Assembly (NCBI GenBank): GCA_017501645.1 | Contig: JAFVWN010000065.1 | Span: forward strand, 17,240 to 81,239 | Direction: 5' to 3' | Length of the DNA: 64,000 nt | From: Clostridia bacterium | Lineage (GTDB): Bacteria > Bacillota > Clostridia > Christensenellales > UBA1242 | Shown: in pieces, positions 1-64,000 of the stretch | Numbering within the stretch: the stretch's first letter is position 1 | Layout of the letters: each line of letters begins with the position of its first letter | Notes under the pieces: model-generated | The model's input: only the letters and a program-made list of their open reading frames with translations | The model's database searches: none | What the model was told of the DNA's origin: nothing | Position numbers and translations under genes: made by a program

Positions 1-1
1 T

Positions 2-352
2 ATGCAACAAACAATAACCGCCCTAAAAGAAGCTGAGGAACACAACGGCCCTTCAATTGTTATTGCCTACTGTCCTTGCATTAACCACGGCACAGACCTT
101 TCTAAAACAAATGACCAACAAAAAGATGCTGTTCTTGCAGGTTACTGGAATTTATATAGATACAATCCAAATACAGGACTTACTATTGACCCGCCTGCAC
201 CAAATATGGCATATGTAGACTTCATAAAAACACAATCAAGATACTTTACTCTCGCAAAGAGCAATCCTGAAACAGCAACAAGATTATTTGCCAATGCAGA
301 AAGTTATGCGAAAAACAGATTCAACAAATATGTAAAACTTGCACAAAAATAA
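2..352 (+). CDS. nifJ: Pyruvate:ferredoxin/flavodoxin oxidoreductase, C-terminal fragment (gene begins before window)
   Basis: EAE..GPS.VIAYCPCINHG and AV.AGYW.LYRYNP motifs typical of the PFOR C-terminal TPP domain. Confidence 0.9.
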   Translation: MQQTITALKEAEEHNGPSIVIAYCPCINHGTDLSKTNDQQKDAVLAGYWNLYRYNPNTGLTIDPPAPNMAYVDFIKTQSRYFTLAKSNPETATRLFANAESYAKNRFNKYVKLAQK

Positions 353-387
353 GCAAGAATTTTACAAATAAATAAATTTTACACAAT

Positions 388-418
388 AAAAAGGAACAGT
401 TTTAAACTGTTCCTTTTT
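388..418. terminator. Bidirectional intrinsic terminator
   Basis: aaaaaggaacagttt-t-aaactgttccttttt inverted repeat between convergent nifJ and rplI. Confidence 0.8.
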
Positions 419-427
419 ATATTAAAT

Positions 428-871
428 CTATGCCTTAACAACTGTTAAGTTGATGCTACCGTTTACACCTTTATATAGCTTAACTGGAACTTTGTATTCT
501 CCAGCAACCTTGATTGGTGAAGATAAATCAATTTTCTTCTTATCTATATCATAACCCATTTTTGCAAGTTCTTCTGCAATCTCTTTTGGACCAACAGAGC
601 CAAAAGTTTTACCATTCTCACCCATTTTAACAGCAAGTGTAACCATAATGCTCTCAAGTTTCTTAGCGAGAACTTTTGCAGCTTCTGTTTCTTCTTTAAT
701 TCTTTTTGCTTCAAGAGCTTTTTCTTGAGCATTAATATTCAAGTTTCCAGTGCTTGCAGGTACAGCAAGTTTATTTTTTAGTAAAAAGTTATTTGCATAA
801 CCATCACTAACATTAATAATGTCGCCCTTTCTACCTTGACCTTTAACATCTTTAGATAAAATAACTCTCAT
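428..871 (-). CDS. rplI: 50S ribosomal protein L9
   Basis: [30 protein letters not shown]; GKTFGSV; GGAGG RBS before ATG at 871; TTGACT-17-TATAAT promoter at 931-903. Confidence 0.95.
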
Positions 872-1046
872 TTTTATAGCCTCCAAAATACTTAGTATCT
901 TTATTATACTAATCAAACCCCATAAAGTCAAACAAAATTAAAACTCACATAAAAAAGACCTAGTTACAAAGATTGTTTGGATTTATTCTAACATTTTTGC
1001 ATAATCATTTTTAATTCTTAATTTTTCATTTATATAATAACTATCA

Positions 1047-1230
1047 ACAATTCATCATTTATCATTCTTCTTTCATCACTGCAAAACTGCCAAGTTTTGG
1101 CTTATACTCTCCCCCTTTGGTGCAAGCACCACCTTTCCCCCGTCCGGGGGCACCAAGATAATTGAAGTTTGTTTTTAATTGTATATTAACATTCCCTAAT
1201 TCATCATTCTTCATTTTTCATTCATCATTG
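1047..1230. repeat. Downstream cassette copy 1: heptamer tandem repeats (TCATTCA/TCATTCT-like) flanking a GC-rich palindromic core (1108-1159)
   Basis: Homologous, in the same orientation, to 63257-63437; core ctccccctttggtg..caccacctttcccccgtccgggg.caccaagat. Confidence 0.85.
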
Positions 1231-1234
1231 TATA

Positions 1235-1262
1235 AAAAAATAGAGGTCACCCTCTATTTTTT
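1235..1262 (-). terminator. Hairpin abutting the stop codon of the DGR-like target gene (terminator, possibly also a DGR homing hairpin)
   Basis: aaaaaatagagg-tcac-cctctatttttt, 4-nt loop. Confidence 0.7.
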
Positions 1263-2742
1263 ATATACTAATTCTTAATGCCGGACGCACGCCGTAATTG
1301 CAGTCCGTGACATAATAAGTGGTGGAGAGGAAGCCACCAGCAGTAACATCGCAGGCAGAAGAAGCCAACGGACCCGCCGAACGGGTCCAGTAATAGCAGG
1401 TTCCTCCACTTGGATGTGTTGCTGTTACATATGAGGTGTTTGTAAACTTATAACAATAATTCCCTAACGTAAAGTCCGTTGGACTACATAGCATTTTTGT
1501 GTTAGTGTTTGTAAATAATCCTGCACTATTATAGTAGTCCCAATATGATAAACAATATATTTTATCTTCGGTTGTAACACCTGTCGTGTTGCTTGTTGCC
1601 GTATCATAATTTCCGGTTATATTATTCCCCACTGTCGTTGTAGATATTAATTCTTGCTCGCCACTTGTAAATGCACTTGTATAGAATGTGCCATTGAGCC
1701 ATGTTCGAAGTTCGCTGTTTATCCATTGATTTGGGTCATCACTGGTTCCCGCTGTTCCGTCTGCATCTGTGTTACTTGTATAAAATCGTATATCCGCTGT
1801 TAGTGCTAAATAACTCATTATTTCAAGTTCGCTATCACTTCCGCTTGTATATGCTTCATAGTTTAAGATTATCCACCTTATTGGTTCTACTTTGAACCAT
1901 GTATATTCTGTTGTACTAGATGACCCCACAGTTTCCCCGTTTAAATATGTGTAACTGCTACTATACACATATCTATTTCCTCTTGCATATATGTTTCCAT
2001 CTGTATACTGATATGCTTGCCATGTCCTTGTTCTTACTGTATATGTATTCACTGCTGTTGGACTATTACTATTATACCAACTCTCTAAGGTTGTATTCAT
2101 GCTTGAACCAACATATGTTTGCGGATAGTTTCCAAAATCCACATAGTACATATTCAATCCAGCACTTGGATTTCCCACAGCAATAGTGTCCGTTGATATT
2201 GACACATTTGTTACTATCTCTACACTATTCTCATCTATTACTGTATCTGCACTTATATTTACTATTGCTCCTTCTTCTGCATAAATTGATGGACCATAAT
2301 TTGCAGTGTTTCCTGTTATTGTCCCTGCATTTATATTACAAGTTCCTCCAGATGACACATATATTGCTCCTCCATAAGTTGCACTACAACCTGTTAGTGT
2401 TCCTCCTTCCATTGTAAAAGTCGCTCCCTCACTTATAAAGATTGCTCCTCCATATGTGTTTGTATGGTTTTGTATTGTTCCTCCAATCATTATAAATGTT
2501 GAGTCTGGCTCAAGAAACACTGCTCCGCCTTTATAACTTGTGCTTTGTCCTTGTGCAGGAGATGTTTCATCTGCCATTGCAAAATAATTTGCTTCATATC
2601 TTGTTTTATTGACTGGAACCTTTTCTTTTTCTACTTTTTCAGTTTTATTACCGTTTGAAATCATAAGAAAAGACATACATAAACTTGTTATGCACATTAT
2701 TGGTAATATTATTGTTAATAATATCTTAAATCTTTTCTTCAT
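1261..2742 (-). CDS. Secreted/membrane-anchored surface protein: GGA(I/V)-repeat beta-helix-like stalk plus C-terminal DUF6273-like (C-type-lectin-like) domain; probable DGR target
   Basis: N-terminal signal/TM segment; GGAVF/GGAIF/GGAIY repeats; VEPIRW, SELRTWLN..FY..AF, EDKIYCLS, YWTRSA...GVRPALRI motifs. Confidence 0.8.
   Translation of the reverse strand: MKKRFKILLTIILPIMCITSLCMSFLMISNGNKTEKVEKEKVPVNKTRYEANYFAMADETSPAQGQSTSYKGGAVFLEPDSTFIMIGGTIQNHTNTYGGAIFISEGATFTMEGGTLTGCSATYGGAIYVSSGGTCNINAGTITGNTANYGPSIYAEEGAIVNISADTVIDENSVEIVTNVSISTDTIAVGNPSAGLNMYYVDFGNYPQTYVGSSMNTTLESWYNSNSPTAVNTYTVRTRTWQAYQYTDGNIYARGNRYVYSSSYTYLNGETVGSSSTTEYTWFKVEPIRWIILNYEAYTSGSDSELEIMSYLALTADIRFYTSNTDADGTAGTSDDPNQWINSELRTWLNGTFYTSAFTSGEQELISTTTVGNNITGNYDTATSNTTGVTTEDKIYCLSYWDYYNSAGLFTNTNTKMLCSPTDFTLGNYCYKFTNTSYVTATHPSGGTCYYWTRSAGPLASSACDVTAGGFLSTTYYVTDCNYGVRPALRISI
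1279..1395 (-). other. Putative DGR variable region VR1
   Basis: Versus 63560-63676: no indels, 33 mismatches in 117 nt, 29 at codon positions 1-2 with third base conserved. Confidence 0.8.
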
Positions 2743-2806
2743 TCTCGCCCCCTATTAAATGGCTCAATGTAATTGGAATTAGTTTTTACATTTATGCAAT
2801 AAATAT

Positions 2807-2915
2807 CCGCAATTCATCATTTATCATTCTTCATTCATCACTGTTTTTAAACCCTTCGGGTTTTGTTCCTGCGGAAAGCGAAAACAAGTTTCGCCTTCAT
2901 TCTTCATTCATCATT
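2807..2915. repeat. Triple-hairpin element (2849-2894) flanked by heptamer repeats, in the presumptive 5' leader of 1261-2742
   Basis: aaaccc-ttc-gggttt / ttcc-tgc-ggaa / gcgaaa-acaag-tttcgc; close homolog at 63400-63510. Confidence 0.85.
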
Positions 2916-2955
2916 AAAAAAACAAATTATTTTTGCTTTCTCTCTTCCTGATACT

Positions 2956-2987
2956 AGTCTACCCCCCCCCCCCCGATTTTTTGTCAA
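2956..2987 (-). promoter_or_regulatory. sigmaA-type promoter with G13 tract in the spacer (candidate phase-variable promoter)
   Basis: Minus strand TTGACA-aaaaatc-G13-TAGACT; spacer 20 nt. Confidence 0.75.
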
Positions 2988-3065
2988 GCAATTTAAGTTC
3001 TTATTTCAAAAATATTGAATAAAAACATTATGTTTTTTACAAACTATCATAAAAAGGAGATAATT

Positions 3066-3353
3066 ATGTTTGATTTAAAATGTAAAAGACAAGGTTGTAA
3101 ATTCAATCAAAATTGTAACTGCACAGCACACAATGTAAAAGTTGACAACACCACTAAATGTGAAACCTATGAAGACAGTAAAAATCCACAAATGCAACAA
3201 GATAAAATACCTCAACCACCAACAAGAAAAAACATCTGTGTTTCTTGTGATGCAAAATGTCTTTTTAATCAAGACCACACCTGCAAAGCCAATGGAATTA
3301 CAGTAATAACAAATGACTTTGCCCCTGAATGCTGTACATTTCTACCAAAATAA
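3066..3353 (+). CDS. Small Cys-rich protein with two DUF1540-like repeats
   Basis: Two C..(x)C.FN...C.A..(I/V).V......C.T(Y/F) units; AAGGAG RBS. Confidence 0.7.
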   Translation: MFDLKCKRQGCKFNQNCNCTAHNVKVDNTTKCETYEDSKNPQMQQDKIPQPPTRKNICVSCDAKCLFNQDHTCKANGITVITNDFAPECCTFLPK

Positions 3354-3421
3354 AAAGAGCAATTGCTCTTTTTTTGTTACTTTTTTGTTTAAAAATCAAC
3401 AACATTGTGCAAAAATTATAT

Positions 3422-3649
3422 ATGATAAAATATATTTCTGTAATTGCAAAAATGTCTAGCACTGGAAAAGTTTCACCGCTTTCAATCATTTGGGAAGACG
3501 GCAGAGAATTTTCTATTGATAAAATTATTGATTGTCGTCCTAAAGCATCCACAAAAGGCGGTGGAAAGGGTCTTCGCTATACTGTTAAAATTAAAGGTCA
3601 AGAAAAGTATTTATTCTTGAACGAATACCTTTGGTTTATCGAATTATAG
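3422..3649 (+). CDS. Small conserved protein of the type found next to dinB in Clostridia
   Basis: KY(I/V).V.A.....G...P..I.WEDGR.F.ID.I.D.R..AS.K.GG.G.RY...I.G pattern; convergent with dinB. Confidence 0.65.
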   Translation: MIKYISVIAKMSSTGKVSPLSIIWEDGREFSIDKIIDCRPKASTKGGGKGLRYTVKIKGQEKYLFLNEYLWFIEL

Positions 3650-3730
3650 ACCTTTTTGCTAGTTCCAAACACTAATCTCACATCTTTAATCTTATACAAT
3701 TTCTTTGTCTATTTTTTAATAAATTTATTT

Positions 3731-4987
3731 TTACCAGCTATCAACTTCTCCTCCAGTTTTCTCTTTACTTAAAGCACCTAAATCACCCTTTATATTCATT
3801 TCTGCAAGATGGCTGTCTGTAAGCATAATGCCTTTATTTATAATGGTTCTGCCAAACCTATCTCGCATATGTTCAATTGTTTCTTCAAGCTTGACTAGTT
3901 TGTTTCTTTTTGTATTATCTGTGCAAAAATCAAGTTGTTCTTGGTCTGTGAAATCACTTACAGACACACCGAGTCCTCTTATTAACAAACCTCCCCACGA
4001 AAAATGCTTTTTAAACAACGAAAAAGCCTCATTTGCTATTTCCGTACTAAGACAAGTGGGTCTATCAAACTTTTTAGTCCTCATAACACTATGTAGGTCA
4101 TTTGTAGTTATTGTGAGAGAGACCGTTCTCGCAAACTTAAAACCGTCATTTTTCATTCTCGAACAAACACTTTCGCTTAAAAGAGTTAAAAGAGCATAGA
4201 CATCATCATCTGTTACAATATCCCTATAATAAGTAATGCTATTACCAACAGACTTTATTTCCTCCCTATCCTCATATGCTCTCACAGGGTCTTGGTCTTG
4301 CCCCCTTGCATACGCTTGAAGAACCTCACCCCACTTACCTAGTTTACTCACAAGAATTTTTTTGCTGAATGTTGCAAGTTCACCAATGGTTTTTATTGTA
4401 AGTTTTTCTAATTTCTCTTTCGTTGCTCTTCCAACATATAAAAGGTCACTTGCTGGAAGTCTCCACACCATTTGCTTAAAATTGTCTTTATCAATAATTG
4501 TAACGGCATCCGGCTTTTTTATATCCGAACCAAGTTTTGCAAAAACCTTATTAAAACTTACGCCAATTGAAACGGTAAGTCCAATTTCTTCCTTTACTCT
4601 TTTTCTAATTTCTTCCGCTATAAGATACCCATCACCATTGTGTCTTGGAGAAGTTGTAACATCAAGCCACGCCTCATCAATACCAAAGGGTTCAACTTGG
4701 TCTGTATAATCAAGATATATCTTTCTTACAGCTCTTGAATACTTTAAATACATATCGTGTCTTGCTGGAACACAGACAATCCCAGGACAAAGTTTTTCAG
4801 CTTCAAAAATAGGCATACCTGTTTTAACACCCGCCTTTTTTGCCAGCATATTTTTTGCCAGCACTATACCATGCCTATCCTCTTTCTTCCCACAAACAGC
4901 AACAGCTTTACCCTGAAGCTCTGGGTTTAATAGACACTCAACAGACGCATAAAAATTATTCAAATCCGAATGCAATATTGTTCTCAT
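3731..4987 (-). CDS. dinB: DNA polymerase IV (Y-family)
   Basis: ILHSDLNNFYASVE, GIDEAWLD, SIGVSFNKVFAKLGSD.KKPD. Confidence 0.95.
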   Translation of the reverse strand: MRTILHSDLNNFYASVECLLNPELQGKAVAVCGKKEDRHGIVLAKNMLAKKAGVKTGMPIFEAEKLCPGIVCVPARHDMYLKYSRAVRKIYLDYTDQVEPFGIDEAWLDVTTSPRHNGDGYLIAEEIRKRVKEEIGLTVSIGVSFNKVFAKLGSDIKKPDAVTIIDKDNFKQMVWRLPASDLLYVGRATKEKLEKLTIKTIGELATFSKKILVSKLGKWGEVLQAYARGQDQDPVRAYEDREEIKSVGNSITYYRDIVTDDDVYALLTLLSESVCSRMKNDGFKFARTVSLTITTNDLHSVMRTKKFDRPTCLSTEIANEAFSLFKKHFSWGGLLIRGLGVSVSDFTDQEQLDFCTDNTKRNKLVKLEETIEHMRDRFGRTIINKGIMLTDSHLAEMNIKGDLGALSKEKTGGEVDSW

Positions 4988-4993
4988 AGTTTT

Positions 4994-5022
4994 ATTATAT
5001 ATCAAACAAATGTTCTAAGCAA
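4994..5022 (-). promoter_or_regulatory. dinB promoter with LexA (SOS/Cheo) box in the spacer
   Basis: TTGCTT-17-TATAAT on minus strand; GAAC-ATTT-GTTT at 5015-5004 matches the Firmicute GAAC-N4-GTTC box with one mismatch. Confidence 0.75.
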
Positions 5023-5160
5023 GTGTTTTTTACCATTTTTCATATTTGTTTTTAACAAAAATTCATAAAAAAATTAAAAAAGGTTATTTTTTTAGGCTCA
5101 AAAGATTTTATTTTTCAAAAATACTATGATATAATACTAGTAAATATGGAGGTTTTACTC

Positions 5161-5904
5161 ATGGAACAATATGTTGCAAATTCTTTTGACAAAAACTATG
5201 CAGCCGCTTGGAGTGCTGACCAAGGTGGCTTTTCTTACCAATTGGCACAAAATTTACTTAACTATTTAAGTAGAAATAAAATCGTAGCAAAATCTTGTCT
5301 TGATATTTGCTGTGGTACTGGCGAGTTTTTAAGTTACTTTGCAAAAGCTGGTCTTGCTTGTGCCGGTACTGAAGTTGCTAAGAGTATGGTTGAATATTCT
5401 CTTGCAAAATACCCAAACATTGCTTTTACCCTTGCAAATAAAATTAACGACATCCCTGTAAAAGGCAAATTCGATATTATCACTTGTAACCACGATGTTA
5501 TCAATATGCTTGAAAGATTTAGCGAGTGGGAAGCAATGTTTAAAGAAGTTCACTCTACTCTTAACAAAAATGGTATCTTTATGTTTGACTTCTATACTAA
5601 GAAGAAACTTGAGAACTGGAACGAAGTTGTGTACGAATCAAGTGAAGCTATGGACCATGTTCGCTCTATCAAAAAAGGTATGGATAACAAGTGCGTAATC
5701 GAAGAAATATATTATGTAAAAAATAAAGAAGACCTTTATAATAAAACTTTTGACATTATGGTTGAATCTTATTTTGAAAATGAACAAATTTTTGACGCTC
5801 TTAAAAAAGCCGGTTTCAAAACTATAGAAATTTGTGATTTCTCTCTTGAAAAAACATCTAACTATAATGACAGAAATCGTATCCACATCATTGCTAAAAA
5901 GTAA
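5161..5904 (+). CDS. Class I SAM-dependent methyltransferase
   Basis: CLDICCGTG motif I; FDIITC; L..NGIFMFD. Confidence 0.9.
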   Translation: MEQYVANSFDKNYAAAWSADQGGFSYQLAQNLLNYLSRNKIVAKSCLDICCGTGEFLSYFAKAGLACAGTEVAKSMVEYSLAKYPNIAFTLANKINDIPVKGKFDIITCNHDVINMLERFSEWEAMFKEVHSTLNKNGIFMFDFYTKKKLENWNEVVYESSEAMDHVRSIKKGMDNKCVIEEIYYVKNKEDLYNKTFDIMVESYFENEQIFDALKKAGFKTIEICDFSLEKTSNYNDRNRIHIIAKK

Positions 5905-6052
5905 TTTTTTAAGCCCCTACTTTTGTAGAGGCTTTTTCTTTTCTTCCCCACTTTACTCCACATTAAAAATATATGGTATTGACTTTTTATTCGTTTAGTG
6001 ATACACTATGCAAACTCAAAACAAGAAAACATTTGAGGAGAAAAGGATTATT

Positions 6053-6472
6053 ATGGAATTTGAAAAATATGCCACAGCATTAACCCTTTACAGCAAACAC
6101 ATTGCTCAACACGAAAAAAATTGTCAACAATTAACAACTGCCAAAATTTTCGCAGAGCTTTGTACTCAAAGAGTTTTAAATGCTAAAGGCAGAGAAAAAA
6201 CTAAACAAATAAAAATTGCCAAACAAAAACAAGAACAATACGGAGATGTTGTTGAAAATTATAATTCAACATATGAAAAATGTAGAGGTTGTCTACTTCT
6301 TGCAACTAAATGTGCACCATCTTCAAAAACAAAACAAGATGTTCTTGACACTCTTACATCTTTAGACTCTAAACATTTAAGTTATAGAGATGTTTGTTCT
6401 ATTGTTTCTCGTTTCCTTGAAGCAGATATGGCAAATCTTAAAGAAACTGAAGAAGAACCTGCAAATGCATAA
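6053..6472 (+). CDS. Hypothetical helical protein
   Basis: ORF with purine-rich RBS, upstream TTGACT and downstream hairpin; no recognised motif; start uncertain (6008 possible). Confidence 0.55.
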   Translation: MEFEKYATALTLYSKHIAQHEKNCQQLTTAKIFAELCTQRVLNAKGREKTKQIKIAKQKQEQYGDVVENYNSTYEKCRGCLLLATKCAPSSKTKQDVLDTLTSLDSKHLSYRDVCSIVSRFLEADMANLKETEEEPANA

Positions 6473-6517
6473 AACACAAAAAGACTTTATCTAAATTTGA
6501 TAAAGTCTTTTTTCTTT

Positions 6518-6931
6518 TTAAATATTACAAACATCAATCACTACATCATACAGCTTATCCATAGAATTTTGCAAACTTAAATAAAAGCATCTGCCATCAT
6601 ACTTTTCATTATTTTTTCTAATAAGATTAAAGCCGTGCCAATCTTTTTCAATATTTATCAATAAACTCTCAAAATCCATTGCTTCATAACTATTAACTTC
6701 TTTATAACAAAGTTCAATCCATACCCCACTTTTCATTTCTTCACGAGTTAGATCATCAATACTGACACCAAATGCAGGCATTTCGTGAGAGTTTTGAGTA
6801 ACTTCTCTAAGAGTTTGTATTATCAACTCAAACTTATCATCACCCCTTTGAAAAACAACCTCTCTTCCCTCAACAGTTGCAATAATGTTTTGAACATAAT
6901 CAAAACTATCAATTATTTTTTCAAACTTCAT
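6518..6931 (-). CDS. Conserved hypothetical protein
   Basis: GGAGG RBS before MKFEKII; MPAFGVS and Y.GRCFYL motifs. Confidence 0.6.
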   Translation of the reverse strand: MKFEKIIDSFDYVQNIIATVEGREVVFQRGDDKFELIIQTLREVTQNSHEMPAFGVSIDDLTREEMKSGVWIELCYKEVNSYEAMDFESLLINIEKDWHGFNLIRKNNEKYDGRCFYLSLQNSMDKLYDVVIDVCNI

Positions 6932-7078
6932 AGCCCCTCCAAAATTTAGTAAATATATTAAACTTAGTAAACATTTTAACAACATTATATAATCCCTTAA
7001 CAATATTGTCTTCAAAAAATCAAAAATAATTCATCAATAATAAAATATTATGCAAAAAAAATAGGCGATTGCCTATTT

Positions 7079-7936
7079 TTATCTTTTATCAGCTGTGTAA
7101 CACATACACATATTTCCCGCTCCTCCGTGAGCCCCAACGATAACGCCAAGATAATCAACTATAAATTCAACATCTTTAAATTTTTCGTCTTTACAAATCA
7201 AATCTCTAATAAAATCTGCCTCACTGTAACTATCACCGTGAAGAATGTAAACATACTTGCTTTCAAAATTATAATTTTCTTTAAAAAGCTCAGCCATTCT
7301 AACTAACGCTCTTTTTCTTGAAAACACTTTTTGTTTTTGAACAAATTTACCTTCATTATTTACATAAATAATCGGCTTAATATTTAAAACATTTCCCACA
7401 AGCGCAACAATCTTTGAACATCTACCACTTCTTGCAAGAGTCTTTAAGTCTTCTGGAGAAAAGTTCAAAACAACTCTTTCCTTTAAGTTTTCTGCATACT
7501 CAACAAGTTCTTCAAAAGTTTTGCCCTCTTTCATTTTGTTGTAAACTTCTTTTAGGATAATCGCTTGAGCTCCAGAGCCTGTTAGAGTGTCCACAACATA
7601 CACCCTATTCCCTCCAAGCGCATTTACTTTTTCAGCGGCATCTTTTGCACATTTATTTGTTCCACTTATTGCACCGTCAAATCCAATATGTAAAACATCC
7701 CCATCTTTTACAAGCTCTTTAAAATACTCTTCAAACTCATATTCATTAATCAAACTGGTTTTGAACATATCCCCTTTCTTTATTGCATCATAAAATTGCA
7801 TTAAGGAAATATCTGCAACATCCTCTTTTTTTGTTTCGTTATATAGTTTGAGCGAAATATGTTTTATCCCCTTTTTATCAAGTTCCTCAAGAGGTATATC
7901 ACAAGCGTTTTCTGCAGATAGAATAATGTTTTTCAT
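7079..7936 (-). CDS. DegV family fatty-acid-binding protein
   Basis: ILSAENACD, FKTS, ISGT, VVDT..GS, L.RSGR, LNIKPII, VGAHGG.G. Confidence 0.9.
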   Translation of the reverse strand: MKNIILSAENACDIPLEELDKKGIKHISLKLYNETKKEDVADISLMQFYDAIKKGDMFKTSLINEYEFEEYFKELVKDGDVLHIGFDGAISGTNKCAKDAAEKVNALGGNRVYVVDTLTGSGAQAIILKEVYNKMKEGKTFEELVEYAENLKERVVLNFSPEDLKTLARSGRCSKIVALVGNVLNIKPIIYVNNEGKFVQKQKVFSRKRALVRMAELFKENYNFESKYVYILHGDSYSEADFIRDLICKDEKFKDVEFIVDYLGVIVGAHGGAGNMCMCYTADKR

Positions 7937-8086
7937 AATAACTCCTTAAAAATAAACTAGAATACTACGCAATCTAGTATTAAAAACCATTTTAAACATT
8001 TGTTAATGTTCTGTCAATCAATATATAAAAAAAATTGCAAAACTAAAAACTATATGATAAAATATTATTAATAGGAAACATTTTTT

Positions 8087-8611
8087 ATGAATAATGAAAC
8101 TTATAAAAATTTATTAAAAAACTACAAACTTCCTCGCATAAGTGAAATTCCCGACCTAGAACTTTATATGGACCAAGTTCTAATTTATGTCAAGAAGTAT
8201 TTTTCCGTATTCCCTTACGAATCAGAAAGTAGCTTTATTACACCATCTATGATAAACAACTATGTCAAAAGCGGACTTATGCCGGCCCCTATCGGCAAAA
8301 AATACACCAGAAGACATATTGCATACATTTTATCCATCTTCTTTTTAAAACAAATATTTTCGCTTGAAGAAGTCAAGATTTTTATGGCTATTGAGATAAA
8401 AAACAGCAATGAAAAAAGTGCATATGAACACTTTTGTGACAATCTCGAACAAGAACTTAATAATTGTGTTTTTAAAGATAATCCAATAAAAAAAGCTGTT
8501 GAAAGTGAAACAAACTCAACCCTTCACCACGCCGCATTATCTATTGCAAATAAACTATATGCTCAATCACTAATAAAACTTCAATTAAAATCAAAAATTA
8601 ATAAGCAATAA
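8087..8611 (+). CDS. DUF1836 family putative regulator
   Basis: LP...EIPDLELYMDQV, IT.SMINNYVK, P..KKY.R.HIA; divergent from degV. Confidence 0.85.
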   Translation: MNNETYKNLLKNYKLPRISEIPDLELYMDQVLIYVKKYFSVFPYESESSFITPSMINNYVKSGLMPAPIGKKYTRRHIAYILSIFFLKQIFSLEEVKIFMAIEIKNSNEKSAYEHFCDNLEQELNNCVFKDNPIKKAVESETNSTLHHAALSIANKLYAQSLIKLQLKSKINKQ

Positions 8612-8690
8612 AAAAACTATTAGAACCACTCTAATAGTTTTTTATTTGTAATTTTTATTATTATTTATTATCTTTTTTACATCTTAGTTA

Positions 8691-9299
8691 TTAAAACATA
8701 TAACTATCTTTTTTCTCAACCTGATTTTTTACAACTTTAATGCCTCGCTTTTTAAACTCTTTGTCCACTATTTTTTCGAGTTTTTTAACAGCTTTATCCA
8801 TATCATCTGTATAAATAACATAGTCGTAGTGCTTTCGTTGAGCATTTTCATAATCGACTCTATCAAAAAGCCTGATGGCAATTGTTTGTTCGTTTTCTCC
8901 CCTCTCTCTAAGTCTATCAAACAATATACCACGATTTTTTACAGTAACATATACACCAACAATGTCTATGTCTCTTTTTCTCATTTCCTTATAACTGTCA
9001 ACATCAATATCCTTGATTGCAACACAACCATCTTTGATTGCATTTTCATAAGAATCAAGACCTGTACCATAATATTGTTGGTCTTTATGAACTTTATTAT
9101 ATTCTAAGAAAAAGTTTTCCTTAATTTTTTCTTCAAATTGACTTTTTGTTAGATAAATATATGTTCCATTAACTTCTTTTTTTCTTAATTTTCTAGTTGT
9201 ATATGATTGAATTTTCCTCACATTTGGAAATCTTTCAATAACACTATAAAGTAATGGTGTTTTTCCTGAACCAGATGGCCCTGACATTATAATAAACAT
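8691..9299 (-). CDS. gmk: Guanylate kinase
   Basis: SGPSGSGKT P-loop, SYTTR..R..E..G..Y, YYGT, RL.ERG. Confidence 0.85.
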   Translation of the reverse strand: MFIIMSGPSGSGKTPLLYSVIERFPNVRKIQSYTTRKLRKKEVNGTYIYLTKSQFEEKIKENFFLEYNKVHKDQQYYGTGLDSYENAIKDGCVAIKDIDVDSYKEMRKRDIDIVGVYVTVKNRGILFDRLRERGENEQTIAIRLFDRVDYENAQRKHYDYVIYTDDMDKAVKKLEKIVDKEFKKRGIKVVKNQVEKKDSYMF

Positions 9300-9301
9300 A
9301 T

Positions 9302-11062
9302 TTACTCCTTTGTTAGTTCTTCAAATTCTTTTAATAGTGACTTATAAAGCTCAAATGCACCTTGTAATGTTTGTTTCTTGGTTAAATCCACACCAACAGT
9401 CTTTAAAAGTTCTACTGGAGGTATACTACTTCCTGCAGATAAAAAGTTTTTGTATTTTTTCAAATACTCTTTATCCCCTTTTAAAATGTTTTGAGCGATT
9501 GTACAAGCAGAAATAAAGCCTGTAGAATACTTATAAACATAATATGGTCTATAAAAGTGAGGAATCCTGCTCCATTCGTAGCAAGAATATTCTGTAGCCT
9601 TTGCAACATCTCCAAAATAAGAAGCTTGCAATTCTTTGTATTTTTCGTTTAAATCCTCTACCAAAATAGGTTTCTTTTGCTCAACTGTCGTATACACATA
9701 ATGTTCAAACTCGCTAAACATTGTTTGCCTGTATAAAGTTGTATAAAAATTGCTCAAAAGTTGGTGCACAAAATACAACTTTTCTTGCTTTTCTTTTGCA
9801 TTATTAAGCATAAAGTTAACAAGTAAAATCTCATTTACTATAGATGCAACTTCACAAGCAAAAATACTTGAATCGCTTTTTGTAATTGGCTGAGTATTGT
9901 CTGTATAATAGCTATGCATTGCGTGACCAAGCTCGTGAGCCAATGTTGAAACGCTTGAAAATTCATCTGTGTGGTTAAGAAGCACATATGGATGATATCC
10001 ATATACGCCCACGCAGAAACCACCACTGGTTTTTGCTGGCTTTTCATAAACATCAATCCAACCCCCAGCTATTGCCTTTTCCAAAACGCTGGTATAATCT
10101 TTGCCCATAATTTGAAGAGCTTCTAGAACAATTTTTGTGGCCTCTTCATAGGTGTATTTCTTATCTACTTTACCCATTTCTAGATAGTTGTCATAATAAT
10201 AAAAATCTTTTATTCCTAAAGCTTTTTTCTTAACCCTTTCAAACTCATAAAATAATGGAATATTCTCTCTTACCGTTTCAATAAGTGTTTTAAGCACTTT
10301 GGGAGAGGTTTTATCATTATTACAACATCTATCAAGAACAGACTTATACTTTTTAATGTTGGTAAAAAACATTGTCTCTTGCACATCATTTAAGTAAAGC
10401 CCACCAAGTGTATAGTTAAAGTCCGCAAAAGCTTTATGCATCATATTATATGCCTGTTTTCTAACTTTTGCATCCTCATCTCTAATTAGCACCGAATATG
10501 TTGCGTGAGTTAATTTTACTTTTCCATTTTTTGTTTTAATGTCACCAAACTTCAAGTCTATATCATTAAAATTATCAAAAGTTTCACCAAAGCCACCAAA
10601 TGATGCATTTTTATTAAGAACAGCAGATATTTTTTCGTTCAAAATATGCTTCTTGTCTTTCACTATATCTTCAAGCATTATATTATATTCTTCAAAATCT
10701 TTCTGTTTAGAAAACTCTAGTAAAACCTCTTTCTTATTTGAAGAAATCTCAGGAGTAATAAAGCTTAATTTTGGAGCAATTTCTTGTGCAAAAATTTGAT
10801 ACTCACTCTCAATTTTTCTAGAAAATAAATCTTTTCCATCAAGAGACTTTCTTAAAAATAAATAACAACCAAACCTGGTTTCCAACTCTTCTAGTTCCTT
10901 TGCCTCTTTTAAGTAAGAAAGTAGTCCTTGTCTTGTTTTCAATTTGCCTTTATAATTTAGCATACCTATTTGAATGGTTTTAATTTTTTCAAAATCGGCA
11001 TATACTTCATCTTCTGTTTTATATAAATCTCTTAAGTCCCAATCTGTTTTAATTTTATTCAT
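9302..11062 (-). CDS. pepF: Oligoendopeptidase F (M3B)
   Basis: WDL.DLY, WIDVYE...K.SG, HPYVLLN, TLAHELGHAMHS, EVAS, WSRIPHFY. Confidence 0.93.
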   Translation of the reverse strand: MNKIKTDWDLRDLYKTEDEVYADFEKIKTIQIGMLNYKGKLKTRQGLLSYLKEAKELEELETRFGCYLFLRKSLDGKDLFSRKIESEYQIFAQEIAPKLSFITPEISSNKKEVLLEFSKQKDFEEYNIMLEDIVKDKKHILNEKISAVLNKNASFGGFGETFDNFNDIDLKFGDIKTKNGKVKLTHATYSVLIRDEDAKVRKQAYNMMHKAFADFNYTLGGLYLNDVQETMFFTNIKKYKSVLDRCCNNDKTSPKVLKTLIETVRENIPLFYEFERVKKKALGIKDFYYYDNYLEMGKVDKKYTYEEATKIVLEALQIMGKDYTSVLEKAIAGGWIDVYEKPAKTSGGFCVGVYGYHPYVLLNHTDEFSSVSTLAHELGHAMHSYYTDNTQPITKSDSSIFACEVASIVNEILLVNFMLNNAKEKQEKLYFVHQLLSNFYTTLYRQTMFSEFEHYVYTTVEQKKPILVEDLNEKYKELQASYFGDVAKATEYSCYEWSRIPHFYRPYYVYKYSTGFISACTIAQNILKGDKEYLKKYKNFLSAGSSIPPVELLKTVGVDLTKKQTLQGAFELYKSLLKEFEELTKE

Positions 11063-11156
11063 ATTTATCTCCTATATTAATTATAACCAAAACAATCATA
11101 AAAGACAAACAATTTTAAGCATAAAAAAAATCAGGCTTTCGCCTGATTTATCTGTT

Positions 11157-11390
11157 TTACACTTTTTTGGTTTTTACATTTGAATCTTTTGAGAAAAGTC
11201 TTGTTCTTCTCATAATAAGTTGAATAAGCATCCATACACCAGCAAGACCAACAATTGCATAAAGAATTCTTGTAACTATTCCAACGCCAAAAATCCAAGT
11301 CACTAAGTTCCAAGAGAATACGCCAACTAAAAACCAGTTAACACATCCAAAAATCATTATTGATAAAGCCACAATATTTGCAATTATCAT
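11157..11390 (-). CDS. DUF378 family small membrane protein
   Basis: I.G..NW.LVG.F..NLV..IFG....RI.Y.IVGLAG. Confidence 0.85.
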   Translation of the reverse strand: MIIANIVALSIMIFGCVNWFLVGVFSWNLVTWIFGVGIVTRILYAIVGLAGVWMLIQLIMRRTRLFSKDSNVKTKKV

Positions 11391-11517
11391 ATATTTCCCC
11401 TCCTCTAGTTTAGTTAAAAATAGTATGTAACTCAAATAAAAAAACTATACAAAAAAGATTTTGTTTTAAAAAAAAGCACAAAAAAAACAGTAACGAAAGT
11501 TACTGTTTTGATTTTGA

Positions 11518-11856
11518 TTAAATAGTTCCATTATAAATAGAGTTTATAACAAGGAATGCAACGCAAAGAACAAGAATTGTGATAGAAATAGCAATTGTCC
11601 ATTTCTTAATCTTGCCTTGTAAAGATTCACCTTTATTTCTGTTATAGAAAGTATCAGCTTGACCAGTGATAGCGTTAGTACCACCTTCAGCATCACTCTT
11701 TTGACATAATGAAGCAATAATTAAAAAGATTGCACAAGCACAAATCAAGCAGGCTAAAACAATTTTAATAATAGGGAAAGATTTAACAATCCATTCAGCT
11801 CTCGCAGTGTCTTCACTTGCCATAAGGTTAACTATATTGATAAAATTTTGATTCAT
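11518..11856 (-). CDS. secG: Preprotein translocase subunit SecG
   Basis: Two TM helices with Q.S...GG..AI.G loop; near pgk-tpiA. Confidence 0.75.
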   Translation of the reverse strand: MNQNFINIVNLMASEDTARAEWIVKSFPIIKIVLACLICACAIFLIIASLCQKSDAEGGTNAITGQADTFYNRNKGESLQGKIKKWTIAISITILVLCVAFLVINSIYNGTI

Positions 11857-11922
11857 AATCTCCTCCAAAAACGCCAGTATTATAGCACATATACACTATT
11901 TGTGCAAGCACTTTTATACTAT

Positions 11923-12150
11923 TTATAATACAAAATAAACCACAGCCATTGCAATAAGAGCAATTATCATAACAACAAAGGCTATTTTAGTAAGAGTTTT
12001 GTTTCCACCAATCCATTTGCCACCATTTTTTCCGTCAAGGAACAAAATCATACAAAAGAAAGCAAACAAACTAACATATAGAATAGTCAACTTCTTTTCT
12101 TGAGTTGTTTGTGCAAGTAGCAGATTAAAATTAAAAATTAGATACTGCAT
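11923..12150 (-). CDS. Small membrane protein
   Basis: Two hydrophobic helices; AAGGAAG RBS. Confidence 0.55.
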   Translation of the reverse strand: MQYLIFNFNLLLAQTTQEKKLTILYVSLFAFFCMILFLDGKNGGKWIGGNKTLTKIAFVVMIIALIAMAVVYFVL

Positions 12151-12217
12151 AACTCTTCCTTTAGTTTTTTCTTAAATTTTAGCACGAAGCAGTAGTTTTG
12201 TCAATATCTAACAAGTT

Positions 12218-12931
12218 CTAGCTGTTGCAAATTTTGGCAAATTCATTAGGGTCTTTACTAGCCCCACCAACTAAAAGTCCATCAACACTCTCTAGTGCAA
12301 GAATTTCTTCCGCATTAGAAACTTTAACGCTTCCGCCATAAAGCACTTCAGGCATATAACCTATAACCTTTCTTGCTTCCTCTTTAATTACTTTTGTGAC
12401 AGGTTCAATGTCTTCAGTTTTCATTGTTTTTCCTGTTCCAATAGCCCAAACTGGTTCAAAAGCAATTATCAATTTCTCTCCAGCATCAACTCCATCAAGA
12501 AGAACTTCAATTTGCTTTTTGATATTTTCTTCAAATCCATCTCCGCCATCATCAGCAAGACAAACAATAACCGCCAAACCTTCCTTATGAGCCTGTTTAA
12601 TTTTTTTATTAACAATCTCATCAGTTTCACCATAGTATCTTCTTCTTTCACTATGGCCAAGAATTACCATATCTGCCCCAGCACTCTTGAGCATTTTAGC
12701 ACTTACTTCACCAGTATAAGCACCCTCTTCCTCATCTGCACAGTTTTGAGCACCCACAAAAATATCAGTGTCTTCCAAAAGTTCTTCCATTGGCTTAATA
12801 CCAACAAAACTTGGACAAACTGCAATATTATGTTTACTTTCTGCAACTAAAGACTTAAACTCTTCAGCATATTCCTCAACTTCTTCAATGGTTTTAAACA
12901 TTTTAAAGTTTGCAACAACCCACTTTCTCAT
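12218..12931 (-). CDS. tpiA: Triosephosphate isomerase
   Basis: ANFKM, GAYTGEVS, GHSERR, EPVWAIGTG, YGGSV, DG.LVGGAS. Confidence 0.95.
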   Translation of the reverse strand: MRKWVVANFKMFKTIEEVEEYAEEFKSLVAESKHNIAVCPSFVGIKPMEELLEDTDIFVGAQNCADEEEGAYTGEVSAKMLKSAGADMVILGHSERRRYYGETDEIVNKKIKQAHKEGLAVIVCLADDGGDGFEENIKKQIEVLLDGVDAGEKLIIAFEPVWAIGTGKTMKTEDIEPVTKVIKEEARKVIGYMPEVLYGGSVKVSNAEEILALESVDGLLVGGASKDPNEFAKICNS

Positions 12932-12941
12932 AGCCAACTCC

Positions 12942-14126
12942 TTATTTATCCTCAAGCATCTCAACGCCAGGAAGAACAGCACCTTCCAAGAACTTCAATG
13001 TTGCTCCACCACCAGTTGAAAGGTGAGTAACTTTTGAAGCGTAACCAAGTTCTGTAATAGCAGCAACACTATCACCACCGCCTACAACACTTACAGCATC
13101 ACTCTTAGCAACAGCTTTTGCAATTTTCTTAGTTCCTTTTTGGAATTTTTTGAACTCATAAACACCTAAAGGTCCATTCCAAACAATAGTTTTTGCTTTC
13201 TTGATTTCTTTAGCAAACAACTTTCTTGTCTTGTTTCCAATATCCATACCTTGGAAACCATCAGGAATATTGAAAGCATCAACTTGTTTAGCTTTTGCAT
13301 CTGGAGAAAACTCATTTGCAATCACCACATCAACAGGAAGAACAACTTTTACATTAAGTTTTTCAGCTTCTTCTAAAATGCTTTTTGCAACATTAATTTT
13401 ATCTTCTTCGTATCTGCTCATACCAAGCTTTCCGCCAAGAGCAGCAATAAAGGTGTACGCCATTGCACCACCAATTAAAAAGACATTTGCCTTTTTTAAA
13501 AGTTTAGCAATAACACCAATCTTGTCACTAATCTTAGCACCACCAAGAACAACAACAAATGGAGGTTCTGCGCCATCCACAGCTTTAGATAAAGAAACAA
13601 TTTCTTTACTCATTAAAAATCCTGCAACTGCTGGTAAATGACGAGCAATGCCTGCGGTTGAAGCGTGTGCTCTATGCGCAGTACCGAATGCATCATTTAC
13701 ATAAATATCAGCAAGGTTTGCTAGGTCTTTAGCAAAGTTGTCATCATTCTCCTCTTCTTCTTTATAGAAGCGAATATTTTCAAGCATAACAATTTCGCCA
13801 TTCTCCATTTCACCAGTAAGTTTCTTTGCACTTTCACCAATAGCATCACTAGCAAGTTTAACCGGAACACCTAAGATTTCTTGTAATCTTTTTGCCACTG
13901 GAGCAAGAGAAAATTTTGGATTAAACATTCCCTTTGGTCTACCCAAGTGAGAGCACAAGATAACTTTAGCTCCTTGGTGAACTAAATAATTAATTGTAGG
14001 CACTGCAGCCATAATTCTTGTATCGTCTAAAATTTTATTACTTTCGTCCATAGGGACATTGAAGTCTACACGGACAAAAACTTTTTTGCCAACAACTTCT
14101 ATATCTTTAAATGTTTTTTTATTCAT
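12942..14126 (-). CDS. pgk: Phosphoglycerate kinase
   Basis: VRVDFNVP, SHLGRP, NDAFGTAHRAHAS, WNGP.GV.E, STGGGA. Confidence 0.97.
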   Translation of the reverse strand: MNKKTFKDIEVVGKKVFVRVDFNVPMDESNKILDDTRIMAAVPTINYLVHQGAKVILCSHLGRPKGMFNPKFSLAPVAKRLQEILGVPVKLASDAIGESAKKLTGEMENGEIVMLENIRFYKEEEENDDNFAKDLANLADIYVNDAFGTAHRAHASTAGIARHLPAVAGFLMSKEIVSLSKAVDGAEPPFVVVLGGAKISDKIGVIAKLLKKANVFLIGGAMAYTFIAALGGKLGMSRYEEDKINVAKSILEEAEKLNVKVVLPVDVVIANEFSPDAKAKQVDAFNIPDGFQGMDIGNKTRKLFAKEIKKAKTIVWNGPLGVYEFKKFQKGTKKIAKAVAKSDAVSVVGGGDSVAAITELGYASKVTHLSTGGGATLKFLEGAVLPGVEMLEDK

Positions 14127-14246
14127 TATAATTACACCTCACACAAAAATTTCTTTTGTACTTATATTTTATCAAAAACCAAAATGTATTGTCAAACAAC
14201 TTATATATTTAGTAATATATAATTTGCCTTTTCAGTTTTTTTTTGC

Positions 14247-15188
14247 TTAATTATTAAAAATTTCTCTTAAAATTTGTTTTACTGCATCAATTCTTTCTTC
14301 TTTTAAGAGCTTTGCCCTAGTTTCAGGAGCGACTTTAATCTTCTTTAAATAAAATGCGATATGAGTTCTCATATTCAAAACAACAAACTTTTCGCTATAA
14401 TGTTTTAAGAGGTAATCAATATGAAAAAAGATATCTTGAAGCTTGTTTGTTGGCATTTTATTTTCTAATATTTCCGCAAAAACTTCAGGTCTTCCAAGAG
14501 CCCCTCTTGCAATCATAACCCCGTCAGCATTTGTTACTTTTAAAATGTTTTCGTAACTTTCTCTATCAACACAATCGCCACTTACAATCACAGGTATAGA
14601 CACTGCTTCTTTAACAGCTTTTGCAATCATTAAATCCGCCTTTCCGCTATAACCTTGAACCTTTGTTCTTGCGTGTATTGTAATAGCACTTGCCCCTGCC
14701 TTTTCCATAGCTTTTGCAAACTCTACGGCATTAATAGAATTTTCATCAATTCCACTTCTAAACTTAACAGTAATTGGTCTGTCAGTAGCTCTTACACAAG
14801 CTTTTACAATTTCACTAGCCTTATCAATATCCGCCATAAGTGCAGAGCCTTCCCCATTACCATAAATCTTAGGCGCAGGACACCCCATATTTATATCAAT
14901 AATATCAAATTTTTCTAAGCAAGGAAGTTTAATCGCTTCATAAAAAACTTCTGGCTCACTTCCAAAAAGTTGAACAGCACAAGGCTCTTCATTTTTTGCA
15001 GTAATAAGTAAATCTTCAGTTTTTTTGTTACCATATGTTAGAGCTTTCGCACTCACCATTTCAGTAAAAGTAAGCCCTGCACCATATTTTTTTGCAAGAC
15101 ATCTAAAACCAACATCACTATAACCCGCAATTGGTGCAAGCATTAGATTGTTTTTTAATTCTACATTTTTAATTATTAGTTTTTTCAT
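14247..15188 (-). CDS. dusB: tRNA-dihydrouridine synthase B
   Basis: LAP.AG.SD..FR, TEMVSA, QLFGS, DINMGCP, HART, GVMIARGA. Confidence 0.93.
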   Translation of the reverse strand: MKKLIIKNVELKNNLMLAPIAGYSDVGFRCLAKKYGAGLTFTEMVSAKALTYGNKKTEDLLITAKNEEPCAVQLFGSEPEVFYEAIKLPCLEKFDIIDINMGCPAPKIYGNGEGSALMADIDKASEIVKACVRATDRPITVKFRSGIDENSINAVEFAKAMEKAGASAITIHARTKVQGYSGKADLMIAKAVKEAVSIPVIVSGDCVDRESYENILKVTNADGVMIARGALGRPEVFAEILENKMPTNKLQDIFFHIDYLLKHYSEKFVVLNMRTHIAFYLKKIKVAPETRAKLLKEERIDAVKQILREIFNN

Positions 15189-15228
15189 AAATATATTATA
15201 ACAAATTAGTTATAACAATGAAACATTT

Positions 15229-16800
15229 TTAATGTTTTTTTTGCTTAATTTTGAATATTTTACAAGAAATATCCTTTCCTTTGTACAAAATAGCCACAAA
15301 AAAGAAATAAATTGCAACCACAAGCATTATTGTTAAGAAAAACGCCAAGTAATAATTCATAAGATTAACGAATATTTCAAACAGATACTTAGAAAAATAA
15401 ATACATAAACTTATTACTAAAACAGCTAATATTTTTAAGTCTTGTTTTACTATTCCCTGTTTTTTAAGCACAATTAAGTTTATTATTAAAGCAACTAAAT
15501 AACAAGTAACTGTCGAGACTTCCGCCCCTAAAATACCAACACTAGAAATCCTTATAACTGTTAAATTAAGAATCACTTTTACAACACCAGCAAAAGCCAA
15601 TGATAGCAATGGTATTTTAAATTTCCCAATGCCTTGTAAAAGCCCTGTTGAAACCTGTAAAAGTGCCAAATAAAAAACACCAACGCTTGCAATTTCTAAA
15701 AGATTTGTCGCTATTTTTATTTGTTCAAAAGTTAAACTTTTTCCATACAACAATCTAATGATTTGCTCTGCAAAAGTAAAACAACCAACTGCAGACGGAA
15801 GAGCAAAAATAACAGTAAGTAAAACAGCTTTATTACTTGCTTGAACCACCCCTTCTTTATCCCCTTTACTAAGCCTTGCAGAAACGCAAGGAAGAACTGC
15901 AGTTGCCACAGAAAGAGATAAAACTACAGGCATATTAATAATAGACCCAACTGTTCCTGTTTGAAGCCCAAACAAAGAAGTTGCATAAGATTCACTATAC
16001 CCCTGACCTTTTAAAATATTTATAACAACCAAACTATCTATAAGCATAGTTAACGGCATAATAAGTCCGCCAAGAGTAACAAAAAGAGAAAGTGATAAAA
16101 TCTGTTTTGCTGTACTTTTTACAGAAAGAATTTCCCCTTGATTTTGCAACAACATTCGGTTTTGTTTTTTTCTTTTTATTATGTATGATAAAAATAAATA
16201 CAAAAGGGCAACTAACTCACTTATTGAAACGCCTATAAGAGCCCCCAAAACCCCATATGAAACACCTTTTTTAATTAAATAACCCGCAAATAGCAAACCA
16301 AAAGCCATTTTTATAATTTGTTCAATAAATCCAGAAATAGCTGACGGAGTCATACATTGAAAGCCTTGAAAATAGCCCCTAAAGCCAGAAATTAATCCCA
16401 CAAGAACAATTGCAGGAGCTAAACCATAGTAACAGATTTTTGCACCATAATTACCTTGAAATTTAGCAAAAACACCTGCAAATACAACCACAATTAAAGT
16501 ACATAAAACAGAAAAACAAACAAGCAGTAAAAAGGAAACTTTAAGTATCCTATTTGCTTGTTTGTAATTGTTTTTTGCAATATTTTCACTTATCAATTTT
16601 GAAATACTAGACGGTATTCCACTACTTGAAATTGTAAGCATAAGAGTATAAAGAGGAAACACCATTTGATAAAGTCCCATCCCCTCTGCACCAACAATAC
16701 TCGTAAGTGGAATTCTATAAACAGCTCCAACAATTTTTGAAATTAATCCAAACAGCATTAAAACAAAAGCCCCCGAAGCAAATCCGCCAGTTTTTTTCAT
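15229..16800 (-). CDS. SpoVB/YabM-like MOP-superfamily flippase (polysaccharide biosynthesis protein)
   Basis: KIVGAVYRIPL...VG.EGMGLYQM.FP.Y, RGYFQG, ~14 TM segments. Confidence 0.88.
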   Translation of the reverse strand: MKKTGGFASGAFVLMLFGLISKIVGAVYRIPLTSIVGAEGMGLYQMVFPLYTLMLTISSSGIPSSISKLISENIAKNNYKQANRILKVSFLLLVCFSVLCTLIVVVFAGVFAKFQGNYGAKICYYGLAPAIVLVGLISGFRGYFQGFQCMTPSAISGFIEQIIKMAFGLLFAGYLIKKGVSYGVLGALIGVSISELVALLYLFLSYIIKRKKQNRMLLQNQGEILSVKSTAKQILSLSLFVTLGGLIMPLTMLIDSLVVINILKGQGYSESYATSLFGLQTGTVGSIINMPVVLSLSVATAVLPCVSARLSKGDKEGVVQASNKAVLLTVIFALPSAVGCFTFAEQIIRLLYGKSLTFEQIKIATNLLEIASVGVFYLALLQVSTGLLQGIGKFKIPLLSLAFAGVVKVILNLTVIRISSVGILGAEVSTVTCYLVALIINLIVLKKQGIVKQDLKILAVLVISLCIYFSKYLFEIFVNLMNYYLAFFLTIMLVVAIYFFFVAILYKGKDISCKIFKIKQKKH

Positions 16801-16828
16801 ATTACTAGTATAATCTAAATAATAGAAA

Positions 16829-17425
16829 TTAAACCACTTGTTCAAAAGTTATATCAAAAGAAATAGTTGACGATTCAAGCTTGTTTCCAGCCTTTCCAGA
16901 AAGCCAAATAAGAAAAGTATATTCTTCCTTATCTTCACTTGCAGGCACTGTTGCAAGCTCAATTTTGTCCCCAGCAAGAGATTTTGTGCTGTCATCAATT
17001 CCTTTTATTGCAACCATTATATTTTCCCTTTCTTTTGCAATATCTTCAGCACTTTCTTTTTCGTTTTCTATTTTTATATTTTGAATAGAAACTTTTGCCC
17101 CCTCTGGCGCATAGAGCTTAAATTTTGCATACTGCCCCTCACTGCCTTGCTTATCTGTAATGGTTGTTGGTATGCTAGTTAAAGAATCCTCTTCACCTGT
17201 TGCAGGCTTTAGCCCAAGTTTCATTTGTGAAAGTTTTAACTCATCAAGAGTTTTTTCTCCATCACTTGCAAAAACTTGAATATTTCGAGCAACTGTCACC
17301 TTTGGATTTTTAACCTTAATAACCTCGTCTTTGTAAACAAATGCAGAAAAACAAGCACCTATAACAATAAAGGTCAACGCACTAAGAATTGTACAGACGG
17401 TCATTGCAATATTTTTTCTTTTCAT
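16829..17425 (-). CDS. Secreted protein, possible TasA/CalY-like SipW substrate
   Basis: Signal peptide ending IGACFSAF; C-terminal IWL...AGN......FDITFEQ; directly downstream of sipW-like gene. Confidence 0.55.
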   Translation of the reverse strand: MKRKNIAMTVCTILSALTFIVIGACFSAFVYKDEVIKVKNPKVTVARNIQVFASDGEKTLDELKLSQMKLGLKPATGEEDSLTSIPTTITDKQGSEGQYAKFKLYAPEGAKVSIQNIKIENEKESAEDIAKERENIMVAIKGIDDSTKSLAGDKIELATVPASEDKEEYTFLIWLSGKAGNKLESSTISFDITFEQVV

Positions 17426-17469
17426 AAAAAAAGCCTCCTTTCTAGCAATTATTTACTAGTAAGAAGACT

Positions 17470-18177
17470 TTATACATTAATTTTTCCAACAGCTCTTATA
17501 TCATTAGATATTTTAAAACTGAAATAGAAAGCAGAAATCATAAGAACAAATAGCCCCACAAAGGTAACAATACCATATGGAGTTCTAAAAAAGGATATAA
17601 TTCCTCCAAGAACAAAAGCTGTTTTCACCCTTACCCCAATAATGTTTTCAAAAGCTACAGAACCCGGGTCACAAGTAAGGACATTTGTCCCTTTTGTAAT
17701 ATATTCAATCTCTCCCTTATCGTTAATAATAGTATCAACTATTCTGTGGGTTACAGTTTCTCCATCGCTTTGACGAATAAAGGTTATATCTCTTCCAATA
17801 TACACCTCATCTCTAGAAGTTACCTTTTTTATTATTATACAGTCACCCTTGTCAAAATCTTGCTTCATACTGTGGGATGCAACCATATAAACAATATAAC
17901 CAAAAAAGTTATGTCCTTCTCTAGGATTAATAATGATAAGTGAAAAGAACACAAAAATTGGAACAAGTATAAGAACTAAAACCCAAACCGCCATACGAGC
18001 AAAAGCTTTTGTAATTCTTTTTTTCCTAAGTTTTTTATAACTTTCAAGCTCGTCATAGTTGTCAATTTGACTCTTTTTAAGAGCAGCAATTGGCTTATCT
18101 TGGTCAGCAAAAACAACAGGTTGCAATTGCGACCTATGTTCTTCACCTTTTATTTTTTTACTAAAAAGATTAGCCAA
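17470..18177 (-). CDS. Signal peptidase I, SipW/ER type (S26B)
   Basis: VASHSM (catalytic Ser), GD.II, DITF, VTHRI (His), ITKG, IIG; flanking TM helices. Confidence 0.85.
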   Translation of the reverse strand: MANLFSKKIKGEEHRSQLQPVVFADQDKPIAALKKSQIDNYDELESYKKLRKKRITKAFARMAVWVLVLILVPIFVFFSLIIINPREGHNFFGYIVYMVASHSMKQDFDKGDCIIIKKVTSRDEVYIGRDITFIRQSDGETVTHRIVDTIINDKGEIEYITKGTNVLTCDPGSVAFENIIGVRVKTAFVLGGIISFFRTPYGIVTFVGLFVLMISAFYFSFKISNDIRAVGKINV

Positions 18178-18374
18178 TATCTTTACCTCATAATAATATT
18201 ATAACTTTTCACCCCAATTTGTCAAACAAGAAACGCAGTCAAATAAAATTCTTTTTTATTATATATAAAAACAAATAAGAAAGCATTTCAAAACTGCTTT
18301 ATTAAAATTAATCCTCATTTTTTATCAATTATACACAACGAATAAAAAAAACGAGGGATTAACCTCGTTTTTTA

Positions 18375-20348
18375 TTATGCTATTTTAGTTTGCTTTTTAG
18401 GCAATGCAACATACTCCTTTTCTTCAAGTATCACATTTTGTAGATAAGAAGTATCTATTTGATAAGAATTACCGTTTCCTAGAGTCTCAATTTCTACACC
18501 GCTTATCTTTTCACTGTTTGGTGCAAAAGTCAACCCAACTGCAGATTTATACTGCTCGAGCGTATAGCCGTAGTTAACAGTTAAAATTCCACCACTACTA
18601 CTACTATAAAAATACCAGCATTGTCCCCTACCGTTTGGCACACTTTCAGCATTTGCAACATCTGTATATATTACCAACTCGCTTGAACAATATGAAAATG
18701 GTGCCATATAAGGATTGTCCGCCACAATTGTCTCGACAGTGTTTGGTATATAAATGCTTTCAAGTCCTGTGCAATTATTAAACGCCCTCCTCTCTATACT
18801 AGTTACACTATTACCTATTATTACTCTTGTTAAGCCTATGCAATTATGAAATGAACCTTCTCCTATACTTACTACACTGTCATCTATTATTAAACTTGTT
18901 AATCCCTCACAATCACTAAATGACAAATATCCTATACTTGTTACACTATCTGGTATTGTCAAACTTCCGGTTAATCCACTGCAAGAAGAGAATGCATAAT
19001 CACCTATACTCATTACACCATCCGGAATTACTAAATTTCCTGTAAATCCAGAGCAAAGAGCAAATGTATATTCCTTTATATTCGTTACATTGTTAGAAAT
19101 CGATAATGTTCCCGTCATCCCCATGCAATTATAAAATGCATATGAACCTATACTTGTTAAATTATTTGGAATTGTCAAACCTCCGGTTAATCCACTACAA
19201 CCAGCGAATGCAGAATTTCCTATACTTGTTAAATTATTTGGAATTGTCAAACCTCCAGTTAATCCACTACAACCAGCGAATGCAGAATTTCCTATACTTG
19301 TTAAATTATTTGGAATTGTCAAACCCCCGGTTAATCCACTGCAATAAGAGAATGCAGAATTACCTATACTTGTTATATTGTTATGAATATTTATACTCTT
19401 GATATTACAGTTATAATCACCCAAATCCGTATCAAAACAAGCAATAGGAACTTCTGTTATCTCACTTGAAAATGTTATATTTACCGAACCACAAGAATTA
19501 AATTTTCCTTTGAATGCAAAATCTGCAATTGTTGTTACTGTTTTTCCATCATACTCTCTTGGCATTACAAGATTAAACTCTGTACCACTATAAGAGACTG
19601 CACTGTTTTTAGTTATTTTATATCCGTCAGCACCATCTGTTGTAAATGTAAACAAACTTGGGTCTACCGTTCTTGTATATAAATTTACATCTCCATTAGA
19701 TAAATCTATAGTATTATTTTTTATTGTTGTTCTTAGTTCACTATCCAAAAAATACCCACAACAAGATTCATAATCAAGAGGCATTTCCTCTTCATAAATA
19801 GTATATGTATCGCCTGTCTTTTTCATTGTTTTGGCAGGAGTTGTTGCATCATCTACATAAATATTTATATTTGTCCCTGGGCCAATTACGATTGCACCAT
19901 CTTCTGCGTAAATATGTAAGTCTTGATCTTCTCCACAACCACTAAAACCGTCTGCGTTGTTTTCGTAATTGAAAGTTCCACCACTTTCAACATAAACAGC
20001 ACCACCCAAATCAGCAACACAGTTTTCTATTGTTCCGCCGTCAAAATTGAATGTTCCTCCATTTGCAACATAAACAGCTCCACCATTTGTTGCACTGCAG
20101 TTTTTAATCTTTCCGCCAGTCATTGTAAAGGTTGCACCTTCTCCAACATAGATAGCTCCACCATTATTTCCAACGCTATTAGAAATTGTTCCGCCCGCCA
20201 TATTAAAAACAGCATTCTCTTCGAGAACAATTTGGCTTGAATACGCAAACGCATTAACATTGCTATAATTATTTGAAGCAAAAGAAAAGCCTAGGCACAT
20301 TATACCCAGTGCAAATACAAAACTTAAAATTGCTTTTAGTTTTTTCAT
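18375..20348 (-). CDS. Secreted BspA-like leucine-rich-repeat (TpLRR) surface protein with N-terminal GGA(I/V)YV stalk
   Basis: Signal peptide; GGAIYV/GGAVYV repeats; many LTIP..(L/V)TSIG..AF..C.GLT repeats. Confidence 0.9.
   Translation of the reverse strand: MKKLKAILSFVFALGIMCLGFSFASNNYSNVNAFAYSSQIVLEENAVFNMAGGTISNSVGNNGGAIYVGEGATFTMTGGKIKNCSATNGGAVYVANGGTFNFDGGTIENCVADLGGAVYVESGGTFNYENNADGFSGCGEDQDLHIYAEDGAIVIGPGTNINIYVDDATTPAKTMKKTGDTYTIYEEEMPLDYESCCGYFLDSELRTTIKNNTIDLSNGDVNLYTRTVDPSLFTFTTDGADGYKITKNSAVSYSGTEFNLVMPREYDGKTVTTIADFAFKGKFNSCGSVNITFSSEITEVPIACFDTDLGDYNCNIKSINIHNNITSIGNSAFSYCSGLTGGLTIPNNLTSIGNSAFAGCSGLTGGLTIPNNLTSIGNSAFAGCSGLTGGLTIPNNLTSIGSYAFYNCMGMTGTLSISNNVTNIKEYTFALCSGFTGNLVIPDGVMSIGDYAFSSCSGLTGSLTIPDSVTSIGYLSFSDCEGLTSLIIDDSVVSIGEGSFHNCIGLTRVIIGNSVTSIERRAFNNCTGLESIYIPNTVETIVADNPYMAPFSYCSSELVIYTDVANAESVPNGRGQCWYFYSSSSGGILTVNYGYTLEQYKSAVGLTFAPNSEKISGVEIETLGNGNSYQIDTSYLQNVILEEKEYVALPKKQTKIA
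19147..19362. repeat. Three near-identical 72-bp tandem repeats (24-aa LRR units)
   Basis: cctatacttgttaaattatttggaattgtcaaacc recurs at 19147, 19219 and 19291; first two copies differ at one base. Confidence 0.9.
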
Positions 20349-20491
20349 TCCTTTTTTCCGCCTTTTTCTTTAGTTTAAACCTTTACACATATTATTATAT
20401 ATAATATTTTCAAAATCTCCAAATAAAATTAAACACTATTTTAATTTTTTTTTATTTTCTCCTCTATGCAACTTTTCCTAGTATAAAGACA

Positions 20492-20665
20492 TTATATTTT
20501 GAAAAGCTACGCTTTTAGTTCCTACGGAAGACAAAACTCTGTTTTGTGATTCATCATTACTATACCCCAAGCGGAGCAACTTTATATTTGAAAAGCTTCG
20601 CTTTTAGTTCCTACGGAAAGCGAAAACAAGTTTCGCCTTCATTCATCATTTTTCATTCATCATTG
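20492..20665. repeat. Two tandem copies of the triple-hairpin element (20502-20547, 20591-20636) plus heptamer repeats
   Basis: aaaagc-tac/ttc-gctttt, ttcc-tac-ggaa, acaaaac-tct-gttttgt or gcgaaa-acaag-tttcgc. Confidence 0.85.
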
Positions 20666-20668
20666 CCT

Positions 20669-20702
20669 AGTCTACCCCCCCCCAAAAAAAATTTTTTATC
20701 AA
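20669..20702 (-). promoter_or_regulatory. Homolog of the poly-G promoter (A5-T8-G9 spacer)
   Basis: Minus strand TTGATA-aaaaa-T8-G9-TAGACT, spacer 22 nt; flanks ctagtcta and tcaagc....taagtt shared with 2954-2999. Confidence 0.65.
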
Positions 20703-20797
20703 GCGAATTAAGTTGGCGTTTTTAATGTTTTTAATTTTTACCTTTATAAAAAATGCACAAAAAAAACACTGGCGAACCAGTGTTTTGATTTTAAAAA

Positions 20798-20992
20798 CTA
20801 ATTAGCTTTCTTTTGGTCTTTTGCAACCTTCCAGCAAAAGATACATACATATACAGCCAATGCAACAATAACTGCAGAAAGAACAATTGATACCCAGTCA
20901 GCCTTCATTACAACTAAGCAAACAACAGCAACTGCCAAACATACAAAAATTGAAACAAGACTTAAAATTAAACCTTTTTTAGAAATATCCAT
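20798..20992 (-). CDS. Small two-TM membrane protein
   Basis: AAAGGAG RBS; two hydrophobic helices; terminator hairpin at about 20760-20786. Confidence 0.6.
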   Translation of the reverse strand: MDISKKGLILSLVSIFVCLAVAVVCLVVMKADWVSIVLSAVIVALAVYVCIFCWKVAKDQKKAN

Positions 20993-21070
20993 AAATGTTA
21001 TCTCCTTTCTTAAACTGTATATATTTTAACATATATTTTATGTAAATACTAGACCTTTTTTGAAAAAAGT

Positions 21071-22246
21071 TTATATTTTTATAAGGTTTAATATCGCTTT
21101 TGATATGTCATTTTGCTTAGAATCGCCCATTTTATCAAACTCTGACATTCTTTCTTGATATTTCTTAATGATTTCAACCATTTTTTCATCTCTAATTCTT
21201 GAGTTTTTATAAACCAAAATATAAAGAACCGAACCAAAATTTATAAGATCACTTTTATGGTCACACCCTTCAATAAACTCGATTGAGCTTTGTAAAAATG
21301 CATCTTCATCAAAATCGTATAAATGTGTTTTTAAATTCAAATCAATAAGCATATACTCCATATCTAAATCAAAATCCTTAGGCACAGTCATAAGCTCAGT
21401 TATTGCAGTAATTCTTCTTTTTTCTTCTTTTGACAGGTCTTCTTTACCAAGATACGCATCATGTATTTCCGCTAAAATGTACTTATATTTATCTTTTAAT
21501 TTTCCTTTAGTTTCATAGTCAAATTCTAAAAACTTCTTTTTGTTTTGTTCAAAGTCACCCTCGAGCATTTGGGAAATCTTTAAATCAATCCCCTCAATTC
21601 CCCTAACTTCTTTCAAAAGTTTCTTTCTTTGCCTTTCTTCTGCTTGTTTATACCTAAACCTTTTGTAAAGTTTTTTACCGTGCTCTGTATTCTCATAATT
21701 AATTCTACTAAAAGTTAAAAAAGCAACATAAGCAAGAATAATTAAGGATAAAACAATTATTCCAACATAACTATCCAAAAACGCCCAAAAGAAACCAACA
21801 ACAGCAACTTTTTCCACCTGCTTACCAATTATGCAAACCTGCTTAATTGTTTTTGTTTCACCGTTTCTTAGCTTTATAACAACATCCTCTCCAGCCATTG
21901 AAACAAGTTTACCGCTTCCCTCTTCAGTATTGGTTGAAAAACAAATAATATCCCCAGCCTTTGCTGTATTTATGTTTTTATAAGGCTTTATAATTATTAA
22001 ATCACAAGATGAAGCATTATAATGATTTTCAACATTAAATTCTGCAGTACAATAAGTGTTTAACCCCTCAGGATACAAATCTGTTGCAAAATTAAAAATA
22101 TACGAAATAAAAAGCAATGCAAATAAAACCACCAAAAAAACAGTTCTTAAGACTATTTTATGTGGTTTCTCTTTTGCTTGAGTTTCCATATTTGGATTAT
22201 CAAGCAAAGAATTATTTACTATTGCTCTCCTTTCTTTTTTATTCAT
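21071..22246 (-). CDS. Membrane protein with degenerate signal-peptidase-like N-terminal domain and cytoplasmic helical C-terminus
   Basis: TM - DLIIIK..AGDIICF...IIGK - TM layout parallels the SipW-like protein but lacks S.SM and THR. Confidence 0.5.
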   Translation of the reverse strand: MNKKERRAIVNNSLLDNPNMETQAKEKPHKIVLRTVFLVVLFALLFISYIFNFATDLYPEGLNTYCTAEFNVENHYNASSCDLIIIKPYKNINTAKAGDIICFSTNTEEGSGKLVSMAGEDVVIKLRNGETKTIKQVCIIGKQVEKVAVVGFFWAFLDSYVGIIVLSLIILAYVAFLTFSRINYENTEHGKKLYKRFRYKQAEERQRKKLLKEVRGIEGIDLKISQMLEGDFEQNKKKFLEFDYETKGKLKDKYKYILAEIHDAYLGKEDLSKEEKRRITAITELMTVPKDFDLDMEYMLIDLNLKTHLYDFDEDAFLQSSIEFIEGCDHKSDLINFGSVLYILVYKNSRIRDEKMVEIIKKYQERMSEFDKMGDSKQNDISKAILNLIKI

Positions 22247-22260
22247 TTCTTTTCCTTTTG

Positions 22261-22530
22261 TTATGATAAATCTATCAAAAGCAAAGTTCTACTTGCATCA
22301 ATATTTACTTTTTTATAAACATTTTTGTGGGAAAGAACATTCCTTATGTAATCCTTAAGGACTGTGCCTTTATGATACCCGTGAGTAATAAGCACACCTT
22401 TAATAAAGACATCAATCTTGTTCAAGGTGTGCAAAATTTCAGCTTTCGCTTCTTCTAAAGTAAGACCGTGAACATCAAGTTCATAAATCTTACCATATTT
22501 AATCTCTAAAAACCCCAATTGTTCGCTCAT
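22261..22530 (-). CDS. Stand-alone Smr domain protein
   Basis: LDVHGLT.EEA, ITHGYH.GT.LK. Confidence 0.85.
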   Translation of the reverse strand: MSEQLGFLEIKYGKIYELDVHGLTLEEAKAEILHTLNKIDVFIKGVLITHGYHKGTVLKDYIRNVLSHKNVYKKVNIDASRTLLLIDLS

Positions 22531-23804
22531 TACTCACTAACAGATGTTGGATTGCCTCCAGCAAAACCAACAATTCTGCCCTCACTATCAGTAATAGCAT
22601 CATTTCTCATAAATCTTTGGTCCCAATAAGTATATTTATAATAAACTTTAGCACCATTTTCTTCTGTATATCTTTCATAGAAAGAATTTACTTTGTTGAT
22701 ATATGCAGAACTTGTTTTCTCTCCTAAATAATAGAAAGTCAAATTCTCTTCTTTTTTATCGTGCCAGAATTTTACTGTTACACTTTCAACACCTGTAGGC
22801 ACAACAATCTTGTAATAGTTACCAAGACGAAGAAGTTCAGTTGCTTCACCAAATGAACTTTGAGCACCTGAGTGATTATCCCCTGTTACATCTTTAAATT
22901 GACCATTTGTATAAACAACTCTAATTTTTGCATAAATAGCACTAATATCTGCACTTAAATAAACATTTTGAATTTTTTGTTCGCCATCTTTGATTATTCC
23001 AGAACCATAGATATTTCCAGAAGCATCAAAATTTGGGTCTTCGTTAAGCATTAATTGAATATCCGCAATATAGTTACCAAGGACATTAACACAAACAGCA
23101 AAAGTATCAGTTGTTACTAATCCTGCCCCATCTTTATGTTTTGCTTGAAGAGTTATATATTCTCTCGCAGACCCCTCACTTTGTTTAGCGTTAATTACAA
23201 GTTGTGAAGTTGCGTCATCTACATAAATATCATCAAACACATCTTGATTGTAATCTTTAACAACAACCATTTGACTTAAATTAATATTTTCACTAATAGT
23301 TCCCTTTTTTGCTTGAAAATCGAAACGATAATCTCTATCATCAGCATAAATAGTAACTTCATTGGCACTATCTGCTTCTGCATCAATTATTGCAAATGAA
23401 TTAGGAATGTTTTCTTTTACATTAAGAACAAAACTATCCTTAACCACATCACTTTCTGCTGGCATAACTGAAATAATAGCTTTACCTGTGTTATGATATG
23501 AAACTTTATATACATTCTCGTGTTTTGCAACCGTAGCTACTGCGACATTTGAAGATGTTACGACATAATTCAAAAGAGAAGATGTATCAGATTCAATTTT
23601 TATATCAAAATTATTTTTGCTAACAGCTGTCAAATAAACATCTTTTTCAAAAAGTTCTTCTTCTGTTGTTGCGTCAACAAGCCTTAAATCATAAACTGTC
23701 GTTGTTGAAAGATTACTAAGCATAGAAACAGCTACTAGTGCCGCAATACCAACCAGCAAAAACACAACAACTACAATTATGGCCTTTTTTAATTTTGGAC
23801 TCAT
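22530..23804 (-). CDS. Membrane-anchored extracellular beta-rich (Ig-like) protein
   Basis: N-terminal TM; SSNVAVATV..G.A.I.V Big_2-like motif. Confidence 0.6.
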   Translation of the reverse strand: MSPKLKKAIIVVVVFLLVGIAALVAVSMLSNLSTTTVYDLRLVDATTEEELFEKDVYLTAVSKNNFDIKIESDTSSLLNYVVTSSNVAVATVAKHENVYKVSYHNTGKAIISVMPAESDVVKDSFVLNVKENIPNSFAIIDAEADSANEVTIYADDRDYRFDFQAKKGTISENINLSQMVVVKDYNQDVFDDIYVDDATSQLVINAKQSEGSAREYITLQAKHKDGAGLVTTDTFAVCVNVLGNYIADIQLMLNEDPNFDASGNIYGSGIIKDGEQKIQNVYLSADISAIYAKIRVVYTNGQFKDVTGDNHSGAQSSFGEATELLRLGNYYKIVVPTGVESVTVKFWHDKKEENLTFYYLGEKTSSAYINKVNSFYERYTEENGAKVYYKYTYWDQRFMRNDAITDSEGRIVGFAGGNPTSVSE

Positions 23805-24048
23805 ATTCCCCTCTTTATATTTTTTAGATTTCTTTACTATTTTATTTTAGAGCATAAAAAAATTGTTGTCAAATAAAAGTGGGCAAATAAATTATTTATC
23901 CCACATTTTTCTTTTAGTTTTTACCTAAATCATACAAAATATTAACTTTTTTCTATTTTCAAGAATAAAAACCTCTTAATTAAATTGTCTTTACAAATAA
24001 AAAAGACAATAAAAAAGCGGACTTTCGCCCGCTTTCATTTTTTTTTAT

Positions 24049-26757
24049 TTATGCAAGTTGTGTATAAGTTACATCAATTACTTCAGTAGGTTCTACTGTT
24101 GCAGTTGTTGAACCGTTAATGAACCAAGCATAGCTTGAACCATAACTCGCAGTCTTACCCGCACCAAGAGTAAGTCTTATTAATTGACCACCTTGTTGTG
24201 TACGGACGAATGTGAAAGTGTCTTCATCTGCAACAATTTCAACATCTGTAGCCTTACAGCTAGAAAGATTTAGAGTTTCAGCACTATTTGAGTTAAGAAC
24301 ACCAATAATAGCACCAATAGCTCTTACTCTCCAAGCATCAGTTGAATCAACAGACTCAGTCTTAAAGCCTGCAGTAATTTTTAAATCATTAACTGTTGAG
24401 TTAGTAATAGTTGTTTTTGCAATAGAAACATTTAAGAATGCATCTACATTTTCTGCACCACCAACAGGAGTTGAAATAGAGCCAATTAAACCACCAGCAC
24501 TAAATACGCCAAGTTCTTCTGTTTCAAAGATTACTCTTTCGTCAGTGTAGTTGAAGTAAACTTCGCCTGAAACAACACAGTTATTAACAGTTAAACCAAT
24601 TGAACTAACATCTCCTGTGTATCTTGCGATAAGACCACCAAAGAATGTTGCACCATACATCTTTGTTGTATCAACATCTTTGTTTGCATTAACAATTACA
24701 TTGATGTTTTCCAAAACTGCACCAGCACTAGCTTCACAAACTGCACCTGCAACCATATAAGTTGTAGAGAAGTTCTTTTCTTCCTTAGTATAGTTATATG
24801 AAGTAATAGTTGCATTTACATCAACATTAGAAATTACAGCAGTGCCTACTTTGTAAGCAAAACCTGACATATTGATTGAGTCTTTAATAGAAGCAACAAC
24901 ATCAAAGTTAGAAATTGTTGGGATAATGTTTGAAACCTTATCTGTCTTAGCAACGAAACCTGCTGCATAAGTAGATTTTCTTGCATTTACAACATTAGCT
25001 CTGTCGTTAGCGTTAAGAATTAAAGCACCTGTAGCTTTGATTTCAACTTTAACAGAAGTCATATCACTAGTTTCTACATCCACAAAACCAGTAATTACAC
25101 CGGCATTATCGAATACGAAACCGGCAGACATATTAGCCTTAATTACAATATCAACAACAGGAGCATCAAATGCTTTTGTATAAGAAATTGCAGAACCTGC
25201 ATTGTTTTGATGAACAAAACCTGCAACTGTGTTACCAGAAATAACACCAGAAACTGTAACATCTTTAATAGTTAAACCAGTTTGAGCTGTACCTGTTTGC
25301 TCTTTACCAGCATTAACAACAGCACCAGCAATATCTCCACCAAGCATATAGACATCAATACCGGCAACATCAACATTTTCAATTCTGCTGATAAAGCCGT
25401 TAGTATAACCTGCACTCTTGATTTCAATGTGTGCAGTGATACCACCAACAACTGTTGGAGTTTCAAGAGTATAATCAATAGAACTTCTAGCTGAAGTATC
25501 TACTACTTTGAAGCTCTTAACTTTGCTGTCAACAATTGCAGAGTTATAAGTTGCACCAGCAACACCACCAACAAATGATTTATTGCTGTAAAGAGCAGTT
25601 GCTGTAAAATCAACTTCTACCCCACTAATAACTGTCATATCTGTTACTGTAACTTCGTGTTCACCATAGATAGTACCCTTAGTAGAGTCTGCATATCCAA
25701 CAACACCACCAATGTAAGAACCTTCAAGACCAACATGATTGTTAATAACATTTACATTAACAGCATAGTCACTAACTCTTACAAGGTTACCAGCACCAAC
25801 AAGACCACCAATACCGTGTCTTGCACCACCAGTGTAGCTGAAACCATTAATTCTTGAAACAACACTAGCTTTCTTAGTAACTGTTCCGTCTTCAGCAGTT
25901 TCAATAGCACCAGAAATTGTTGTGTTATAAGCATTACCAACTAAAGCACCAATAGAAACTCTCTTAACTACATCATAAACATCAGTTTCTGGAGCATCAG
26001 CAGATGCAAATTGTTCATAAACTTCTGCACCAACAGAAATTTTTGCATTTGCAATGCTTAAATTCTTAATTGTTGCAAAACTTGTGTTTCCAAAGAAACC
26101 AAGGTCAAGATAAGCGTTTTTAGAACCATCCTTAGTAACAACTGTTAAAAACTCTTCATAGTTTTCCATATCAACATCAATTGTTAAACCTTTAACAGTG
26201 TGGCCGTTACCATCAAATGTACCAGAATAACCAGTATCTTCGTGACCACCAATTGGCTTCCAGTTGTAAGCTGAAATATCAACATCAGCAACGAGCTTTG
26301 TATAAGCAGGAGTATCTTGATTTAGAGCATTAGCAATATCAGCAAACTCTTTTAAGTGCTCTGCACTTGCAATGATATATGCATCATCAGCAGAAGTACC
26401 TTCTCCTTGCTTATAAACTTTTATAATATAAGTTGTAGTTTTTCTCTTTGAATTTTTAACTACAGCAGTAAGGCCACCATTAACATCACCAGCAGTATAT
26501 TTACCAGTTAATTGGTCATATACAAGTGGAGACTCAGCAGTGTCCGCATCAAGAGTAACTGTTAGGTTACCATCTGCAGTGCTATAGCCATCAAGTACAG
26601 AAACAGCATCACCTGTTCTGTATGCCATACTAATAGTAATATTAGTAGGATCAGGAACTTTATTGCCAACAACAACACTTACGATAGTGTAAATACCTAA
26701 AGATAAAGTAGCAACAAGTCCAATAATAAGAGATGAAATTAAACCCTTTTTAGACAT
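24049..26757 (-). CDS. Large membrane-anchored surface protein with GLUG-like/beta-helix repeats
   Basis: N-terminal TM; G.GT..D.Y.I...E.L, W.PIG, Y.GTFDGNGHT..GL, repeated IGGLVG/VGGVAG. Confidence 0.75.
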   Translation of the reverse strand: MSKKGLISSLIIGLVATLSLGIYTIVSVVVGNKVPDPTNITISMAYRTGDAVSVLDGYSTADGNLTVTLDADTAESPLVYDQLTGKYTAGDVNGGLTAVVKNSKRKTTTYIIKVYKQGEGTSADDAYIIASAEHLKEFADIANALNQDTPAYTKLVADVDISAYNWKPIGGHEDTGYSGTFDGNGHTVKGLTIDVDMENYEEFLTVVTKDGSKNAYLDLGFFGNTSFATIKNLSIANAKISVGAEVYEQFASADAPETDVYDVVKRVSIGALVGNAYNTTISGAIETAEDGTVTKKASVVSRINGFSYTGGARHGIGGLVGAGNLVRVSDYAVNVNVINNHVGLEGSYIGGVVGYADSTKGTIYGEHEVTVTDMTVISGVEVDFTATALYSNKSFVGGVAGATYNSAIVDSKVKSFKVVDTSARSSIDYTLETPTVVGGITAHIEIKSAGYTNGFISRIENVDVAGIDVYMLGGDIAGAVVNAGKEQTGTAQTGLTIKDVTVSGVISGNTVAGFVHQNNAGSAISYTKAFDAPVVDIVIKANMSAGFVFDNAGVITGFVDVETSDMTSVKVEIKATGALILNANDRANVVNARKSTYAAGFVAKTDKVSNIIPTISNFDVVASIKDSINMSGFAYKVGTAVISNVDVNATITSYNYTKEEKNFSTTYMVAGAVCEASAGAVLENINVIVNANKDVDTTKMYGATFFGGLIARYTGDVSSIGLTVNNCVVSGEVYFNYTDERVIFETEELGVFSAGGLIGSISTPVGGAENVDAFLNVSIAKTTITNSTVNDLKITAGFKTESVDSTDAWRVRAIGAIIGVLNSNSAETLNLSSCKATDVEIVADEDTFTFVRTQQGGQLIRLTLGAGKTASYGSSYAWFINGSTTATVEPTEVIDVTYTQLA

Positions 26758-26929
26758 AATATTCCTCCTATATATGCATATGCATATTTAAGTTAGTAAA
26801 AGTATATCGTAGATAAGGCTTAAAGTCAATACCCATTTTTAAAGAAAATCAAAAAAAGAGCCATTTTTTTAATAAAAAATAGCCCTTTTTGCACTTTTTA
26901 TGAAGTTTTTTACACCTTTTTCTAGGTTT

Positions 26930-27922
26930 CTAGTATAAAAACTGCACAACTATAGTTGTTTGTATTCTTACAAGAGAACCAGTATCATCTGTTGTCTTAG
27001 AGCGAAGCGTAAGCACTACACTCGCCTTATCATCTTCGTCAAGTTCAATGTTTGTTTCATCTTTTAACTTAAGATAAACACCATCGGCCTTTTCAACAAT
27101 CTCAAACAAATTATCATTTGAAATCATCACATCAAAATCGGTTAATTCAATCAAGAAATCTCTTGATGAGAAATATCTTACAGATATTTTCTCTTCTAAA
27201 GCAGTACCACTCTCAATTTGAACGGTTTGTGTTAATCCGTCTTTTAAAACAAACAAGTTTCCAAATGTTGCAAAACTGCTTTCAATAGAGTCAACAACCT
27301 TAAGACCAATACTGTCGCTTAGACCTATCATCTCATCTCCTGCAGAATTAAAAATACTTACAGCAATTGTTGCCTCTCCACTTCTTCCAGTAGAACGAAC
27401 AGCAAGACTCGACTCATCTAAAATCTCTATAACACTTGGATTTGAACTTGTCATTTTATAAACAAATTCACCATTTTCACAAGACCTATCCCCAGCCTTA
27501 AAAGTTCCCTTAAGGTCTAGATATTTTACAAGCCCCGCATTAATGATGCCTTCATTTGCTCCAAGGTCAACTTTTGTTGGATATTCTTTTAATCTAACCT
27601 CACAAGAATCTTCCAAAGAGTTAAGTTTAGCTTTTACAATAATTGATGTAAAGTTTGAATCTGTAACTTTGATTGCACCACGCCTAAATTCAAAGCTGTC
27701 TTCCAATGTATAGTCTGCTTCAAGTTCATATGATATATAATCTCTTCCAGCTGTTGAAGGATAAACTTTATAATCAAGAAAGGTACTCACTCCATAGTCA
27801 ACATAAAAAACATCACGCACAAACTCTATGCCTGAAGGTTGTCCCCCTCCTTGTATACCACAACCTGTGAATAAAAGAAGGCTTGCTATGCACACTGATA
27901 ATAAGCTTAAAATCTTTTTCAT
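26930..27922 (-). CDS. Lipoprotein with Ig-like (Big_2-like) segments
   Basis: Lipobox LFTGC; V.PS.A and SSNPSVI..G.ATI motifs. Confidence 0.7.
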   Translation of the reverse strand: MKKILSLLSVCIASLLLFTGCGIQGGGQPSGIEFVRDVFYVDYGVSTFLDYKVYPSTAGRDYISYELEADYTLEDSFEFRRGAIKVTDSNFTSIIVKAKLNSLEDSCEVRLKEYPTKVDLGANEGIINAGLVKYLDLKGTFKAGDRSCENGEFVYKMTSSNPSVIEILDESSLAVRSTGRSGEATIAVSIFNSAGDEMIGLSDSIGLKVVDSIESSFATFGNLFVLKDGLTQTVQIESGTALEEKISVRYFSSRDFLIELTDFDVMISNDNLFEIVEKADGVYLKLKDETNIELDEDDKASVVLTLRSKTTDDTGSLVRIQTTIVVQFLY

Positions 27923-28062
27923 TATACCCGCCTATTTCTATTATGTATTAATTATAAACATTTTAGTCTTCAGTTGTCAAACATAATAAAGCATAGTTTT
28001 TTATAAATCTTACTTGCAATTGTGTTTTTTTATGTGTACAATTATAAAAATTGGAGCAAATT

Positions 28063-28812
28063 ATGGAAAATAAACGATTAAAACAGAAAATTATCAAAAA
28101 TATGATAAGAGCTATTAAAGAGTATAATATGATTGAAGAAGGAGACACTATTGCCGTTGGGGTCTCTGGAGGAAAAGACAGCCTTGTGCTTCTTGACTGC
28201 CTTGCAACCATTAAAAGTTACAAAAAAGTCAACTTCAATATTATCGCAATAACTATCAACCAAGGATTTCCTGCTGGTAGTTTTGATAAGGTTCAAGAAC
28301 TTACTCAAAAACTAGATATTCCTTATCATATTTACGATACTGATATTTTTGAAATTATTTTTAATGTTAGAAAAGAAAAAAATCCTTGCAGTTTATGTGC
28401 AAAAATGAGAAGGGGTGCTCTTTGTGATAAAGCAAAAGAACTAGGAGCAAACAAAATTGCACTTGGCCACCACGCGGACGATATGGTCGAAACTTTTTTA
28501 ATGAGTTTCATATACGAGGGCAGGCTTTCAACATTTATGCCAGTAACCCATATGAGCAGGTCTGGAATCACTGCAATTCGCCCAATGATGCTTGTGAGCG
28601 AAAAAGATATTGCTTGTTATAGTAGAGACCTACCAATTGTTCACAACCCTTGCCCTGCCGACAAGCACACAACAAGAGAATATGTAAAAGATATTTTGAA
28701 AGGAATAAAATCTTCAGTTAAAATAAGTGAAGCAAATATGTTAAACGCCTTAACCCACCCTGAAAGATACAACCTTTTGGACAAAATGAAAGATTCTTCA
28801 CAAGAAGATTAA
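28063..28812 (+). CDS. ttcA: tRNA 2-thiocytidine biosynthesis protein TtcA family
   Basis: PP-loop SGGKDS, PCSLCAKMRRG, ALGHH.DD, IRPM, NPCP. Confidence 0.9.
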   Translation: MENKRLKQKIIKNMIRAIKEYNMIEEGDTIAVGVSGGKDSLVLLDCLATIKSYKKVNFNIIAITINQGFPAGSFDKVQELTQKLDIPYHIYDTDIFEIIFNVRKEKNPCSLCAKMRRGALCDKAKELGANKIALGHHADDMVETFLMSFIYEGRLSTFMPVTHMSRSGITAIRPMMLVSEKDIACYSRDLPIVHNPCPADKHTTREYVKDILKGIKSSVKISEANMLNALTHPERYNLLDKMKDSSQED

Positions 28813-28931
28813 ATTGATTTTTTCTTTTATTATGAAACCTTACAATTTTAGTTTCTACAAAAACAAAAAAAAAGTTTCGCCTTCATTCATAATTCTTCAT
28901 TAAAAAAGAGAGACAAAATGTCTCTCTTTTT

Positions 28932-30338
28932 CTATACCATATCTACTAAAATCATATTTGAGCCAACACCGCCAGCTGTCGTTGATGCCATTTGCACAAT
29001 CAAGTCGCCTTTTTTAACAATCTTATGCTCGTGAGCTTTTTGCTTTGCCCCAGCAATTAAGCTATCGGTATCACTATAAGTTTTATCCATAACCGGAGTT
29101 ACGCCCCAACTTAAAGATAATTGATAATAAGTCTTTACATTTGGAGTACAAGCAACAATCTCACAACTAGGTCTACACCTACTTACACTTCTTGCACTGA
29201 AACCAGACGCTGTTGCAACAACTATTGCTTTTGCGTGAAGAGCTTTTGATAACTCGCAAGCAGCATAACCAATACTTGCACTAACATTATTATTGTAACC
29301 AAAATTATGGATTTCATCATAATTTATAGTTCTTTCACACTCAAGAGCAATTTTTGCCATTGTTTCTACACTAAGAACAGGATATTCTCCCGCAGATGTC
29401 TCTCCTGAAAGCATAACAGCACTTGTCCCATCCAGAACAGCATTTGCAATATCGCTAATTTCTGCACGAGTCGGTCTTACATTATGAATCATACTTTCAA
29501 GCATTTCAGTTGCTGTAATAACCATTTTCCCAGCGCCAACACATCTTGAAATGAGTTGCTTTTGAATATACGGAATCTTTTCAAACTCAACTTCAACACC
29601 AAGGTCACCACGAGCAACCATCACACCGTCCGCCACCGCAATAATCTCATCCATATTTGAAACACCTTTACGGCTTTCAATTTTTGCGATAACCAAGGCT
29701 TCTTTTTCATAACCGTTCTTTTTCAAAAACTTTTTAAACTCTAAAACATCACTCGCACAACCAACAAAAGAAGCAGAGAAAATATCAGCCCCCTCTTCTA
29801 TTCCAAAAAGAATGTCTTTTTTGTCCCCATCACTTAAATAGTTAAGATTCAAATCAACCCCAGGGATATTGATACTCTTATTGTTGCTAAGTTTACCACC
29901 AACCAAAATTTTACACAAAACTTCAGTTCCTTGAACGCCTTCCACTTCAAGCTTGATAAGACCATCATTCAAAAGAATAATATCACCTTTCTTTACTAAC
30001 TTATTGAAAGAAGCAAGTGTTACCGACACTCCTTGTTCATTACCAATAACATTACGAGTTGTTAAAATAAATCTATCACCTTTTTTAATGTTAACAAATC
30101 CATTTTGAAATTGTCTTATTCTAATTTCAGGGCCTCTTGTATCAATCATAATTGCAACAGGTTTATTAAGTTCTTCTCTCGCCTCTTTTAAAAGACTAAT
30201 CAATTGATGATGAGATTCGTGAGTTCCGTGACTCATATTAAATCTTGCAACATTCATTCCCGCAAGAATCATTTGCTTAATTACGCTTTTACTAGCCGAA
30301 GATGGGCCAAGGGTACATACAATTTTAGTTCTTCTCAT
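28932..30338 (-). CDS. pyk: Pyruvate kinase
   Basis: RRTKIVCTLGP, ARFNMSHG, IAKIE, MVARGDLGVE, AVMLSGET. Confidence 0.97.
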   Translation of the reverse strand: MRRTKIVCTLGPSSASKSVIKQMILAGMNVARFNMSHGTHESHHQLISLLKEAREELNKPVAIMIDTRGPEIRIRQFQNGFVNIKKGDRFILTTRNVIGNEQGVSVTLASFNKLVKKGDIILLNDGLIKLEVEGVQGTEVLCKILVGGKLSNNKSINIPGVDLNLNYLSDGDKKDILFGIEEGADIFSASFVGCASDVLEFKKFLKKNGYEKEALVIAKIESRKGVSNMDEIIAVADGVMVARGDLGVEVEFEKIPYIQKQLISRCVGAGKMVITATEMLESMIHNVRPTRAEISDIANAVLDGTSAVMLSGETSAGEYPVLSVETMAKIALECERTINYDEIHNFGYNNNVSASIGYAACELSKALHAKAIVVATASGFSARSVSRCRPSCEIVACTPNVKTYYQLSLSWGVTPVMDKTYSDTDSLIAGAKQKAHEHKIVKKGDLIVQMASTTAGGVGSNMILVDMV

Positions 30339-30442
30339 AATAACTCCATTAATATTCTATGAAATATCTATAATAGAATTATACACATATTTTTTCATAA
30401 AGTAAAACAAAAAAGCACATCAGTTTATGTGCTTTTTAAAAA

Positions 30443-31057
30443 TTATTTACCTTCTTCAGCAAAATATGGTGTTGGGTCAACAAGTTTGTCCCCTTCATAA
30501 AGTTCAAAATGTAGATGAGTGCCGTCTGCCTTTTCTGTTAAGTTCGAACCAACAGTTCCTATTTCTTGACCTTTCTTTACCGTATCTCCCTCACTCACAA
30601 GAGCTTCATCACTAAGACACTTATACACACTTTTAAGATTTTTTGAATGACTTATAGTTATAATTAGTCCATCCATCATTGAATGTTCTATCTTTTCAAC
30701 CTTGCCATCATAAACAGCAAGCACTTTTGTACCCTCACTTGCTTTGTAGTCAACAGCTTGGTGAGTTTGCCAAATCCCAGTAGTATTATCCTCAAGAAGA
30801 TGGTCTTCTGCATACTCTTTTGCAATTTCGCCATCTTTAATAGGACTTACAAACATAATAACCTCATCATTAACCGTTGGAACTGTCGGGATGATGTCTT
30901 CTTGATTAACAGTCTTACCCCCTTCTTCATTCACATAGTTTATTGCAGTAAAACTTATTAATGTTAATGCTAAAACAACACACACAGAAACCGCAAGTGC
31001 ATATGAATTTCTTTTGAAAAAATGCTTAATTTTTCTTATAAAATTGTTTCCTCTCAT
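30443..31057 (-). CDS. M23 family peptidase, SpoIIQ-like
   Basis: N-terminal TM; H.AVD and HLHFE motifs; downstream of ywmB-like gene. Confidence 0.8.
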   Translation of the reverse strand: MRGNNFIRKIKHFFKRNSYALAVSVCVVLALTLISFTAINYVNEEGGKTVNQEDIIPTVPTVNDEVIMFVSPIKDGEIAKEYAEDHLLEDNTTGIWQTHQAVDYKASEGTKVLAVYDGKVEKIEHSMMDGLIITISHSKNLKSVYKCLSDEALVSEGDTVKKGQEIGTVGSNLTEKADGTHLHFELYEGDKLVDPTPYFAEEGK

Positions 31058-31113
31058 AAAAACCTCCATTACTAATTCGAATATTTACATTTTTGCAAAT
31101 TTTATACATTTTT

Positions 31114-31554
31114 TTAATAACTACCATAAATTATTGGAGTCCCAATAACTATTTTTTCTCCATCAGCAACCATTTGAACATTAGCCCTCCTCCCTTTTAT
31201 TCTGTAACTTAAAAGAGTAGACACTCCTTCAACAACACTTTTATTTTCAACCTCATACTTATTAAGAATAACTAGCCCCATTTTTTGAGCAAGTTCATTC
31301 ATTTTTTGTTTTCCACCAAAAACCATTAAACATTCTCCAACAACTTCACCTTTTGATGTATACTTTAATAAATTTTTCGCCTCAAAATTTTCAACAACAA
31401 ACCCCAAATCGCTTTCCGCATATGTAATCTCACTCTTTGACGCTTTTATTTTATTAGTTTCTCCTAAAAACACACCCCTAACATCTCCAGATGAAAGACC
31501 TAAACAAACAACCATAAATAACACAGGTAAAACAATCAACAAAAATCTTTTCAT
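31114..31554 (-). CDS. YwmB-like secreted protein
   Basis: Signal peptide; C-terminal NVQM......IVIGTPII.GSY. Confidence 0.7.
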   Translation of the reverse strand: MKRFLLIVLPVLFMVVCLGLSSGDVRGVFLGETNKIKASKSEITYAESDLGFVVENFEAKNLLKYTSKGEVVGECLMVFGGKQKMNELAQKMGLVILNKYEVENKSVVEGVSTLLSYRIKGRRANVQMVADGEKIVIGTPIIYGSY

Positions 31555-31599
31555 AAAAAAATCATCCTCTTAGGAAGATGATTGACATTTATATATTTT

Positions 31600-32817
31600 T
31601 TATTCATTTAATAATTTATCCATAAAACCAAACCCAGCAATCAAATGTAATGTCGTTGGAGAAGCAAATAAACAAGGTGTAAGAGCAAAACTTTTTTGCA
31701 CCCTATATGCATCAAATTTATACTTTTTTAAAACATTAACAGGATGGTTTATCGTAGATGTTACGAAAAATATCTTATTTAAACATTTTTTCAGCACTGT
31801 TTTTATATATGGAATATAATTATTTGCAACTTTAGTTATTTCTTTATTATCAATAATTAGGCTGGCTCCGTCTATTCTTCTTAAAGCTTCTGTTGGCGAA
31901 ATTTTTAAAAGTTTTGAAACTGCATCTATATGCTTATTGACATTTACCTCTCTTCCAAAAGTATAATTATCAAAAAATGAAGTATACGAATTAACATTAA
32001 GCTTTAATGCTATTGTATACAATTCTAGAAAGTCCGCACTCACACATTGAGACTGCATAAGTGATGCAAGTTGATAATCACCTCCGCAAAAACCTCTTGT
32101 TTGATTGTAAAAACTCATTGCCTGCCCCAAACGAATAAGCACCCAAGTATTAGTTCTCCACTTTTGAATTTTTGTTTGAGGCTTTTTATTTACATAGTTA
32201 CTAAGAGTTTGTTTCAAAAAGTTTTTCATTCTTTGGCAAATAGTCTTTTTAAAAACCATTTCTGCAACAATATCATCAAATAAAGAAATATACTTCCCTG
32301 TTATATAATAAGTTTGCAAATTAACAAAATCTGTTTTTTGCTCGAACACATAGATTTCTATTGGGCATTCTGTTACATAAATATTAAACAGAACCCCATC
32401 AAACAATCTTGCGAATTTAGAAAAGGTTATGTCAATAAAATTATCAAAAGCAACAACTATAAGCTGACAACCAAGCGAAAAACTATAATATTTACAAATA
32501 CTCACAAGTTCTTCCCCACCAACAGCAACAACCAATTCTTGCCCATAGTCTTGTAAAGTTTCCGCAATGCAAATTTTTGCTTTTTCATTGATTATTACTT
32601 TGTTGATTTCTTTATGTTGCATTTTTACTTTTTGTAATATATTTCCTAAAAACGCATAATCATTATCCGCCACAATAAGAATTTTATTATGCTTTCCAAA
32701 GCATAAACTGTCAATCAATTTTTCTTCTGCGTTTTTTCCAACAATAATTTTTTGCGTTTGCAAATAATGCTCCTCTTCGCAATCACACATCATTTTTTCT
32801 TGCTCATAATTTTCCAT
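31600..32817 (-). CDS. Divergent glycerol-1-phosphate dehydrogenase / iron-ADH-fold-like protein
   Basis: KILIVADN, VVAVGG....(D>S)ICKY, D..FS N-terminal pattern; metal-binding His residues not evident. Confidence 0.45.
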   Translation of the reverse strand: MENYEQEKMMCDCEEEHYLQTQKIIVGKNAEEKLIDSLCFGKHNKILIVADNDYAFLGNILQKVKMQHKEINKVIINEKAKICIAETLQDYGQELVVAVGGEELVSICKYYSFSLGCQLIVVAFDNFIDITFSKFARLFDGVLFNIYVTECPIEIYVFEQKTDFVNLQTYYITGKYISLFDDIVAEMVFKKTICQRMKNFLKQTLSNYVNKKPQTKIQKWRTNTWVLIRLGQAMSFYNQTRGFCGGDYQLASLMQSQCVSADFLELYTIALKLNVNSYTSFFDNYTFGREVNVNKHIDAVSKLLKISPTEALRRIDGASLIIDNKEITKVANNYIPYIKTVLKKCLNKIFFVTSTINHPVNVLKKYKFDAYRVQKSFALTPCLFASPTTLHLIAGFGFMDKLLNE

Positions 32818-32872
32818 AACAAAAAAATAGCACATAAATATATCTTATATCTATGTGCTATATATCGAATAA

Positions 32873-34396
32873 TTAATCTTTATAATATTTTTTGTAGATT
32901 TCACCAGTTTCTTCTTGCAAAACTTCTTGAATAGGTACAGTTTCTTCTTGCAAAACTTCTTGAACAGGTACTGTTTCTTCTTGTTGAATTCCTTCAGCAG
33001 AAAGAGTATTTTCCTGAAGGGGTTCTGGAGAAGGAACAGATTCTTGTTGTTTCATTGCAAGTTTAGCTTCTTTTTTAGCTTTTGAAATCTTAACAAGATT
33101 ATCAATAGTTGTAAGCGTAAAGCCTTGAATAATATTAAAGTAATAAGTTAAAAATCTCCAAGCCAAAAGTCCCCAAACAACATTATGACCAAGAAGTGAA
33201 GAAATTCCAAATAATGAAATAAATGAAATTTCCATCATTCCAGTACCTCCAGGAAGAGGCATTACAACTGATGCCATTTGGCAAATGATAGATTTAGTAA
33301 TACAAATAATAACAAGCATAAAGCCCGTTGGTGCAACATTACCCGGAGCGAGAGCCATTACTATCATATATGGCATTCCAAACAAAGCAAGCATTTCAAC
33401 CAAACACAAGAACGCACATATAAACATTGTTCCCAAGTTCTTTCTCAAATATCTAATTGATGATTGATATTCAAGAACTGTACTCATAATTTTATTGTAA
33501 CTCTTTCTATAATCTTTGACAATTCTAAGCTTGTAACCAAATCTAACAATTTTTCTTACAAGCGAACGCCCAACTATTTTACCACTGCCAATAAGTGTAT
33601 AAACAACACTTACAAGAGCAGTAAAAATCAAACCTATGTACGCAAGAATTTTAAACAATGTTAAAAGTAAATTATTAAGATTTGAAGGTCTTGGAATATG
33701 CGGAGCCGCAAAAACCAAGAAACAGAATATTAAAATTGAATATACCATTGTATAAAGTATAAACTTAATAAGCGGTATACTTGTTGCAACACCAGGAGCG
33801 ACCCCACCTTTTGCAAGCGACAATATTTGAGCAGGCTCTCCACCTACAGAGAACGGAGTAATATCATCAAAATATCTTCCTGTCACACTCGTTTTATAGG
33901 CAAGCCCCATTCTGCTTTTTCCTGTAGTCTTCTTAATAAGAGTATTAAGAATAAGCGTATCTGCCAAGAAATACAAAACAACAAGTCCCAAAGCCCCAGC
34001 AAGCCACCATAATTTTTTACCTTGCTCAGCAACTATTTTAGAAAGCGAGAAATTCTCTGTATCTTTAAGAAGTGAATTAATGATAAAAAATAAGACAACA
34101 AGGTTAATTGCTAAGAATATAAGGTTTGTTATTACACTCTTTTTCTTCTTTTTTGGTTTTTCGTTTTCAATAGCTTCTTGTAATTTATCTCTTACAACAT
34201 CATCATCAATAAGCGTTTCACCTATAGGAGACTCAAAAATTGAAAGTTGCCCTTCACTAACTTGAAGAGAGATGTCTTCACTAAAAACTTCTTCACTTCT
34301 TTCAGTTTCTTTTGCAGAAAAATTATGCACCGATTCTTTCGGTACATTTGGCATTCTCAACTGTTCATTTTCTTGAAGTTTTTTATCTTTTTTCAA
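32873..34396 (-). CDS. Lysylphosphatidylglycerol synthase TM-domain (YbhN/UPF0104) membrane protein
   Basis: G.YF..ITPF..GG.P.Q, P.PGG.G..E..F, L.WRF.TYY; start codon uncertain (TTG 34396); 33-bp repeat in tail. Confidence 0.8.
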   Translation of the reverse strand: MKKDKKLQENEQLRMPNVPKESVHNFSAKETERSEEVFSEDISLQVSEGQLSIFESPIGETLIDDDVVRDKLQEAIENEKPKKKKKSVITNLIFLAINLVVLFFIINSLLKDTENFSLSKIVAEQGKKLWWLAGALGLVVLYFLADTLILNTLIKKTTGKSRMGLAYKTSVTGRYFDDITPFSVGGEPAQILSLAKGGVAPGVATSIPLIKFILYTMVYSILIFCFLVFAAPHIPRPSNLNNLLLTLFKILAYIGLIFTALVSVVYTLIGSGKIVGRSLVRKIVRFGYKLRIVKDYRKSYNKIMSTVLEYQSSIRYLRKNLGTMFICAFLCLVEMLALFGMPYMIVMALAPGNVAPTGFMLVIICITKSIICQMASVVMPLPGGTGMMEISFISLFGISSLLGHNVVWGLLAWRFLTYYFNIIQGFTLTTIDNLVKISKAKKEAKLAMKQQESVPSPEPLQENTLSAEGIQQEETVPVQEVLQEETVPIQEVLQEETGEIYKKYYKD

Positions 34397-34588
34397 ATCG
34401 TCACCAACAGATAAATTTTTCTTTATATTTATAATATAAGACAAAACCCTATTCAAGTCAATTAAAAGCAAAAAAAATAATTGTTCCAAAAAGATATTTT
34501 ATATATTTTTTACAACAAAAACATCCTTTTGCCTCAACAACAACCTTTTTTACAAACAAAAAAGGAAGCTTTTTTGCTTCCTTATAAA

Positions 34589-35545
34589 TTAATTATTTTC
34601 ACCATTTGAATCATCATCAAAGTATTTTCCAGAAGCAATAAGCGCTTCAAGTTCTTTAACTTCATCTGCGTATCTGTTTTTTTCGTGAGATAGATAATCT
34701 CTAAGTTTTAAGTTATTTTCGTGTTTTTCTTTATTTGTTTCAAGATAGTTTTCTGCATCTTGAATACTTGCCTTAAGTTCTGCAATATGAGCAGTTAATT
34801 CTTCTTGACGAGCTTTCTTTTCTGCGTCAACATTCTTAATATCTGTTACTGAATACATAAGAAGGTTCAAGTTTGTAAGTTCCAAAGCTCTTCTATCAAG
34901 CATCTTTTGGTTTCTTTCTTTTCTTCTTATTGTTCTTTCATACTTCATAATAGCACGAGTTGTTTTTTCTAAGTCCCTATCAATTCTTGTTTGGCTATCC
35001 TTAATTTTTTCAAGTCTAACTCTGTAATCAAATTCAGGGCCAACCTTTTCAGTAATAACAATAACCTCAGGTTCTTTTCTTTCTTGAACAGAAACAACCT
35101 CTTTAACTTCAGGTTCTGCAACAGCCTCTTCTACTACTTTTTCTTCAACAACGACCTCTTCAGCAACTGGTTCAGGAACGACCTCTTCAACCACTTCTTC
35201 AACAATAGTTTCTTCAACTACTGGTTCTACAATTTCTTCAACAACTTCTTCCTTAACCTCTTCCTTTACTTCCTCTACTACTGGAGCAGGCTCTTCCTTA
35301 AATTCTTCTACAGGAGCAGGTTCTTCTTTTTTAGCGTTTTTAGAAGCTTCTTCAAGTTGAGCAAGCATTGCATCAAGGTCAATTTCTGCAACTTCTTCAT
35401 TTGCCTCAGCTTTCACTTCTTCATCTTGTGTTTTAGCTTTTGTATTACACTCAATAATGAATGCTGTTAAAAAGCCCAAGGCAACCAATGTTCCCGCACT
35501 TAAAATACAAACTGCAATGATTTGAAATACTGTCATAATATACAT
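34589..35545 (-). CDS. Membrane-anchored protein with Glu/Val/Pro-rich linker and C-terminal coiled coil
   Basis: N-terminal TM, EEPAPV/EEVVEE repeats, heptad-rich C-terminus; AAGGAG RBS. Confidence 0.7.
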   Translation of the reverse strand: MYIMTVFQIIAVCILSAGTLVALGFLTAFIIECNTKAKTQDEEVKAEANEEVAEIDLDAMLAQLEEASKNAKKEEPAPVEEFKEEPAPVVEEVKEEVKEEVVEEIVEPVVEETIVEEVVEEVVPEPVAEEVVVEEKVVEEAVAEPEVKEVVSVQERKEPEVIVITEKVGPEFDYRVRLEKIKDSQTRIDRDLEKTTRAIMKYERTIRRKERNQKMLDRRALELTNLNLLMYSVTDIKNVDAEKKARQEELTAHIAELKASIQDAENYLETNKEKHENNLKLRDYLSHEKNRYADEVKELEALIASGKYFDDDSNGENN

Positions 35546-35586
35546 TCTCCTTTCATTTGAAATAGATTAATGTGTGTTTCCACTTT

Positions 35587-35946
35587 TGGTGGAGGCGGCG
35601 GGAATCGAACCCGCGTCCAAACAACCTCGTAAATACCCTTCTCCGTGCCACAGTCAACTGTTAATGGGGTCGCCTAAAATCTAAAGTTGACTAAATCTTT
35701 TAGGCTATTCACATCTAAATCTCGCAACCCACTCCAATGTGAACAAAAGTAAATTGCACCCTACTTTTTGTTTGACAAGTAACCATATCCAGTAAGCCTA
35801 TACAGTTACCCGTACTGCATTAATTAAGCAGCAAGAGCTAAATTTTCGTTAGCGTTTATTTTTTGACACCGATTTTAAGCTTCTTTGTCCCAAGCTAGCA
35901 CGCTTCTAATATTTACTCATTTGCCTGTCGAAACCAGTACGCCCCC
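35587..35946 (-). ncRNA. ssrA: tmRNA; tag peptide (A)ANENLALAA* at 35853-35824
   Basis: 5' GGGGGCGTACTGGTTTCGAC; 3' T-arm GCGGGTTCGATTCCCGC and CGCCTCCACCA; G3:U pair; directly downstream of smpB. Confidence 0.96.
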
Positions 35947-35980
35947 AAATGATGAGGGTATAAAGGTTTAAGCACTCGAA

Positions 35981-36427
35981 TTATTTTATGTTTTTTATTG
36001 CTCTTTGAGCTTCTTTTTTTAAGTCTTTCTCTTTAATCGAATCCTTTTTCTCGTAAAGTTTTTTACCTTTAGCGAGGGCAAGTTCTATTTTTACATGACT
36101 TCCATTAAAATAAGCCCTAAGCGGAACAAGAGTATAACTATTGTCCTTAATTTTTCTTTCTAGCCTGTCAATTTCTTTTTTATGAAGAAGTAACTTACGA
36201 GTACGCTTTTCATCCTCTTTATAAGCTGAAGTCTTTTCATAACAAGGAATATTTGCATTCAAAAGGAACACTTCTCCGTTCCTAATCACTGCGTAACTAT
36301 CCGCAATTGTCATATGCCCTAGTCTCAAAGATTTTACTTCAGAGCCAACTAAAACAATACCACATTCATACTTTTCTTCTATAAAATATTCAAAGTGCGC
36401 TTTTCTTTTTACTGCGATTTCCTTCAT
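35981..36427 (-). CDS. smpB: SsrA-binding protein
   Basis: RKA.FEY.I...E.GIVL.GSEVKSLR, R.RKLLLHK.EI, KGKKLY.K. Confidence 0.96.
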   Translation of the reverse strand: MKEIAVKRKAHFEYFIEEKYECGIVLVGSEVKSLRLGHMTIADSYAVIRNGEVFLLNANIPCYEKTSAYKEDEKRTRKLLLHKKEIDRLERKIKDNSYTLVPLRAYFNGSHVKIELALAKGKKLYEKKDSIKEKDLKKEAQRAIKNIK

Positions 36428-36557
36428 ATTTGCTCCTAGATTATAACATACTCATAAGTTCTTTTCAAGATGCTTTTTTGATTTTTTTTATAAAAAAGCA
36501 CCATTTTTTACTCTTTTTTATGTCTTTTTTATTATTTTTTGCGATTTTTACTGTTCT

Positions 36558-38708
36558 TTATTGGTTTTGAATAACTGCTGGTTCAAAGTCAATATGTCTT
36601 GTATTAATATCAACATTTGCAACCCTTACCGCTATTCTATCACCTAGCATATATCTATTTCTTTTGCCCACTAGCATATATCGTGTTTCATCAAAAATAT
36701 ATCTATCTTCAGGCAAATATTCTTTATAGATATAACCCTCTATTGTATTATCAAGTTCTACAAAAACACCACCATCTGTAACACCACTGATGTTGCCCTC
36801 ATAAACCTCGCCAATTTTGTCTGCCATATATTCAGTTTTTTTCAAATCATCAACAGCTCTTTCTGCTTCGTCAGCATTCCTTTCTGTGATACTTGCCTGT
36901 TCACTTGCCTCAACAACAAAGTTTTCTAAAACTTTTAATTTGTTTGCTGTAAGTTCCCCTCTAAGCATATACTTAATGATTCTGTGAATAACAAGGTCTG
37001 GATATCTTCTAATTGGTGAAGTAAAGTGACAATAATCTTTGAGTGCCAATCCAAAGTGCCCCAAGTTCTCAGGTGCATATCTTGCTTTTTGCATACTTCT
37101 AAGCATTATTTTTGAAATAGGTTTACTATATTCAGTGTCTTTAATTTGGTCAAGAAGTTTTTGGAAAACCATAGGTTTATAACCCTCATTTCCTGCAAGA
37201 AGTTTTAATCCAAAACTTGCAATAAAAGCCTTGAATGAAGTTACTCTTTCTGGAGTTGGGTCTTCGTGAACACGATAAACAAATGGTAAATTAATATGCG
37301 AACAATGTCTTGCAATTACCTCATTTGTGATAACCATAAATTGTTCAATAAGCCTATCACTCAAATTTCTTGGCTTCTTAATAATTTCTGTAATCTTACC
37401 CTCACTATCAACATTAATTTGAGCCTCAGGTAAATCAAAATCAAGCTGTCCAGCATCATCTCTTCTTTTAAGAAGTATTTTTGCAAGTTCTGCCATTTTT
37501 TCAAGCATTGGAACAACATCTTGATATTTTTCCTTTGTTTCGTTATCGCCATCAAAAATCTTTGTAACTTCTGTATAAGTCATTCTGTAATTTGATCTAA
37601 TAACACCCTCATAAATGCCATAGTCTTTTATGTTACCAAGCTTATCAAACTTCATAACAACACTCATTGCAAGCCTGTCTTCATTTGGGTTAAGAGAGCA
37701 AATACCATTTGACAAAACTTTTGGAAGCATAGGAAGAACATAATCTGGAAAATACACACTTGTTCCTCTTCTAAAAGCCTCTTTATCAAGGTTGCTTCCC
37801 TCTTTAACATAATTTGCAACATCTGCAATATGTACACTTAAAACATAGTCTTCTTTATCCATTTTTAGAGAAATAGCATCATCAAAATCTCTTGCATCTT
37901 CTCCGTCAATAGTAATAGTAAGGTCTTGTCTAAAGTCTTTTCTTCCTTTCATTTGTTCTTCACTTACAGGAACATTGACTTTGTCTGCCTCACTTAATAC
38001 AGCGTCTGGAAACTCTTCAATAAGCCCAAAACTTCTTATAACAGAAAGCGTTGATACTTTATAACTATTAGGGTCTCCCAAAACTTCTATAACTTCACCT
38101 TGACACATTCTTGTTCTAGTTGGGTACTCTATAATTTTCAAAACAACTTTGGTTTTACTTTGAGCACCTTTTGTTTTGTTTGCAGGAACAAAAATACTAT
38201 CAGCAAACCTTGTGTCATCAGGCACAACAATTCCACCACCTGCAGTTGCTTCATAATATCCAACAATGGTCTTATATCCCCTATCAAGGATATTTATTAC
38301 TTCCCCCTCTTTTTTACCATGAGCAGACTTTTGACCTCTAGTCTTAAATCCTTTTTGTTTTTTACCCATAATTTTAATGAGAACAATATCCCCTTGAGTT
38401 GCACCATTAAGATTTCTTTCAGGAATAAAAACATCATCACCCTCTCCATTAATTGGTCTAGCAAACGCATAACCATTAGGATGAGCCATAATTTTACACT
38501 TTGTAGCCCCAGTATTGTCAGGAAGAGTATACTTGTTTCTTTTTGTAAAAACAAGTTTATCTTCTCTAACAAGGTCATTAAGCGCTCCTGCTAGAGCTTG
38601 TTTGTCAAAGCCTGAAACCAAACCCATATATTTTGCAATTTCATCAAAAGACATTAGCTTTTGCTTTCTTGAAGAAATAACTTCAACTATTTTATCTTTA
38701 AATCCCAT
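36558..38708 (-). CDS. rnr: Ribonuclease R
   Basis: TIDGEDARDFDDA, HIADV, RGTSVY, HFTSPIRRYPDL, C-terminal S1 domain. Confidence 0.95.
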   Translation of the reverse strand: MGFKDKIVEVISSRKQKLMSFDEIAKYMGLVSGFDKQALAGALNDLVREDKLVFTKRNKYTLPDNTGATKCKIMAHPNGYAFARPINGEGDDVFIPERNLNGATQGDIVLIKIMGKKQKGFKTRGQKSAHGKKEGEVINILDRGYKTIVGYYEATAGGGIVVPDDTRFADSIFVPANKTKGAQSKTKVVLKIIEYPTRTRMCQGEVIEVLGDPNSYKVSTLSVIRSFGLIEEFPDAVLSEADKVNVPVSEEQMKGRKDFRQDLTITIDGEDARDFDDAISLKMDKEDYVLSVHIADVANYVKEGSNLDKEAFRRGTSVYFPDYVLPMLPKVLSNGICSLNPNEDRLAMSVVMKFDKLGNIKDYGIYEGVIRSNYRMTYTEVTKIFDGDNETKEKYQDVVPMLEKMAELAKILLKRRDDAGQLDFDLPEAQINVDSEGKITEIIKKPRNLSDRLIEQFMVITNEVIARHCSHINLPFVYRVHEDPTPERVTSFKAFIASFGLKLLAGNEGYKPMVFQKLLDQIKDTEYSKPISKIMLRSMQKARYAPENLGHFGLALKDYCHFTSPIRRYPDLVIHRIIKYMLRGELTANKLKVLENFVVEASEQASITERNADEAERAVDDLKKTEYMADKIGEVYEGNISGVTDGGVFVELDNTIEGYIYKEYLPEDRYIFDETRYMLVGKRNRYMLGDRIAVRVANVDINTRHIDFEPAVIQNQ

Positions 38709-38717
38709 TTTTAACTC

Positions 38718-39422
38718 CTAAATATGAAATTCTTTTGTTAACTCTTTTATAAGTTTATTCCTTTTAACTATTTCAAGTACAACCACAGCCCCAACAGAGA
38801 CACACATAAGTACTAGACTTGGCCAGGTTGCAAGATTTTTAAACCAAACTATTTTTACAATAAAGTAAATTATGCTAATAATAGCAATTAATGTGATACC
38901 TCTTAAAAGTTCCGCTTCATATATCTTTGAACACAAAGAAATAATTGTGGTTGATATAACACCAGCAAGCATTACACAAGGGGCAACTATCCCTAAAGAC
39001 CAACCAAACGGAGTTTTTAATGTGTAATAATCATAAGCGTCAACAAATATTAAAAAAATCGAAACCAAAATACTCATAATTATCAAGTTTTTGATATAAC
39101 TCGAAACACTTGATTTTATGGGTTCAATAAATGCGTGAAAAATTAAAACTAATCCCGCTAAAACATACGGAAACCAGTAAGGAGTTGTCTTAAAATACAA
39201 ATTTGTAACAATACAAATCGCAGCAGTAAGCCAAAACAACGCTCGTATCATATTATACCATCTTGCTGTTTGAACAAATTTTAAACTATAAACAGGATAA
39301 CTTCTCTTATTTACTTCAGCTTTTGGTAAATTTTGAGAAATATGCTTACCGCAAAGAGGACAATTTGAAAGGTCGCTTGAAAGTTCTACTTTACAACTCT
39401 CGCAAATTCTATCTCGCTCCAT
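38718..39422 (-). CDS. Zn-ribbon plus multi-TM membrane protein (DUF6320-like)
   Basis: C..C.V........CPLC then six TM helices ending ...KEFHI; overlaps upstream gene. Confidence 0.7.
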   Translation of the reverse strand: MERDRICESCKVELSSDLSNCPLCGKHISQNLPKAEVNKRSYPVYSLKFVQTARWYNMIRALFWLTAAICIVTNLYFKTTPYWFPYVLAGLVLIFHAFIEPIKSSVSSYIKNLIIMSILVSIFLIFVDAYDYYTLKTPFGWSLGIVAPCVMLAGVISTTIISLCSKIYEAELLRGITLIAIISIIYFIVKIVWFKNLATWPSLVLMCVSVGAVVVLEIVKRNKLIKELTKEFHI

Positions 39423-41019
39423 ACAAATCCCTCCTATTGCTATAAATTTTTACAGGAACACCAAGTTTAACAAGCATCCTAAAGATATCTCTTTCTGTTT
39501 CTGTCTCGTATATTTTTGAAGAAATACACATAGAAAGAGTATCCTTATAGGAAACAACACCAATACTTTTGGCATTGTGTAAACTTCTTCCCAAATTTAC
39601 AGTATATCCCTCAACATAATCTTCAAACTCTTTTGGCACTTCCACTTTGCCAATGTTTGAAAATGCCAATGTTTGATAATTTTCTCCAAGATAATTGAAA
39701 CTTGTTTTAAGGGCAATGTTTTTTATAAATAATGGTAATATTTTTATAAAGAAATTTTTCTGTAAATTAACATTTGAATTTATATTACTTTGGAAGAATT
39801 TGTTATCCATTTGTGCAAATTCTGTTTTAAAAATGTCAATAACTTGCTCAAAAGTTAAATCATCACCAGAAACCTCGATGTTTTTATATGAAGAAAAATT
39901 TCTCAATGTTTTACTGTCAAATCTAGGTCTTAAATCTACAGGAATAGATATTCTTGGTGCTTTTTTTTCATTTTTGCACTTTTTGTATATTGAATATCCT
40001 ATAACTGAGGCAAGAAATGCAGAAATTGATGCGTTATAACTTTTAGCAACTTCCTTAATCTTACTTACACTCATTTCTCCTATAACACTATTAACCATTC
40101 CTGCAGGCATAACATTTCCTTTAATTTTATATGCCGGTTTTTCTTTTGGTCTTTTTAACTTTTCATTTGTTGCTTTTGCAAAGAAACTATCTTCTATCTC
40201 CTCATCACTAGGAATATCTAAATAACTTGAGCAACCTATATACTCACTAATAGTCGCACCAAGCCTTTCAATATATCTTGCAACTAAACTATTAAAGAAG
40301 AATAACGCACCTCTACCATCACTGATACCGTGAAAGACCTCTAAAATAATGTCATATTCACTATATAAAACTCTTATTAAAAAACTTTCTCCATCACTTA
40401 AATTAAATGGCATACAAGGAAATGTTGTTTCTTTTTCAATCTCTAACCTTTTAAAATTAGGTTCAAAATAATTCCAGAAAAAACCGTGTTTTAATTTTAC
40501 ATTAAAAGACGGAAATCTTGGCATTATATCATCAAGTGCAGATTGCAAAACATCTGTCTTAATCCTATCTTTCATATTTGCTGAAATTCGATATACAAAA
40601 TTCCAATTTTTTTGAATTGCACTAGGGTAAATACTCCCTGCGTTATCCAACCTAAACCAACTCGCAAATCTGCCCTTTTTTTCAAAATCTTTTAAAGCTT
40701 CCTCTTGGGTCTTTCGAGCCTTCTTCTCTTCTTCTTTTTTTGCTTTTAAAAGTTCACTAATTTTTTTTCTTCTTTTTATCTTTTTTTGTTTAGCAATTTC
40801 CTTTTCTAGCCTTTTTGCTTTTTTAAGTTCTTTCTTTTCTTGTTTTAATATGCTTGTTACTAACTTTTTATCTACAATGCTATTATCTCCAAGAACTTCG
40901 TCATTTGTTTTAACCTTTTGCGGTTTTTTAACATTTTTTTCGGCATCAAAAACAATATTTGCTTCTTTTTTTGCAAACTCTTTATCTTTTAGTGTGTTTT
41001 TCGCTTCTTTTTTTGACAT
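39409..41019 (-). CDS. Alcohol acetyltransferase / condensation-fold family protein with Lys-rich N-terminal extension
   Basis: WFRLDNAG.IYP, G.FW.YF, FH.ISDG.G (HxxxD), P.DLR..F.S.TLRNF, FSNIG. Confidence 0.75.
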   Translation of the reverse strand: MSKKEAKNTLKDKEFAKKEANIVFDAEKNVKKPQKVKTNDEVLGDNSIVDKKLVTSILKQEKKELKKAKRLEKEIAKQKKIKRRKKISELLKAKKEEEKKARKTQEEALKDFEKKGRFASWFRLDNAGSIYPSAIQKNWNFVYRISANMKDRIKTDVLQSALDDIMPRFPSFNVKLKHGFFWNYFEPNFKRLEIEKETTFPCMPFNLSDGESFLIRVLYSEYDIILEVFHGISDGRGALFFFNSLVARYIERLGATISEYIGCSSYLDIPSDEEIEDSFFAKATNEKLKRPKEKPAYKIKGNVMPAGMVNSVIGEMSVSKIKEVAKSYNASISAFLASVIGYSIYKKCKNEKKAPRISIPVDLRPRFDSKTLRNFSSYKNIEVSGDDLTFEQVIDIFKTEFAQMDNKFFQSNINSNVNLQKNFFIKILPLFIKNIALKTSFNYLGENYQTLAFSNIGKVEVPKEFEDYVEGYTVNLGRSLHNAKSIGVVSYKDTLSMCISSKIYETETERDIFRMLVKLGVPVKIYSNRRDLYGAR

Positions 41020-41152
41020 TTTTAATCTCGCACTAATAAATTAAGCGGTTTTTGTAAATTACTTACACTCCTACTTATACAATATTGTACCCTAAAAAAA
41101 AGAGTATGTCTATTATTTCAAACATACTCTTTCTTATTTTTTTGTATTTTTT

Positions 41153-41983
41153 TTACTCTTCTTCGCCTTTTTGCGAATTTATAGCTGGAGCAATACCCAT
41201 TCTTATCGCTTCTTGCCTTATATCTGTTATTACTTGGTGCGCATCAAATACATCCTTTCCAAGTACATCTTCAAGTTTCATTGCATTGTTAATCATACTA
41301 TAACTATCTGCACCCGGCATTAAACACAAATCTGTAAACTCACAAAATTTTTCTTGAAAATTTAATCTTCTGCACTTTGCTGTTAAAATGTTACACATAG
41401 CAACAGCCTGAGATGTTGAAAAAGCAATTGCATTACTTGACATATCCACATAGTCAACCATACTGGAAAAATAAGGTTCTTTCATATAATCACTAGTATA
41501 TCTCACCATAGTTTCCAGTCTATAACCGTGAACATAAAGCCAAATACTTCCAAGCCTGTGAGCTTCTTTAGACGCTACAGGCAAAAAACCACCATCTCTA
41601 AGAATTATACCCTCTCTAATATCAAGCCCTCTAAGTTCTTCTTTCTCAAACAACTCATCACCTAAACTTATTAGATAGTTTTCTTTATAATTAAAATCCA
41701 AATCTAAAAATTTAGCACGAATAAACTTTCCTAAAAGCTCAATCATTGGATGCTCTTGAACATAGTCATTGTATACTTTTATTGATTCAGTATCACTATC
41801 TTTTCTTTGATCTAAAAGAGAAAAAAACTCATCAAAATCCGCACCTTTAAAATATTCTAATACATCATCAAAAGCAATTTTATTGCCTTCGCTGTGTAAA
41901 ATTTTAGGCTTAAATCCTTGACTTTCAATACCTGTTAAGGCTTGATATATTTCTCTTTCAGTCATATTACTTAGATTAACCAT
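41153..41983 (-). CDS. Hypothetical protein (third gene of HipA-like operon)
   Basis: Long ORF with AAGGGAG RBS, 12 nt after previous stop; no motif recognised. Confidence 0.6.
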   Translation of the reverse strand: MVNLSNMTEREIYQALTGIESQGFKPKILHSEGNKIAFDDVLEYFKGADFDEFFSLLDQRKDSDTESIKVYNDYVQEHPMIELLGKFIRAKFLDLDFNYKENYLISLGDELFEKEELRGLDIREGIILRDGGFLPVASKEAHRLGSIWLYVHGYRLETMVRYTSDYMKEPYFSSMVDYVDMSSNAIAFSTSQAVAMCNILTAKCRRLNFQEKFCEFTDLCLMPGADSYSMINNAMKLEDVLGKDVFDAHQVITDIRQEAIRMGIAPAINSQKGEEE

Positions 41984-41995
41984 TTTTGCTCCCTT

Positions 41996-42334
41996 TTATC
42001 TTCTTGATTTTAAATAAAACGAACCTCTATCTAATGCAAGTCTTGAAATTTTTACAAGCTTTTCAAAGTCTGTTTCCCCATCAATGATGTTTGCTTCACT
42101 TTTGATGTAGCTATTTTGCATAAACAATTTTAATATATAAGCATATTCACCAAAAATTTTTGAGGACCTTTTTACACCTCCAGATAATAATTGGCTAGCT
42201 CTTGGAATTGCATATTTTTGCTTGGCAAGTTCACAACCATTTATTGGTGTAAATACATACTCAACATTATCATCTTTGCCAACTTGCTCCATTTCTCCAA
42301 GTTCAAACTCTTTATAACAAAGTACTATTTTCAT
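41996..42334 (-). CDS. Small protein, possibly HipA-N/HipS-like
   Basis: MKIVL.YK...LG.......Y.F.P beta-rich start; directly follows kinase gene with GGGAGG RBS. Confidence 0.45.
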   Translation of the reverse strand: MKIVLCYKEFELGEMEQVGKDDNVEYVFTPINGCELAKQKYAIPRASQLLSGGVKRSSKIFGEYAYILKLFMQNSYIKSEANIIDGETDFEKLVKISRLALDRGSFYLKSRR

Positions 42335-42336
42335 AA

Positions 42337-43419
42337 TTATCCTCCCATTTCGCTTTGCAATAATTTATCAAGCGAAAAACATAAATCCTTTTTCCTACTA
42401 TTCACTATTTCCTGAGCTAAATTCAAATATTGCTTAGGTATACAAATTCCTGTTTCTTCAAAGATTTCCCTACCACAAGAGTCTGCATCAAACTCAGTAT
42501 TTTTAAACAACGAATAAAGCCTGTGGTCTTTTTTCATTTCTTCAGCCAATTCCATACTCGCCTTTGCCTTATATTTTTTAGTTTCTGCATTTCTAAAAAT
42601 TTCACCGAAAAATTCTCTAAAATTTAATGTTTCCCAGTCAAATCTTGGTGTTGACTTTACTCCAAACACAGGCAACGCTAAATCTTTCCCAACAACCTTT
42701 GCTTTTCCCACAAGTTTGTTTATCTTTCTCCTCTTTTTTGTTGTTTTATAAAGGAAAGAATTTTGTGGCATATTAAAATCATTATATCTATGCAACAAAA
42801 ATAAAAAAGCAAAACTGTTTTCGTTATCCACAAATGATTTAACATCAATCACCTTGCCTTGAGGCGTATCTTGAACTGCAAAAAGTATATTCGTTATATT
42901 TCTATCCCTTTGCGAAACTAAAAAATCAATAAGTGCCATAACTTTCAACTTAAAAAAGCATTTAGATGCAATTTTAACGCCAAATTTATGACTGTATTCA
43001 ACCAAAAGAGACTCAGCCTCTCTAATAGTTGCAAATTTATAATCATCTTCTTTTGAACACAATTTTCTTAGGTCTCGAAAAGATAATTTTTGTTCTTCAG
43101 GCGAAAGAACATTTTTTGATAAAGTATAATAACAGCCATCATAATAGCCCATATCAATCTCTGCACAAGGAATTTGATTTTTTTCAGCAAACTTTGAAAA
43201 TAACAACTCACCAAACACAGACATCAAATAAGAACCTTTCCATTCTGGAATTGTCTTTGCCAAAACCTGAACATTCCCATTATCAAGCCAAAAATTATTA
43301 TTCAATTGAACTCCTGTCACCTCATTTTTATTATAAGTAACCTTAAAGCTTCTTTGAATAATTTCTGGATCTAATATGTATGCGCCCTCGCTATTTCTTT
43401 CAAACTCCAACTCTATCAT
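42337..43419 (-). CDS. HipA-like Ser/Thr kinase domain protein
   Basis: VLAK, E.L.S......IP.A, LSKN, DFLVSQ.DRN..N, VDNENSF resemble HipA_C catalytic and Mg-binding motifs. Confidence 0.7.
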   Translation of the reverse strand: MIELEFERNSEGAYILDPEIIQRSFKVTYNKNEVTGVQLNNNFWLDNGNVQVLAKTIPEWKGSYLMSVFGELLFSKFAEKNQIPCAEIDMGYYDGCYYTLSKNVLSPEEQKLSFRDLRKLCSKEDDYKFATIREAESLLVEYSHKFGVKIASKCFFKLKVMALIDFLVSQRDRNITNILFAVQDTPQGKVIDVKSFVDNENSFAFLFLLHRYNDFNMPQNSFLYKTTKKRRKINKLVGKAKVVGKDLALPVFGVKSTPRFDWETLNFREFFGEIFRNAETKKYKAKASMELAEEMKKDHRLYSLFKNTEFDADSCGREIFEETGICIPKQYLNLAQEIVNSRKKDLCFSLDKLLQSEMGG

Positions 43420-43559
43420 AACAAAAATATTTTAACATTTTTAAGCATTTATGTCAATATGCGATTTTGCAGACAAAATCAACCAAAAATTTTAATGTCC
43501 CATTTTTAGTTTACAATATATTGTATAATGATATAAACTATAAAAAAGGAGTAACACAA

Positions 43560-44081
43560 ATGGAAAGAATAGCTGAATTTTACAAAGTGTCTTTTGAACA
43601 ATTTAAAAAAGATTATAAAGACATCAACCCAACCTCAACAATCTCAAGCGAGGAAATAAAAAATATGTATGACAACATCAAGCTCCCTGCAAGAGCAACT
43701 ACTGGTTCTGCTGGGTATGACTTTTATTTGCCTCATTCAATAAGTTTAAAGGCTGGAGAACAAGTTGTAATACCAACAGGAATTCGCTTTGAATGCGAAC
43801 AAGACTATGCTTTATTTATGTTTTCAAAAAGCGGTCTTGGGAACAGAAATCGTTTACAATTAAACACTGCTGTCTCAATTATTGATAGCGACTATTTCTA
43901 TAGCGACAATGAAGGACATATCATTGCCTGCCTCATTCACGACTCAAGAGACCCTAATGCCGTTCTCAACCTCCCTGCAGGAAAAGGATATTTCCAAGGA
44001 GTATTTATTAAATATGGAATAACAAAAAGCGACAATGCTTCAGGAATAAGAAACGGCGGTCTTGGAAGCACAAATCAATAA
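43560..44081 (+). CDS. dut: dUTPase (trimeric)
   Basis: LP.RAT.GSAGYDF, IPTGI, KSGLG, IIDSDY, QG.F, R.GG.GST. Confidence 0.93.
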   Translation: MERIAEFYKVSFEQFKKDYKDINPTSTISSEEIKNMYDNIKLPARATTGSAGYDFYLPHSISLKAGEQVVIPTGIRFECEQDYALFMFSKSGLGNRNRLQLNTAVSIIDSDYFYSDNEGHIIACLIHDSRDPNAVLNLPAGKGYFQGVFIKYGITKSDNASGIRNGGLGSTNQ

Positions 44082-44136
44082 CTTTTAAATTTTTACAATA
44101 AAAAAAGGAACTGAATTTATCAGTTCCTTTTTATTA

Positions 44137-45990
44137 TTAATTGATTGCATCTTGCAATTCATCATATGACATTTTGTCTACTTCTTTGATAAGATTACTT
44201 TCTTCATAGCTCTTCACTAATGAATTTCTGTAGTCAGTGAAGTATGTTCCACTTTCACCAACTAATTCTTCTTTAAGCATATCATAGAAATACTCATATA
44301 ATGTTTGTTCTGTTAAGTTAGAAACATATTTTGTCTTTAACTCAGCAACGATTTCAGCATCTGATTTGCCTTGAATGTCAACAACAGCACCAGCTTCATA
44401 AACACCAGTAAGCATCATAAGGTGAACACCATAATCACTTACTACAGGTAAAATTGTTTCGCCTATGTTGTTTGCAGATTTATCTTGTAAATAGGCTTCA
44501 TACAAACTTCTTGCACCGTTTGTAAAGTCTTTTACAAATGAACCGTGTTCATCAGTTTGAGAAGAGATTGTGAATCCAAGAACACCTGAAAGTTTTTCAT
44601 TTGTTAATGAACCAGTATCTCCACTATATGTCCAAGCATATTTATTGAAGAGCATTGTTCTTGCACGAACTTTTTCTTCTGCAGTCATACCAGTTGTATC
44701 AATTGCATCAAAATCATCTTCAAATTTATCTAAGATATAGTTGATTGAAACTTCATCATTCTCATCAATCTTATCATCTTCATTCACATCTACAACAAGA
44801 CCATCTTCACCACGATAAGTTGTTTTCATATTATCATAATCAACATAAGTTTCACGAACTTGTTCATAATAATCTCTAAAGATTTTATCTTTTGCTGTAT
44901 CGTAACCTTCAGTTGCTTTTAATGCGTCTAATGTTTCATCATCAAAAGAAACAAGAACATGTTGAACTGTGAAATATGTATATTTACCGTTGTGATGATA
45001 AAGAATTAAGCTATCATTATCACTAGATTCAATAACTGAAACATAGTTATCTTCAAGAGTATTGCTTTCTTTATCTGCTTTTAAAAGTTTTTTGTACTTT
45101 TCAGCAATTGCAGAGTCTGTGAACTTGTTTTCAAACTCACCATCTCCTGAACCAGCAGCAGTAGACTCAATATATTCTTGATATTTATTATAAAGGGCAT
45201 TTTCATAATAGCTCTCATAAATTCTTTTAATTTCAGCTTTTAAAACAGCTTCTTTACCTGATGCCTTTTTATTTGCTTTAGCACTTAAAATAAGGTCAGC
45301 AATATACATATCGAAAGCTTGAGTTCTTACAGCCTTTTCTTCATCTGCAATAGGCTTCATATCTCTTTCATCTTCTTCGTGAACAGCAGCATTGTAAGTA
45401 TAAATACCGTCTTTAAGTTCAACAATCTTTTGATCAATGTCAACTTCAGGAGCAGCAGTATCAGCAGAATAATCTTTTTCAACTACAGCCTCAAATTCAT
45501 ATGGTTCATACTTATAAGCTTTTTCTTCCTCATCATGGTTATGTTCGTGAAGTCTTTCAGGAAGATTTTCCTCATCAGCATCAACTAATAAAAGCAAGCT
45601 CTTTTCTTTTGCATCAATTTGTCCGTAAACATAATCAAAAACATCATTCCAAACATCTTCCATATCTTCAGCAGAGAAGAATTTTGGATTTTCAGCAAGC
45701 ATTTTGTTTGCTTCTGCTAAAACTACTTCTCTCGCAATAACTGAATCATAGAAAACATTCATAATTGTTTCTTCATCATAGTACATAAAGTAGTAATAGT
45801 TTTGTTGATAGAAACTGTAATAAGAATCAATCAACTCTTGTTTTGTGATAACAGTATCTCCAATTTTTAATGCAGTTGCAGTTTTATCAACAGTATCTTT
45901 CTTAACAAATAATGAACAACCTGTAAAGAAAGATAAGCACATACAAATACATATTATAAGTGAGAATATTTTAGTTTTTAAATTTTTCAA
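44137..45990 (-). CDS. Lipoprotein, PrsA/SurA-like foldase (divergent parvulin)
   Basis: Lipobox FTGC; ITK.EL; V.HVLV, YS.D.GS, FV..F, V.SDYG.H; downstream of mfd as usual in Clostridia. Confidence 0.65.
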   Translation of the reverse strand: MKNLKTKIFSLIICICMCLSFFTGCSLFVKKDTVDKTATALKIGDTVITKQELIDSYYSFYQQNYYYFMYYDEETIMNVFYDSVIAREVVLAEANKMLAENPKFFSAEDMEDVWNDVFDYVYGQIDAKEKSLLLLVDADEENLPERLHEHNHDEEEKAYKYEPYEFEAVVEKDYSADTAAPEVDIDQKIVELKDGIYTYNAAVHEEDERDMKPIADEEKAVRTQAFDMYIADLILSAKANKKASGKEAVLKAEIKRIYESYYENALYNKYQEYIESTAAGSGDGEFENKFTDSAIAEKYKKLLKADKESNTLEDNYVSVIESSDNDSLILYHHNGKYTYFTVQHVLVSFDDETLDALKATEGYDTAKDKIFRDYYEQVRETYVDYDNMKTTYRGEDGLVVDVNEDDKIDENDEVSINYILDKFEDDFDAIDTTGMTAEEKVRARTMLFNKYAWTYSGDTGSLTNEKLSGVLGFTISSQTDEHGSFVKDFTNGARSLYEAYLQDKSANNIGETILPVVSDYGVHLMMLTGVYEAGAVVDIQGKSDAEIVAELKTKYVSNLTEQTLYEYFYDMLKEELVGESGTYFTDYRNSLVKSYEESNLIKEVDKMSYDELQDAIN

Positions 45991-46096
45991 GATGGTCCCT
46001 CCAATAGCGATTAAACTAAATATATATAGTGTACCTAATAATAACCCTTATAGTATAAAACAATACGCTCCAAAAATCAATTGTTTTTTAATATTT

Positions 46097-49000
46097 TTAG
46101 ACTTCATTCATAAATTCTTTTAAAAATTCAAAGTTTTCTTGCTGTGAACTTTCTCTTTTAAAGCAGATTTTAGGCTCTTTTGAAAAATCAAGTGTGCATC
46201 TTGCTCTAAATTTATAAATCAAATCACCTATTTGTTCATTTCCAATAATTTGCTCTTTGTTCTCAAAAACAATTTCAAAGGCTTGAGCAGAAGATACTAT
46301 ACTTGTCGCTTTCAACTTCTTTGCTTTCGCCTTAACAAACGCAATATCTATTAAGTTTTGAGTTTCTTGAGGAAGTTTACCAAACGCAGAAACAAATTCT
46401 TTCTCTACCCTAGCCTTATCCTCTTTTGTTTTGATTCCAGCAATAGTTTTATAAGCAACCATTCTGTCTTCACTTCTTGTCATATAAGAATCTGCAATAA
46501 ATGCATCAATGGCGATTCTTACAAGGACATCATTTTCTTCTTCTATATTTTCACCCTTAAGTTCGTTTACTGCTTCACTTAAAAGCTTAGAATATAATTC
46601 ATACCCGACCTTTTCCATATGTCCGTGTTGCTCTGCACCAAGAACATTACCACTTCCTCTTATTTCAAGGTCTCTCATAGCAAGTTTAAATCCGCTACCA
46701 AATTCTGTAAATTCAGCAATAGCGTCAAGTCTTTTATACGCTTCTTCTGTCAACACTTTATCATAGTTGTAGGTAAGATAAGCGTAAGCCATTCTGTTAC
46801 CTCTTCCAACCCTACCCCTTAATTGATAAAGCTGACTTAATCCAAGTTTATCGCTGTCACAAACAATTAAAGTGTTTGCATTTTCAATATCAATACCATT
46901 TTCAATAATTGTTGTACAAATTAACACATCTGCTTCGCCGTGATAAAATTTATAAATAACATCTTCAAGTTCTTTACCCGTCATTTGCCCGTGTCCAACA
47001 ATAACTTTTGCATCTGGAACAATGTTTTTTATTCTTTCAGCAAACGCATATATTTTTGAAACACTATTAAACAAAATGAAAACCTGTCCGCCCCTTGAAA
47101 GTTCTTTATTTATAGAATCTTTGACAAGTTCGTCTGTAAACTCAGTTACATAAGTCGCAATTGGCAACCTTTCACTTGGCGGAGTAGAAATAATTGAAAC
47201 ATCCCTAATTCCTGAAAGTGACATATGAAGAGTTCTTGGAATTGGCGTTGCACTAAGAGTTAAAACATCAACATTTGGATGATTAACCTTAATTTTCTCC
47301 TTGTCTTCAACGCCAAATTTTTGCTCTTCATCAAGAATAATAAGACCCAAATCATTAAACTCAACATCTTTAGATAATAGCCTGTGAGTTCCACAAATTA
47401 AATCAATTTTTCCGTCTTTTAAATCTTGTAAAATTTGTTTTACTTGTTTTGGCGTTTTAAATCTGTTAAGTACAGCCACATTAACACCAAAATTATCCAT
47501 ACGAGCCTTCGCTGTGTTATAGTGTTGTTCGCAAAGTATGGTTGTTGGAGTCATAAGTGCAACTTGTTTTCCTTCAAGTATTGCCTTAAAAGCAATTCTC
47601 AAAGCAACTTCCGTTTTACCAAACCCAACATCTCCGCAAAGTAATCTATCCATCACCTTGCCTTCTTCCATATCCTTTTTAATTTCGCTTATGCTTATAA
47701 GTTGGTCTTCTGTTTCTGTATATGGAAAACTGTTTTCAAACTCAATTTGAAGCTCACTATCAGGGCTGTAAACATAACCTTTTTTCTTCTCTCTTTCTGC
47801 ATAAAGAGCAAGCAAATCAAAGGCAAGTTTTTTAACAGAAGCCTTTACTCTATCTTTAACCTTTGCAAACTCTACACCGCCAATTTTGCTTAATTTTTTA
47901 GGTGTTTCCGCACCTGAAAATTTATCAAGCATATTCATTTGATCTATTGGAACATAGAGCCTGTCATCATCCCTATATCTTACAACAACATAATCTTTTG
48001 TTCCAAAATTTCCAGAAAGTTTTTGAACGCCTTCACAAACTCCAATACCGTGAAAACTGTGAACAACATAATCCCCAATTTTTGGCACAGTGAAAACATT
48101 TGCTCTTGAAGCTCTAAGTTTGTTTTCTTTAGCTTTTCTTGGAAGAAAATCATATGTACCAACAATAAAAATTTTTTCATTTGGCAACACAAAGCCAGAA
48201 GCAAACTCTAACGGAACAATACAACTATTAGTTTGAGATAAACACAAAGGGGTTTCTATTTTATAATCAAGCTCATATTCTTTTAATGTTCTTTTTATTT
48301 GCTCTGCATCATCTTTATTTCTTGCAAACAAAATGCTTCTATAACCATTAAACTCGTAATTTTTTAAATCCTTAACAAGTTCTTTTATGCTATGAGTATA
48401 TCTACTAAGCGGATTAGATTTTAAGTCAATTACCACTTTAGGGTCAAAAAATCTGTTTGTGTTTGTCAATTTTTGAAAAACAACACACTTATTATTTCTT
48501 ATAATTTCAACAAAATCATCAAACTTAACAAAGTTATTTTTGTCTGTTAACAAAGCTCCTGATTTTTTTAGTTCTTTTATTCTTTCTCCATATTCTTGAG
48601 CTAAGTTCTTAGCCTCATCATAAACCATTTTGCACTCATCAACAACAATAGTCATATCTTCAAAATAATCAAAAATAGTAGACTTGTTTTTTATAAGAGG
48701 CATCAAATAATCAAGAGAATAGCCCCCCATATCATTATTGAGTTTAAAAAGTAAATCATTTATAGACTTTTCATATTCTTCTTTGGTTGTTTGATTGTCA
48801 AAATTCTTATCTTTTAAAGACTCTACATATGCACAAATTTCATCTTTTTCATTTTCTTCAAAAAATATGTTTTTACAAGGATAAATATCAAGTTTTTTAA
48901 CAGCTTTACCTTTTTTCATATTTTGACCATCAAGTTCACTTATATCCTCAATGTCTCTATCAAAGAAATCTACCCTATAAGCAATTTCTGCACCAACAGG

Positions 49001-49534
49001 ATAAACATCAAGAACATCTCCTCTTAGTGAAAATTGCCCAGCCTCAGCGACAAGGTCTTCCCTTTTATACCCCGCAAGTATAAGTTTTTTTGCAAGGTCT
49101 GCAGGTTCAATAACCGTTGAATTTTTAACACTTATAATATTTTCTTTTAAAACATTCTTTGCTGGATAATAATTTAGACAAGCACTTGCAGGAATTACCA
49201 AAATGTCAATATCACCGCTAACAATTTTTGCAAGTTTAACAGAATTTTCCGCATAAGTTTCTAGGCTTTTCGCCTTAGAATAAAGCAAATTATCTGGTGT
49301 TGGCTTAATTATAGTTGCCTTTTCGCCATAAATGCTTGCAAACATCTCATAACATTTTGTTGCAGTTTGATAATCTGCTGTAATATAAACAACTTTGTTA
49401 GAAAAACCAGAAGTAATAGCTATTTTTAAAGGTAAAACAGCACCAAAAATAGAGCTAGATTTTTCTAGCTCCACCCTTCTATAAAAATTTGCCATTTTGG
49501 GGCAAATCTTTTCTAAATCAAAGAAATTTCTCAT
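46097..49534 (-). CDS. mfd: Transcription-repair coupling factor
   Basis: GDYVVH..HGIG, MDRLLCGDVGFGKTEVA, DEEQKFGV, SATPIPRTL, QLRGRVGR, DLEIRG.G. Confidence 0.96.
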   Translation of the reverse strand: MRNFFDLEKICPKMANFYRRVELEKSSSIFGAVLPLKIAITSGFSNKVVYITADYQTATKCYEMFASIYGEKATIIKPTPDNLLYSKAKSLETYAENSVKLAKIVSGDIDILVIPASACLNYYPAKNVLKENIISVKNSTVIEPADLAKKLILAGYKREDLVAEAGQFSLRGDVLDVYPVGAEIAYRVDFFDRDIEDISELDGQNMKKGKAVKKLDIYPCKNIFFEENEKDEICAYVESLKDKNFDNQTTKEEYEKSINDLLFKLNNDMGGYSLDYLMPLIKNKSTIFDYFEDMTIVVDECKMVYDEAKNLAQEYGERIKELKKSGALLTDKNNFVKFDDFVEIIRNNKCVVFQKLTNTNRFFDPKVVIDLKSNPLSRYTHSIKELVKDLKNYEFNGYRSILFARNKDDAEQIKRTLKEYELDYKIETPLCLSQTNSCIVPLEFASGFVLPNEKIFIVGTYDFLPRKAKENKLRASRANVFTVPKIGDYVVHSFHGIGVCEGVQKLSGNFGTKDYVVVRYRDDDRLYVPIDQMNMLDKFSGAETPKKLSKIGGVEFAKVKDRVKASVKKLAFDLLALYAEREKKKGYVYSPDSELQIEFENSFPYTETEDQLISISEIKKDMEEGKVMDRLLCGDVGFGKTEVALRIAFKAILEGKQVALMTPTTILCEQHYNTAKARMDNFGVNVAVLNRFKTPKQVKQILQDLKDGKIDLICGTHRLLSKDVEFNDLGLIILDEEQKFGVEDKEKIKVNHPNVDVLTLSATPIPRTLHMSLSGIRDVSIISTPPSERLPIATYVTEFTDELVKDSINKELSRGGQVFILFNSVSKIYAFAERIKNIVPDAKVIVGHGQMTGKELEDVIYKFYHGEADVLICTTIIENGIDIENANTLIVCDSDKLGLSQLYQLRGRVGRGNRMAYAYLTYNYDKVLTEEAYKRLDAIAEFTEFGSGFKLAMRDLEIRGSGNVLGAEQHGHMEKVGYELYSKLLSEAVNELKGENIEEENDVLVRIAIDAFIADSYMTRSEDRMVAYKTIAGIKTKEDKARVEKEFVSAFGKLPQETQNLIDIAFVKAKAKKLKATSIVSSAQAFEIVFENKEQIIGNEQIGDLIYKFRARCTLDFSKEPKICFKRESSQQENFEFLKEFMNEV

Positions 49535-49537
49535 AAC

Positions 49538-50101
49538 CTAATTAACTTTTTGCATTATATTTGAATATGACTCACCCTCAAGAAACATAACACCTGCGGT
49601 TTCACCCTTATCAATTCCCACTTCAATATCTTTATCAAAATGAATTTTCGATAAAACATAATCAGCTAAATCCATAAACTCACTAGGTGGAGCGCCAGCC
49701 CCTATTTTTAACCTAGCAAATTCAGGTGTACCAAGCTCTCTCACAATACTTTTAAGCCCATTGTGAGTCCCCGCACTGCCTTTTTCTCGAAGTCTTACAA
49801 CTCCTCTTGGCAAGTCAATATCATCATTAATTATAAGCAAATCTTTAGTTATGTCAATATCAAATTTTTTAACAAGGCTTTTAACCGCAATTCCACTATT
49901 ATTCATATAAGTTGTTGGTTTTGCAATAATTATTTTTTCGCCTTTATAATTAGCCTCACCTATAAAACTGTTACACACATTCTTTTTTATTGCAACACCT
50001 AGCTTATCTGCAATATTATCAACAACAATAAACCCTAAATTATGCACAGTTTTTTCATATTCTTTACCAATATTACCAAGCCCAATCAATAATTTTGCCA
50101 T
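49538..50101 (-). CDS. pth: Peptidyl-tRNA hydrolase
   Basis: IGLGN.G..Y..T.HN.GF, KP.TYMN.SG, GSAGTHNGLKS. Confidence 0.95.
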   Translation of the reverse strand: MAKLLIGLGNIGKEYEKTVHNLGFIVVDNIADKLGVAIKKNVCNSFIGEANYKGEKIIIAKPTTYMNNSGIAVKSLVKKFDIDITKDLLIINDDIDLPRGVVRLREKGSAGTHNGLKSIVRELGTPEFARLKIGAGAPPSEFMDLADYVLSKIHFDKDIEVGIDKGETAGVMFLEGESYSNIMQKVN

Positions 50102-51237
50102 TATTTATCGCCCGCCTTTAAAACCTCGCCCATCTTTATGCAAACATCCTCATTCACTTTAACGCCCTGCATTAAAGTTTCCATATCTTCAAGCTTTGCA
50201 CCCTTTTGCATAACACAAGGTTTCTCTTCTGTCCCAACAATTTTACAGTTATCTCCAATACTCACTCTTTCGTCTGCATTAAGGTAATTGATAATTGTGT
50301 TTTTGCCAACCATTGAATATTCTTCAATGATTGCGTTTGAGATTATTGAGTCTTCTCCAATTTCAACCCCCTCTTTAACAGCAGTTTGAGATAAAAGTTT
50401 TGCACCGTTCCTAATTTTTGCTTTTTCCATCACAATACCGCCATCTATGTATGCACCATAAATCTTTGCGCCAGAGAAAATTTTCGCATTAATAAGAGTT
50501 GAACCAGCACCAATAAAAGCGTTTTCTTGAACATCAGTATCTCCTGTCATTCTTACAAACGGTTCAATAACTGTTCCTGCCCCAATTGAAACATTAGCAT
50601 CAATATATGTACTGTCAGGAGCTTTGAAATATACGCCATTTTGCATATGGAAACTTACAATTCTATTTTTCAAAATTTCGCTGATAATATATAACTGCTT
50701 ATATGAAACGGCCATCATAAAATCTTCTTCTTCAAAATAATAAGTTGAAGGAGCATAAACCTCATCTACTCTTTTGATATACTCATTCTTAAACACATAT
50801 CCACGAGTAAGTTTACAAACATTAAGACCTTTAGCTTTTGCGAAATCTAAAATGTTTAAAATATTAGCTCTTGTAACAAGAGGTGTATCGCTATACAAGA
50901 CAAGAGTATATTCCGTATCTTTCAAATACGGTTTTATTGCTTTTAAAATATTCTCTCCCTCATTATACTTAATGCAAGTTGGCACGCTAGGACAAGCCCT
51001 TACAACATATTGAAACATAGGGTTACCCAATAAATCAACATTATAAGAACCATCTTTTGCTGGCATTTGTTCACTATCCACCAAAAGGACAATGCAAGTA
51101 ACACTTACATCTTCATTATCTCTTTTAATCTTTTCAACCTTAGTCAAAAGTTTTTCTTGCTTTTCCACATCAAAAAGCGCTGAAGACATTTCTTCAGTTT
51201 TAAATTTTGTTTCTGTTAAATTATATATCTTTTCCAT
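50101..51237 (-). CDS. Degenerate GlmU-like protein (eroded nucleotidyltransferase domain plus hexapeptide beta-helix)
   Basis: G.PM..YV, VLYSDTPL, HM.NGV....P.STYID..V.IG..TVIEP; lacks LAAG.GTRM; occupies glmU position before pth. Confidence 0.65.
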   Translation of the reverse strand: MEKIYNLTETKFKTEEMSSALFDVEKQEKLLTKVEKIKRDNEDVSVTCIVLLVDSEQMPAKDGSYNVDLLGNPMFQYVVRACPSVPTCIKYNEGENILKAIKPYLKDTEYTLVLYSDTPLVTRANILNILDFAKAKGLNVCKLTRGYVFKNEYIKRVDEVYAPSTYYFEEEDFMMAVSYKQLYIISEILKNRIVSFHMQNGVYFKAPDSTYIDANVSIGAGTVIEPFVRMTGDTDVQENAFIGAGSTLINAKIFSGAKIYGAYIDGGIVMEKAKIRNGAKLLSQTAVKEGVEIGEDSIISNAIIEEYSMVGKNTIINYLNADERVSIGDNCKIVGTEEKPCVMQKGAKLEDMETLMQGVKVNEDVCIKMGEVLKAGDK

Positions 51238-51276
51238 AACTTAATTTTAAATAATTATTATGGCTTTGTCAATTTT

Positions 51277-51744
51277 TTATAATACTTCTTTAATTTTTTT
51301 GCGTTTTGACTTAAAATAATCACTCACAAGATTAGAACATTCTTCTTCAAACAAGCCTTTTTCTATTTCGCACTTATGATTTAATTCTGCTCTTGCAATA
51401 ATTTCTTCACAGTCAATAGACCCTTCTTTGTTTATGCTCGCACCAAAATAAACCTTTTTTATTCTTGCATTAAGAATTGCCCCAAAACACATTAAACAAG
51501 GCTCTAGCGTTACATAGAGTTCACAATCTATAAGCCTAAAATCTTTAAATTTTTTACAAGCCTTTTTAATACAAATTATTTCTGCGTGTGCAGTTGCATC
51601 TCTATCTTCTTGTCTTTTGTTATAAGCCCTTGCAATAATCTTCCCCTGACTAACAAGCACAGCACCAACAGGAACTTCATCTTTCAAAAGTCCTTTCTTT
51701 GCTTCCTTTATTGCTTCTTTCATAAACCTTTCTTGTTCTGTCAT
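51277..51744 (-). CDS. tadA: tRNA adenosine(34) deaminase
   Basis: EVPVGAV, AHAEI, YVTLEPCLMC. Confidence 0.9.
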   Translation of the reverse strand: MTEQERFMKEAIKEAKKGLLKDEVPVGAVLVSQGKIIARAYNKRQEDRDATAHAEIICIKKACKKFKDFRLIDCELYVTLEPCLMCFGAILNARIKKVYFGASINKEGSIDCEEIIARAELNHKCEIEKGLFEEECSNLVSDYFKSKRKKIKEVL

Positions 51745-52600
51745 CCTCAAATTCCTTTTGCACCTTTGCAAGTAATCTTATGATATTTTTATTTCTCTTA
51801 TATATTTGTGATATTTCACTTTCTTGTACAGGATGTCTTAGACTATCTTTCCCAACCTCAATTGTTACTGATGGGATACTATATCTTTCGACACACCAAT
51901 CTTTATATCCTCCAGCACTCACTTTTTCAGTGTTTACAACTTTATATCGTAAACTCTTTGCAATAATCTTTGCAATTCGACCATCTCTTTTTATGTTTTC
52001 AGCCTTATTAAAAAACTGATAGTATATCTCTTGTCCCTTTGAATGATAACTTATTGTAAATATTGGTTTTTCTTGACTTGTTAACAAACTAAGAGCCTTT
52101 ACTTCTGGTTCGCTCATTGGCGAGTTCCCAATAAAACCATTATTAGAAGGCTTTGTTTTGTTTTCAACACCAGTCCCCCACTTTGCATCAAAATTTGTGT
52201 TTAAATCTACACCTCTTGCGTTTGCCTTATATAAAGAAAAATCAGTTCCGCCATTTATATTCTTTAAAAACTTCCAACTTTCTTTTGGTGCACTTTTCAA
52301 CCCCGAATAGCAAAGTTCAACCCCATCTGGATTAACCATAGGTACAAAAATTATGTTTGGTACACCCATTGTTTTTAGTTTGTTAAAATCTCTTTCTGTA
52401 TCTTTTATAAGCATACAAATTAGGCTTGTTGTAATATGTTCTCTTGCGTGAATAGCACCTTGAATGATTACTGTATTTTTTGACGAAAAATTAAACTTAA
52501 CCGCATAAATTGGCCTTTTAAAAACAGACTCGCCAATAATAAATATTTTTGACCTTTTTGTATTATTATTCAAAAATTCTTTAAGAGTATTATAATCCAT
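51677..52600 (-). CDS. M14 zinc carboxypeptidase (gamma-D-Glu-mDAP peptidase-like)
   Basis: HARE, PMVNPDG, KANARGVDLN.NF, SEPE, SYHS.G, T.EVG. Confidence 0.88.
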   Translation of the reverse strand: MDYNTLKEFLNNNTKRSKIFIIGESVFKRPIYAVKFNFSSKNTVIIQGAIHAREHITTSLICMLIKDTERDFNKLKTMGVPNIIFVPMVNPDGVELCYSGLKSAPKESWKFLKNINGGTDFSLYKANARGVDLNTNFDAKWGTGVENKTKPSNNGFIGNSPMSEPEVKALSLLTSQEKPIFTISYHSKGQEIYYQFFNKAENIKRDGRIAKIIAKSLRYKVVNTEKVSAGGYKDWCVERYSIPSVTIEVGKDSLRHPVQESEISQIYKRNKNIIRLLAKVQKEFEDDRTRKVYERSNKGSKERTFER

Positions 52601-52645
52601 TATTTCCCTCATTTTAAGTTATGAGAGAAACAAATAGATTTGTTA

Positions 52646-53710
52646 CTACATTAACCCAGCAACAAGTGTTAATATCCAGTTTATAACTAAATAAGCACCG
52701 GCAACCACAAATAAAATTATTGTAACAGTGTTGCCATCTTTTTCTTGTTTCTTTTCTTGAGGCACTTCTTCAACTTTTTTCAAGTTTTCAATTTCTTCAA
52801 CTGTCAAATTTTCTTTATCCAAAAGAGCAAGTGTCTTTTGTTCTTTTCCCTCTTTTATCTTTTTTAATCCCTTTACACAAAGCCAAACCAAAGCCCCGCC
52901 AGCAGCAGCCATAATTAAGCTTGTTACAAAAGAAACACCGATTTGCATCCAAGTGTAAGACACAGTTTCAACGCTTTCAACCACACCTGAAGCAGATGTA
53001 ATATATAAAGATGTCAATGCTACAAAATTATTTAAAAAGTGCATTATTACAGGAACCCAAAGAGTACCTGAATAAATAAATGCATAACCAAGAACTATTC
53101 CTAATATGAACTGATGAACTGTTTGGTCAGGCCCTCCGTGCATCAACATAAATATCAAAGCGCTAAGCATAACCGCTTTATGTTTTCCAATATCTTTAAG
53201 ACCACTCAAAATCAAGCCTCTAAATAGCAATTCTTCAAAAAGAGCAGGACAAATAGCCATTAAAAACACATACAAAAGATATATGCCAAAATTAGGAATC
53301 ACAATATTTCCCACCATTTGTTTATAGCCTAGTTTTTCTAAAAAAGCAACAAAAGTGTTTGTAAGTCCAGTGAACGCAAATAAGCATATAAACGCTAGAG
53401 CAACCGCTAAAAGAGTGCTTTTCCAATCCAACTTTTTATCAAGTTTAGTTGCTTTAATAAACTCAACATTCCTAATTTTTGCAGTTGTCAAAACCGCAAA
53501 AGCAAAAACCGCCTCAACCAAGAATGATAAAAGCACAGCCACTATAAAATTGCCTTTAAAAGATGTAGGCAACAATGTATAAATCAACTCAAAAACAAAC
53601 TGAAACAATACGAAAAATATGCAACCTAAAGAACTATCCATCAAATGAAATTTTGTATTCTTTAATCTTTTTTCAGGCTTTTGAAAAACCAATTCTTCAT
53701 TACTACTCAT
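52646..53710 (-). CDS. CPBP (CAAX/Abi) intramembrane metalloprotease
   Basis: EELLFRG, F.L.H, HFLNN; multi-TM. Confidence 0.9.
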   Translation of the reverse strand: MSSNEELVFQKPEKRLKNTKFHLMDSSLGCIFFVLFQFVFELIYTLLPTSFKGNFIVAVLLSFLVEAVFAFAVLTTAKIRNVEFIKATKLDKKLDWKSTLLAVALAFICLFAFTGLTNTFVAFLEKLGYKQMVGNIVIPNFGIYLLYVFLMAICPALFEELLFRGLILSGLKDIGKHKAVMLSALIFMLMHGGPDQTVHQFILGIVLGYAFIYSGTLWVPVIMHFLNNFVALTSLYITSASGVVESVETVSYTWMQIGVSFVTSLIMAAAGGALVWLCVKGLKKIKEGKEQKTLALLDKENLTVEEIENLKKVEEVPQEKKQEKDGNTVTIILFVVAGAYLVINWILTLVAGLM

Positions 53711-54503
53711 TTTCTTCTCCAAAATAGAAATTATTTCCAGGCCTATCTTGCCTTGAATATCTTATAAAAATGTCTTTTTCAAGTTGATAGCCAGCATCTT
53801 CTAAAGCTCTTGCATTTGTTACATATGCCTGCTCTAAAGTATTTGAGTTTTCACTTATATGCGAAAGAACAAAATACTTTGTTCCAAATCTTGCCAAATC
53901 TACAACAATTTGTGATGCTTGTTCGTTCGACAAATGTCCACTATCACCCGCAATTCTCTTTTTTATAATATAAGGATACTGACAATTCATAAGCATTTTC
54001 TTATCGTGGTTTGATTCAATATAAACTAAAGCACTTCCACGAATAAGCTCAAATGCCTGCCTTGGCAAATATCCAAGGTCTGTTGCAAATGAAACTTTCT
54101 TGCCTTTATATTCAAACATATATCCCAAGCAACTAGAACTATCGTGAGGCAGAACGAACGGAGTAACCCTGATATCTGCAAGACCGAACGAATAGTCATT
54201 TATTATTGAAATTTTATCCTTTATTTCCTCGGGAATAGTATCCTTTATTTCCTCAATCACGCTTGCGTGAGCATATCCTCTAGCCTTGTACTTTTTTAGA
54301 AAATTCACAAAACCTTTTATATGGTCACTATGCTCGTGAGTAATCAAAATAGCATCAATATCTTCAGCCTTTTCGTTAATAAGCTCAAGCCTTCTCTCTG
54401 TTTCTTTTACAGTAAAACCAATATCAAGAAGAATCCTAAACCCACCTGCTTGAATAAAACTGCTATTACCTTTACTTCCCGACCCTAAATTAATTACTCT
54501 CAT
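53703..54503 (-). CDS. MBL-fold metallo-hydrolase (YycJ/WalJ-like)
   Basis: SGSKGN, THEHSDH, ATDLG, ESNHD, GHLSN, HIS..N. Confidence 0.9.
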   Translation of the reverse strand: MRVINLGSGSKGNSSFIQAGGFRILLDIGFTVKETERRLELINEKAEDIDAILITHEHSDHIKGFVNFLKKYKARGYAHASVIEEIKDTIPEEIKDKISIINDYSFGLADIRVTPFVLPHDSSSCLGYMFEYKGKKVSFATDLGYLPRQAFELIRGSALVYIESNHDKKMLMNCQYPYIIKKRIAGDSGHLSNEQASQIVVDLARFGTKYFVLSHISENSNTLEQAYVTNARALEDAGYQLEKDIFIRYSRQDRPGNNFYFGEENE

Positions 54504-54571
54504 TTTTCCTTCCTTTGTTACAAATAATACCACATTTTTTTTATAAGAGCAAACTCTTTAATAATCTTTAT

Positions 54572-56071
54572 TTAAAATGCACCAATAATTGTTTTACCTT
54601 GAAGCCAACTATCAAATAATCCCTCCACATCCTTTCCTGATGCTTTTTTCACTGATACTATAAAATCATCAGTGGTTGCAACTTTAAACTTGTATTTTTT
54701 ATAATACCGCTTAAACCCTTTTATCAACCTTTCTTTTCCAATAACCTGTCTAACATTGTCAAACATCAAGACCCCTTTCACATAAATCATATAGGAGTAT
54801 TCATAATCACCAGCATATTCGTTTACAGAAAGAAGCATACTTGTGTTCAACTTTTGCTCAATAGATTTTACAATGTCTGCATACAATGTATACCCCGCAA
54901 AAGCTTCACTAATAAGACTTTCATAACTCACACCAAACTCTTTATATTCCTCAAAAAACAGCGCCGTACTATATTCTGCTAAACTTTCATCAAGCCAAGC
55001 TTCTTTAATCTCATTATTTCCAACAACAGCATACCACCATTGATGAGCAATTTCGTGTACTATAACTTTTGCGTAATCTAGTTCGCTTTCCATTGTATCA
55101 CTCACAATAACAACTGCAGGATATTCCATACCTCCGTGCAAAAATGGAGCTTTTACAACATCAAGTTTTTTGTATGGGTAGTCACCAAAAATTTTACAAA
55201 AAAACTTAACCGCTTTAACACTAACATCTAAGCAATAATCAATGTTTTCATCTTCTTCATAACCCGTATAAGAAACTAATAATTCGTCTATTTTTTTACT
55301 TTTTGTTTTACTGTTTTTCGTCAACATTATTGCAAAATCTCGAACGGCTTTTGCTTTTATTTTATCTTGTTTTACATCCCCAATTTCTTTAATCCTTTTT
55401 GCATTGCCTGTTGACGACAAAAAATAATCTTTACCATAGGTAAAGTCTACTTCAAAATTTGCAATTTGGCTATAAAACGGGTCTCCGGTGCTATAATAAG
55501 GTTCAATAACATACTCCCCTCTTTCATACACAGCAATTATAGGAAACCAGTTCCCCAAATTTACACTCTCGTTTAAATATCCAAGCCTGTGAGCATTTTC
55601 CGCAAGTCTTAAAACAAACTCAATATTTATTAAAACCTTTTCATCTGGTTCAAGTTCTTTTTCTAATGACACTTCAAGAGCATTATCATCTTTTCCAACA
55701 ATAGAAAATTTTGCCTCTTCACCACCTATTTTTACGGATTTTATCTCCATATCACCATAACTTTTGCCATTAGGAAAACATTTTGCCTCGTTGATTGAAG
55801 TATATGGCTTAACACTAGCATCTTCACGAAAAGCTCTGCCATAAAGATTGAAACAAACTGTGTTTAATATGACATCTGTGTTATTAACAAAAACAACATC
55901 TTCTGTTGCGGAAATTGTCATTTCATCATCTAAAACTGCAGTTATTTTATATGAAGAAATCCCTTTACTAGCTTTTTCAAGTTCTTTATACGGACTACAC
56001 CCAACAAAAAGACTTAAAATAAAAATAAAAGATACACAAATACTAAAAAAGTTAACAATTCTTTTTTTCAT
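54572..56071 (-). CDS. M1 family aminopeptidase lipoprotein
   Basis: Lipobox FVGC; GGMEYP; HEIAHQWW; WLDE.LAEY; Y.KG. Confidence 0.9.
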   Translation of the reverse strand: MKKRIVNFFSICVSFIFILSLFVGCSPYKELEKASKGISSYKITAVLDDEMTISATEDVVFVNNTDVILNTVCFNLYGRAFREDASVKPYTSINEAKCFPNGKSYGDMEIKSVKIGGEEAKFSIVGKDDNALEVSLEKELEPDEKVLINIEFVLRLAENAHRLGYLNESVNLGNWFPIIAVYERGEYVIEPYYSTGDPFYSQIANFEVDFTYGKDYFLSSTGNAKRIKEIGDVKQDKIKAKAVRDFAIMLTKNSKTKSKKIDELLVSYTGYEEDENIDYCLDVSVKAVKFFCKIFGDYPYKKLDVVKAPFLHGGMEYPAVVIVSDTMESELDYAKVIVHEIAHQWWYAVVGNNEIKEAWLDESLAEYSTALFFEEYKEFGVSYESLISEAFAGYTLYADIVKSIEQKLNTSMLLSVNEYAGDYEYSYMIYVKGVLMFDNVRQVIGKERLIKGFKRYYKKYKFKVATTDDFIVSVKKASGKDVEGLFDSWLQGKTIIGAF

Positions 56072-56185
56072 AAACACCTCTTTTAAGGGTATGATAATAT
56101 TGAACATTTTATGTTAAAACAAACTTGCAAAAACAGTGTTGTAATATTTTATTTTTTGTGATATAATCTTTTTTGAGGAGTTATT

Positions 56186-57424
56186 ATGGAACAATACAAT
56201 GATATGTTTTATGGATATAATCAATCCTTAGAAAAAACAAAACAAAATTATAAAGACTCAACGAACGAGAATTTATATATTAAAGATGAAGGAGCAAAAG
56301 ACAAACAGCTTCTCTATTCTCTTATTAAACAATACAATGATGACAATGGAGAAAGTGGTTCTTTTTTTGGTTTCATTTCTGCAAAATTCAAAAGCAAAGC
56401 CAGCCTTCTTGCATTTTTAAAAAGAGTAAGAGGCCTTGTTGATAACTCATCTTTACTTGAAGCTATTGAAGGAATGATCAATTCGTTAGAAAATTCTTCT
56501 CAAAAAGAAGAATCTCAAGCAAATAAAAATGAAAAACAAATAGCACAACCATTAACAGATCCTGTGCAGGCTTCAATAATGGCAACTAAATATAGAGAAT
56601 ATAGTCTGTTTGCAGTTGCTAAAAGTCAAAACAAAAATCACTTCCCTACTGAAAGGTCAATAGTAAATACCACATCTTTTAAAAATCTCAGCAGGAATGA
56701 ACTTGTAAAAAACTTTCAGGCGGACAAATTTTATTCTTTAACATCCACTCAAAAACAAGCTTTGTTTCAAGCAGTTACTGATGAGTACCTTTCTTCTTAT
56801 GGAGTTGAGCCTTGTGCTGTAAATCTTGTGGACTTGCCTATAAGCGATAAATCTGTATGCTTCGGCCAATATAACCCAAACACAGGAAGTATTAGCATAA
56901 ACAAAAATCTACTTGCAAATATAGACAGTGCTGACGAGGCAAACAACCAATACTTACCATATCAAATACTTTCAACAATTATTCACGAAGCTCGCCATAG
57001 AGTACAATTCTCTATGTTAAATGATAAAAATTTGAGCGATAAAGAAAGGCTTGTTGTAAATTCACTTATGCATCCACAAGAAAATATGTCATACAACTCA
57101 TATCTTGCAGAACCTGATGAGCTTGACGCTAGAAATGAAGCTCTTGCATATATAAGACAAGTAGCAACTTCTCAACAAGGAACTGACAATTCTTTAGCTC
57201 AATTTTACAACCTTGCAAAAGAAAATGAAATGCAAAATAGTAAAAATCCTGTTAGTTCTAAAGTTATGGAAAATTTTCCAGACATTTATGAAAACACTTA
57301 CTTAAGACAAGGTCAAAATTATAATAGAATGCAACAAGAAAAAAGAGAATTTTCTCAAATAATAAGAGGGAACTACCAATCTTTAGAACTCGCAAAAAGA
57401 TTTGAAATAAAAAAGCCTTATTAA
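56186..57424 (+). CDS. Hypothetical protein with zincin-like HExxH metallopeptidase motif
   Basis: G.YNP..G.I.IN, TIIHEARH..Q, P.E.DAR; no signal peptide. Confidence 0.65.
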   Translation: MEQYNDMFYGYNQSLEKTKQNYKDSTNENLYIKDEGAKDKQLLYSLIKQYNDDNGESGSFFGFISAKFKSKASLLAFLKRVRGLVDNSSLLEAIEGMINSLENSSQKEESQANKNEKQIAQPLTDPVQASIMATKYREYSLFAVAKSQNKNHFPTERSIVNTTSFKNLSRNELVKNFQADKFYSLTSTQKQALFQAVTDEYLSSYGVEPCAVNLVDLPISDKSVCFGQYNPNTGSISINKNLLANIDSADEANNQYLPYQILSTIIHEARHRVQFSMLNDKNLSDKERLVVNSLMHPQENMSYNSYLAEPDELDARNEALAYIRQVATSQQGTDNSLAQFYNLAKENEMQNSKNPVSSKVMENFPDIYENTYLRQGQNYNRMQQEKREFSQIIRGNYQSLELAKRFEIKKPY

Positions 57425-57556
57425 GTTTAATAATTATAAAAACGCAAAAAAGGAAAGATCAAATTAAGTCTTTCCTTTTTTTGTGGCATAATCATTTTTT
57501 AATAAAGTATTAATGAAACAAAAAAACCAAAAGCTTAGGCTTTTGGTTTTTACTTA

Positions 57557-59491
57557 TTATTCGTCACCAAGTTCTCCATCAGGAGTATTAACTTTATCTT
57601 TATCTCCTTGACTTGGGTTAACATTTTCGTCATCCTTATCAACATCACCCACATTAACATTTCCTGAATTGTTGTCAGTGCTTGGAGCTTGAGAAGGATT
57701 TTGAGTAGATGAACCACCTTGGTTCTTTTTCAACTCTTCGTTTTCTGCTTTTAATCTTGCATTTTCTGCCATTGTTGCATTATAACTAGAAAGTAAAGTA
57801 TTATAAGCGTTTTCTGCAACAGTTGCATCATTTCTTGCATCTTCCGCATCTTTAATAGCAGCATCTCTTTCTTCAATAGCTGTGCTAAGAGCATCTTTTG
57901 TGTTTGAAAGTTGATTTCTTAAAGAATTAACCTTGTTTGTCAATGTTGCGGTTTTTGCTTGTTCCTCTTCAAGTTGTTTGCGAAGAGCTTCAACAAGTTC
58001 GCTATTATCTGTTCCGCCACCATTATTTTCTAAGTACTCAATAGTTGCCTCTAATGTTTCAATTGAATCTTCAAGTCGATCAATTTCTTTATCCTTTTCT
58101 GCAATAATAGTCTCTTTTCTATCTATTTCATCTTGAAGGTCTTTAATTTGTTTATCATCATTTTCAATAACAAACTTCAATGCTTCAGTTTGATTTTTGA
58201 AGTCTGCTCTACTCTTTCCTGAGCCGTCAAGAGCGTCAACAATAATCTCTTCGTTGTTGGCTAAAATTTGAGCGTTCACAATAGCTGTATCAAAAATGTG
58301 TTGCACTTCTTTATTGATTTTATCGCTTGTATAATTACCATTTTCATCTGTGATATCTTGTTTAGAAACACCATAATCAGCCATACATTCTAATAAATAA
58401 GCATAAACCTTTTTAACATCATCACTAGTACCATTTTCAGTGCTTTCCATAATAGCATCAAAAAGATTTTCAATATTAACATCTTCTGGAATTATTACAC
58501 CTGCCTGTTCAGCCTTTTCAACCACATTTTGAAATCTAGCCTTACCGTCTTCGATTTTGTCATTAAGATCTTCAATATCTTCTTTTAAATCTTCAACTTG
58601 GTCATTGAGGTATTCAACCTTAATTTCTAACGCAGAGTTTAATTCTTCAAGAGTTTTATTTTCTCCCTCAAGCAATTCATTGTCTTCAAGTAGACCAGCA
58701 ATTGTTTTTTGTTGCTCTTCATTTAAAGCATAAACAATATCATAATCATTTTTAAGTTTAGTGTTTTCATTTTTCAACTTGCCGACTTTCACACCTTTAG
58801 AAATACCAATAGTTGCAGATGCTATTGTAGCAATTAGTAAGACAACCGCAATAACCGTAGTTATCCTGTTCGCTTTCTTTGCTGGAACTGCCTTTCCGCT
58901 TCTTGTAACATAGTTAGCTTGGTTATAAAGGTCTTCATTTTGTTCTGTTAAAGACGCATTCTCTGCAGTAAGAGCTTGATTGCTTTCAAGAAGTTCTGTT
59001 GCAGTTCTCTTTGTTGCTTGAACTTCTTTAGCTAATTCAGTCATATTCTCTGCAATTTCCGCATTTTTAGCTTCAAGCTCAGCAATTTTGCCTTCACGCA
59101 TAACACGGATATTTTCCATTGTTTGTTTAAATGTTTCCATTTGTGTTGCGTATTCCAAAATGATAATTGGTAACTTCTCAGCATCCAAGACATCTTCAAC
59201 CGCTGGAGCAACTAATTCTCCATCCGCATTTGGAATAGAAAGAGCTGTTGCAATCTTATGAGCATCTTGAGCATTTGCGACAATTTTCACTTTTGCTTCA
59301 TCAACAACAATGTCTGCATTCTTAATTACATTATAAGCTTCTTGAAATCTTTTTCTTTCACCTGGTGTGCTGAACGCCATACCTGGTCTGTTCATAAGTT
59401 CAAAAAGAGAAACAATACTTTCTTGTAAAGTATCCTCTGTTTTTCCAAAAACTTGAACGAATGAATGCTTATCTACTGGTTGTTTTGCCAT
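57557..59491 (-). CDS. Large coiled-coil protein with a single internal TM helix
   Basis: Extended heptads; TM ITTVIAVVLLIATIASATIGI; low-complexity acidic tail; GGGAGG RBS. Confidence 0.7.
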   Translation of the reverse strand: MAKQPVDKHSFVQVFGKTEDTLQESIVSLFELMNRPGMAFSTPGERKRFQEAYNVIKNADIVVDEAKVKIVANAQDAHKIATALSIPNADGELVAPAVEDVLDAEKLPIIILEYATQMETFKQTMENIRVMREGKIAELEAKNAEIAENMTELAKEVQATKRTATELLESNQALTAENASLTEQNEDLYNQANYVTRSGKAVPAKKANRITTVIAVVLLIATIASATIGISKGVKVGKLKNENTKLKNDYDIVYALNEEQQKTIAGLLEDNELLEGENKTLEELNSALEIKVEYLNDQVEDLKEDIEDLNDKIEDGKARFQNVVEKAEQAGVIIPEDVNIENLFDAIMESTENGTSDDVKKVYAYLLECMADYGVSKQDITDENGNYTSDKINKEVQHIFDTAIVNAQILANNEEIIVDALDGSGKSRADFKNQTEALKFVIENDDKQIKDLQDEIDRKETIIAEKDKEIDRLEDSIETLEATIEYLENNGGGTDNSELVEALRKQLEEEQAKTATLTNKVNSLRNQLSNTKDALSTAIEERDAAIKDAEDARNDATVAENAYNTLLSSYNATMAENARLKAENEELKKNQGGSSTQNPSQAPSTDNNSGNVNVGDVDKDDENVNPSQGDKDKVNTPDGELGDE

Positions 59492-59686
59492 TTTTATATC
59501 CTCCCTATTGCCAGCCTTTCACTGACTCTAATGGTTAGCATTTATTTTTTTGTATAAGTATTTTACCACATAGCCCCCTCAATGTCAATACTCAATTTTT
59601 AAAAACATTACACCAAATAAATAATATTTTGTCACAAAAAAACCGCCCATAAAATCAAAAGATTTTACAGGCGGTTGCCTTTGTTA

Positions 59687-60079
59687 TTAGCAAAGAGTTG
59701 CCATTGCTGTTGCATACTCTCCATCGTGAGCAATTGAAACTGCAATTTCTTTGCTCTTTCCTTTTTGTTTGGTCAAATAATCTTCAAGTTCCTTTGCAAG
59801 TTTTACAATTGGAGCACCTTTTTCGTTGTGGTCAATTGTTATATCTTTGAAGCCAAAACCACCACTCATTCCAACACCAATAGCTTTAAGTACAGCCTCT
59901 TTCGCAGCAAAGAATCCAGCAACTGTCATAGCGACAGAATCAAACCCGTATTTTGTAATAATTTTACTTTTTTTACTTGCATATTTTATTTCAATATCAT
60001 TTAAAATTTTGTCTAAAAATCTATCTTTTTGCATAGCTTCTGCTATTCTTGAAATTTTAACAATATCAATCCCAATCAT
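59687..60079 (-). CDS. acpS: Holo-ACP synthase
   Basis: IGIDIV.I.RI, AG.FAAKEA..KA.G.G, G.P, SI.HDG.YA.A. Confidence 0.93.
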   Translation of the reverse strand: MIGIDIVKISRIAEAMQKDRFLDKILNDIEIKYASKKSKIITKYGFDSVAMTVAGFFAAKEAVLKAIGVGMSGGFGFKDITIDHNEKGAPIVKLAKELEDYLTKQKGKSKEIAVSIAHDGEYATAMATLC

Positions 60080-60695
60080 TAACATTTCCTCCGTCAAACT
60101 TATAATTTCTTAAGACAAAACTTATGCTATCACCTGCAAAACCTCTTCTAGCAAGATAAGCATAAAGCCCCGCCATTGTTTTTTCGTCAACTTGCTTATT
60201 TTTCATATATTTTTGGGCAATAATTTGAGCTCTGTTTTTCTCTTCTTCTCCATCAATTACCTGAACTTTTTCATCAATAATACTTGAGCTGATTCCCTTC
60301 AAAAATAAAGCATTTTTCACTTCTTTTTTGCTCTTCAAACTTTTACTTTCAACCAAAAGCTTAGCGTATAAATCATCATTTATATAGCCGTATTCTTCTG
60401 CTTTTGCAATAGCCTTTTGAACACACTCAGCAGAATATCCATATTGAAAGATCTTCTTTTCTAAATCTCGCCTTGAGTACATTTGTCTTGAAACAAGGCC
60501 CAAAAGTTTTTCAAAAGCCGACCTTGTTTCACTTTCAAGAACAACATCTTCTAAAGTTTGCTTATCAACTTCTTTACCAACCTTAAAGCCTGCTTTTATA
60601 ATAGTTTCTGCGTCTACTCCACTATAAAATGTGCCATCAATATAAATATTATATCGCCCTTTTCTTTTTTGAGCATTAATGTCTGTAATTATCAT
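60066..60695 (-). CDS. recX: Regulatory protein RecX
   Basis: IT.I..QK...RYNIY.D, GYIND..YA, L..KGI, L.RRGF. Confidence 0.88.
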   Translation of the reverse strand: MIITDINAQKRKGRYNIYIDGTFYSGVDAETIIKAGFKVGKEVDKQTLEDVVLESETRSAFEKLLGLVSRQMYSRRDLEKKIFQYGYSAECVQKAIAKAEEYGYINDDLYAKLLVESKSLKSKKEVKNALFLKGISSSIIDEKVQVIDGEEEKNRAQIIAQKYMKNKQVDEKTMAGLYAYLARRGFAGDSISFVLRNYKFDGGNVNDWD

Positions 60696-60698
60696 ATT

Positions 60699-61346
60699 TT
60701 ACCCATTGTATGGAAATCTATAGTACATACTATCAACCTTAATCATTTGAGCACTATCTTTAATCTTTATACGAATTTCTTCAATAGCCTTTTCTGCATT
60801 TTCAACAGGTATAGCACATTTTACCATAGGCATAGACTCGTCAAAGTTTTTCTCTAAGATTGGAAAACCTTTTTCGGCAAGAACCTTACCTAAAATTGCA
60901 TAGTCACTATAAGTAACTTTCATATCAAAGATACTGCAATATACCATCTTGTTTTTTCTCGCATTTAGTATGGCATTAAGAGCAGCACTATAATATGTTC
61001 TAGTAAGCCTAGACTTTCCAAGCTCTACCCCACCAAAGTATCTTACAACAGCAACAAGAACATTTGTAACTTTCTTTTCTCTTATTGCTTGATAAATTGG
61101 AGCACCAGCACTACCGGCAGGCTCACCATCATCATTATTTCTTGCGATTGAAAAATCAGCACCCAAAAGATAAGCATAGGCTATATGCTTTGCATCTTTA
61201 TTACTTTTTTTCAAACTTCCAAGAGCCTCTTTTACTTGGTCAATATTTTCTACAGGAAAAGTAACTCCAATAAAACGAGACTTTTTAACGGTTGTTTCCA
61301 CCATTGAAATCTCCGAAACAACAACATAAGGTTGATTATTTTCCAT
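60699..61346 (-). CDS. YigZ/IMPACT family protein
   Basis: KKSRFI, A.H..YAY, DDGEP.G.AG.P, VVRYFGG..LG. Confidence 0.9.
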   Translation of the reverse strand: MENNQPYVVVSEISMVETTVKKSRFIGVTFPVENIDQVKEALGSLKKSNKDAKHIAYAYLLGADFSIARNNDDGEPAGSAGAPIYQAIREKKVTNVLVAVVRYFGGVELGKSRLTRTYYSAALNAILNARKNKMVYCSIFDMKVTYSDYAILGKVLAEKGFPILEKNFDESMPMVKCAIPVENAEKAIEEIRIKIKDSAQMIKVDSMYYRFPYNG

Positions 61347-61478
61347 AAATTTTCTCCTTAACTATATATAGTGTATCATATTTCAAACAAAAATCAAAAT
61401 AATTTAACAAAAGTTTTACTTTTCTTCAAAGTGGTGATAAACTATAGTTATTCCAAAAATAAAGGCGAGGTAAAAGTA

Positions 61479-62168
61479 ATGATATCAAAACATGTAAATG
61501 ATATGTGCCCAGTAACCAATGGTGCTAGGCATCAAAATGCTCCAATACCTGAAGAAGGCAAATGGGTGCATGCAAAAGAAATTAAAGACATTAGCGGTCT
61601 TACTCACGGTGTAGGTGGATGTGCTCCTCAACAAGGAACTTGTAAACTTACTCTTAATGTGAAAGACGGAATCATCAAAGAAGCTTTGATTGAAACAATT
61701 GGTTGTTCTGGTATGACTCACTCTGCTGCAATGGCAAGTGAAATCCTTCCAGGCAAAACAATCTTAGAAGCAGTCAACACAGACTTAGTATGTGATGCTA
61801 TTAATGTAGCTATGCGAGAACTATTCTTGCAAATCATCTATGGAAGAACTCAATCAGCTTTCAGTGACCAAGGTCTTGAAATTGGCGCTGGTATGGAAGA
61901 CTTAGGTAAAGGTCTTTGCTCTCAAGTTGGTACAATGTACTCAACAGAACTTAAAGGTCCAAGATACCTAAATACTGCTGAGGGTTACATCACAAAACAA
62001 GGTCTTGACAAAAATGGAGAAATTATTGGTTATGAATATATCGCAACTGGTAAACTTCTTGAAGCTATCAAGGCTGGTGTTGACCCAAGAGAGGCTTTGG
62101 CTCAAAATACAAAAACTTATGGTCGTTTCAAAGAAGCAGTTAAAGTAATCGACCCAAGAAAGGAGTAG
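61479..62168 (+). CDS. NifU/IscU-like protein associated with GGGtGRT protein
   Basis: GLTHG.G.CAPQQG.CKLTLNVK.G.I.EAL.ET.GCSGMTHSA, LVCDAIN. Confidence 0.85.
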   Translation: MISKHVNDMCPVTNGARHQNAPIPEEGKWVHAKEIKDISGLTHGVGGCAPQQGTCKLTLNVKDGIIKEALIETIGCSGMTHSAAMASEILPGKTILEAVNTDLVCDAINVAMRELFLQIIYGRTQSAFSDQGLEIGAGMEDLGKGLCSQVGTMYSTELKGPRYLNTAEGYITKQGLDKNGEIIGYEYIATGKLLEAIKAGVDPREALAQNTKTYGRFKEAVKVIDPRKE

Positions 62169-62171
62169 TTT

Positions 62172-63167
62172 ATGGTAGAATTTGAAGGTAAAGAAAAAAG
62201 AATGCCATCAATCAATGAGGCTCTTAAAAAATATGGTTTTAAAAACCTTGAAGAAGCTGAGGCTCTTACTCTTGAAAAAGGCATTAATGTACATGATGTT
62301 GTAAAAGGTATTCAAACAATTTGTTTTGAAAACGCAGTTTGGGCTTACACTCTTGGTACTGCTATTGCAATTAAAGCTGGTGCTAAAAATGCAGTAGAAG
62401 CAGCAAAATATATTGGTGAAGGTCTTCAAGCATTCTGCGTACACGGTTCTGTTGCGGACCATAGAAAAGTTGGTATTGGTCACGGTAACCTTGGTGCTAT
62501 GCTTCTTGACGAACAAACTAAATGTTTCTGTTTCCTAGCAGGTCACGAAAGCTTTGCTGCTGCTGAAGGTGCTATTGGTATTGCATCAACAGCAAATAAA
62601 GCAAGAAAAACTCCACTTAAGGTTATCTTAAATGGTCTTGGAAAAGATGCTGCATACATCATTTCAAGAATTAATGGTTTCACTTATGTGAAGACTGAAT
62701 ATGATTTTGCAAATGCAAAACTTAACATTATTGAAGAAAAAGCTTTCTCTGATGGCGAAAGAGCTAAAGTTAAAGTTTATGGTGCAAATGATGTTAACGA
62801 AGGTGTTGCTATTATGGAACACGAACAAGTTGATGTTTCTATCACTGGTAACTCTACTAACCCTACTCGTTTCCAACACCCAGTAGCAGGTACTTATAAA
62901 AAGAATTGTTACGAAACTGGAAAAGCATATTTCTCAGTTGCTAGTGGTGGCGGTACAGGTCGTACTCTTCACCCAGACAATGTTGCTGCCGGTCCTGCAT
63001 CTTATGGTATGACTGATACTATGGGAAGAATGCACGGAGATGCTCAATTTGCTGGTTCTTCATCAGTTCCTGCACATGTTGATATGATGGGATTCATTGG
63101 TATGGGTAACAACCCAATGGTAGGAGCAACAGTTGCTCTTGCAGTTGCAGTTGACCTAGCAAAATAA
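62172..63167 (+). CDS. GGGtGRT family protein (uncharacterised)
   Basis: Literal SGGGTGRTLHPDN motif; GHESFAAAEGA; GNSTNPTRFQH. Confidence 0.92.
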   Translation: MVEFEGKEKRMPSINEALKKYGFKNLEEAEALTLEKGINVHDVVKGIQTICFENAVWAYTLGTAIAIKAGAKNAVEAAKYIGEGLQAFCVHGSVADHRKVGIGHGNLGAMLLDEQTKCFCFLAGHESFAAAEGAIGIASTANKARKTPLKVILNGLGKDAAYIISRINGFTYVKTEYDFANAKLNIIEEKAFSDGERAKVKVYGANDVNEGVAIMEHEQVDVSITGNSTNPTRFQHPVAGTYKKNCYETGKAYFSVASGGGTGRTLHPDNVAAGPASYGMTDTMGRMHGDAQFAGSSSVPAHVDMMGFIGMGNNPMVGATVALAVAVDLAK

Positions 63168-63182
63168 ATAAAACATAAACAC

Positions 63183-63209
63183 AAAAAGACGGAAGGTTTC
63201 CGTCTTTTT
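63183..63209 (+). terminator. Intrinsic terminator after GGGtGRT gene
   Basis: caaaaagacggaa-gg-tttccgtctttttg inverted repeat. Confidence 0.75.
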
Positions 63210-63256
63210 GTTTATGCACCAAATATTGTTTATCGTGAGCCTCGCTCATGTATTCC

Positions 63257-63517
63257 ACAATTCATCATTTTTCATTCGTCATTAAAAATTGCCAAATTTT
63301 TATTTACATTCTCCCCCTTTGGTGACACAGCCACCACCTTTCCCCCGTCCGGGGACACCAAGATTGTTTGGTTTTTATTTTTCACATTTGTGTTGACATT
63401 CCGCAATTCATCATTTTTCATTCTTCATTCATCATTGTTTCTAAACCCCTTCGGGTTTTGTTCCTACGGAAAGCAAAACTCTGTTTTGCCTTCATTCTTC
63501 ATTCTTCATTCTTCATT
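63257..63517. repeat. Downstream cassette copy 2 (GC core 63310-63364) joined to a triple-hairpin element (63443-63489) and heptamer repeats
   Basis: Homologous to both 1047-1230 and 2807-2915. Confidence 0.85.
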
Positions 63518-63541
63518 ATAAAAAAGCCCTGTGGGGCTTTT

Positions 63542-64000
63542 TTATATACTAATTCTTAAAGCGGGACGCACGCCGCGAGAGTAGTTCGCGACACTATCAC
63601 TGTAGTGGATGAGTCCATTATTACTAACATAGCAGGCACTAGAAGCCGACGAGCCCGCCGAACGGGTCCAGTAACGGCAGGTTCCTCCACTTGGATATGT
63701 TGCTGTTACATATGATGTACTCGTATATTTATAACAATAATTCCCTAACGCAAAGTCCGTTGGACTACATAGTCTTTTTGTGCTAGTGCCTGTAAATAAT
63801 CCAGCACTACTATGGTAATCCCAGCATGATAATAAGTATACTTTATCTTCGGTTGCAACACCTGTAGTGTTGTTTGTCGCTGGATCATAATTTCCGGTTA
63901 TATTATTTCCCACTGTCGTTGTAGATATTATTTCTTGCTCGTCACTTTTGAACGCACTTGTATAGAATGTGCTATTGAGCCATATTCGAAGTTCGCTGTT
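63542..64000 (-). CDS. 3' end of a paralog of 1261-2742 (DUF6273-like domain); probable second DGR target, truncated by window edge
   Basis: Frame open to window end; SELRIWLN, EDKVYLLS, YWTRSAG...GVRPALRISI. Confidence 0.85.
   Translation of the reverse strand, partial: NSELRIWLNSTFYTSAFKSDEQEIISTTTVGNNITGNYDPATNNTTGVATEDKVYLLSCWDYHSSAGLFTGTSTKRLCSPTDFALGNYCYKYTSTSYVTATYPSGGTCRYWTRSAGSSASSACYVSNNGLIHYSDSVANYSRGVRPALRISI
63560..63676 (-). other. Putative DGR variable region VR2
   Basis: See VR1; retains AAT AAT and AAC codons where VR1 has GCT GGT and GAC. Confidence 0.8.

Follow-up and report, generated by a model that had tools for sequence, protein, structure and literature searches.

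Modular surface-protein genes with candidate layers of variation dispersed through a small gut Clostridia genome

Several kinds of genomic device that vary bacterial surface proteins or lie near their genes are relevant to the loci discussed here. Homopolymers in the promoter spacer are proven switches, as typified by the poly-A tracts of Mycoplasma hyorhinis vlp and the poly-G/C tracts of Neisseria porA and opc. The chlamydial Pmp paralogues carry repeated GGA(I/L/V) motifs that fold into a beta-helix, and some of them are phase-variable via poly-G. Modular, hairpin-forming intergenic repeats with a variable number of internal units, often located in transcribed leaders, are represented by BOX of Streptococcus pneumoniae and REP/BIME of enterobacteria. 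Bentley et al. 2007 (PMC1797815) describe the neisserial NIMEs as arrays of diverse short repeat modules with a short conserved linker near surface-protein genes, propose that they promote recombination varying the neighbouring genes, note their co-occurrence with homopolymer phase variation and state that such arrays had not been seen outside Neisseria. In two further reports, DUF6273 is a DGR target with a C-lectin-like fold, and multi-target DGRs with DUF6273 or C-type-lectin-like targets are presented from Faecalibacterium phages and as 'tentaclins' (PMC10743442, PMC11792537).

Against this background, we analyzed a window of 64,000 nt (contig C65:17240-81239) from G000, an animal-gut member of the Clostridia (1.46 Mb, 32% GC, 97.9% complete). 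The best overall explanation, which we consider probable, is that three loci in the window belong to a single secreted surface-protein family, expanded and modular, on which three kinds of variation are layered. A first-pass annotation had listed parts shared by these loci; direct reading of the sequence confirmed that the three carry all of them and that the parts recur genome-wide.

All three genes lie on the minus strand. P0001 of locus 1 (1261-2742) encodes a signal/anchor helix, a GGAxY beta-solenoid stalk and a DUF6273 tail, as judged from sequence, Pfam and an AlphaFold model in which residues 70-165 are confidently predicted as a solenoid of short strands. P0002 of locus 2 (18375-20348) combines a signal peptide and a GGA(I/V)Y stalk with BspA-type LRRs (Pfam LRR_5; 72-nt period, 6.2 copies), and the tail of P0003 in locus 3 (63542-64000) is again DUF6273 by sequence and Pfam, its gene extending past the end of both the window and the contig. 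Enumeration of family members across the genome bore out the large modular surface-protein repertoire that had been envisaged: about 49 ORFs match the signal peptide plus GGAxY stalk (BLASTP E<=1e-5) and, at 40,879 aa in total, take up 8.4% of the genome; by BLASTP and Pfam, about 45 of these match the BspA-type LRR region and eight carry a DUF6273 tail. Each gene would specify an N-terminal signal or anchor, a beta-solenoid stalk and a putative binding head made of either leucine-rich repeats or the lectin-like DUF6273 domain. Copy-number change of the LRRs, proposed earlier as a diversifier, was not observed. The family resembles Pmp in its paralogous GGA-motif members, its solenoid stalk and the poly-G on some members, with the POMP_repeat model falling just below its cut-off (14 versus 15 bits); unlike Pmp, its members are not autotransporters and their heads are LRR or lectin-like domains.

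These genes appear to travel as cassettes, each comprising a promoter, a repeat-rich leader, the gene, a terminator and sometimes a downstream repeat array, that have been inserted between conserved housekeeping genes. The genes g89-g391-small64-g235-g198 are contiguous in 10/10 congeners, and in G000 locus 2 stands between small64 and g235. Similarly, rplI and DUF1540 are adjacent in 8/10 congeners; in the other two, no DUF1540 was found in the flanking sequence retrieved. Because the sites of loci 1 and 2 are empty in eight and ten of the ten congeners, respectively, both are, by synteny, insertions, as the first-pass annotation had held.

The locus 1 promoter (2956-2987, minus strand) consists of TTGACA, 7 nt, a G13 tract (2962-2974) and TAGACT, with a spacer of 20 nt. 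At locus 2, a distal promoter-like box (20669-20702, minus strand) is made of TTGATA, A5T8 (13 nt), G9 (20675-20683) and TAGACT; its 22-nt spacer is too long for a sigma-A promoter, and the gene also has a consensus-like proximal box, TTGGAG-17-TATAAT (20394-20422, minus strand), common to many family members. Given that spacer and the second promoter, the distal box may be dead. Genome-wide, there are 12 G/C runs of at least nine (G9-13) against about 0.2 expected by chance (by arithmetic from GC content and genome size); 11 are placed in the spacer of a TTGACA-N-Gn-TA promoter, with spacer lengths of 17 (two), 18 (three), 19 (two), 20 (two), 22 and 25 nt. The remaining run is located 7 nt 5' of a start codon. 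Signal-peptide or lipoprotein genes lie downstream of ten of these tracts and contig ends downstream of two. The poly-G box also drives unrelated lipoproteins, and at least three unrelated protein families share it. Like vlp and porA/opc, the system places a putatively mutable homopolymer between the -35 and -10 boxes before several surface lipoprotein or adhesin genes, with spacer lengths scattered around the 17-nt optimum; unlike them, it uses G9-13 in a Clostridia genome of 32% GC, extends across those unrelated families and recurs, as TTGACA-N1-13-G>=9-TA, in 20/61 genomes of the taxonomic family (reversed control, zero in every genome), with switching being putative. Replication slippage in the tract would alter spacer length and thereby turn transcription up or down. 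What stands of the earlier slippage proposal is this family-wide architecture and one length difference: at locus 1 the tract is 2 nt shorter (spacer 18 nt) in otherwise identical 1471-nt assembled contigs from runs X2 and X3, which look like one strain given their same-size contigs. The expression effect is inferred; among the RNA runs searched, none holds the region.

The tails of the DUF6273 subfamily point to a further layer. A DGR signature is present in five of these tails, including the locus 1 VR of 23 codons before GVRPALRISI (1294-1362, minus strand) and the VR in P0003 (63575-63643, minus strand). Among the five paralogues, variable sites at codon positions 1, 2 and 3 number 15/21, 15/21 and 10/21 in the VR, and 73, 58 and 140 of 274 in the rest of the gene; only 1/23 of the invariant VR columns is A. 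In the congener G008, a target, DUF559, a bAvd-like gene, the TR and the RT all occur on one contig; several targets are served by the one TR, which is rich in AAY codons, and the TR/VR differences, examined by eye across the homologous core, fall at TR adenines. Further, four G000 VRs share 18 identical nt at their 5' end with the G008 TR and three G008 VRs. Because this 5' motif deviates at three non-A positions at locus 1, that VR copy may no longer be homed. We retain, of the proposed retro-mutagenesis, a true DGR-type signature and a complete DGR beside a homologue in G008, while the RT and TR are absent from the G000 assembly: it yields no RVT_1 match, nothing resembling an additional TR copy and, in tblastn with the RT and the Avd-like protein of G008 as queries, no match (best E 0.63). 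Hence, any current DGR activity in G000 is putative. By the proposed mechanism, the terminal VR of about 70 nt would be rewritten by a DGR in trans from one template. The system is like the DUF6273 DGRs in the VR at the DUF6273 C-terminus, the AAY-templated NNY codon pattern and the single TR for several targets (in the congener); it differs from the phage examples in that the targets are chromosomal surface proteins fused to the GGAxY stalk and scattered as cassettes rather than phage tail proteins, and from the known DUF6273 DGRs in lacking RT and TR in the assembly.

Together, the heptamer, hairpin and GC modules make up a family of mosaic repeats, dispersed and shuffled. Downstream of locus 1, between the P0001 terminator and rplI, a heptamer run, a GC cassette (the A module, ~1098-1166) and a second heptamer run make up an array at 1047-1240, which has blastn copies on many contigs and a match to the covariance model R1 at C65:18341-18408. 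The locus 1 leader array (2814-2925), between promoter and start codon, holds a single triple-hairpin (T) unit between heptamers; the array of locus 2 (20470-20665), between the distal and proximal promoters, combines heptamers with a pair of T units and a CCCAAGCGGAGC unit; and the locus 3 downstream array (63255-63520), flanked by two convergent terminators, runs from heptamers through an A module (~63300-63368), heptamers and a T unit to heptamers. The third hairpin of a T unit persists with heptamers as an isolated remnant at 28846-28903, and intergenic self-comparison found no further copies in the window, in agreement with the first-pass annotation. Genome-wide, the motifs, with linker runs of the TTCATCA/TTCTTCA type, gave 143 matches, 117 of them outside ORF calls and one a known false positive. 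A hairpin of at least 5 bp occurs in 46 of the 50 T units at position 1 (34% in shuffles) and in 42 at position 3 (24% in shuffles), built from several different stems in 15 combinations; the supposed central hairpin is instead a 4-bp palindrome, TTCC-N3-GGAA, invariant in about 50 units. Copies of the A module number 24 in G000, 54 in G008 and 27 in G005, with modest covariation (3/11 pairs change on both sides). Within the window, Rfam returned no family at its gathering score except tmRNA.

At least one module is found in 44 of 786 intergenic regions, and a family gene adjoins 26/44 of these versus 56/742 of those without modules (Fisher OR 17.7, p=1.4e-16, a p that overstates the case as paralogues are not independent and gene calls are crude); the arrays lie upstream of a family gene in 20/43 cases and downstream in 6/39. 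The modules are thus strongly enriched beside family genes, as had been claimed, yet not exclusive to them. The arrays are like NIMEs in their diverse short modules with a conserved linker, their co-occurrence with homopolymer tracts, their position beside surface-protein genes and the shuffling of content between copies; unlike NIMEs, to which they have no sequence relation, their linker is a direct heptamer run and not the 20-bp inverted dRS3, their modules are small hairpins and 5' leaders contain many of the arrays. The host, too, is unlike Neisseria, being a Gram-positive-type gut anaerobe not known as naturally transformable. With BOX and REP/BIME they share the modular hairpin-forming architecture and the frequent location within transcribed leaders, but neither sequence nor an adjacent RAYT-type transposase, and they are strongly biased to one gene family.

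The role of the modules in variation is only inferred. The short hairpin modules joined by heptamer runs, which flank the genes mostly on the 5' side and have been shuffled among paralogues, are most likely homology patches for recombining promoters, leaders and genes, together with transcribed leader structures. An unlikely alternative is that they are selfish or neutral repeats of the MITE/REP kind, or leader DNA co-duplicated with the paralogues, with no part in variation, their enrichment arising because upstream regions share ancestry and tolerate insertions. Their occurrence in both orientations, upstream of rplI and, in at least 7 of the 44 repeat-bearing regions, between unrelated genes away from contig ends would suit this view, as would ordinary folding energies (z -0.2 to -2.0), the many arrays after terminators, which would not be transcribed, and the outcome of a search of relatives with a 196-nt T-array query, with full matches in G000 only and three short ones (27-31 nt) in one further genome of 31. 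However, no transposase adjoins the modules, the single IS200-like gene being without such repeats beside it; hairpin potential is maintained across different stems; the central palindrome is invariant; three species retain the A module, some of whose changes are compensatory; and the odds ratio of 18 beside family genes remains.

As for the poly-G runs, it is quite improbable that they are fixed promoter elements, such as a binding site or structural element, or assembly artefacts rather than mutable switches: the sole length difference does come from short-read contigs, long G runs are prone to error and runs X1 and X2 have the same locus 2 tract, but paralogous promoters with near-identical flanks differ in length (G12 versus G13 in the two C61 copies, G10-G13 elsewhere), other genomes of the family likewise hold copies that differ in length, and the position between -35 and -10 agrees with proven switches in other bacteria. 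The balance tips less clearly against an extinct DGR layer in G000, with the tails as fossils of a lost retroelement and the diversity among the five paralogues static. The missing RT, TR and Avd in so complete an assembly, the dnaG-adjacent site that holds the cassette in G008 and is empty in G000, an RT in only 1/11 genomes of the genus and the drifted flank of the locus 1 VR fit such a loss. Against it, four VRs retain the 18-nt flank identical to the congener TR though the proteins are only about 44-55% identical, suggesting recent homing, and the G008 cassette occupies a 7.4-kb contig bounded by repeats, a type of fragment that binning loses; in three runs, contigs break over positions 1138-1385, where the VR and array of locus 1 lie, although repeats would also cause such breaks.

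Taken together, the variable-repertoire interpretation of the first-pass annotation stands with respect to the repertoire, cassette insertion, poly-G architecture, DGR signature and repeat enrichment, and not with respect to the RT and TR, LRR change and module exclusivity. A VR tail behind a poly-G promoter is shown at locus 1 only, other DUF6273 paralogues using a non-poly-G promoter, the TTGGAG-17-TATAAT box. Each layer is of a kind known elsewhere (SSR promoters, DGRs, NIME/BOX-like arrays), whereas their combination is new, as is the lineage. Known tricks of variation that had so far not been reported side by side in this group are brought together in an uncultured gut bacterium, which devotes about one-twelfth of a tiny genome to one family of surface proteins.

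The best-supported reading of these loci is a modular, dispersed repertoire of surface proteins on which several mechanisms of variation are stacked. It is encoded by a 1.46 Mb genome (67 contigs, 97.9% complete, GC ~32%) to which the closest named records are MAGs of uncultured Clostridia sampled in goat rumen and other guts; the sequencing runs containing window DNA are likewise animal gut metagenomes, with no RNA run among them. The gene of locus 1 (P0001; 1261-2742, minus strand) codes for a 493 aa protein in which a signal/anchor helix and GGAxY repeats are followed by a DUF6273 tail; that of locus 2 (P0002; 18375-20348, minus strand) shares this N-terminus and continues into BspA-type LRRs in a tandem repeat structure (LRR_5, PF13306: 311.6 bits against a Pfam cut-off of 27.7); at locus 3 (P0003; 63542-64000, minus strand) only the DUF6273 tail of a paralogue is present, running off the contig. 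Upon direct reading of the sequence, we found each of the parts that the first-pass annotation had listed in its place, and a self-comparison of the window agrees that the non-coding modules are confined therein to the three loci and a remnant at 28.85 kb.

BLASTP searches with the two N-termini against our ORF set recovered 49 ORFs of this stalk family in the genome, several of them truncated by contig ends, with a combined length of 40,879 aa (8.4% of the genome); the LRR region is matched by 45 of these and the DUF6273 part by 8. Matches to P0001 are present in all ten other species of the genus, and a related-locus search with the same protein in genome contigs gave 29 pattern matches, none of which was confirmed. 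An AlphaFold model of P0001 (built from an 11-row alignment; mean pLDDT 61) is confident only in a short-strand solenoid (residues 70-165) and a middle domain, with the C-terminus at pLDDT 30-38, such that the model does not confirm a lectin-like fold for the tail. A Foldseek search of the model against the PDB gave no match at E<=0.001, and its best-ranked rows were beta-helix tailspikes and antifreeze proteins (E ~0.2 to 1); structure search hence leaves both folds, that of the stalk and that of the tail, unconfirmed. Comparison of the P0001 sequence with the PDB yielded nothing meaningful, and POMP_repeat (TIGR01376) reached 14.0 bits in P0002, just below the cut-off of 15, and had no match in P0001.

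The first putative layer of variation lies in the promoters. The genome contains 12 G/C runs of 9-13 nt, against a chance expectation of ~0.2 by our own arithmetic; 11 of these tracts are lodged between TTGACA-like and TAGAMT/TAAAAT boxes, and the twelfth is placed 7 nt ahead of a start codon. Ten tracts precede genes encoding signal or lipoprotein leaders (the other two face off contig ends): five belong to the stalk family, four code for collagen-repeat lipoproteins (one of which has a GDSL lipase domain as well, by Pfam), and one for an M6-peptidase-like lipoprotein with a G9 run 7 nt before its start codon. Lipoprotein sites of this kind are found on contigs 15 (26290-29014), 35 (33943-37218), 61 (47571-55098) and 59 (35866-38653). 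The spacers between the boxes measure 17 (two cases), 18 (three), 19 (two), 20 (two), 22 and 25 nt, and locus 1, with its spacer of 20 nt, is thus invisible to a standard promoter scan for 16-18 nt. Of 61 genomes from the taxonomic family, representing 58 genera, 20 (in 19 genera) contain the pattern, and the reversed control pattern matches in none of the 61. A homopolymer tract within the -35/-10 spacer is the arrangement of phase-variable promoters of the simple-sequence-repeat class, whose nearest examples are of the Mycoplasma vlp and Neisseria porA/opc type.

Tract lengths were compared across assembled contigs, as opposed to raw reads, of four metagenome runs. At locus 1 the tract is G13 in the genome under study versus G11 (spacer 18) in the contigs of two runs (X2 and X3), which over 1471 nt show no difference apart from the tract; these contigs are of the same lengths in both runs and may represent one strain. 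The tract of locus 2 showed no change in length in the contigs of the two runs compared for it (X1 and X2, the latter being one of the pair with G11 at locus 1). We infer that tract length switches expression. In two poly-G boxes (window 20669-20702 and contig 7, 321-366), with spacers of 22 and 25 nt, a T8-9 run adjoins the G run; these may be either dead promoters or doubly mutable ones.

A second box, TTGGAG-17-TATAAT, is conserved upstream of many family genes and is the alternative, non-poly-G promoter module of the family. It is consensus-like, with ~60 nt of shared flanks, and is present at locus 2 (20394-20422, minus strand), with further examples on contigs 24 (39900-40000) and 23 (15130-15260); it typically stands ~90 nt ahead of the start, and ~400 nt ahead in one LRR subfamily. 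Among the promoters of the DUF6273 paralogues, two have the poly-G box, two the TTGGAG-17-TATAAT box and one a G5 version, indicating that promoters and heads are freely combined; promoter and leader modules are also exchanged among paralogues.

The second putative layer comprises mosaic arrays, in which runs of TTCATCA/TTCTTCA-type heptamers flank three further modules, namely the triple-hairpin T unit with its invariant centre GTTCCTRCGGAA, the GC-rich A cassette (CCCCTTTGGTG..CACCACCTTTCCCC..GGGG) and the CCCAAGCGGAGC unit. Queries with these modules, which occur in both orientations, match ~25 contigs, often at their ends, and four strict motifs gave 143 matches distributed over 44 of the 786 intergenic regions of the genome. 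As the first-pass annotation had proposed, the repeats are associated with family genes: 26 of the 44 repeat-bearing regions neighbor one, as against 56 of the 742 regions devoid of repeats (odds ratio 17.7, p=1.4e-16, with the paralogues being non-independent and the gene calls crude). They are placed upstream of family genes in 20 of 43 cases and downstream in 6 of 39. The association is, however, not exclusive: of the remaining 18 regions, ~8 are at contig ends and, in three, nothing but a short ORF within the repeats intervenes before a family gene; at least seven truly lie between unrelated genes.

The T units (n=50) display several different first and third hairpins around a constant centre, in 15 combinations. 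A hairpin of >=5 bp is formed in 46 of 50 units at position 1 and in 42 of 50 at position 3, versus 34% and 24%, respectively, in shuffled sequences. These were counted directly since RNAalifold arrived at next to no consensus for 51 T units, owing to the differing sequences of the stems and a poor alignment; the folding stability of T and A, taken as single strands on both strands, is not distinctive (z -0.2 to -2.0). A reading of the loops as UNCG tetraloops was dropped, the central element being a 4-bp stem with a 3-nt loop. An Rfam 15 scan of the window at gathering scores matched none of the modules and detected only the tmRNA gene (35587-35946, minus strand; RF00023, 140 bits).

Among 31 relatives, a 196-nt T-array query proved essentially specific to the genome under study. 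With a covariance model, for which the support from covariation is modest, the A module was found in 24 copies here, in 54 and 27 copies in two congeners (G008 and G005, several of them adjoining P0001 homologues), in zero or one copy in the other eight congeners, and as a single weak match in 59 other genomes of the taxonomic family. A link to RAYT/REPIN elements was rejected: the sole Y1_Tnp gene (contig 17, 101-562) is IS200-like, stands at a contig start and has no mosaic modules beside it. Joints between contigs that pass over a single repeat unit (20493 to 20584) or portions of the LRR region were not counted as strain variation, as they may stem from paralogous loci, and gaps in contig coverage over window positions 1138-1385 were not taken as evidence. 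Further repeat families, with units containing ..CAGTTATTTATGTCTAATAAAC.. and ..CGCCGGTTCGGTAGAGAGGCGG.., adjoin the arrays on contigs 28 (9100-9500), 21 (62480-63000), 43 (41480-42100) and 24 (330-530), one of them within a DUF6273 paralogue's leader, and may constitute another structured leader or repeat class.

Comparison of the sites with those of congeners shows that the cassettes were inserted. The genes flanking locus 2 are adjacent in all ten congeners, separated by a gap of ~130-210 nt, and rplI and DUF1540, which flank locus 1, are neighbors in eight of the ten with nothing P0001-like between them. The expectation of empty sites in relatives was thus borne out for loci 1 and 2. Downstream of the GGGtGRT gene, the four genomes most closely related differ: in L021 a P0001-like gene stands in the matching convergent position, L019 and L020 have none within 4 kb, and L022 has none in the ~0.7 kb of flank present. 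No mobility genes flank the inserts. A second, divergent rplI-like ORF, with 41% identity to that of the window, is encoded on contig 41 (1224-1661). The clean empty sites in the congeners offer a rare chance to study the placement of such cassettes.

The third putative layer concerns the DUF6273 tails, which the first-pass annotation had taken to be of the DGR type. Five close paralogues with 80-86% DNA identity diverge sharply in the 21-23 codons directly before a conserved GGCGTGCGTCC..stop, a stretch that corresponds to 1294-1362 and 63575-63643 in the window and recurs at three other loci. In this variable region (VR), the sites varying at codon positions 1, 2 and 3 number 15, 15 and 10 of 21, as against 73, 58 and 140 of 274 in the remainder of the gene, and A is found in only one of its 23 invariant columns. 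This bias in codon position, together with the A-poor invariant columns, is the pattern expected of adenine-specific rewriting of AAY codons. The tails thereby present the configuration of a DGR target, i.e., a C-terminal VR with NNY variation in a C-lectin-like domain (DUF6273 by Pfam): PMC10743442 describes DUF6273 as C-lectin-like, and it is listed as a C-lectin-like DGR target in PMC10743442 and PMC11792537. DUF6273-targeting DGRs are the closest analogue of these tails.

The machinery was not recovered from the same genome: there is no RVT_1 match to a DGR-type RT, with the RT of a congener giving a best tblastn E of 0.63; blastn of the tails matches paralogous genes only and no non-coding copy resembling a template repeat (TR); and the accessory Avd gene has no match. 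The VR/TR flank pattern likewise had no matches in viral or in metagenome contigs, so that those collections yield no phage-borne or unbinned TR. A loose scan for a TR by AAY codons was discarded as far too permissive.

Such machinery is present in one of the 11 genomes of the genus, the congener G008, with an RT of 376 aa (RVT_1 E 5e-19). Along its 7.4-kb contig (contig 43, 1-7428), a P0001 homologue with DUF6273 is followed by a DUF559 gene, a bAvd-like gene (E 5e-6, 27 bits, below the 40-bit cut-off), the TR and the RT. The TR (~3333-3392) is rich in AAC/AAT and, as read by eye, differs from the VR (6109-6168) within the aligned core at adenines of the TR. At the 5' edge of the VR, 18 nt are identical in four VRs of the genome under study, the TR of the congener and three VRs of the latter; given that the proteins share only ~44-55% identity, this points to recent homing in both lineages. 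The site adjacent to dnaG, where the congener has its cassette, is empty in the genome under study. A DGR may still be active on these tails. In the congener, at least eight repeat families are interspersed with the cassette, among them ~11 A-module matches around every gene, and the endonuclease-like DUF559 gene is placed between the target and the Avd-like gene.

As to the role of the arrays, they combine a short conserved linker between diverse modules with enrichment beside surface-protein genes, and their nearest analogue is the neisserial NIME (PMC1797815). This is a likeness by analogy and not by homology, the linker here being a direct heptamer run in contrast to the inverted dRS3 of NIME. 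The arrays probably promote recombination, to which the swapping of promoter and leader modules among paralogues points indirectly, or shape leaders. A stronger proposal, which we regard as rather unlikely, is that they constitute a working device for recombination and regulation, as opposed to debris, coupled to a trans-acting, multi-target DGR. On this proposal, a dedicated recombinase or regulator would bind the invariant TTCC-N3-GGAA core (~50 copies) and the heptamer linkers would serve as cross-over points; core and linkers together would allow whole promoter-leader-gene cassettes to be copied into new intergenic sites and promoters, whether poly-G or constitutive, to be swapped among heads. 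If true, the NIME idea would have a Firmicute counterpart, and three stacked, separately tunable layers of surface variation would operate in a 1.4-Mb commensal.

A search of the literature, supplements aside, found no description of this combination of mechanisms in gut Clostridia. Pathogens and phages have supplied most of what is known of contingency loci, DGRs and mosaic repeat arrays; in this uncultured commensal of the herbivore gut, the three meet in a single protein family that occupies 8% of a small genome. The poly-G promoter design is shared by one in three of the genomes sampled from the taxonomic family. Such loci also pose a systematic problem for metagenome assembly, for they break contigs, and the core of a DGR may vanish in binning. 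Should both the switches and the retroelement be active, the investment of this lineage in surface variation would match that of Neisseria or Mycoplasma in scale, which would bear on how gut Clostridia with reduced genomes persist in the face of phages, immunity or shifting attachment targets.

Follow-up and report, generated by a model that had tools for sequence, protein, structure and literature searches.

Near opposite ends of the stretch of DNA analysed here (the window, 64,000 nt on contig C65 of the Clostridia genome G000), two paralogous genes close in tails that diverge far more than the sequence upstream of them. The locus raises the question of whether these tails were written by a diversity-generating retroelement (DGR), a known type of targeted mutator, and, if so, where the responsible cassette is. 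We conclude that the tails are genuine DGR variable regions (VRs) and that the cassette was either lost or left unassembled. The G000 assembly comprises 1.46 Mb in 67 contigs, is 97.87% complete, keeps contigs down to 1.5 kb, and has a GC content of 33%; genomes in this lineage of gut Clostridia measure ~1-1.5 Mb. The features of the window are given below, where TR denotes the template of the same-genus genome G008.

1261..2742, minus strand: gene A, an ORF of 493 aa
1283..1383, minus strand: TR-homologous stretch of gene A, placed by motif positions and codon alignment to the TR
1373-1383, minus strand: CGTTCGGCGGG flank of gene A, placed by motif position
1294..1359, minus strand: hypervariable core of gene A, 22 codons, mostly of NNY type
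1283-1293, minus strand: GGCGTGCGTCC flank of gene A, placed by motif position
1235..1262, minus strand: stem-loop overlapping the gene A stop codon (12-bp stem, 4-nt loop, T-run; -10.1 kcal/mol, z -6.7)
63542..64000, minus strand: 3' part of gene B, which extends beyond the window and is truncated where contig C65 ends
63564..63664, minus strand: TR-homologous stretch of gene B, placed by motif positions C65:80803 and C65:80893
63575-63640, minus strand: hypervariable core of gene B, placed by the comparison with gene A and codon alignment
63517..63546, minus strand: stem-loop right after the gene B stop codon (-11.8 kcal/mol, z -6.8)

Window positions 1261-1719 and 63542-64000, both on the minus strand, were compared without gaps. 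The two genes differed at 33 of the 117 positions in 1279-1395, at 37 of 324 in the part upstream (88.6% identity), and at none of the 18 downstream (Fisher p = 5e-5). Within the segment, 16 mismatches fell on codon position 1, 13 on position 2, and 4 on position 3 (binomial p = 0.009 against an expected one third), compared with 9, 12, and 16 upstream of it. Variation was thus concentrated at codon positions 1 and 2 near the 3' end of the ORF (29 of 33 mismatches), the pattern produced when AAY codons become NNY. Among the 39 codons, 24 differed, 19 of them nonsynonymously; 20 of the 24 differed at positions 1 and 2 with an identical third base, which was T or C in 17, and the other four differed at position 3 alone. 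The GC content of the segment was 56.4% in both genes, compared with 37.0% and 38.0% upstream. The earlier note had counted these mismatches by hand and had described the segment as GC-richer than the rest of the gene; its counts were reproduced exactly, and the difference in composition was borne out.

The same kind of tail was found five times in G000, at C65:18500 (gene A), C65:80781 (gene B), C24:1959, C24:41459, and C23:13681. In all five, shared GC-rich flanks enclosed ~22 core codons that varied at positions 1 and 2, and the VRs had a GC content of ~50-56%. The 24-nt 5' flank lacked A and was identical in four of the five tails; that of gene A showed three C/T differences. At the other boundary, the GC-rich, IMH-like GGCGTGCGTCC was identical in all five. 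Two further paralogs lacked this tail, so that the family has at least seven copies in the genome; those without the GC-rich flanks ended in ordinary AT-rich tails, as in paralog F, where the GC content was 0.37 in both tail and body. In a wider alignment of 29 proteins including gene A, the same ~22 residues were hypervariable between fixed flanks in the 28 further homologs, which came from other assemblies.

Mismatches between paralogs reached 36-61% at core positions 1 and 2, compared with 4-17% at position 3 within a length class. Third-position differences in the core, again within a length class, were 1/23, 3/23, 4/23, and 3/21, compared with body rates of 0.26, 0.38, 0.28, and 0.22. The third positions of the core are thus less diverged than those of the body, as would fit paralogs that first diverged and whose cores were later reset from a template. 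The cores fell into two length classes: A, B, and C have five codons, GTN, and five codons, whereas D and E have four, GTN, and five. The proposal that two genes are targets of one template must accordingly be revised to five targets in two length classes.

Each VR is located at the extreme C-terminus of a DUF6273 domain in a membrane-anchored surface-protein paralog of ~490 aa. Gene A has a hydrophobic anchor at the N-terminus, GGA(I/V)Y-type repeats that match Chlam_PMP weakly, and DUF6273 at the C-terminus (residues 332-492; Pfam E 1.4e-18), and its core ends 11 codons upstream of the stop codon. Gene B matches the same family (E 2.8e-20), and its full-length form, P0009, has 485 aa. All Atlas structural neighbours of gene A were DUF6273 proteins (TM 0.75-0.78), and a PDB profile search with the domain gave no match at E<=1. 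Passages of two reports describe DUF6273 as resembling the C-lectin fold and map DGR VRs to its C-terminus (PMC11792537, PMC10743442). By analogy with these published descriptions, the domain of genes A and B is probably lectin-like as well. The expectation that DGR-type variable tails close a lectin-like domain C-terminally is supported, the domain being DUF6273.

The genes around A and B encode L9, a Pol IV-like protein, ACP synthase, RecX, and tmRNA. Because these neighbours are housekeeping genes, a prophage origin of the two loci was rejected, in agreement with the view taken of the surroundings before. The stem-loop of gene A resembles a terminator; it may double as the hairpin found downstream of the VR in DGR targets, with a putative role in homing. 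Equivalent hairpins occurred downstream of all five tails, and ordinary terminators fit these post-stop hairpins equally well. Conservation and predicted folding together suggest an IMH-like element and a hairpin at these VRs.

We searched G000 for the mutator itself. The PF00078 profile gave no match at E<=10, although absence from a 67-contig assembly is not proof. With tblastn, neither the RT of G008 (best E 0.63) nor its Avd (best E 0.56) gave a significant match in G000, and none of 20 further RTs from the family matched at E<0.01. A non-coding TR was not found in the assembly, the flank motifs being confined to the coding tails of the five genes; C31:830 and C24:14574 each matched with one mismatch, lay in unrelated sequence, and were discarded. 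The region upstream of dnaG was intact within a 41.8-kb contig and held no cassette. The earlier note had named the lack of an RT or A-rich template in this genome or its close relatives as evidence against a DGR; neither was found in the G000 assembly, and both were present in a close relative, G008.

Database scans identified no closer source. Scanning IMG/VR with a 17-mer pattern derived from the motif first proposed returned 61 loci, all of which matched only 18-28 nt of the tails and were set aside as chance matches in GC-rich DNA. A 20-mer pattern matched at least 117 loci in genome contigs, nearly all from high-GC taxa, and among the matches listed the one of relevance was the G008 contig (L138). 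The A-free 24-mer flank had no match in JGI metagenome contigs or in IMG/VR viral contigs, indicating that neither the species of the window nor a phage with its TR is present in those two collections. The TRs beside the 20 family RT loci shared at most ~18-32 nt with the tails, so that no template closer than that of G008 was obtained.

On contig C43 of G008, a DUF6273 target is followed by a DUF559 ORF, an Avd-like ORF, the TR, the RT, and dnaG. The RT has 376 aa, matches RVT_1 at 5e-19, and includes IGNQTSQ and YMDD; among phages, its best matches were DGR phages at ~40% identity, with ~40% to the RT of phage nd12 by tblastn, and BPP-type phages were among its tblastn matches. The Avd-like ORF matched bAvd at E 4.8e-6 (27.5 bits; curated cut-off 40) and the NCBIfam DGR Avd model at 1e-8 (35.5 bits; curated cut-off 80). 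G008 thus holds a full DGR cassette, in which RT, Avd, and TR adjoin a target with a TR-homologous VR, the Avd scores lying under the curated cut-offs. Over codons 0-18, the TR and its own cis VR differed at 9 of 13 A sites and at none of 44 non-A sites; the 3' third of the cis VR required a codon deletion and showed ~5 non-A mismatches. Three remote VRs accompany the cis VR, and the cassette is chromosomal. The idea of a chromosomal multi-target DGR therefore applies to G008, with its cassette beside dnaG and several remote targets, and was not supported for the G000 assembly.

The five G000 VRs were then aligned with the G008 TR. This comparison is cross-species, and the codon gaps were placed by hand. 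Variation among the five VRs was found at 30 of the 31 A positions of the TR compared with 18 of the 68 non-A positions (Fisher p 1e-11), and the 21 invariant core columns comprised 11 T, 5 G, 5 C, and no A. At seven more non-A positions, fixed differences separated the G000 VRs from the TR. Because the G000 assembly contains no TR, adenine specificity rests on the TR of another species and on the hand-placed gaps. The AAY-rich template predicted from genes A and B was very close to this real TR beside a DGR-type RT and Avd. The core of the G008 TR has six codons, GTC, and five codons, and neither G000 length class equals it in length; one present-day template would not explain all the copies.

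To determine whether writing is ongoing, publicly assembled contigs were inspected. Runs X1, X3, and X4, from two studies, each contained a 173-nt contig over window positions 1242-1414 with no differences; its depth was 18.3, 18.4, and 10.0, compared with 17.5-26.3, 18.2-20.4, and 9.85-12.3 in the flanks. The fourth run, X2, had no contig over the gene A VR among the matches listed. The strain in these runs shows no differences over kilobases, so that little time separates the runs. In the orthologs of paralog D (P0037, P0038, and P0039), all 8, 7, and 4 residue differences lay in alignment columns 15-219, and none lay in the VR. The proposed mapping of reads for within-population variation was carried out at the level of contigs, and no ongoing diversification was seen. 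The tails appear to be static at present; rare variants are lost from Logan contigs and cannot be seen in them.

The tails are very probably DGR-written VRs, forming one set of five, and they look like orphaned or dormant remote chromosomal targets. The DGR mechanism in general is established. In this lineage, the RT would have copied a non-coding TR with misincorporation opposite template adenines, and the cDNA would then have overwritten the homologous 3' end of a target gene. Non-A bases, including those at third codon positions, would be reset to the TR sequence. Misincorporation at adenines combined with overwriting would turn the AAY codons of the TR into NNY. In the G000 strain, such writing would belong to the past and not to the present: no RT, Avd, or TR is in the assembly, the VRs are monomorphic and identical across samples, some of their differences are of kinds that adenine mutagenesis does not make, and there are two length classes.

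Two other explanations have to be considered. Under one of them, no retroelement was ever involved, and strong diversifying selection on ordinary point mutations, perhaps together with gene conversion between paralogs, has shaped a ligand-binding loop. The proteins do look surface-exposed and belong to a family of at least seven copies, most of the differing codons are nonsynonymous (19 of 24), and codon indels and some differences at third positions and at non-A sites of the G008 TR occur. Selection of this kind leaves unexplained, however, why third bases are fixed as T or C while positions 1 and 2 approach saturation, and why A is absent from the invariant core columns. Nor does it fit variable columns that coincide with 30 of 31 adenines in a sister-species TR beside an RT and Avd, a 56% GC island inside a 37% GC gene, or the AT-rich tails of the two paralogs that lack the flanks. 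We consider it highly improbable.

According to the other explanation, a multi-target DGR is still active in the organism, with a cassette that is unassembled, unbinned, or on a mobile element, and the five VRs are live and rewritten rarely or under certain conditions. This is a real possibility that we rate somewhat short of even. Paralog repeats break the 67-contig assembly: the end of a contig truncates gene B, and gene C begins close to a contig end. Many of the RT homologs found in 36 of 201 family genomes lie within ~1 kb of the end of a contig or on contigs only a few kb long. The shared 5' flank, the conserved third positions of the core, and a VR composition still at ~50-56% GC also suit a live system. 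Against it, an assembly of this completeness with contigs down to 1.5 kb contains no RT, Avd, or TR; the site of the G008 cassette is intact and empty; three runs show the gene A VR as monomorphic at full depth; and orthologs of paralog D differ outside the VR but not within it. The two length classes and the differences at non-A sites misfit one current template, and the 24-mer flank is absent from the IMG/VR and JGI metagenome contigs. Within the preferred reading of orphaned or dormant targets, we lean slightly towards loss in G000 of the cassette that is seen beside dnaG in the sister species. That the cassette persists, rarely active, in DNA left unassembled or unbinned is a lesser but substantial prospect. 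The positions of the relatives' RTs near contig ends or on short contigs count against true loss, as do the same-genus genomes G005 and G009, which have NNY-type, GC-rich, VR-like tails and likewise no RT in their assemblies; systematic under-assembly explains these two genomes as well as repeated loss does.

The prototype of these elements is the DGR of Bordetella phage BPP-1 (Mtd, bAvd, TR, and bRT), which rewrites AAY codons by adenine-specific mutagenesis in a VR at the C-terminus of a protein with a lectin fold. It has an Avd-type accessory protein and a GC-rich 3' boundary element followed by a hairpin. Its target is a single one, in cis and in a phage, unlike the five dispersed chromosomal targets of G000. 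DGRs aimed at DUF6273 are described, in the passages available, for the gut phages nd4 and nd12 ("tentaclins") and for the Faecalibacterium prophages Lelie, CP11, Roos, and Pioen (PMC11792537, PMC10743442). The target domain is the same, and in the Faecalibacterium prophages those passages place the VR at the C-terminus of a DUF6273 domain with a C-type-lectin-like fold. In target1 of nd4 and nd12, by contrast, they place the DUF6273 domain and VR N-terminally, unlike the C-terminal VRs of G000. The G000 targets also differ from these systems in being chromosomal cell-envelope proteins rather than phage tail or receptor-binding proteins, and in forming five dispersed targets with no cassette in the assembly.

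The CLec paralog families of cyanobacteria are served, according to passages of one report, by one cassette acting on dispersed "remote variable proteins", with recognition by TR/VR homology and VRs at the 3' end of lectin-type domains (PMC7517822). G008, with one cis and three remote VRs, fits the arrangement in those passages exactly. The host here differs in being a gut Clostridia member with a genome of ~1-1.5 Mb, the domain is DUF6273, and the remote targets of G000 stand without a detectable cassette.

The G000 case leaves the understanding of the DGR mechanism unchanged. It adds a cellular, chromosomal case with five targets to the DUF6273 class of DGR targets, described in the passages available for gut phages and prophages, and five diversified surface binders represent a notable investment for a genome of ~1-1.5 Mb. 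As a practical warning, targets of this kind are missed by RT-anchored DGR surveys and MAG-based catalogues. VR-like tails were present in 4 of 11 genomes of the genus (G000 included, and G009 from one tail examined), and an RT was found in one of the four. It is conceivable, if rather unlikely, that the DUF6273 tails of the genus were DGR-written in genomes that now lack a DGR, the repertoire being diversified in bursts and then kept as frozen, heritable sets of binding specificities. If this were true, the cassette would be repeatedly gained and lost, or would reside on a mobile element acting in trans, in a form of "hit-and-run" diversification. With no cassette in the assembly and no change between samples, the VRs of G000 provide a natural example of DGR targets after the mutator has gone or fallen silent.

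The assembly of the source genome G000 (Clostridia bacterium, GCA_017501645.1) comprises 1.46 Mb in 67 contigs, with 33% GC and a completeness rated 97.87%. The window, positions 17240-81239 of contig C65, contains two paralogous genes with variable tails.

Window 1261-2742, minus strand: gene A, 493 aa.
Window 63542-64000, minus strand: gene B, 3' part, continuing past the window end.

The 3' part of gene B aligned to gene A without gaps over 459 nt. A scripted count gave 33 mismatches in 117 nt (1279-1395), 37 in the 324 nt upstream, and none in the 18 nt downstream, and the mismatch density of the segment was above chance (Fisher p 5e-5). By codon position 1/2/3, the mismatches were distributed 16/13/4 in the segment and 9/12/16 upstream, with fewer third-position changes in the segment than expected by chance (binomial p 0.009). 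Twenty codons of the segment were changed at positions 1-2 only and kept the third base; in 17 codons this base was T or C. The GC content was 56% in the segment and 37-38% upstream. The mismatch, codon-position, and third-base counts of the earlier note were all reproduced.

That note described two tails; both are real, but a BLAST search of the entire assembly with the tail as query revealed five.

Contig C65, 18500: tail of gene A.
Contig C65, 80781: tail of gene B.
Contig C24, 1959: tail of gene C.
Contig C24, 41459: tail of gene D.
Contig C23, 13681: tail of gene E.

Each tail occupies the final ~100 nt of one member of a set of paralogous ORFs (~490 aa). The products carry an N-terminal hydrophobic anchor, repeats of the GGA(I/V)Y type that match Chlam_PMP weakly, and a C-terminal Pfam DUF6273 domain. 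An adenine-free 24-nt stretch was the same in four of the five tails (gene A had three C/T changes there), and the GC-rich 11-nt stretch GGCGTGCGTCC was the same in all five; between them lay 21-22 codons, mostly NNY. Within this core, the paralogs differed at 36-61% of positions 1 and 2, whereas third-position differences within a length class (A-C, or D and E) were 1/23, 3/23, 4/23, and 3/21, compared with 0.22-0.38 in the gene bodies. This pattern is the reverse of neutral drift, and the stretch fits resetting from a common template after paralog divergence. When gene A was aligned with 28 homologs, other G000 paralogs among them, the same ~22 residues were hypervariable between fixed YWTRSAG...GVRPAL flanks across the 29 proteins. 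Two further G000 paralogs (C65:~4650-6155, upstream of the window, and C34:~69000-70376) had AT-rich DUF6273 tails without the GC-rich flanks or NNY core, the tail of the former matching its body in GC (0.37), and serve as internal non-target controls. The structural neighbours of the Atlas model were DUF6273 domains without exception, in many cases joined to TIR, TPR, kinase, or LRR modules.

A complete diversity-generating retroelement (DGR) cassette was found in the same-genus genome G008, on the 7.4-kb contig C43, in the order DUF6273 target gene with a variable region (VR), DUF559 ORF, Avd-like ORF, non-coding A-rich repeat, reverse transcriptase (RT), and dnaG. The Avd-like ORF matched Pfam bAvd (E 4.8e-6) and the NCBIfam DGR Avd model (1e-8), both under the curated cut-offs. 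The RT (376 aa; RVT_1 match at 5e-19) contains IGNQTSQ and YMDD, which we take to be DGR-typical motifs, and its best phage matches, among them nd12 (~40% identity), Faecalibacterium phages, and Bordetella phages, were gut phages that bear DGRs. Three remote VRs were present on other G008 contigs. The DUF559 endonuclease-like ORF (Pfam E 2e-27) lies between the target gene and Avd, at 4751-5155 on the minus strand of locus L083 (C43). In the G008 targets L084, L085, and L083, ~90 nt covering the 3' end and the sequence downstream of the VR are conserved; this stretch, which contains a GC-rich inverted repeat, may be a homing recognition element.

When the G008 template repeat (TR) was compared with the cis VR of that genome over codons 0-18, 9 of 13 TR adenines and none of the 44 other bases differed. 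The G000 tails were aligned to this TR with codon gaps placed by us: A, B, and C received one gap, D and E two. Variation among the five tails fell on 30 of 31 TR adenine positions, compared with 18 of 68 positions with another base (Fisher p 1e-11). Seven more non-A positions were fixed species differences, and all 21 invariant core columns lacked A. The template that the earlier note had predicted was nearly right when set against the G008 TR. The cores consisted of five codons, GTN, and five codons in A-C, and of four, GTN, and five in D and E, while the TR has six, GTC, and five; thus the G000 VRs have two lengths, neither equal to that of the TR. The G008 cis VR itself required a codon deletion against the TR, its final five variable codons carried about five mismatches at non-A sites, and third positions differed at some sites among the G000 tails.

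Profile, tblastn, and motif searches recovered neither an RT nor a template from the G000 assembly. PF00078 gave no match at E<=10, the G008 RT and Avd gave only noise (best E 0.63 and 0.56, respectively), and none of 20 further family RTs matched at E<0.01. The two motifs proposed in the earlier note were confined to the five coding tails. Two one-mismatch near-matches to these motifs were rejected as unrelated sequence. Upstream of dnaG the cassette was absent, although the region was intact within a 41.8-kb contig. The two VR lengths, the G008 cis VR mismatches, the third-position differences, and this cassette-free dnaG site are hard to reconcile with a simple live system.

The cassette may have been lost repeatedly in the genus, or it may be systematically left out during assembly or binning; the smallest contigs kept in the G000 assembly are 1.5 kb. 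Of 201 sampled family genomes, 36 contained RT homologs, as did 24 of 58 genera; many of these homologs lay on short contigs or no more than about 1 kb from the end of a contig. The same-genus genomes G005 and G009 had GC-rich NNY-type DUF6273 tails (one tail examined in G009) without an RT match, which agrees equally well with both explanations, and we place loss slightly ahead. In L227, L239, L242, and L249 (G005) and L232 (G009), tail GC was 0.48-0.57 against 0.34-0.40 in the body, with T/C-rich third positions; in the non-target paralog L247, T/C made up 0.29 of third positions.

Part of the gene A region was present in 20 public sequencing runs, and four contained >70% of its sampled words. 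Contigs of runs X1-X4 were placed on window 1-6000. X1, X3, and X4 (studies P1 and P3) each yielded one 173-nt contig (window 1242-1414) spanning the whole gene A VR with no differences, at the same depth as the flanking long contigs, which also showed none; among the contigs listed for X2, no piece covered this VR. Other letters inside gene A derived from paralog contigs. Compared with paralog D, three of its orthologs in other assemblies had 8, 7, and 4 residue differences, all in alignment columns 15-219 and none in the VR. A sister cluster gave a similar picture: P0041, P0042, and P0046 differed from P0019 at 11, 7, and 1 residues, with none in the VR core. On these comparisons the VRs are stable while strains diverge 1-2% in protein, with the qualification that contigs hide rare variants, that the strain in the runs is essentially the same, and that one run may be the source sample.

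Intergenic repeats of two kinds lie on either side of the DUF6273 paralogs in the window, and neither kind matched an Rfam family. The 37-nt unit had 28 copies (<=6 substitutions) on 13 contigs and the 48-nt unit 14 copies on 10 contigs. In all four runs, window 1001-1200 and 2801-3000 showed a contig depth raised ~10-fold. A tmRNA gene was the sole Rfam match at the gathering threshold within the window.

Window 1193-1229, ~2806-2842, and ~63400-63436, minus strand: 37-nt AT-rich repeat of the AATGATGAATGAA type.
Window 1109-1156, minus strand: 48-nt GC-rich hairpin-like repeat.
Window 35587-35946, minus strand: tmRNA gene (RF00023, 140 bits).
Window 61371-63167, plus strand: pair of neighbouring ORFs (265 and 331 aa), putatively GGGtGRT-like, upstream of the gene B 3' end.

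The DGR mechanism put forward in the earlier note was right in kind, but an active DGR in G000 is unsupported by the assembly or the available population data. The G000 tails are DGR variable regions; the genes that carry them are remote, chromosomal targets of the DUF6273 class and add to an already known kind of DGR target.

Follow-up and report, generated by a model that had tools for sequence, protein, structure and literature searches.

The question raised by this locus is whether an uninterrupted run of 13 guanines, set between the two hexamers of a promoter that faces a predicted surface-protein gene, acts as a mutable switch of that gene's expression. A sequence-only reading of the same DNA had proposed a phase-variable promoter here, and had coupled it to diversification of the gene product by a DGR. 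The window, by which is meant the whole 64-kb stretch of DNA that was analysed (GC content 32.7%), lies on contig C65 of a genome assembly of 1.46 Mb, with 33% GC and 67 contigs, which is 97.9% complete. Spo0A is encoded in this genome and the organism is, therefore, an endospore-forming member of the Bacillota. In other words, the host is an uncultured, spore-forming gut bacterium of the Clostridia with a small genome.

On the plus strand the tract appears as C13 (2962-2974). In the minus-strand sequence, a -35 hexamer TTGACA (2982-2987) is followed by a fixed A/T-rich part of the spacer, AAAAATC (2975-2981), then by the G13 homopolymer, which is the mutable part of the spacer, and finally by a -10 hexamer TAGACT (2956-2961) in which the T, the A and the final T of TATAAT are retained. 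The spacer amounts to 7 + 13 = 20 nt, where G10 would make it 17, and the ATG of the gene at 1261-2742 (minus strand) lies 213 nt past the end of the -10 hexamer. Direct reading thereby bears out the earlier description of these elements, of the 20-nt spacer and of a promoter pointing at this gene from some 210 nt upstream. The remark that G13 is very unusual in such AT-rich DNA also holds, since the window contains just two G/C runs of at least 7, the C13 and a C9 at 20675-20683, both in the same context. Indeed, a search with TTGAYA-N5-14-G9-TAGACT gives two matches in the window and none in 100 dinucleotide-preserving shuffles (mean 0.00), such that the poly-G promoter architecture exceeds chance. 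What characterises a repeat-tract phase-variable promoter, a homopolymer of at least about 8 between recognisable -35 and -10 hexamers, is therefore present at the locus. A consensus scan of the 324-nt intergenic region gave no other gene-facing site with a spacer of 16-18 nt.

On the other side of the tract lies a divergent DUF1540 gene for a 95-aa Cys-rich protein (3066-3353, plus strand), for which the consensus scan gives only TTTACA-N17-GATAAT at 3036-3064, overlapping its ribosome-binding site. Beyond it, about 750 nt from the tract, is a gene for a Y-family (DinB/IMS) DNA polymerase (3731-5005, minus strand), a closeness that is probably coincidental.

The gene that the promoter faces encodes a 493-aa protein, identified from its translation and a Pfam search, and it has a good ribosome-binding site, GGGGGCGAG. 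The N-terminus of the protein is an anchor, basic and hydrophobic; repeats of the type GGA(I/V)(Y/F) are present, and a DUF6273 domain (Pfam E 1.4e-18, residues 332-492) lies at the C-terminus. The protein is predicted to be membrane-anchored and surface-exposed; the anchor together with the DUF6273 domain and the predicted exposure are what would be looked for in the product of a phase-variable promoter. A 5' leader of about 205 nt is predicted (2743-2955, minus strand), with a putative start near 2949. It holds multicopy hairpin and 'GATGAATGA' repeat modules, and summed contig depth over 2864-2910 is 129-687, as against 5-20 in the unique flank. The leader fold is unremarkable (z-score -1.42), and an Rfam scan of the window at gathering score returned no known RNA family in the leader, its sole match being a tmRNA (RF00023, 140 bits, 35587-35946, minus strand). 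A repeat search of positions 1-6000 places copies around the gene at 2784-2843, 1022-1081 and 1171-1230. The modules, in which words of the GATGAATGA type are combined with a short, variable hairpin and with TCCG(T/C)AGGAAC, flank the gene on both sides (2784-2910, 1022-1081 and 1171-1230), recur at about 137 sites genome-wide (AATGATGAAT has 137 occurrences) and, in one orientation or the other, occupy the leaders in front of many genes for surface proteins.

The tract is one of a family. Genome-wide, the lengths of G/C runs are bimodal: there are 33 runs of 6, two of 7 and one of 8, and then 2, 2, 2, 4 and 2 runs at lengths of 9, 10, 11, 12 and 13, respectively (n=12). The dip at 7-8 followed by the rise at 9-13 is the signature of selection keeping tracts long. 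Eleven of the 12 runs of at least 9 share one arrangement, which consists of TTGA[CT]A, 6-14 A/T-rich nt, G9-13 and a -10-like hexamer. The -35 hexamer is TTGACA in ten of these cassettes and TTGATA in the eleventh, while the hexamer that abuts the tract is TAGACT, TAGAAT or TAAAAA in all 11; the spacers measure 17, 17, 18, 18, 18, 19, 19, 20, 20, 22 and 25 nt. The cassettes are scattered over seven contigs, each gene having its own mutable tract, as in a multi-locus contingency repertoire. No short, locked cassette was found by a tolerant search down to G5, which returned one unrelated G5 site only.

The cassettes are directed towards surface genes. The downstream ORF can be scored for nine of the 11, the remaining two running off contig ends, and all nine scorable ORFs start with MKK, followed by a basic stretch and a hydrophobic segment, with a VGLVGCS-type lipobox in four; every scorable downstream gene, as judged from its sequence, encodes a surface protein or lipoprotein. 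A Pfam scan took in eight of the nine (the ninth, at C34:1157, is truncated where its contig stops) and returned DUF6273 twice, LRR_5 twice, collagen with GDSL twice, Big_3 once and a collagen-like match once. The DUF6273 proteins belong to the present locus and to C34:70517; the BspA-type LRR_5 proteins to C7:350 and C65:37914 (20669-20702 in the window); the collagen-like lipoproteins with a GDSL hydrolase domain to C15:28990 and C61:52257; the Big_3 lipoprotein to C61:47584; and the remaining collagen-like lipoprotein to C35:33956. The closest tract-bearing paralogue of the gene studied here is that at C34:70517, with 92% identity over the first 140 residues; its cassette has the same -35 hexamer and the same seven nucleotides AAAAATC, but G11 and TAGAAT, giving a spacer of 18. 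A paralogue that is closer still, C65:6155 (93.6%), is without a tract and has TTGACA-N17-CAAAAT in its place, and some 40 paralogous genes have no tract.

The second cassette of the window, TTGATA-A5T8-G9-TAGACT (20669-20702, minus strand, spacer 22), stands upstream of a gene for a 657-aa BspA-type leucine-rich-repeat surface protein (18375-20348, minus strand; G000:C65:35614-37587; LRR_5, E 1.3e-87), and a fixed promoter, TTGGAG-N17-TATAAT, is interposed between the two. The same holds at C7:350, so that at both cassettes with long spacers (25 at C7:350, 22 at C65:37914) a fixed promoter lies nearer the gene; not every cassette, therefore, need be the working promoter. Spacers of 22 and 25 are far beyond the working range, and these two cassettes are either decayed or in need of a large contraction. 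The fixed promoter is part of a conserved 30-mer with 12 copies in the genome (for example upstream of C24:40002 and of C23:15126, and at about 20360-20400 in the window), and is the promoter of many paralogues of the beta-helix, LRR or DUF6273 type. Two cassettes have paired homopolymers, T8 then G9 at 20669-20702 and T9 then G11 at G000:C7:330-366. About 10-20 nt upstream of the -35 hexamer, eight of the 11 cassettes carry a conserved block, in which TTAAAATC or TTGATTTT comes after GGGG or CCCC and which could be an UP-element or a regulator site; the block is absent at the present locus. The twelfth long run, a G9 at G000:C59:38645-38653, is the sole long G tract outside a promoter spacer. 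This run stands 7 nt upstream of the ATG that opens a lipoprotein gene (MKTKSLIKNKLL...SGC), at the Shine-Dalgarno position, and is preceded by TTGCAA.

The length of the tract differs between samples. Logan contigs from four gut-metagenome runs of four studies (X1, X2, X3 and X6) were compared over 2300-3700, the run data being assembled contigs and hence consensus lengths per sample. In X2 and X3, which come from two different studies, one contig each spans 2888-3700 with no substitution and with exactly two tract bases missing. The allele is thus G11 with a spacer of 18, and the other 811 bases are the same as in the window. A difference in length within otherwise identical DNA, as is looked for in a phase-variable promoter, was therefore found, and indicates that the tract is mutable in nature. 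The contig of X1 has 13 C's and goes no further than the far edge of the tract (2962), and that of X6 ends inside it (2969); these breaks could reflect either poor coverage of poly-G or heterogeneity, and the contig ends at 2962 and 2969, together with thin cover at 2723-2769 and 2911-2957, were excluded as evidence of heterogeneity. The comparison of tract length across strains that the sequence-only reading had called for accordingly yields, at contig level, G13 (window and X1) against G11 (X2 and X3), where the X2 and X3 contigs do not differ in length and a single strain may be behind both, such that 13 versus 11 may represent a single independent difference. It should be borne in mind that homopolymer lengths are error-prone in short-read assemblies. 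Within the genome, the near-identical lipoprotein cassettes at C15:28990, C61:47584 and C61:52257 differ only in tract length (12, 12 and 13). Two exact-pattern scans of JGI metagenome contigs, the first requiring both flanks around a gap of variable length and the second just one flank, gave no stretches, which has no bearing on variability. In the 5' part of the gene (2322-2587), X1, X2 and X3 each have two contig variants, one identical to the window and the other with 12 differences in 131 nt, these being either co-existing strains or cross-laid paralogues.

The cassette is also present beyond this genome. Ten other species of the genus, 14 other genera of the family and 16 other families of the order were scanned for TTGACA-N5-9-G9, and it is present in six, three and one of them, respectively, while a reversed-pattern control matched in one genome only. 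Among 21 distinct tract loci retrieved from relatives, TAnnnT directly follows the tract in 13, and 12 of 15 downstream ORFs have, by eye, the N-terminus of a signal, an anchor or a lipoprotein. With a stricter pattern applied across the class, eight of 400 other genomes have one or two sites each, as compared with seven in the source genome and none in the controls; it is in the source lineage that the number of copies has risen to about a dozen. A scan of all prokaryotes, with one genome per species, gave at least 121 stretches, the matches listed coming from uncultured Clostridia, Lachnospiraceae, Treponema and other spirochaetes, Streptococcus and others. Among the 122 matches listed to TTGACA-N-G9+-TAGA, hexamer position 6 is T in 114 (TAGAAT in 78) and the spacer is 16-19 in 93, from which it follows that this is a genuine and widespread promoter form. 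The locus itself is not syntenic in the sister species, since the DUF1540 neighbour has homologues in all ten same-genus genomes but there is no G/C run of at least 6 within 420 nt upstream of them at any of the ten loci examined. In one same-genus assembly, contig L157:1-50 (G009:C15:1-50) begins with …AGATGTGTATAAGAGACAG, which we take to resemble a sequencing-library adapter and which would presumably be contamination of that assembly.

The likely explanation of these features is a slipped-strand expression switch or dimmer that works through spacer length, of the porA or tp0126 type. The G13 run would be the variable part of the spacer in a sigma-A-type promoter (TTGACA/TAGACT) driving the DUF6273 surface-protein gene. 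Slipped-strand mispairing at replication would lead to gain or loss of G's, the spacing of the -35 and -10 hexamers would shift with it (17 nt for G10, 18 nt for G11 and 20 nt for G13), and RNA polymerase would use the promoter better or worse depending on that distance. To judge by spacer length, the window's allele, G13, is probably one of low expression or OFF, and that of the other samples, G11, probably corresponds to ON. Transcription starting near 2949, expression that depends on tract length, reversibility and switching within a population would all be expected of such a promoter. With regard to the earlier claim of phase variation, what stands is a near-consensus pair of hexamers that faces a surface gene, its recurrence at 11 of the 12 long runs and the difference between G11 and G13, while a low or OFF state of G13 would follow from spacer length. 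Taken jointly, 11 cassettes, each able to mutate independently and placed before at least three kinds of surface protein (DUF6273, BspA-type LRR and collagen-like lipoproteins, the last kind including two with a GDSL hydrolase domain and one with Big_3 domains), would give rise to a combinatorial, heritable but reversible surface repertoire across the population. Some other small-genome bacteria leave slippage unrepaired. Both MutS and MutL are present in this genome, however, such that slippage at the tracts is not left unrepaired and loss of mismatch repair is ruled out as a cause of hypermutability; Neisseria also has MutS and MutL.

Other readings of the tract must be weighed against this one. 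It could be mutable and yet no working switch, as part of a repeated intergenic cassette that has spread together with REP-like leader repeats, with the gene transcribed from elsewhere. The multicopy leader modules, in their depth and in their 137 genomic copies, would suit such an origin, as would the long leader, the two cassettes with spacers of 22 and 25 that have a separate fixed promoter beside the gene, and the roughly 40 paralogous genes that manage without a tract. This account is nevertheless improbable, in that each of the 11 cassettes is directed at either a surface-protein gene or the end of a contig, conservation is seen in the hexamers and variation in tracts and leaders, the intergenic region offers no alternative gene-facing site with a suitable spacer, and the 122 matches listed carry a promoter signature in their position-6 T and their spacers. 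It is similarly unlikely that the G run acts otherwise than by spacer length, for example through a G-tract-binding protein or through an unusual DNA structure that impedes or eases promoter opening, an interaction that tract length would then tune. In all cases it is the tract that takes up the room between two good hexamers, right up to the -10, and spacer totals fall at 17-20 in nine of 11 cassettes despite fixed parts that differ (6-7 nt). In favour of a bound protein, the G4/C4 block and TTAAAATC-like sequence just upstream of the -35 in eight cassettes could be a regulator site, although the present locus lacks the block; and in T. pallidum tprE/G/J, as PMC7864442 describes them, a CRP homologue acts jointly with poly-G length. 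That the tract is an artefact of sequencing or assembly is scarcely credible. Short-read chemistry is known to handle poly-G poorly, the contigs of X1 and X6 break off at the tract, and four of the 11 cassettes are no more than 1.2 kb from the end of a contig; against this, the tract has unique sequence to either side, runs from at least three studies assembled it independently, and one fixed promoter context recurs at 11 loci and in related species.

There remains the proposal that on/off switching is combined with DGR mutagenesis of the same gene. The association of this DUF6273 gene with a DGR in the sequence-only reading was reasonable, as this fold, a C-type-lectin-like domain, carries the variable region in the phage DGR targets described in PMC10743442 (tentaclins), and the protein does have a target domain of this type at the E value given above; moreover, the gene belongs to a divergent paralogue family. 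The other components of a DGR did not appear. PF00078 (RVT_1), the reverse transcriptase, has no match at E <= 0.001 in the 97.9%-complete genome; blastn of the whole genome at word size 9 gave no template repeat with adenine-specific mismatches and no template-like partial copy, but full-length paralogous genes only, with all matches to the 3' end of the gene lying inside other DUF6273 genes; and the repeat search of 1-6000 gave leader repeats only, with no TR/VR-type repeat within 6 kb. The DGR part of the sequence-only reading is accordingly rejected, reverse transcriptase and template repeat both being missing, and the combined model is very unlikely. While the phage DUF6273 targets are diversified by a retroelement, the diversity of the DUF6273 family here comes from paralogues.

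Returning to the spacer-length switch, the mechanism as such is a textbook one, and the locus is an ordinary instance of it. Repeat-tract promoters are well known from pathogens such as Neisseria, Treponema and Mycoplasma, and phase variation in gut commensals has been studied mostly by way of invertible promoters and methylation; a search of the literature outside subscription journals found no published description of repeat-tract promoters in gut Clostridia. What is new, then, is the count of 11 cassettes over at least three protein families, the G13 and G11 alleles, the distribution over genus, family and class, and the rejection of the DGR link. A wider proposition, on which we find the balance to be even, is that this reduced-genome, spore-forming lineage of gut Clostridia holds an expanded repertoire of promoter tracts, with at least 11 independently switchable surface genes in 1.46 Mb, up to 2^11 states, and a modular TTGACA-Gn-TAGAAT cassette placed before unrelated families and present in most of the sister species examined. 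If true, this would amount to an antigenic or adhesive mosaic in a commensal Firmicute resembling that of Mycoplasma Vlp, and to a major source of strain-level phenotypic heterogeneity, unseen by metagenomics and missed in gut surveys centred on invertons. Were all 11 cassettes to switch, host immunity, phages and substrates would meet many different surfaces in one strain; this diversity would be hidden by consensus assemblies with a single tract length, and the lengths would need to be taken from accurate reads.

Among known systems, the family-wide arrangement recalls Mycoplasma (Mesomycoplasma) hyorhinis, in which a family of surface lipoproteins, the Vlp, is encoded in a small genome with a promoter-spacer homopolymer for each gene, giving ON/OFF mosaics. 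The Vlp tracts are poly-A and belong to one clustered paralogue family, whereas the tracts here are poly-G, lie on seven contigs and precede at least three protein families. A gut commensal, Bifidobacterium breve UCC2003, switches a pilus on and off by slippage in a G tract, as reported in PMC9187656. The likeness lies in the gut commensal, the G tract and the surface structure. The B. breve tract is, however, said to lie within a coding region, where it makes a frameshift switch, unlike the promoter spacer seen here.

A close anatomical counterpart is porA of Neisseria meningitidis, a surface-protein gene in which, according to PMC3639595, the -35/-10 spacer is occupied by 9-13 G's whose number sets expression, this being high with 11G, 2-fold lower with 10G and 13-fold lower with 9G. 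That effect was measured, whereas here it is predicted from the DNA; and porA is a single such locus for that gene in a Gram-negative pathogen, as opposed to 11 cassettes before several unrelated families in a member of the gut Bacillota. In Treponema pallidum, too, poly-G is found in the promoters of several surface-protein genes (tp0126/tpr), and in the account given by PMC7864442 the tract of tp0126 lies between -35 and -10 with an optimum of 17 nt. As presented in that source, poly-G length varies within isolates and reporter data exist, where the present case is built on comparison between sequences, and the tracts of tprL and tprE/G/J immediately precede the start site and are not clearly spacer tracts. 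T. pallidum is, moreover, a spirochaete pathogen, and the repertoire described here belongs to a spore-forming gut bacterium.
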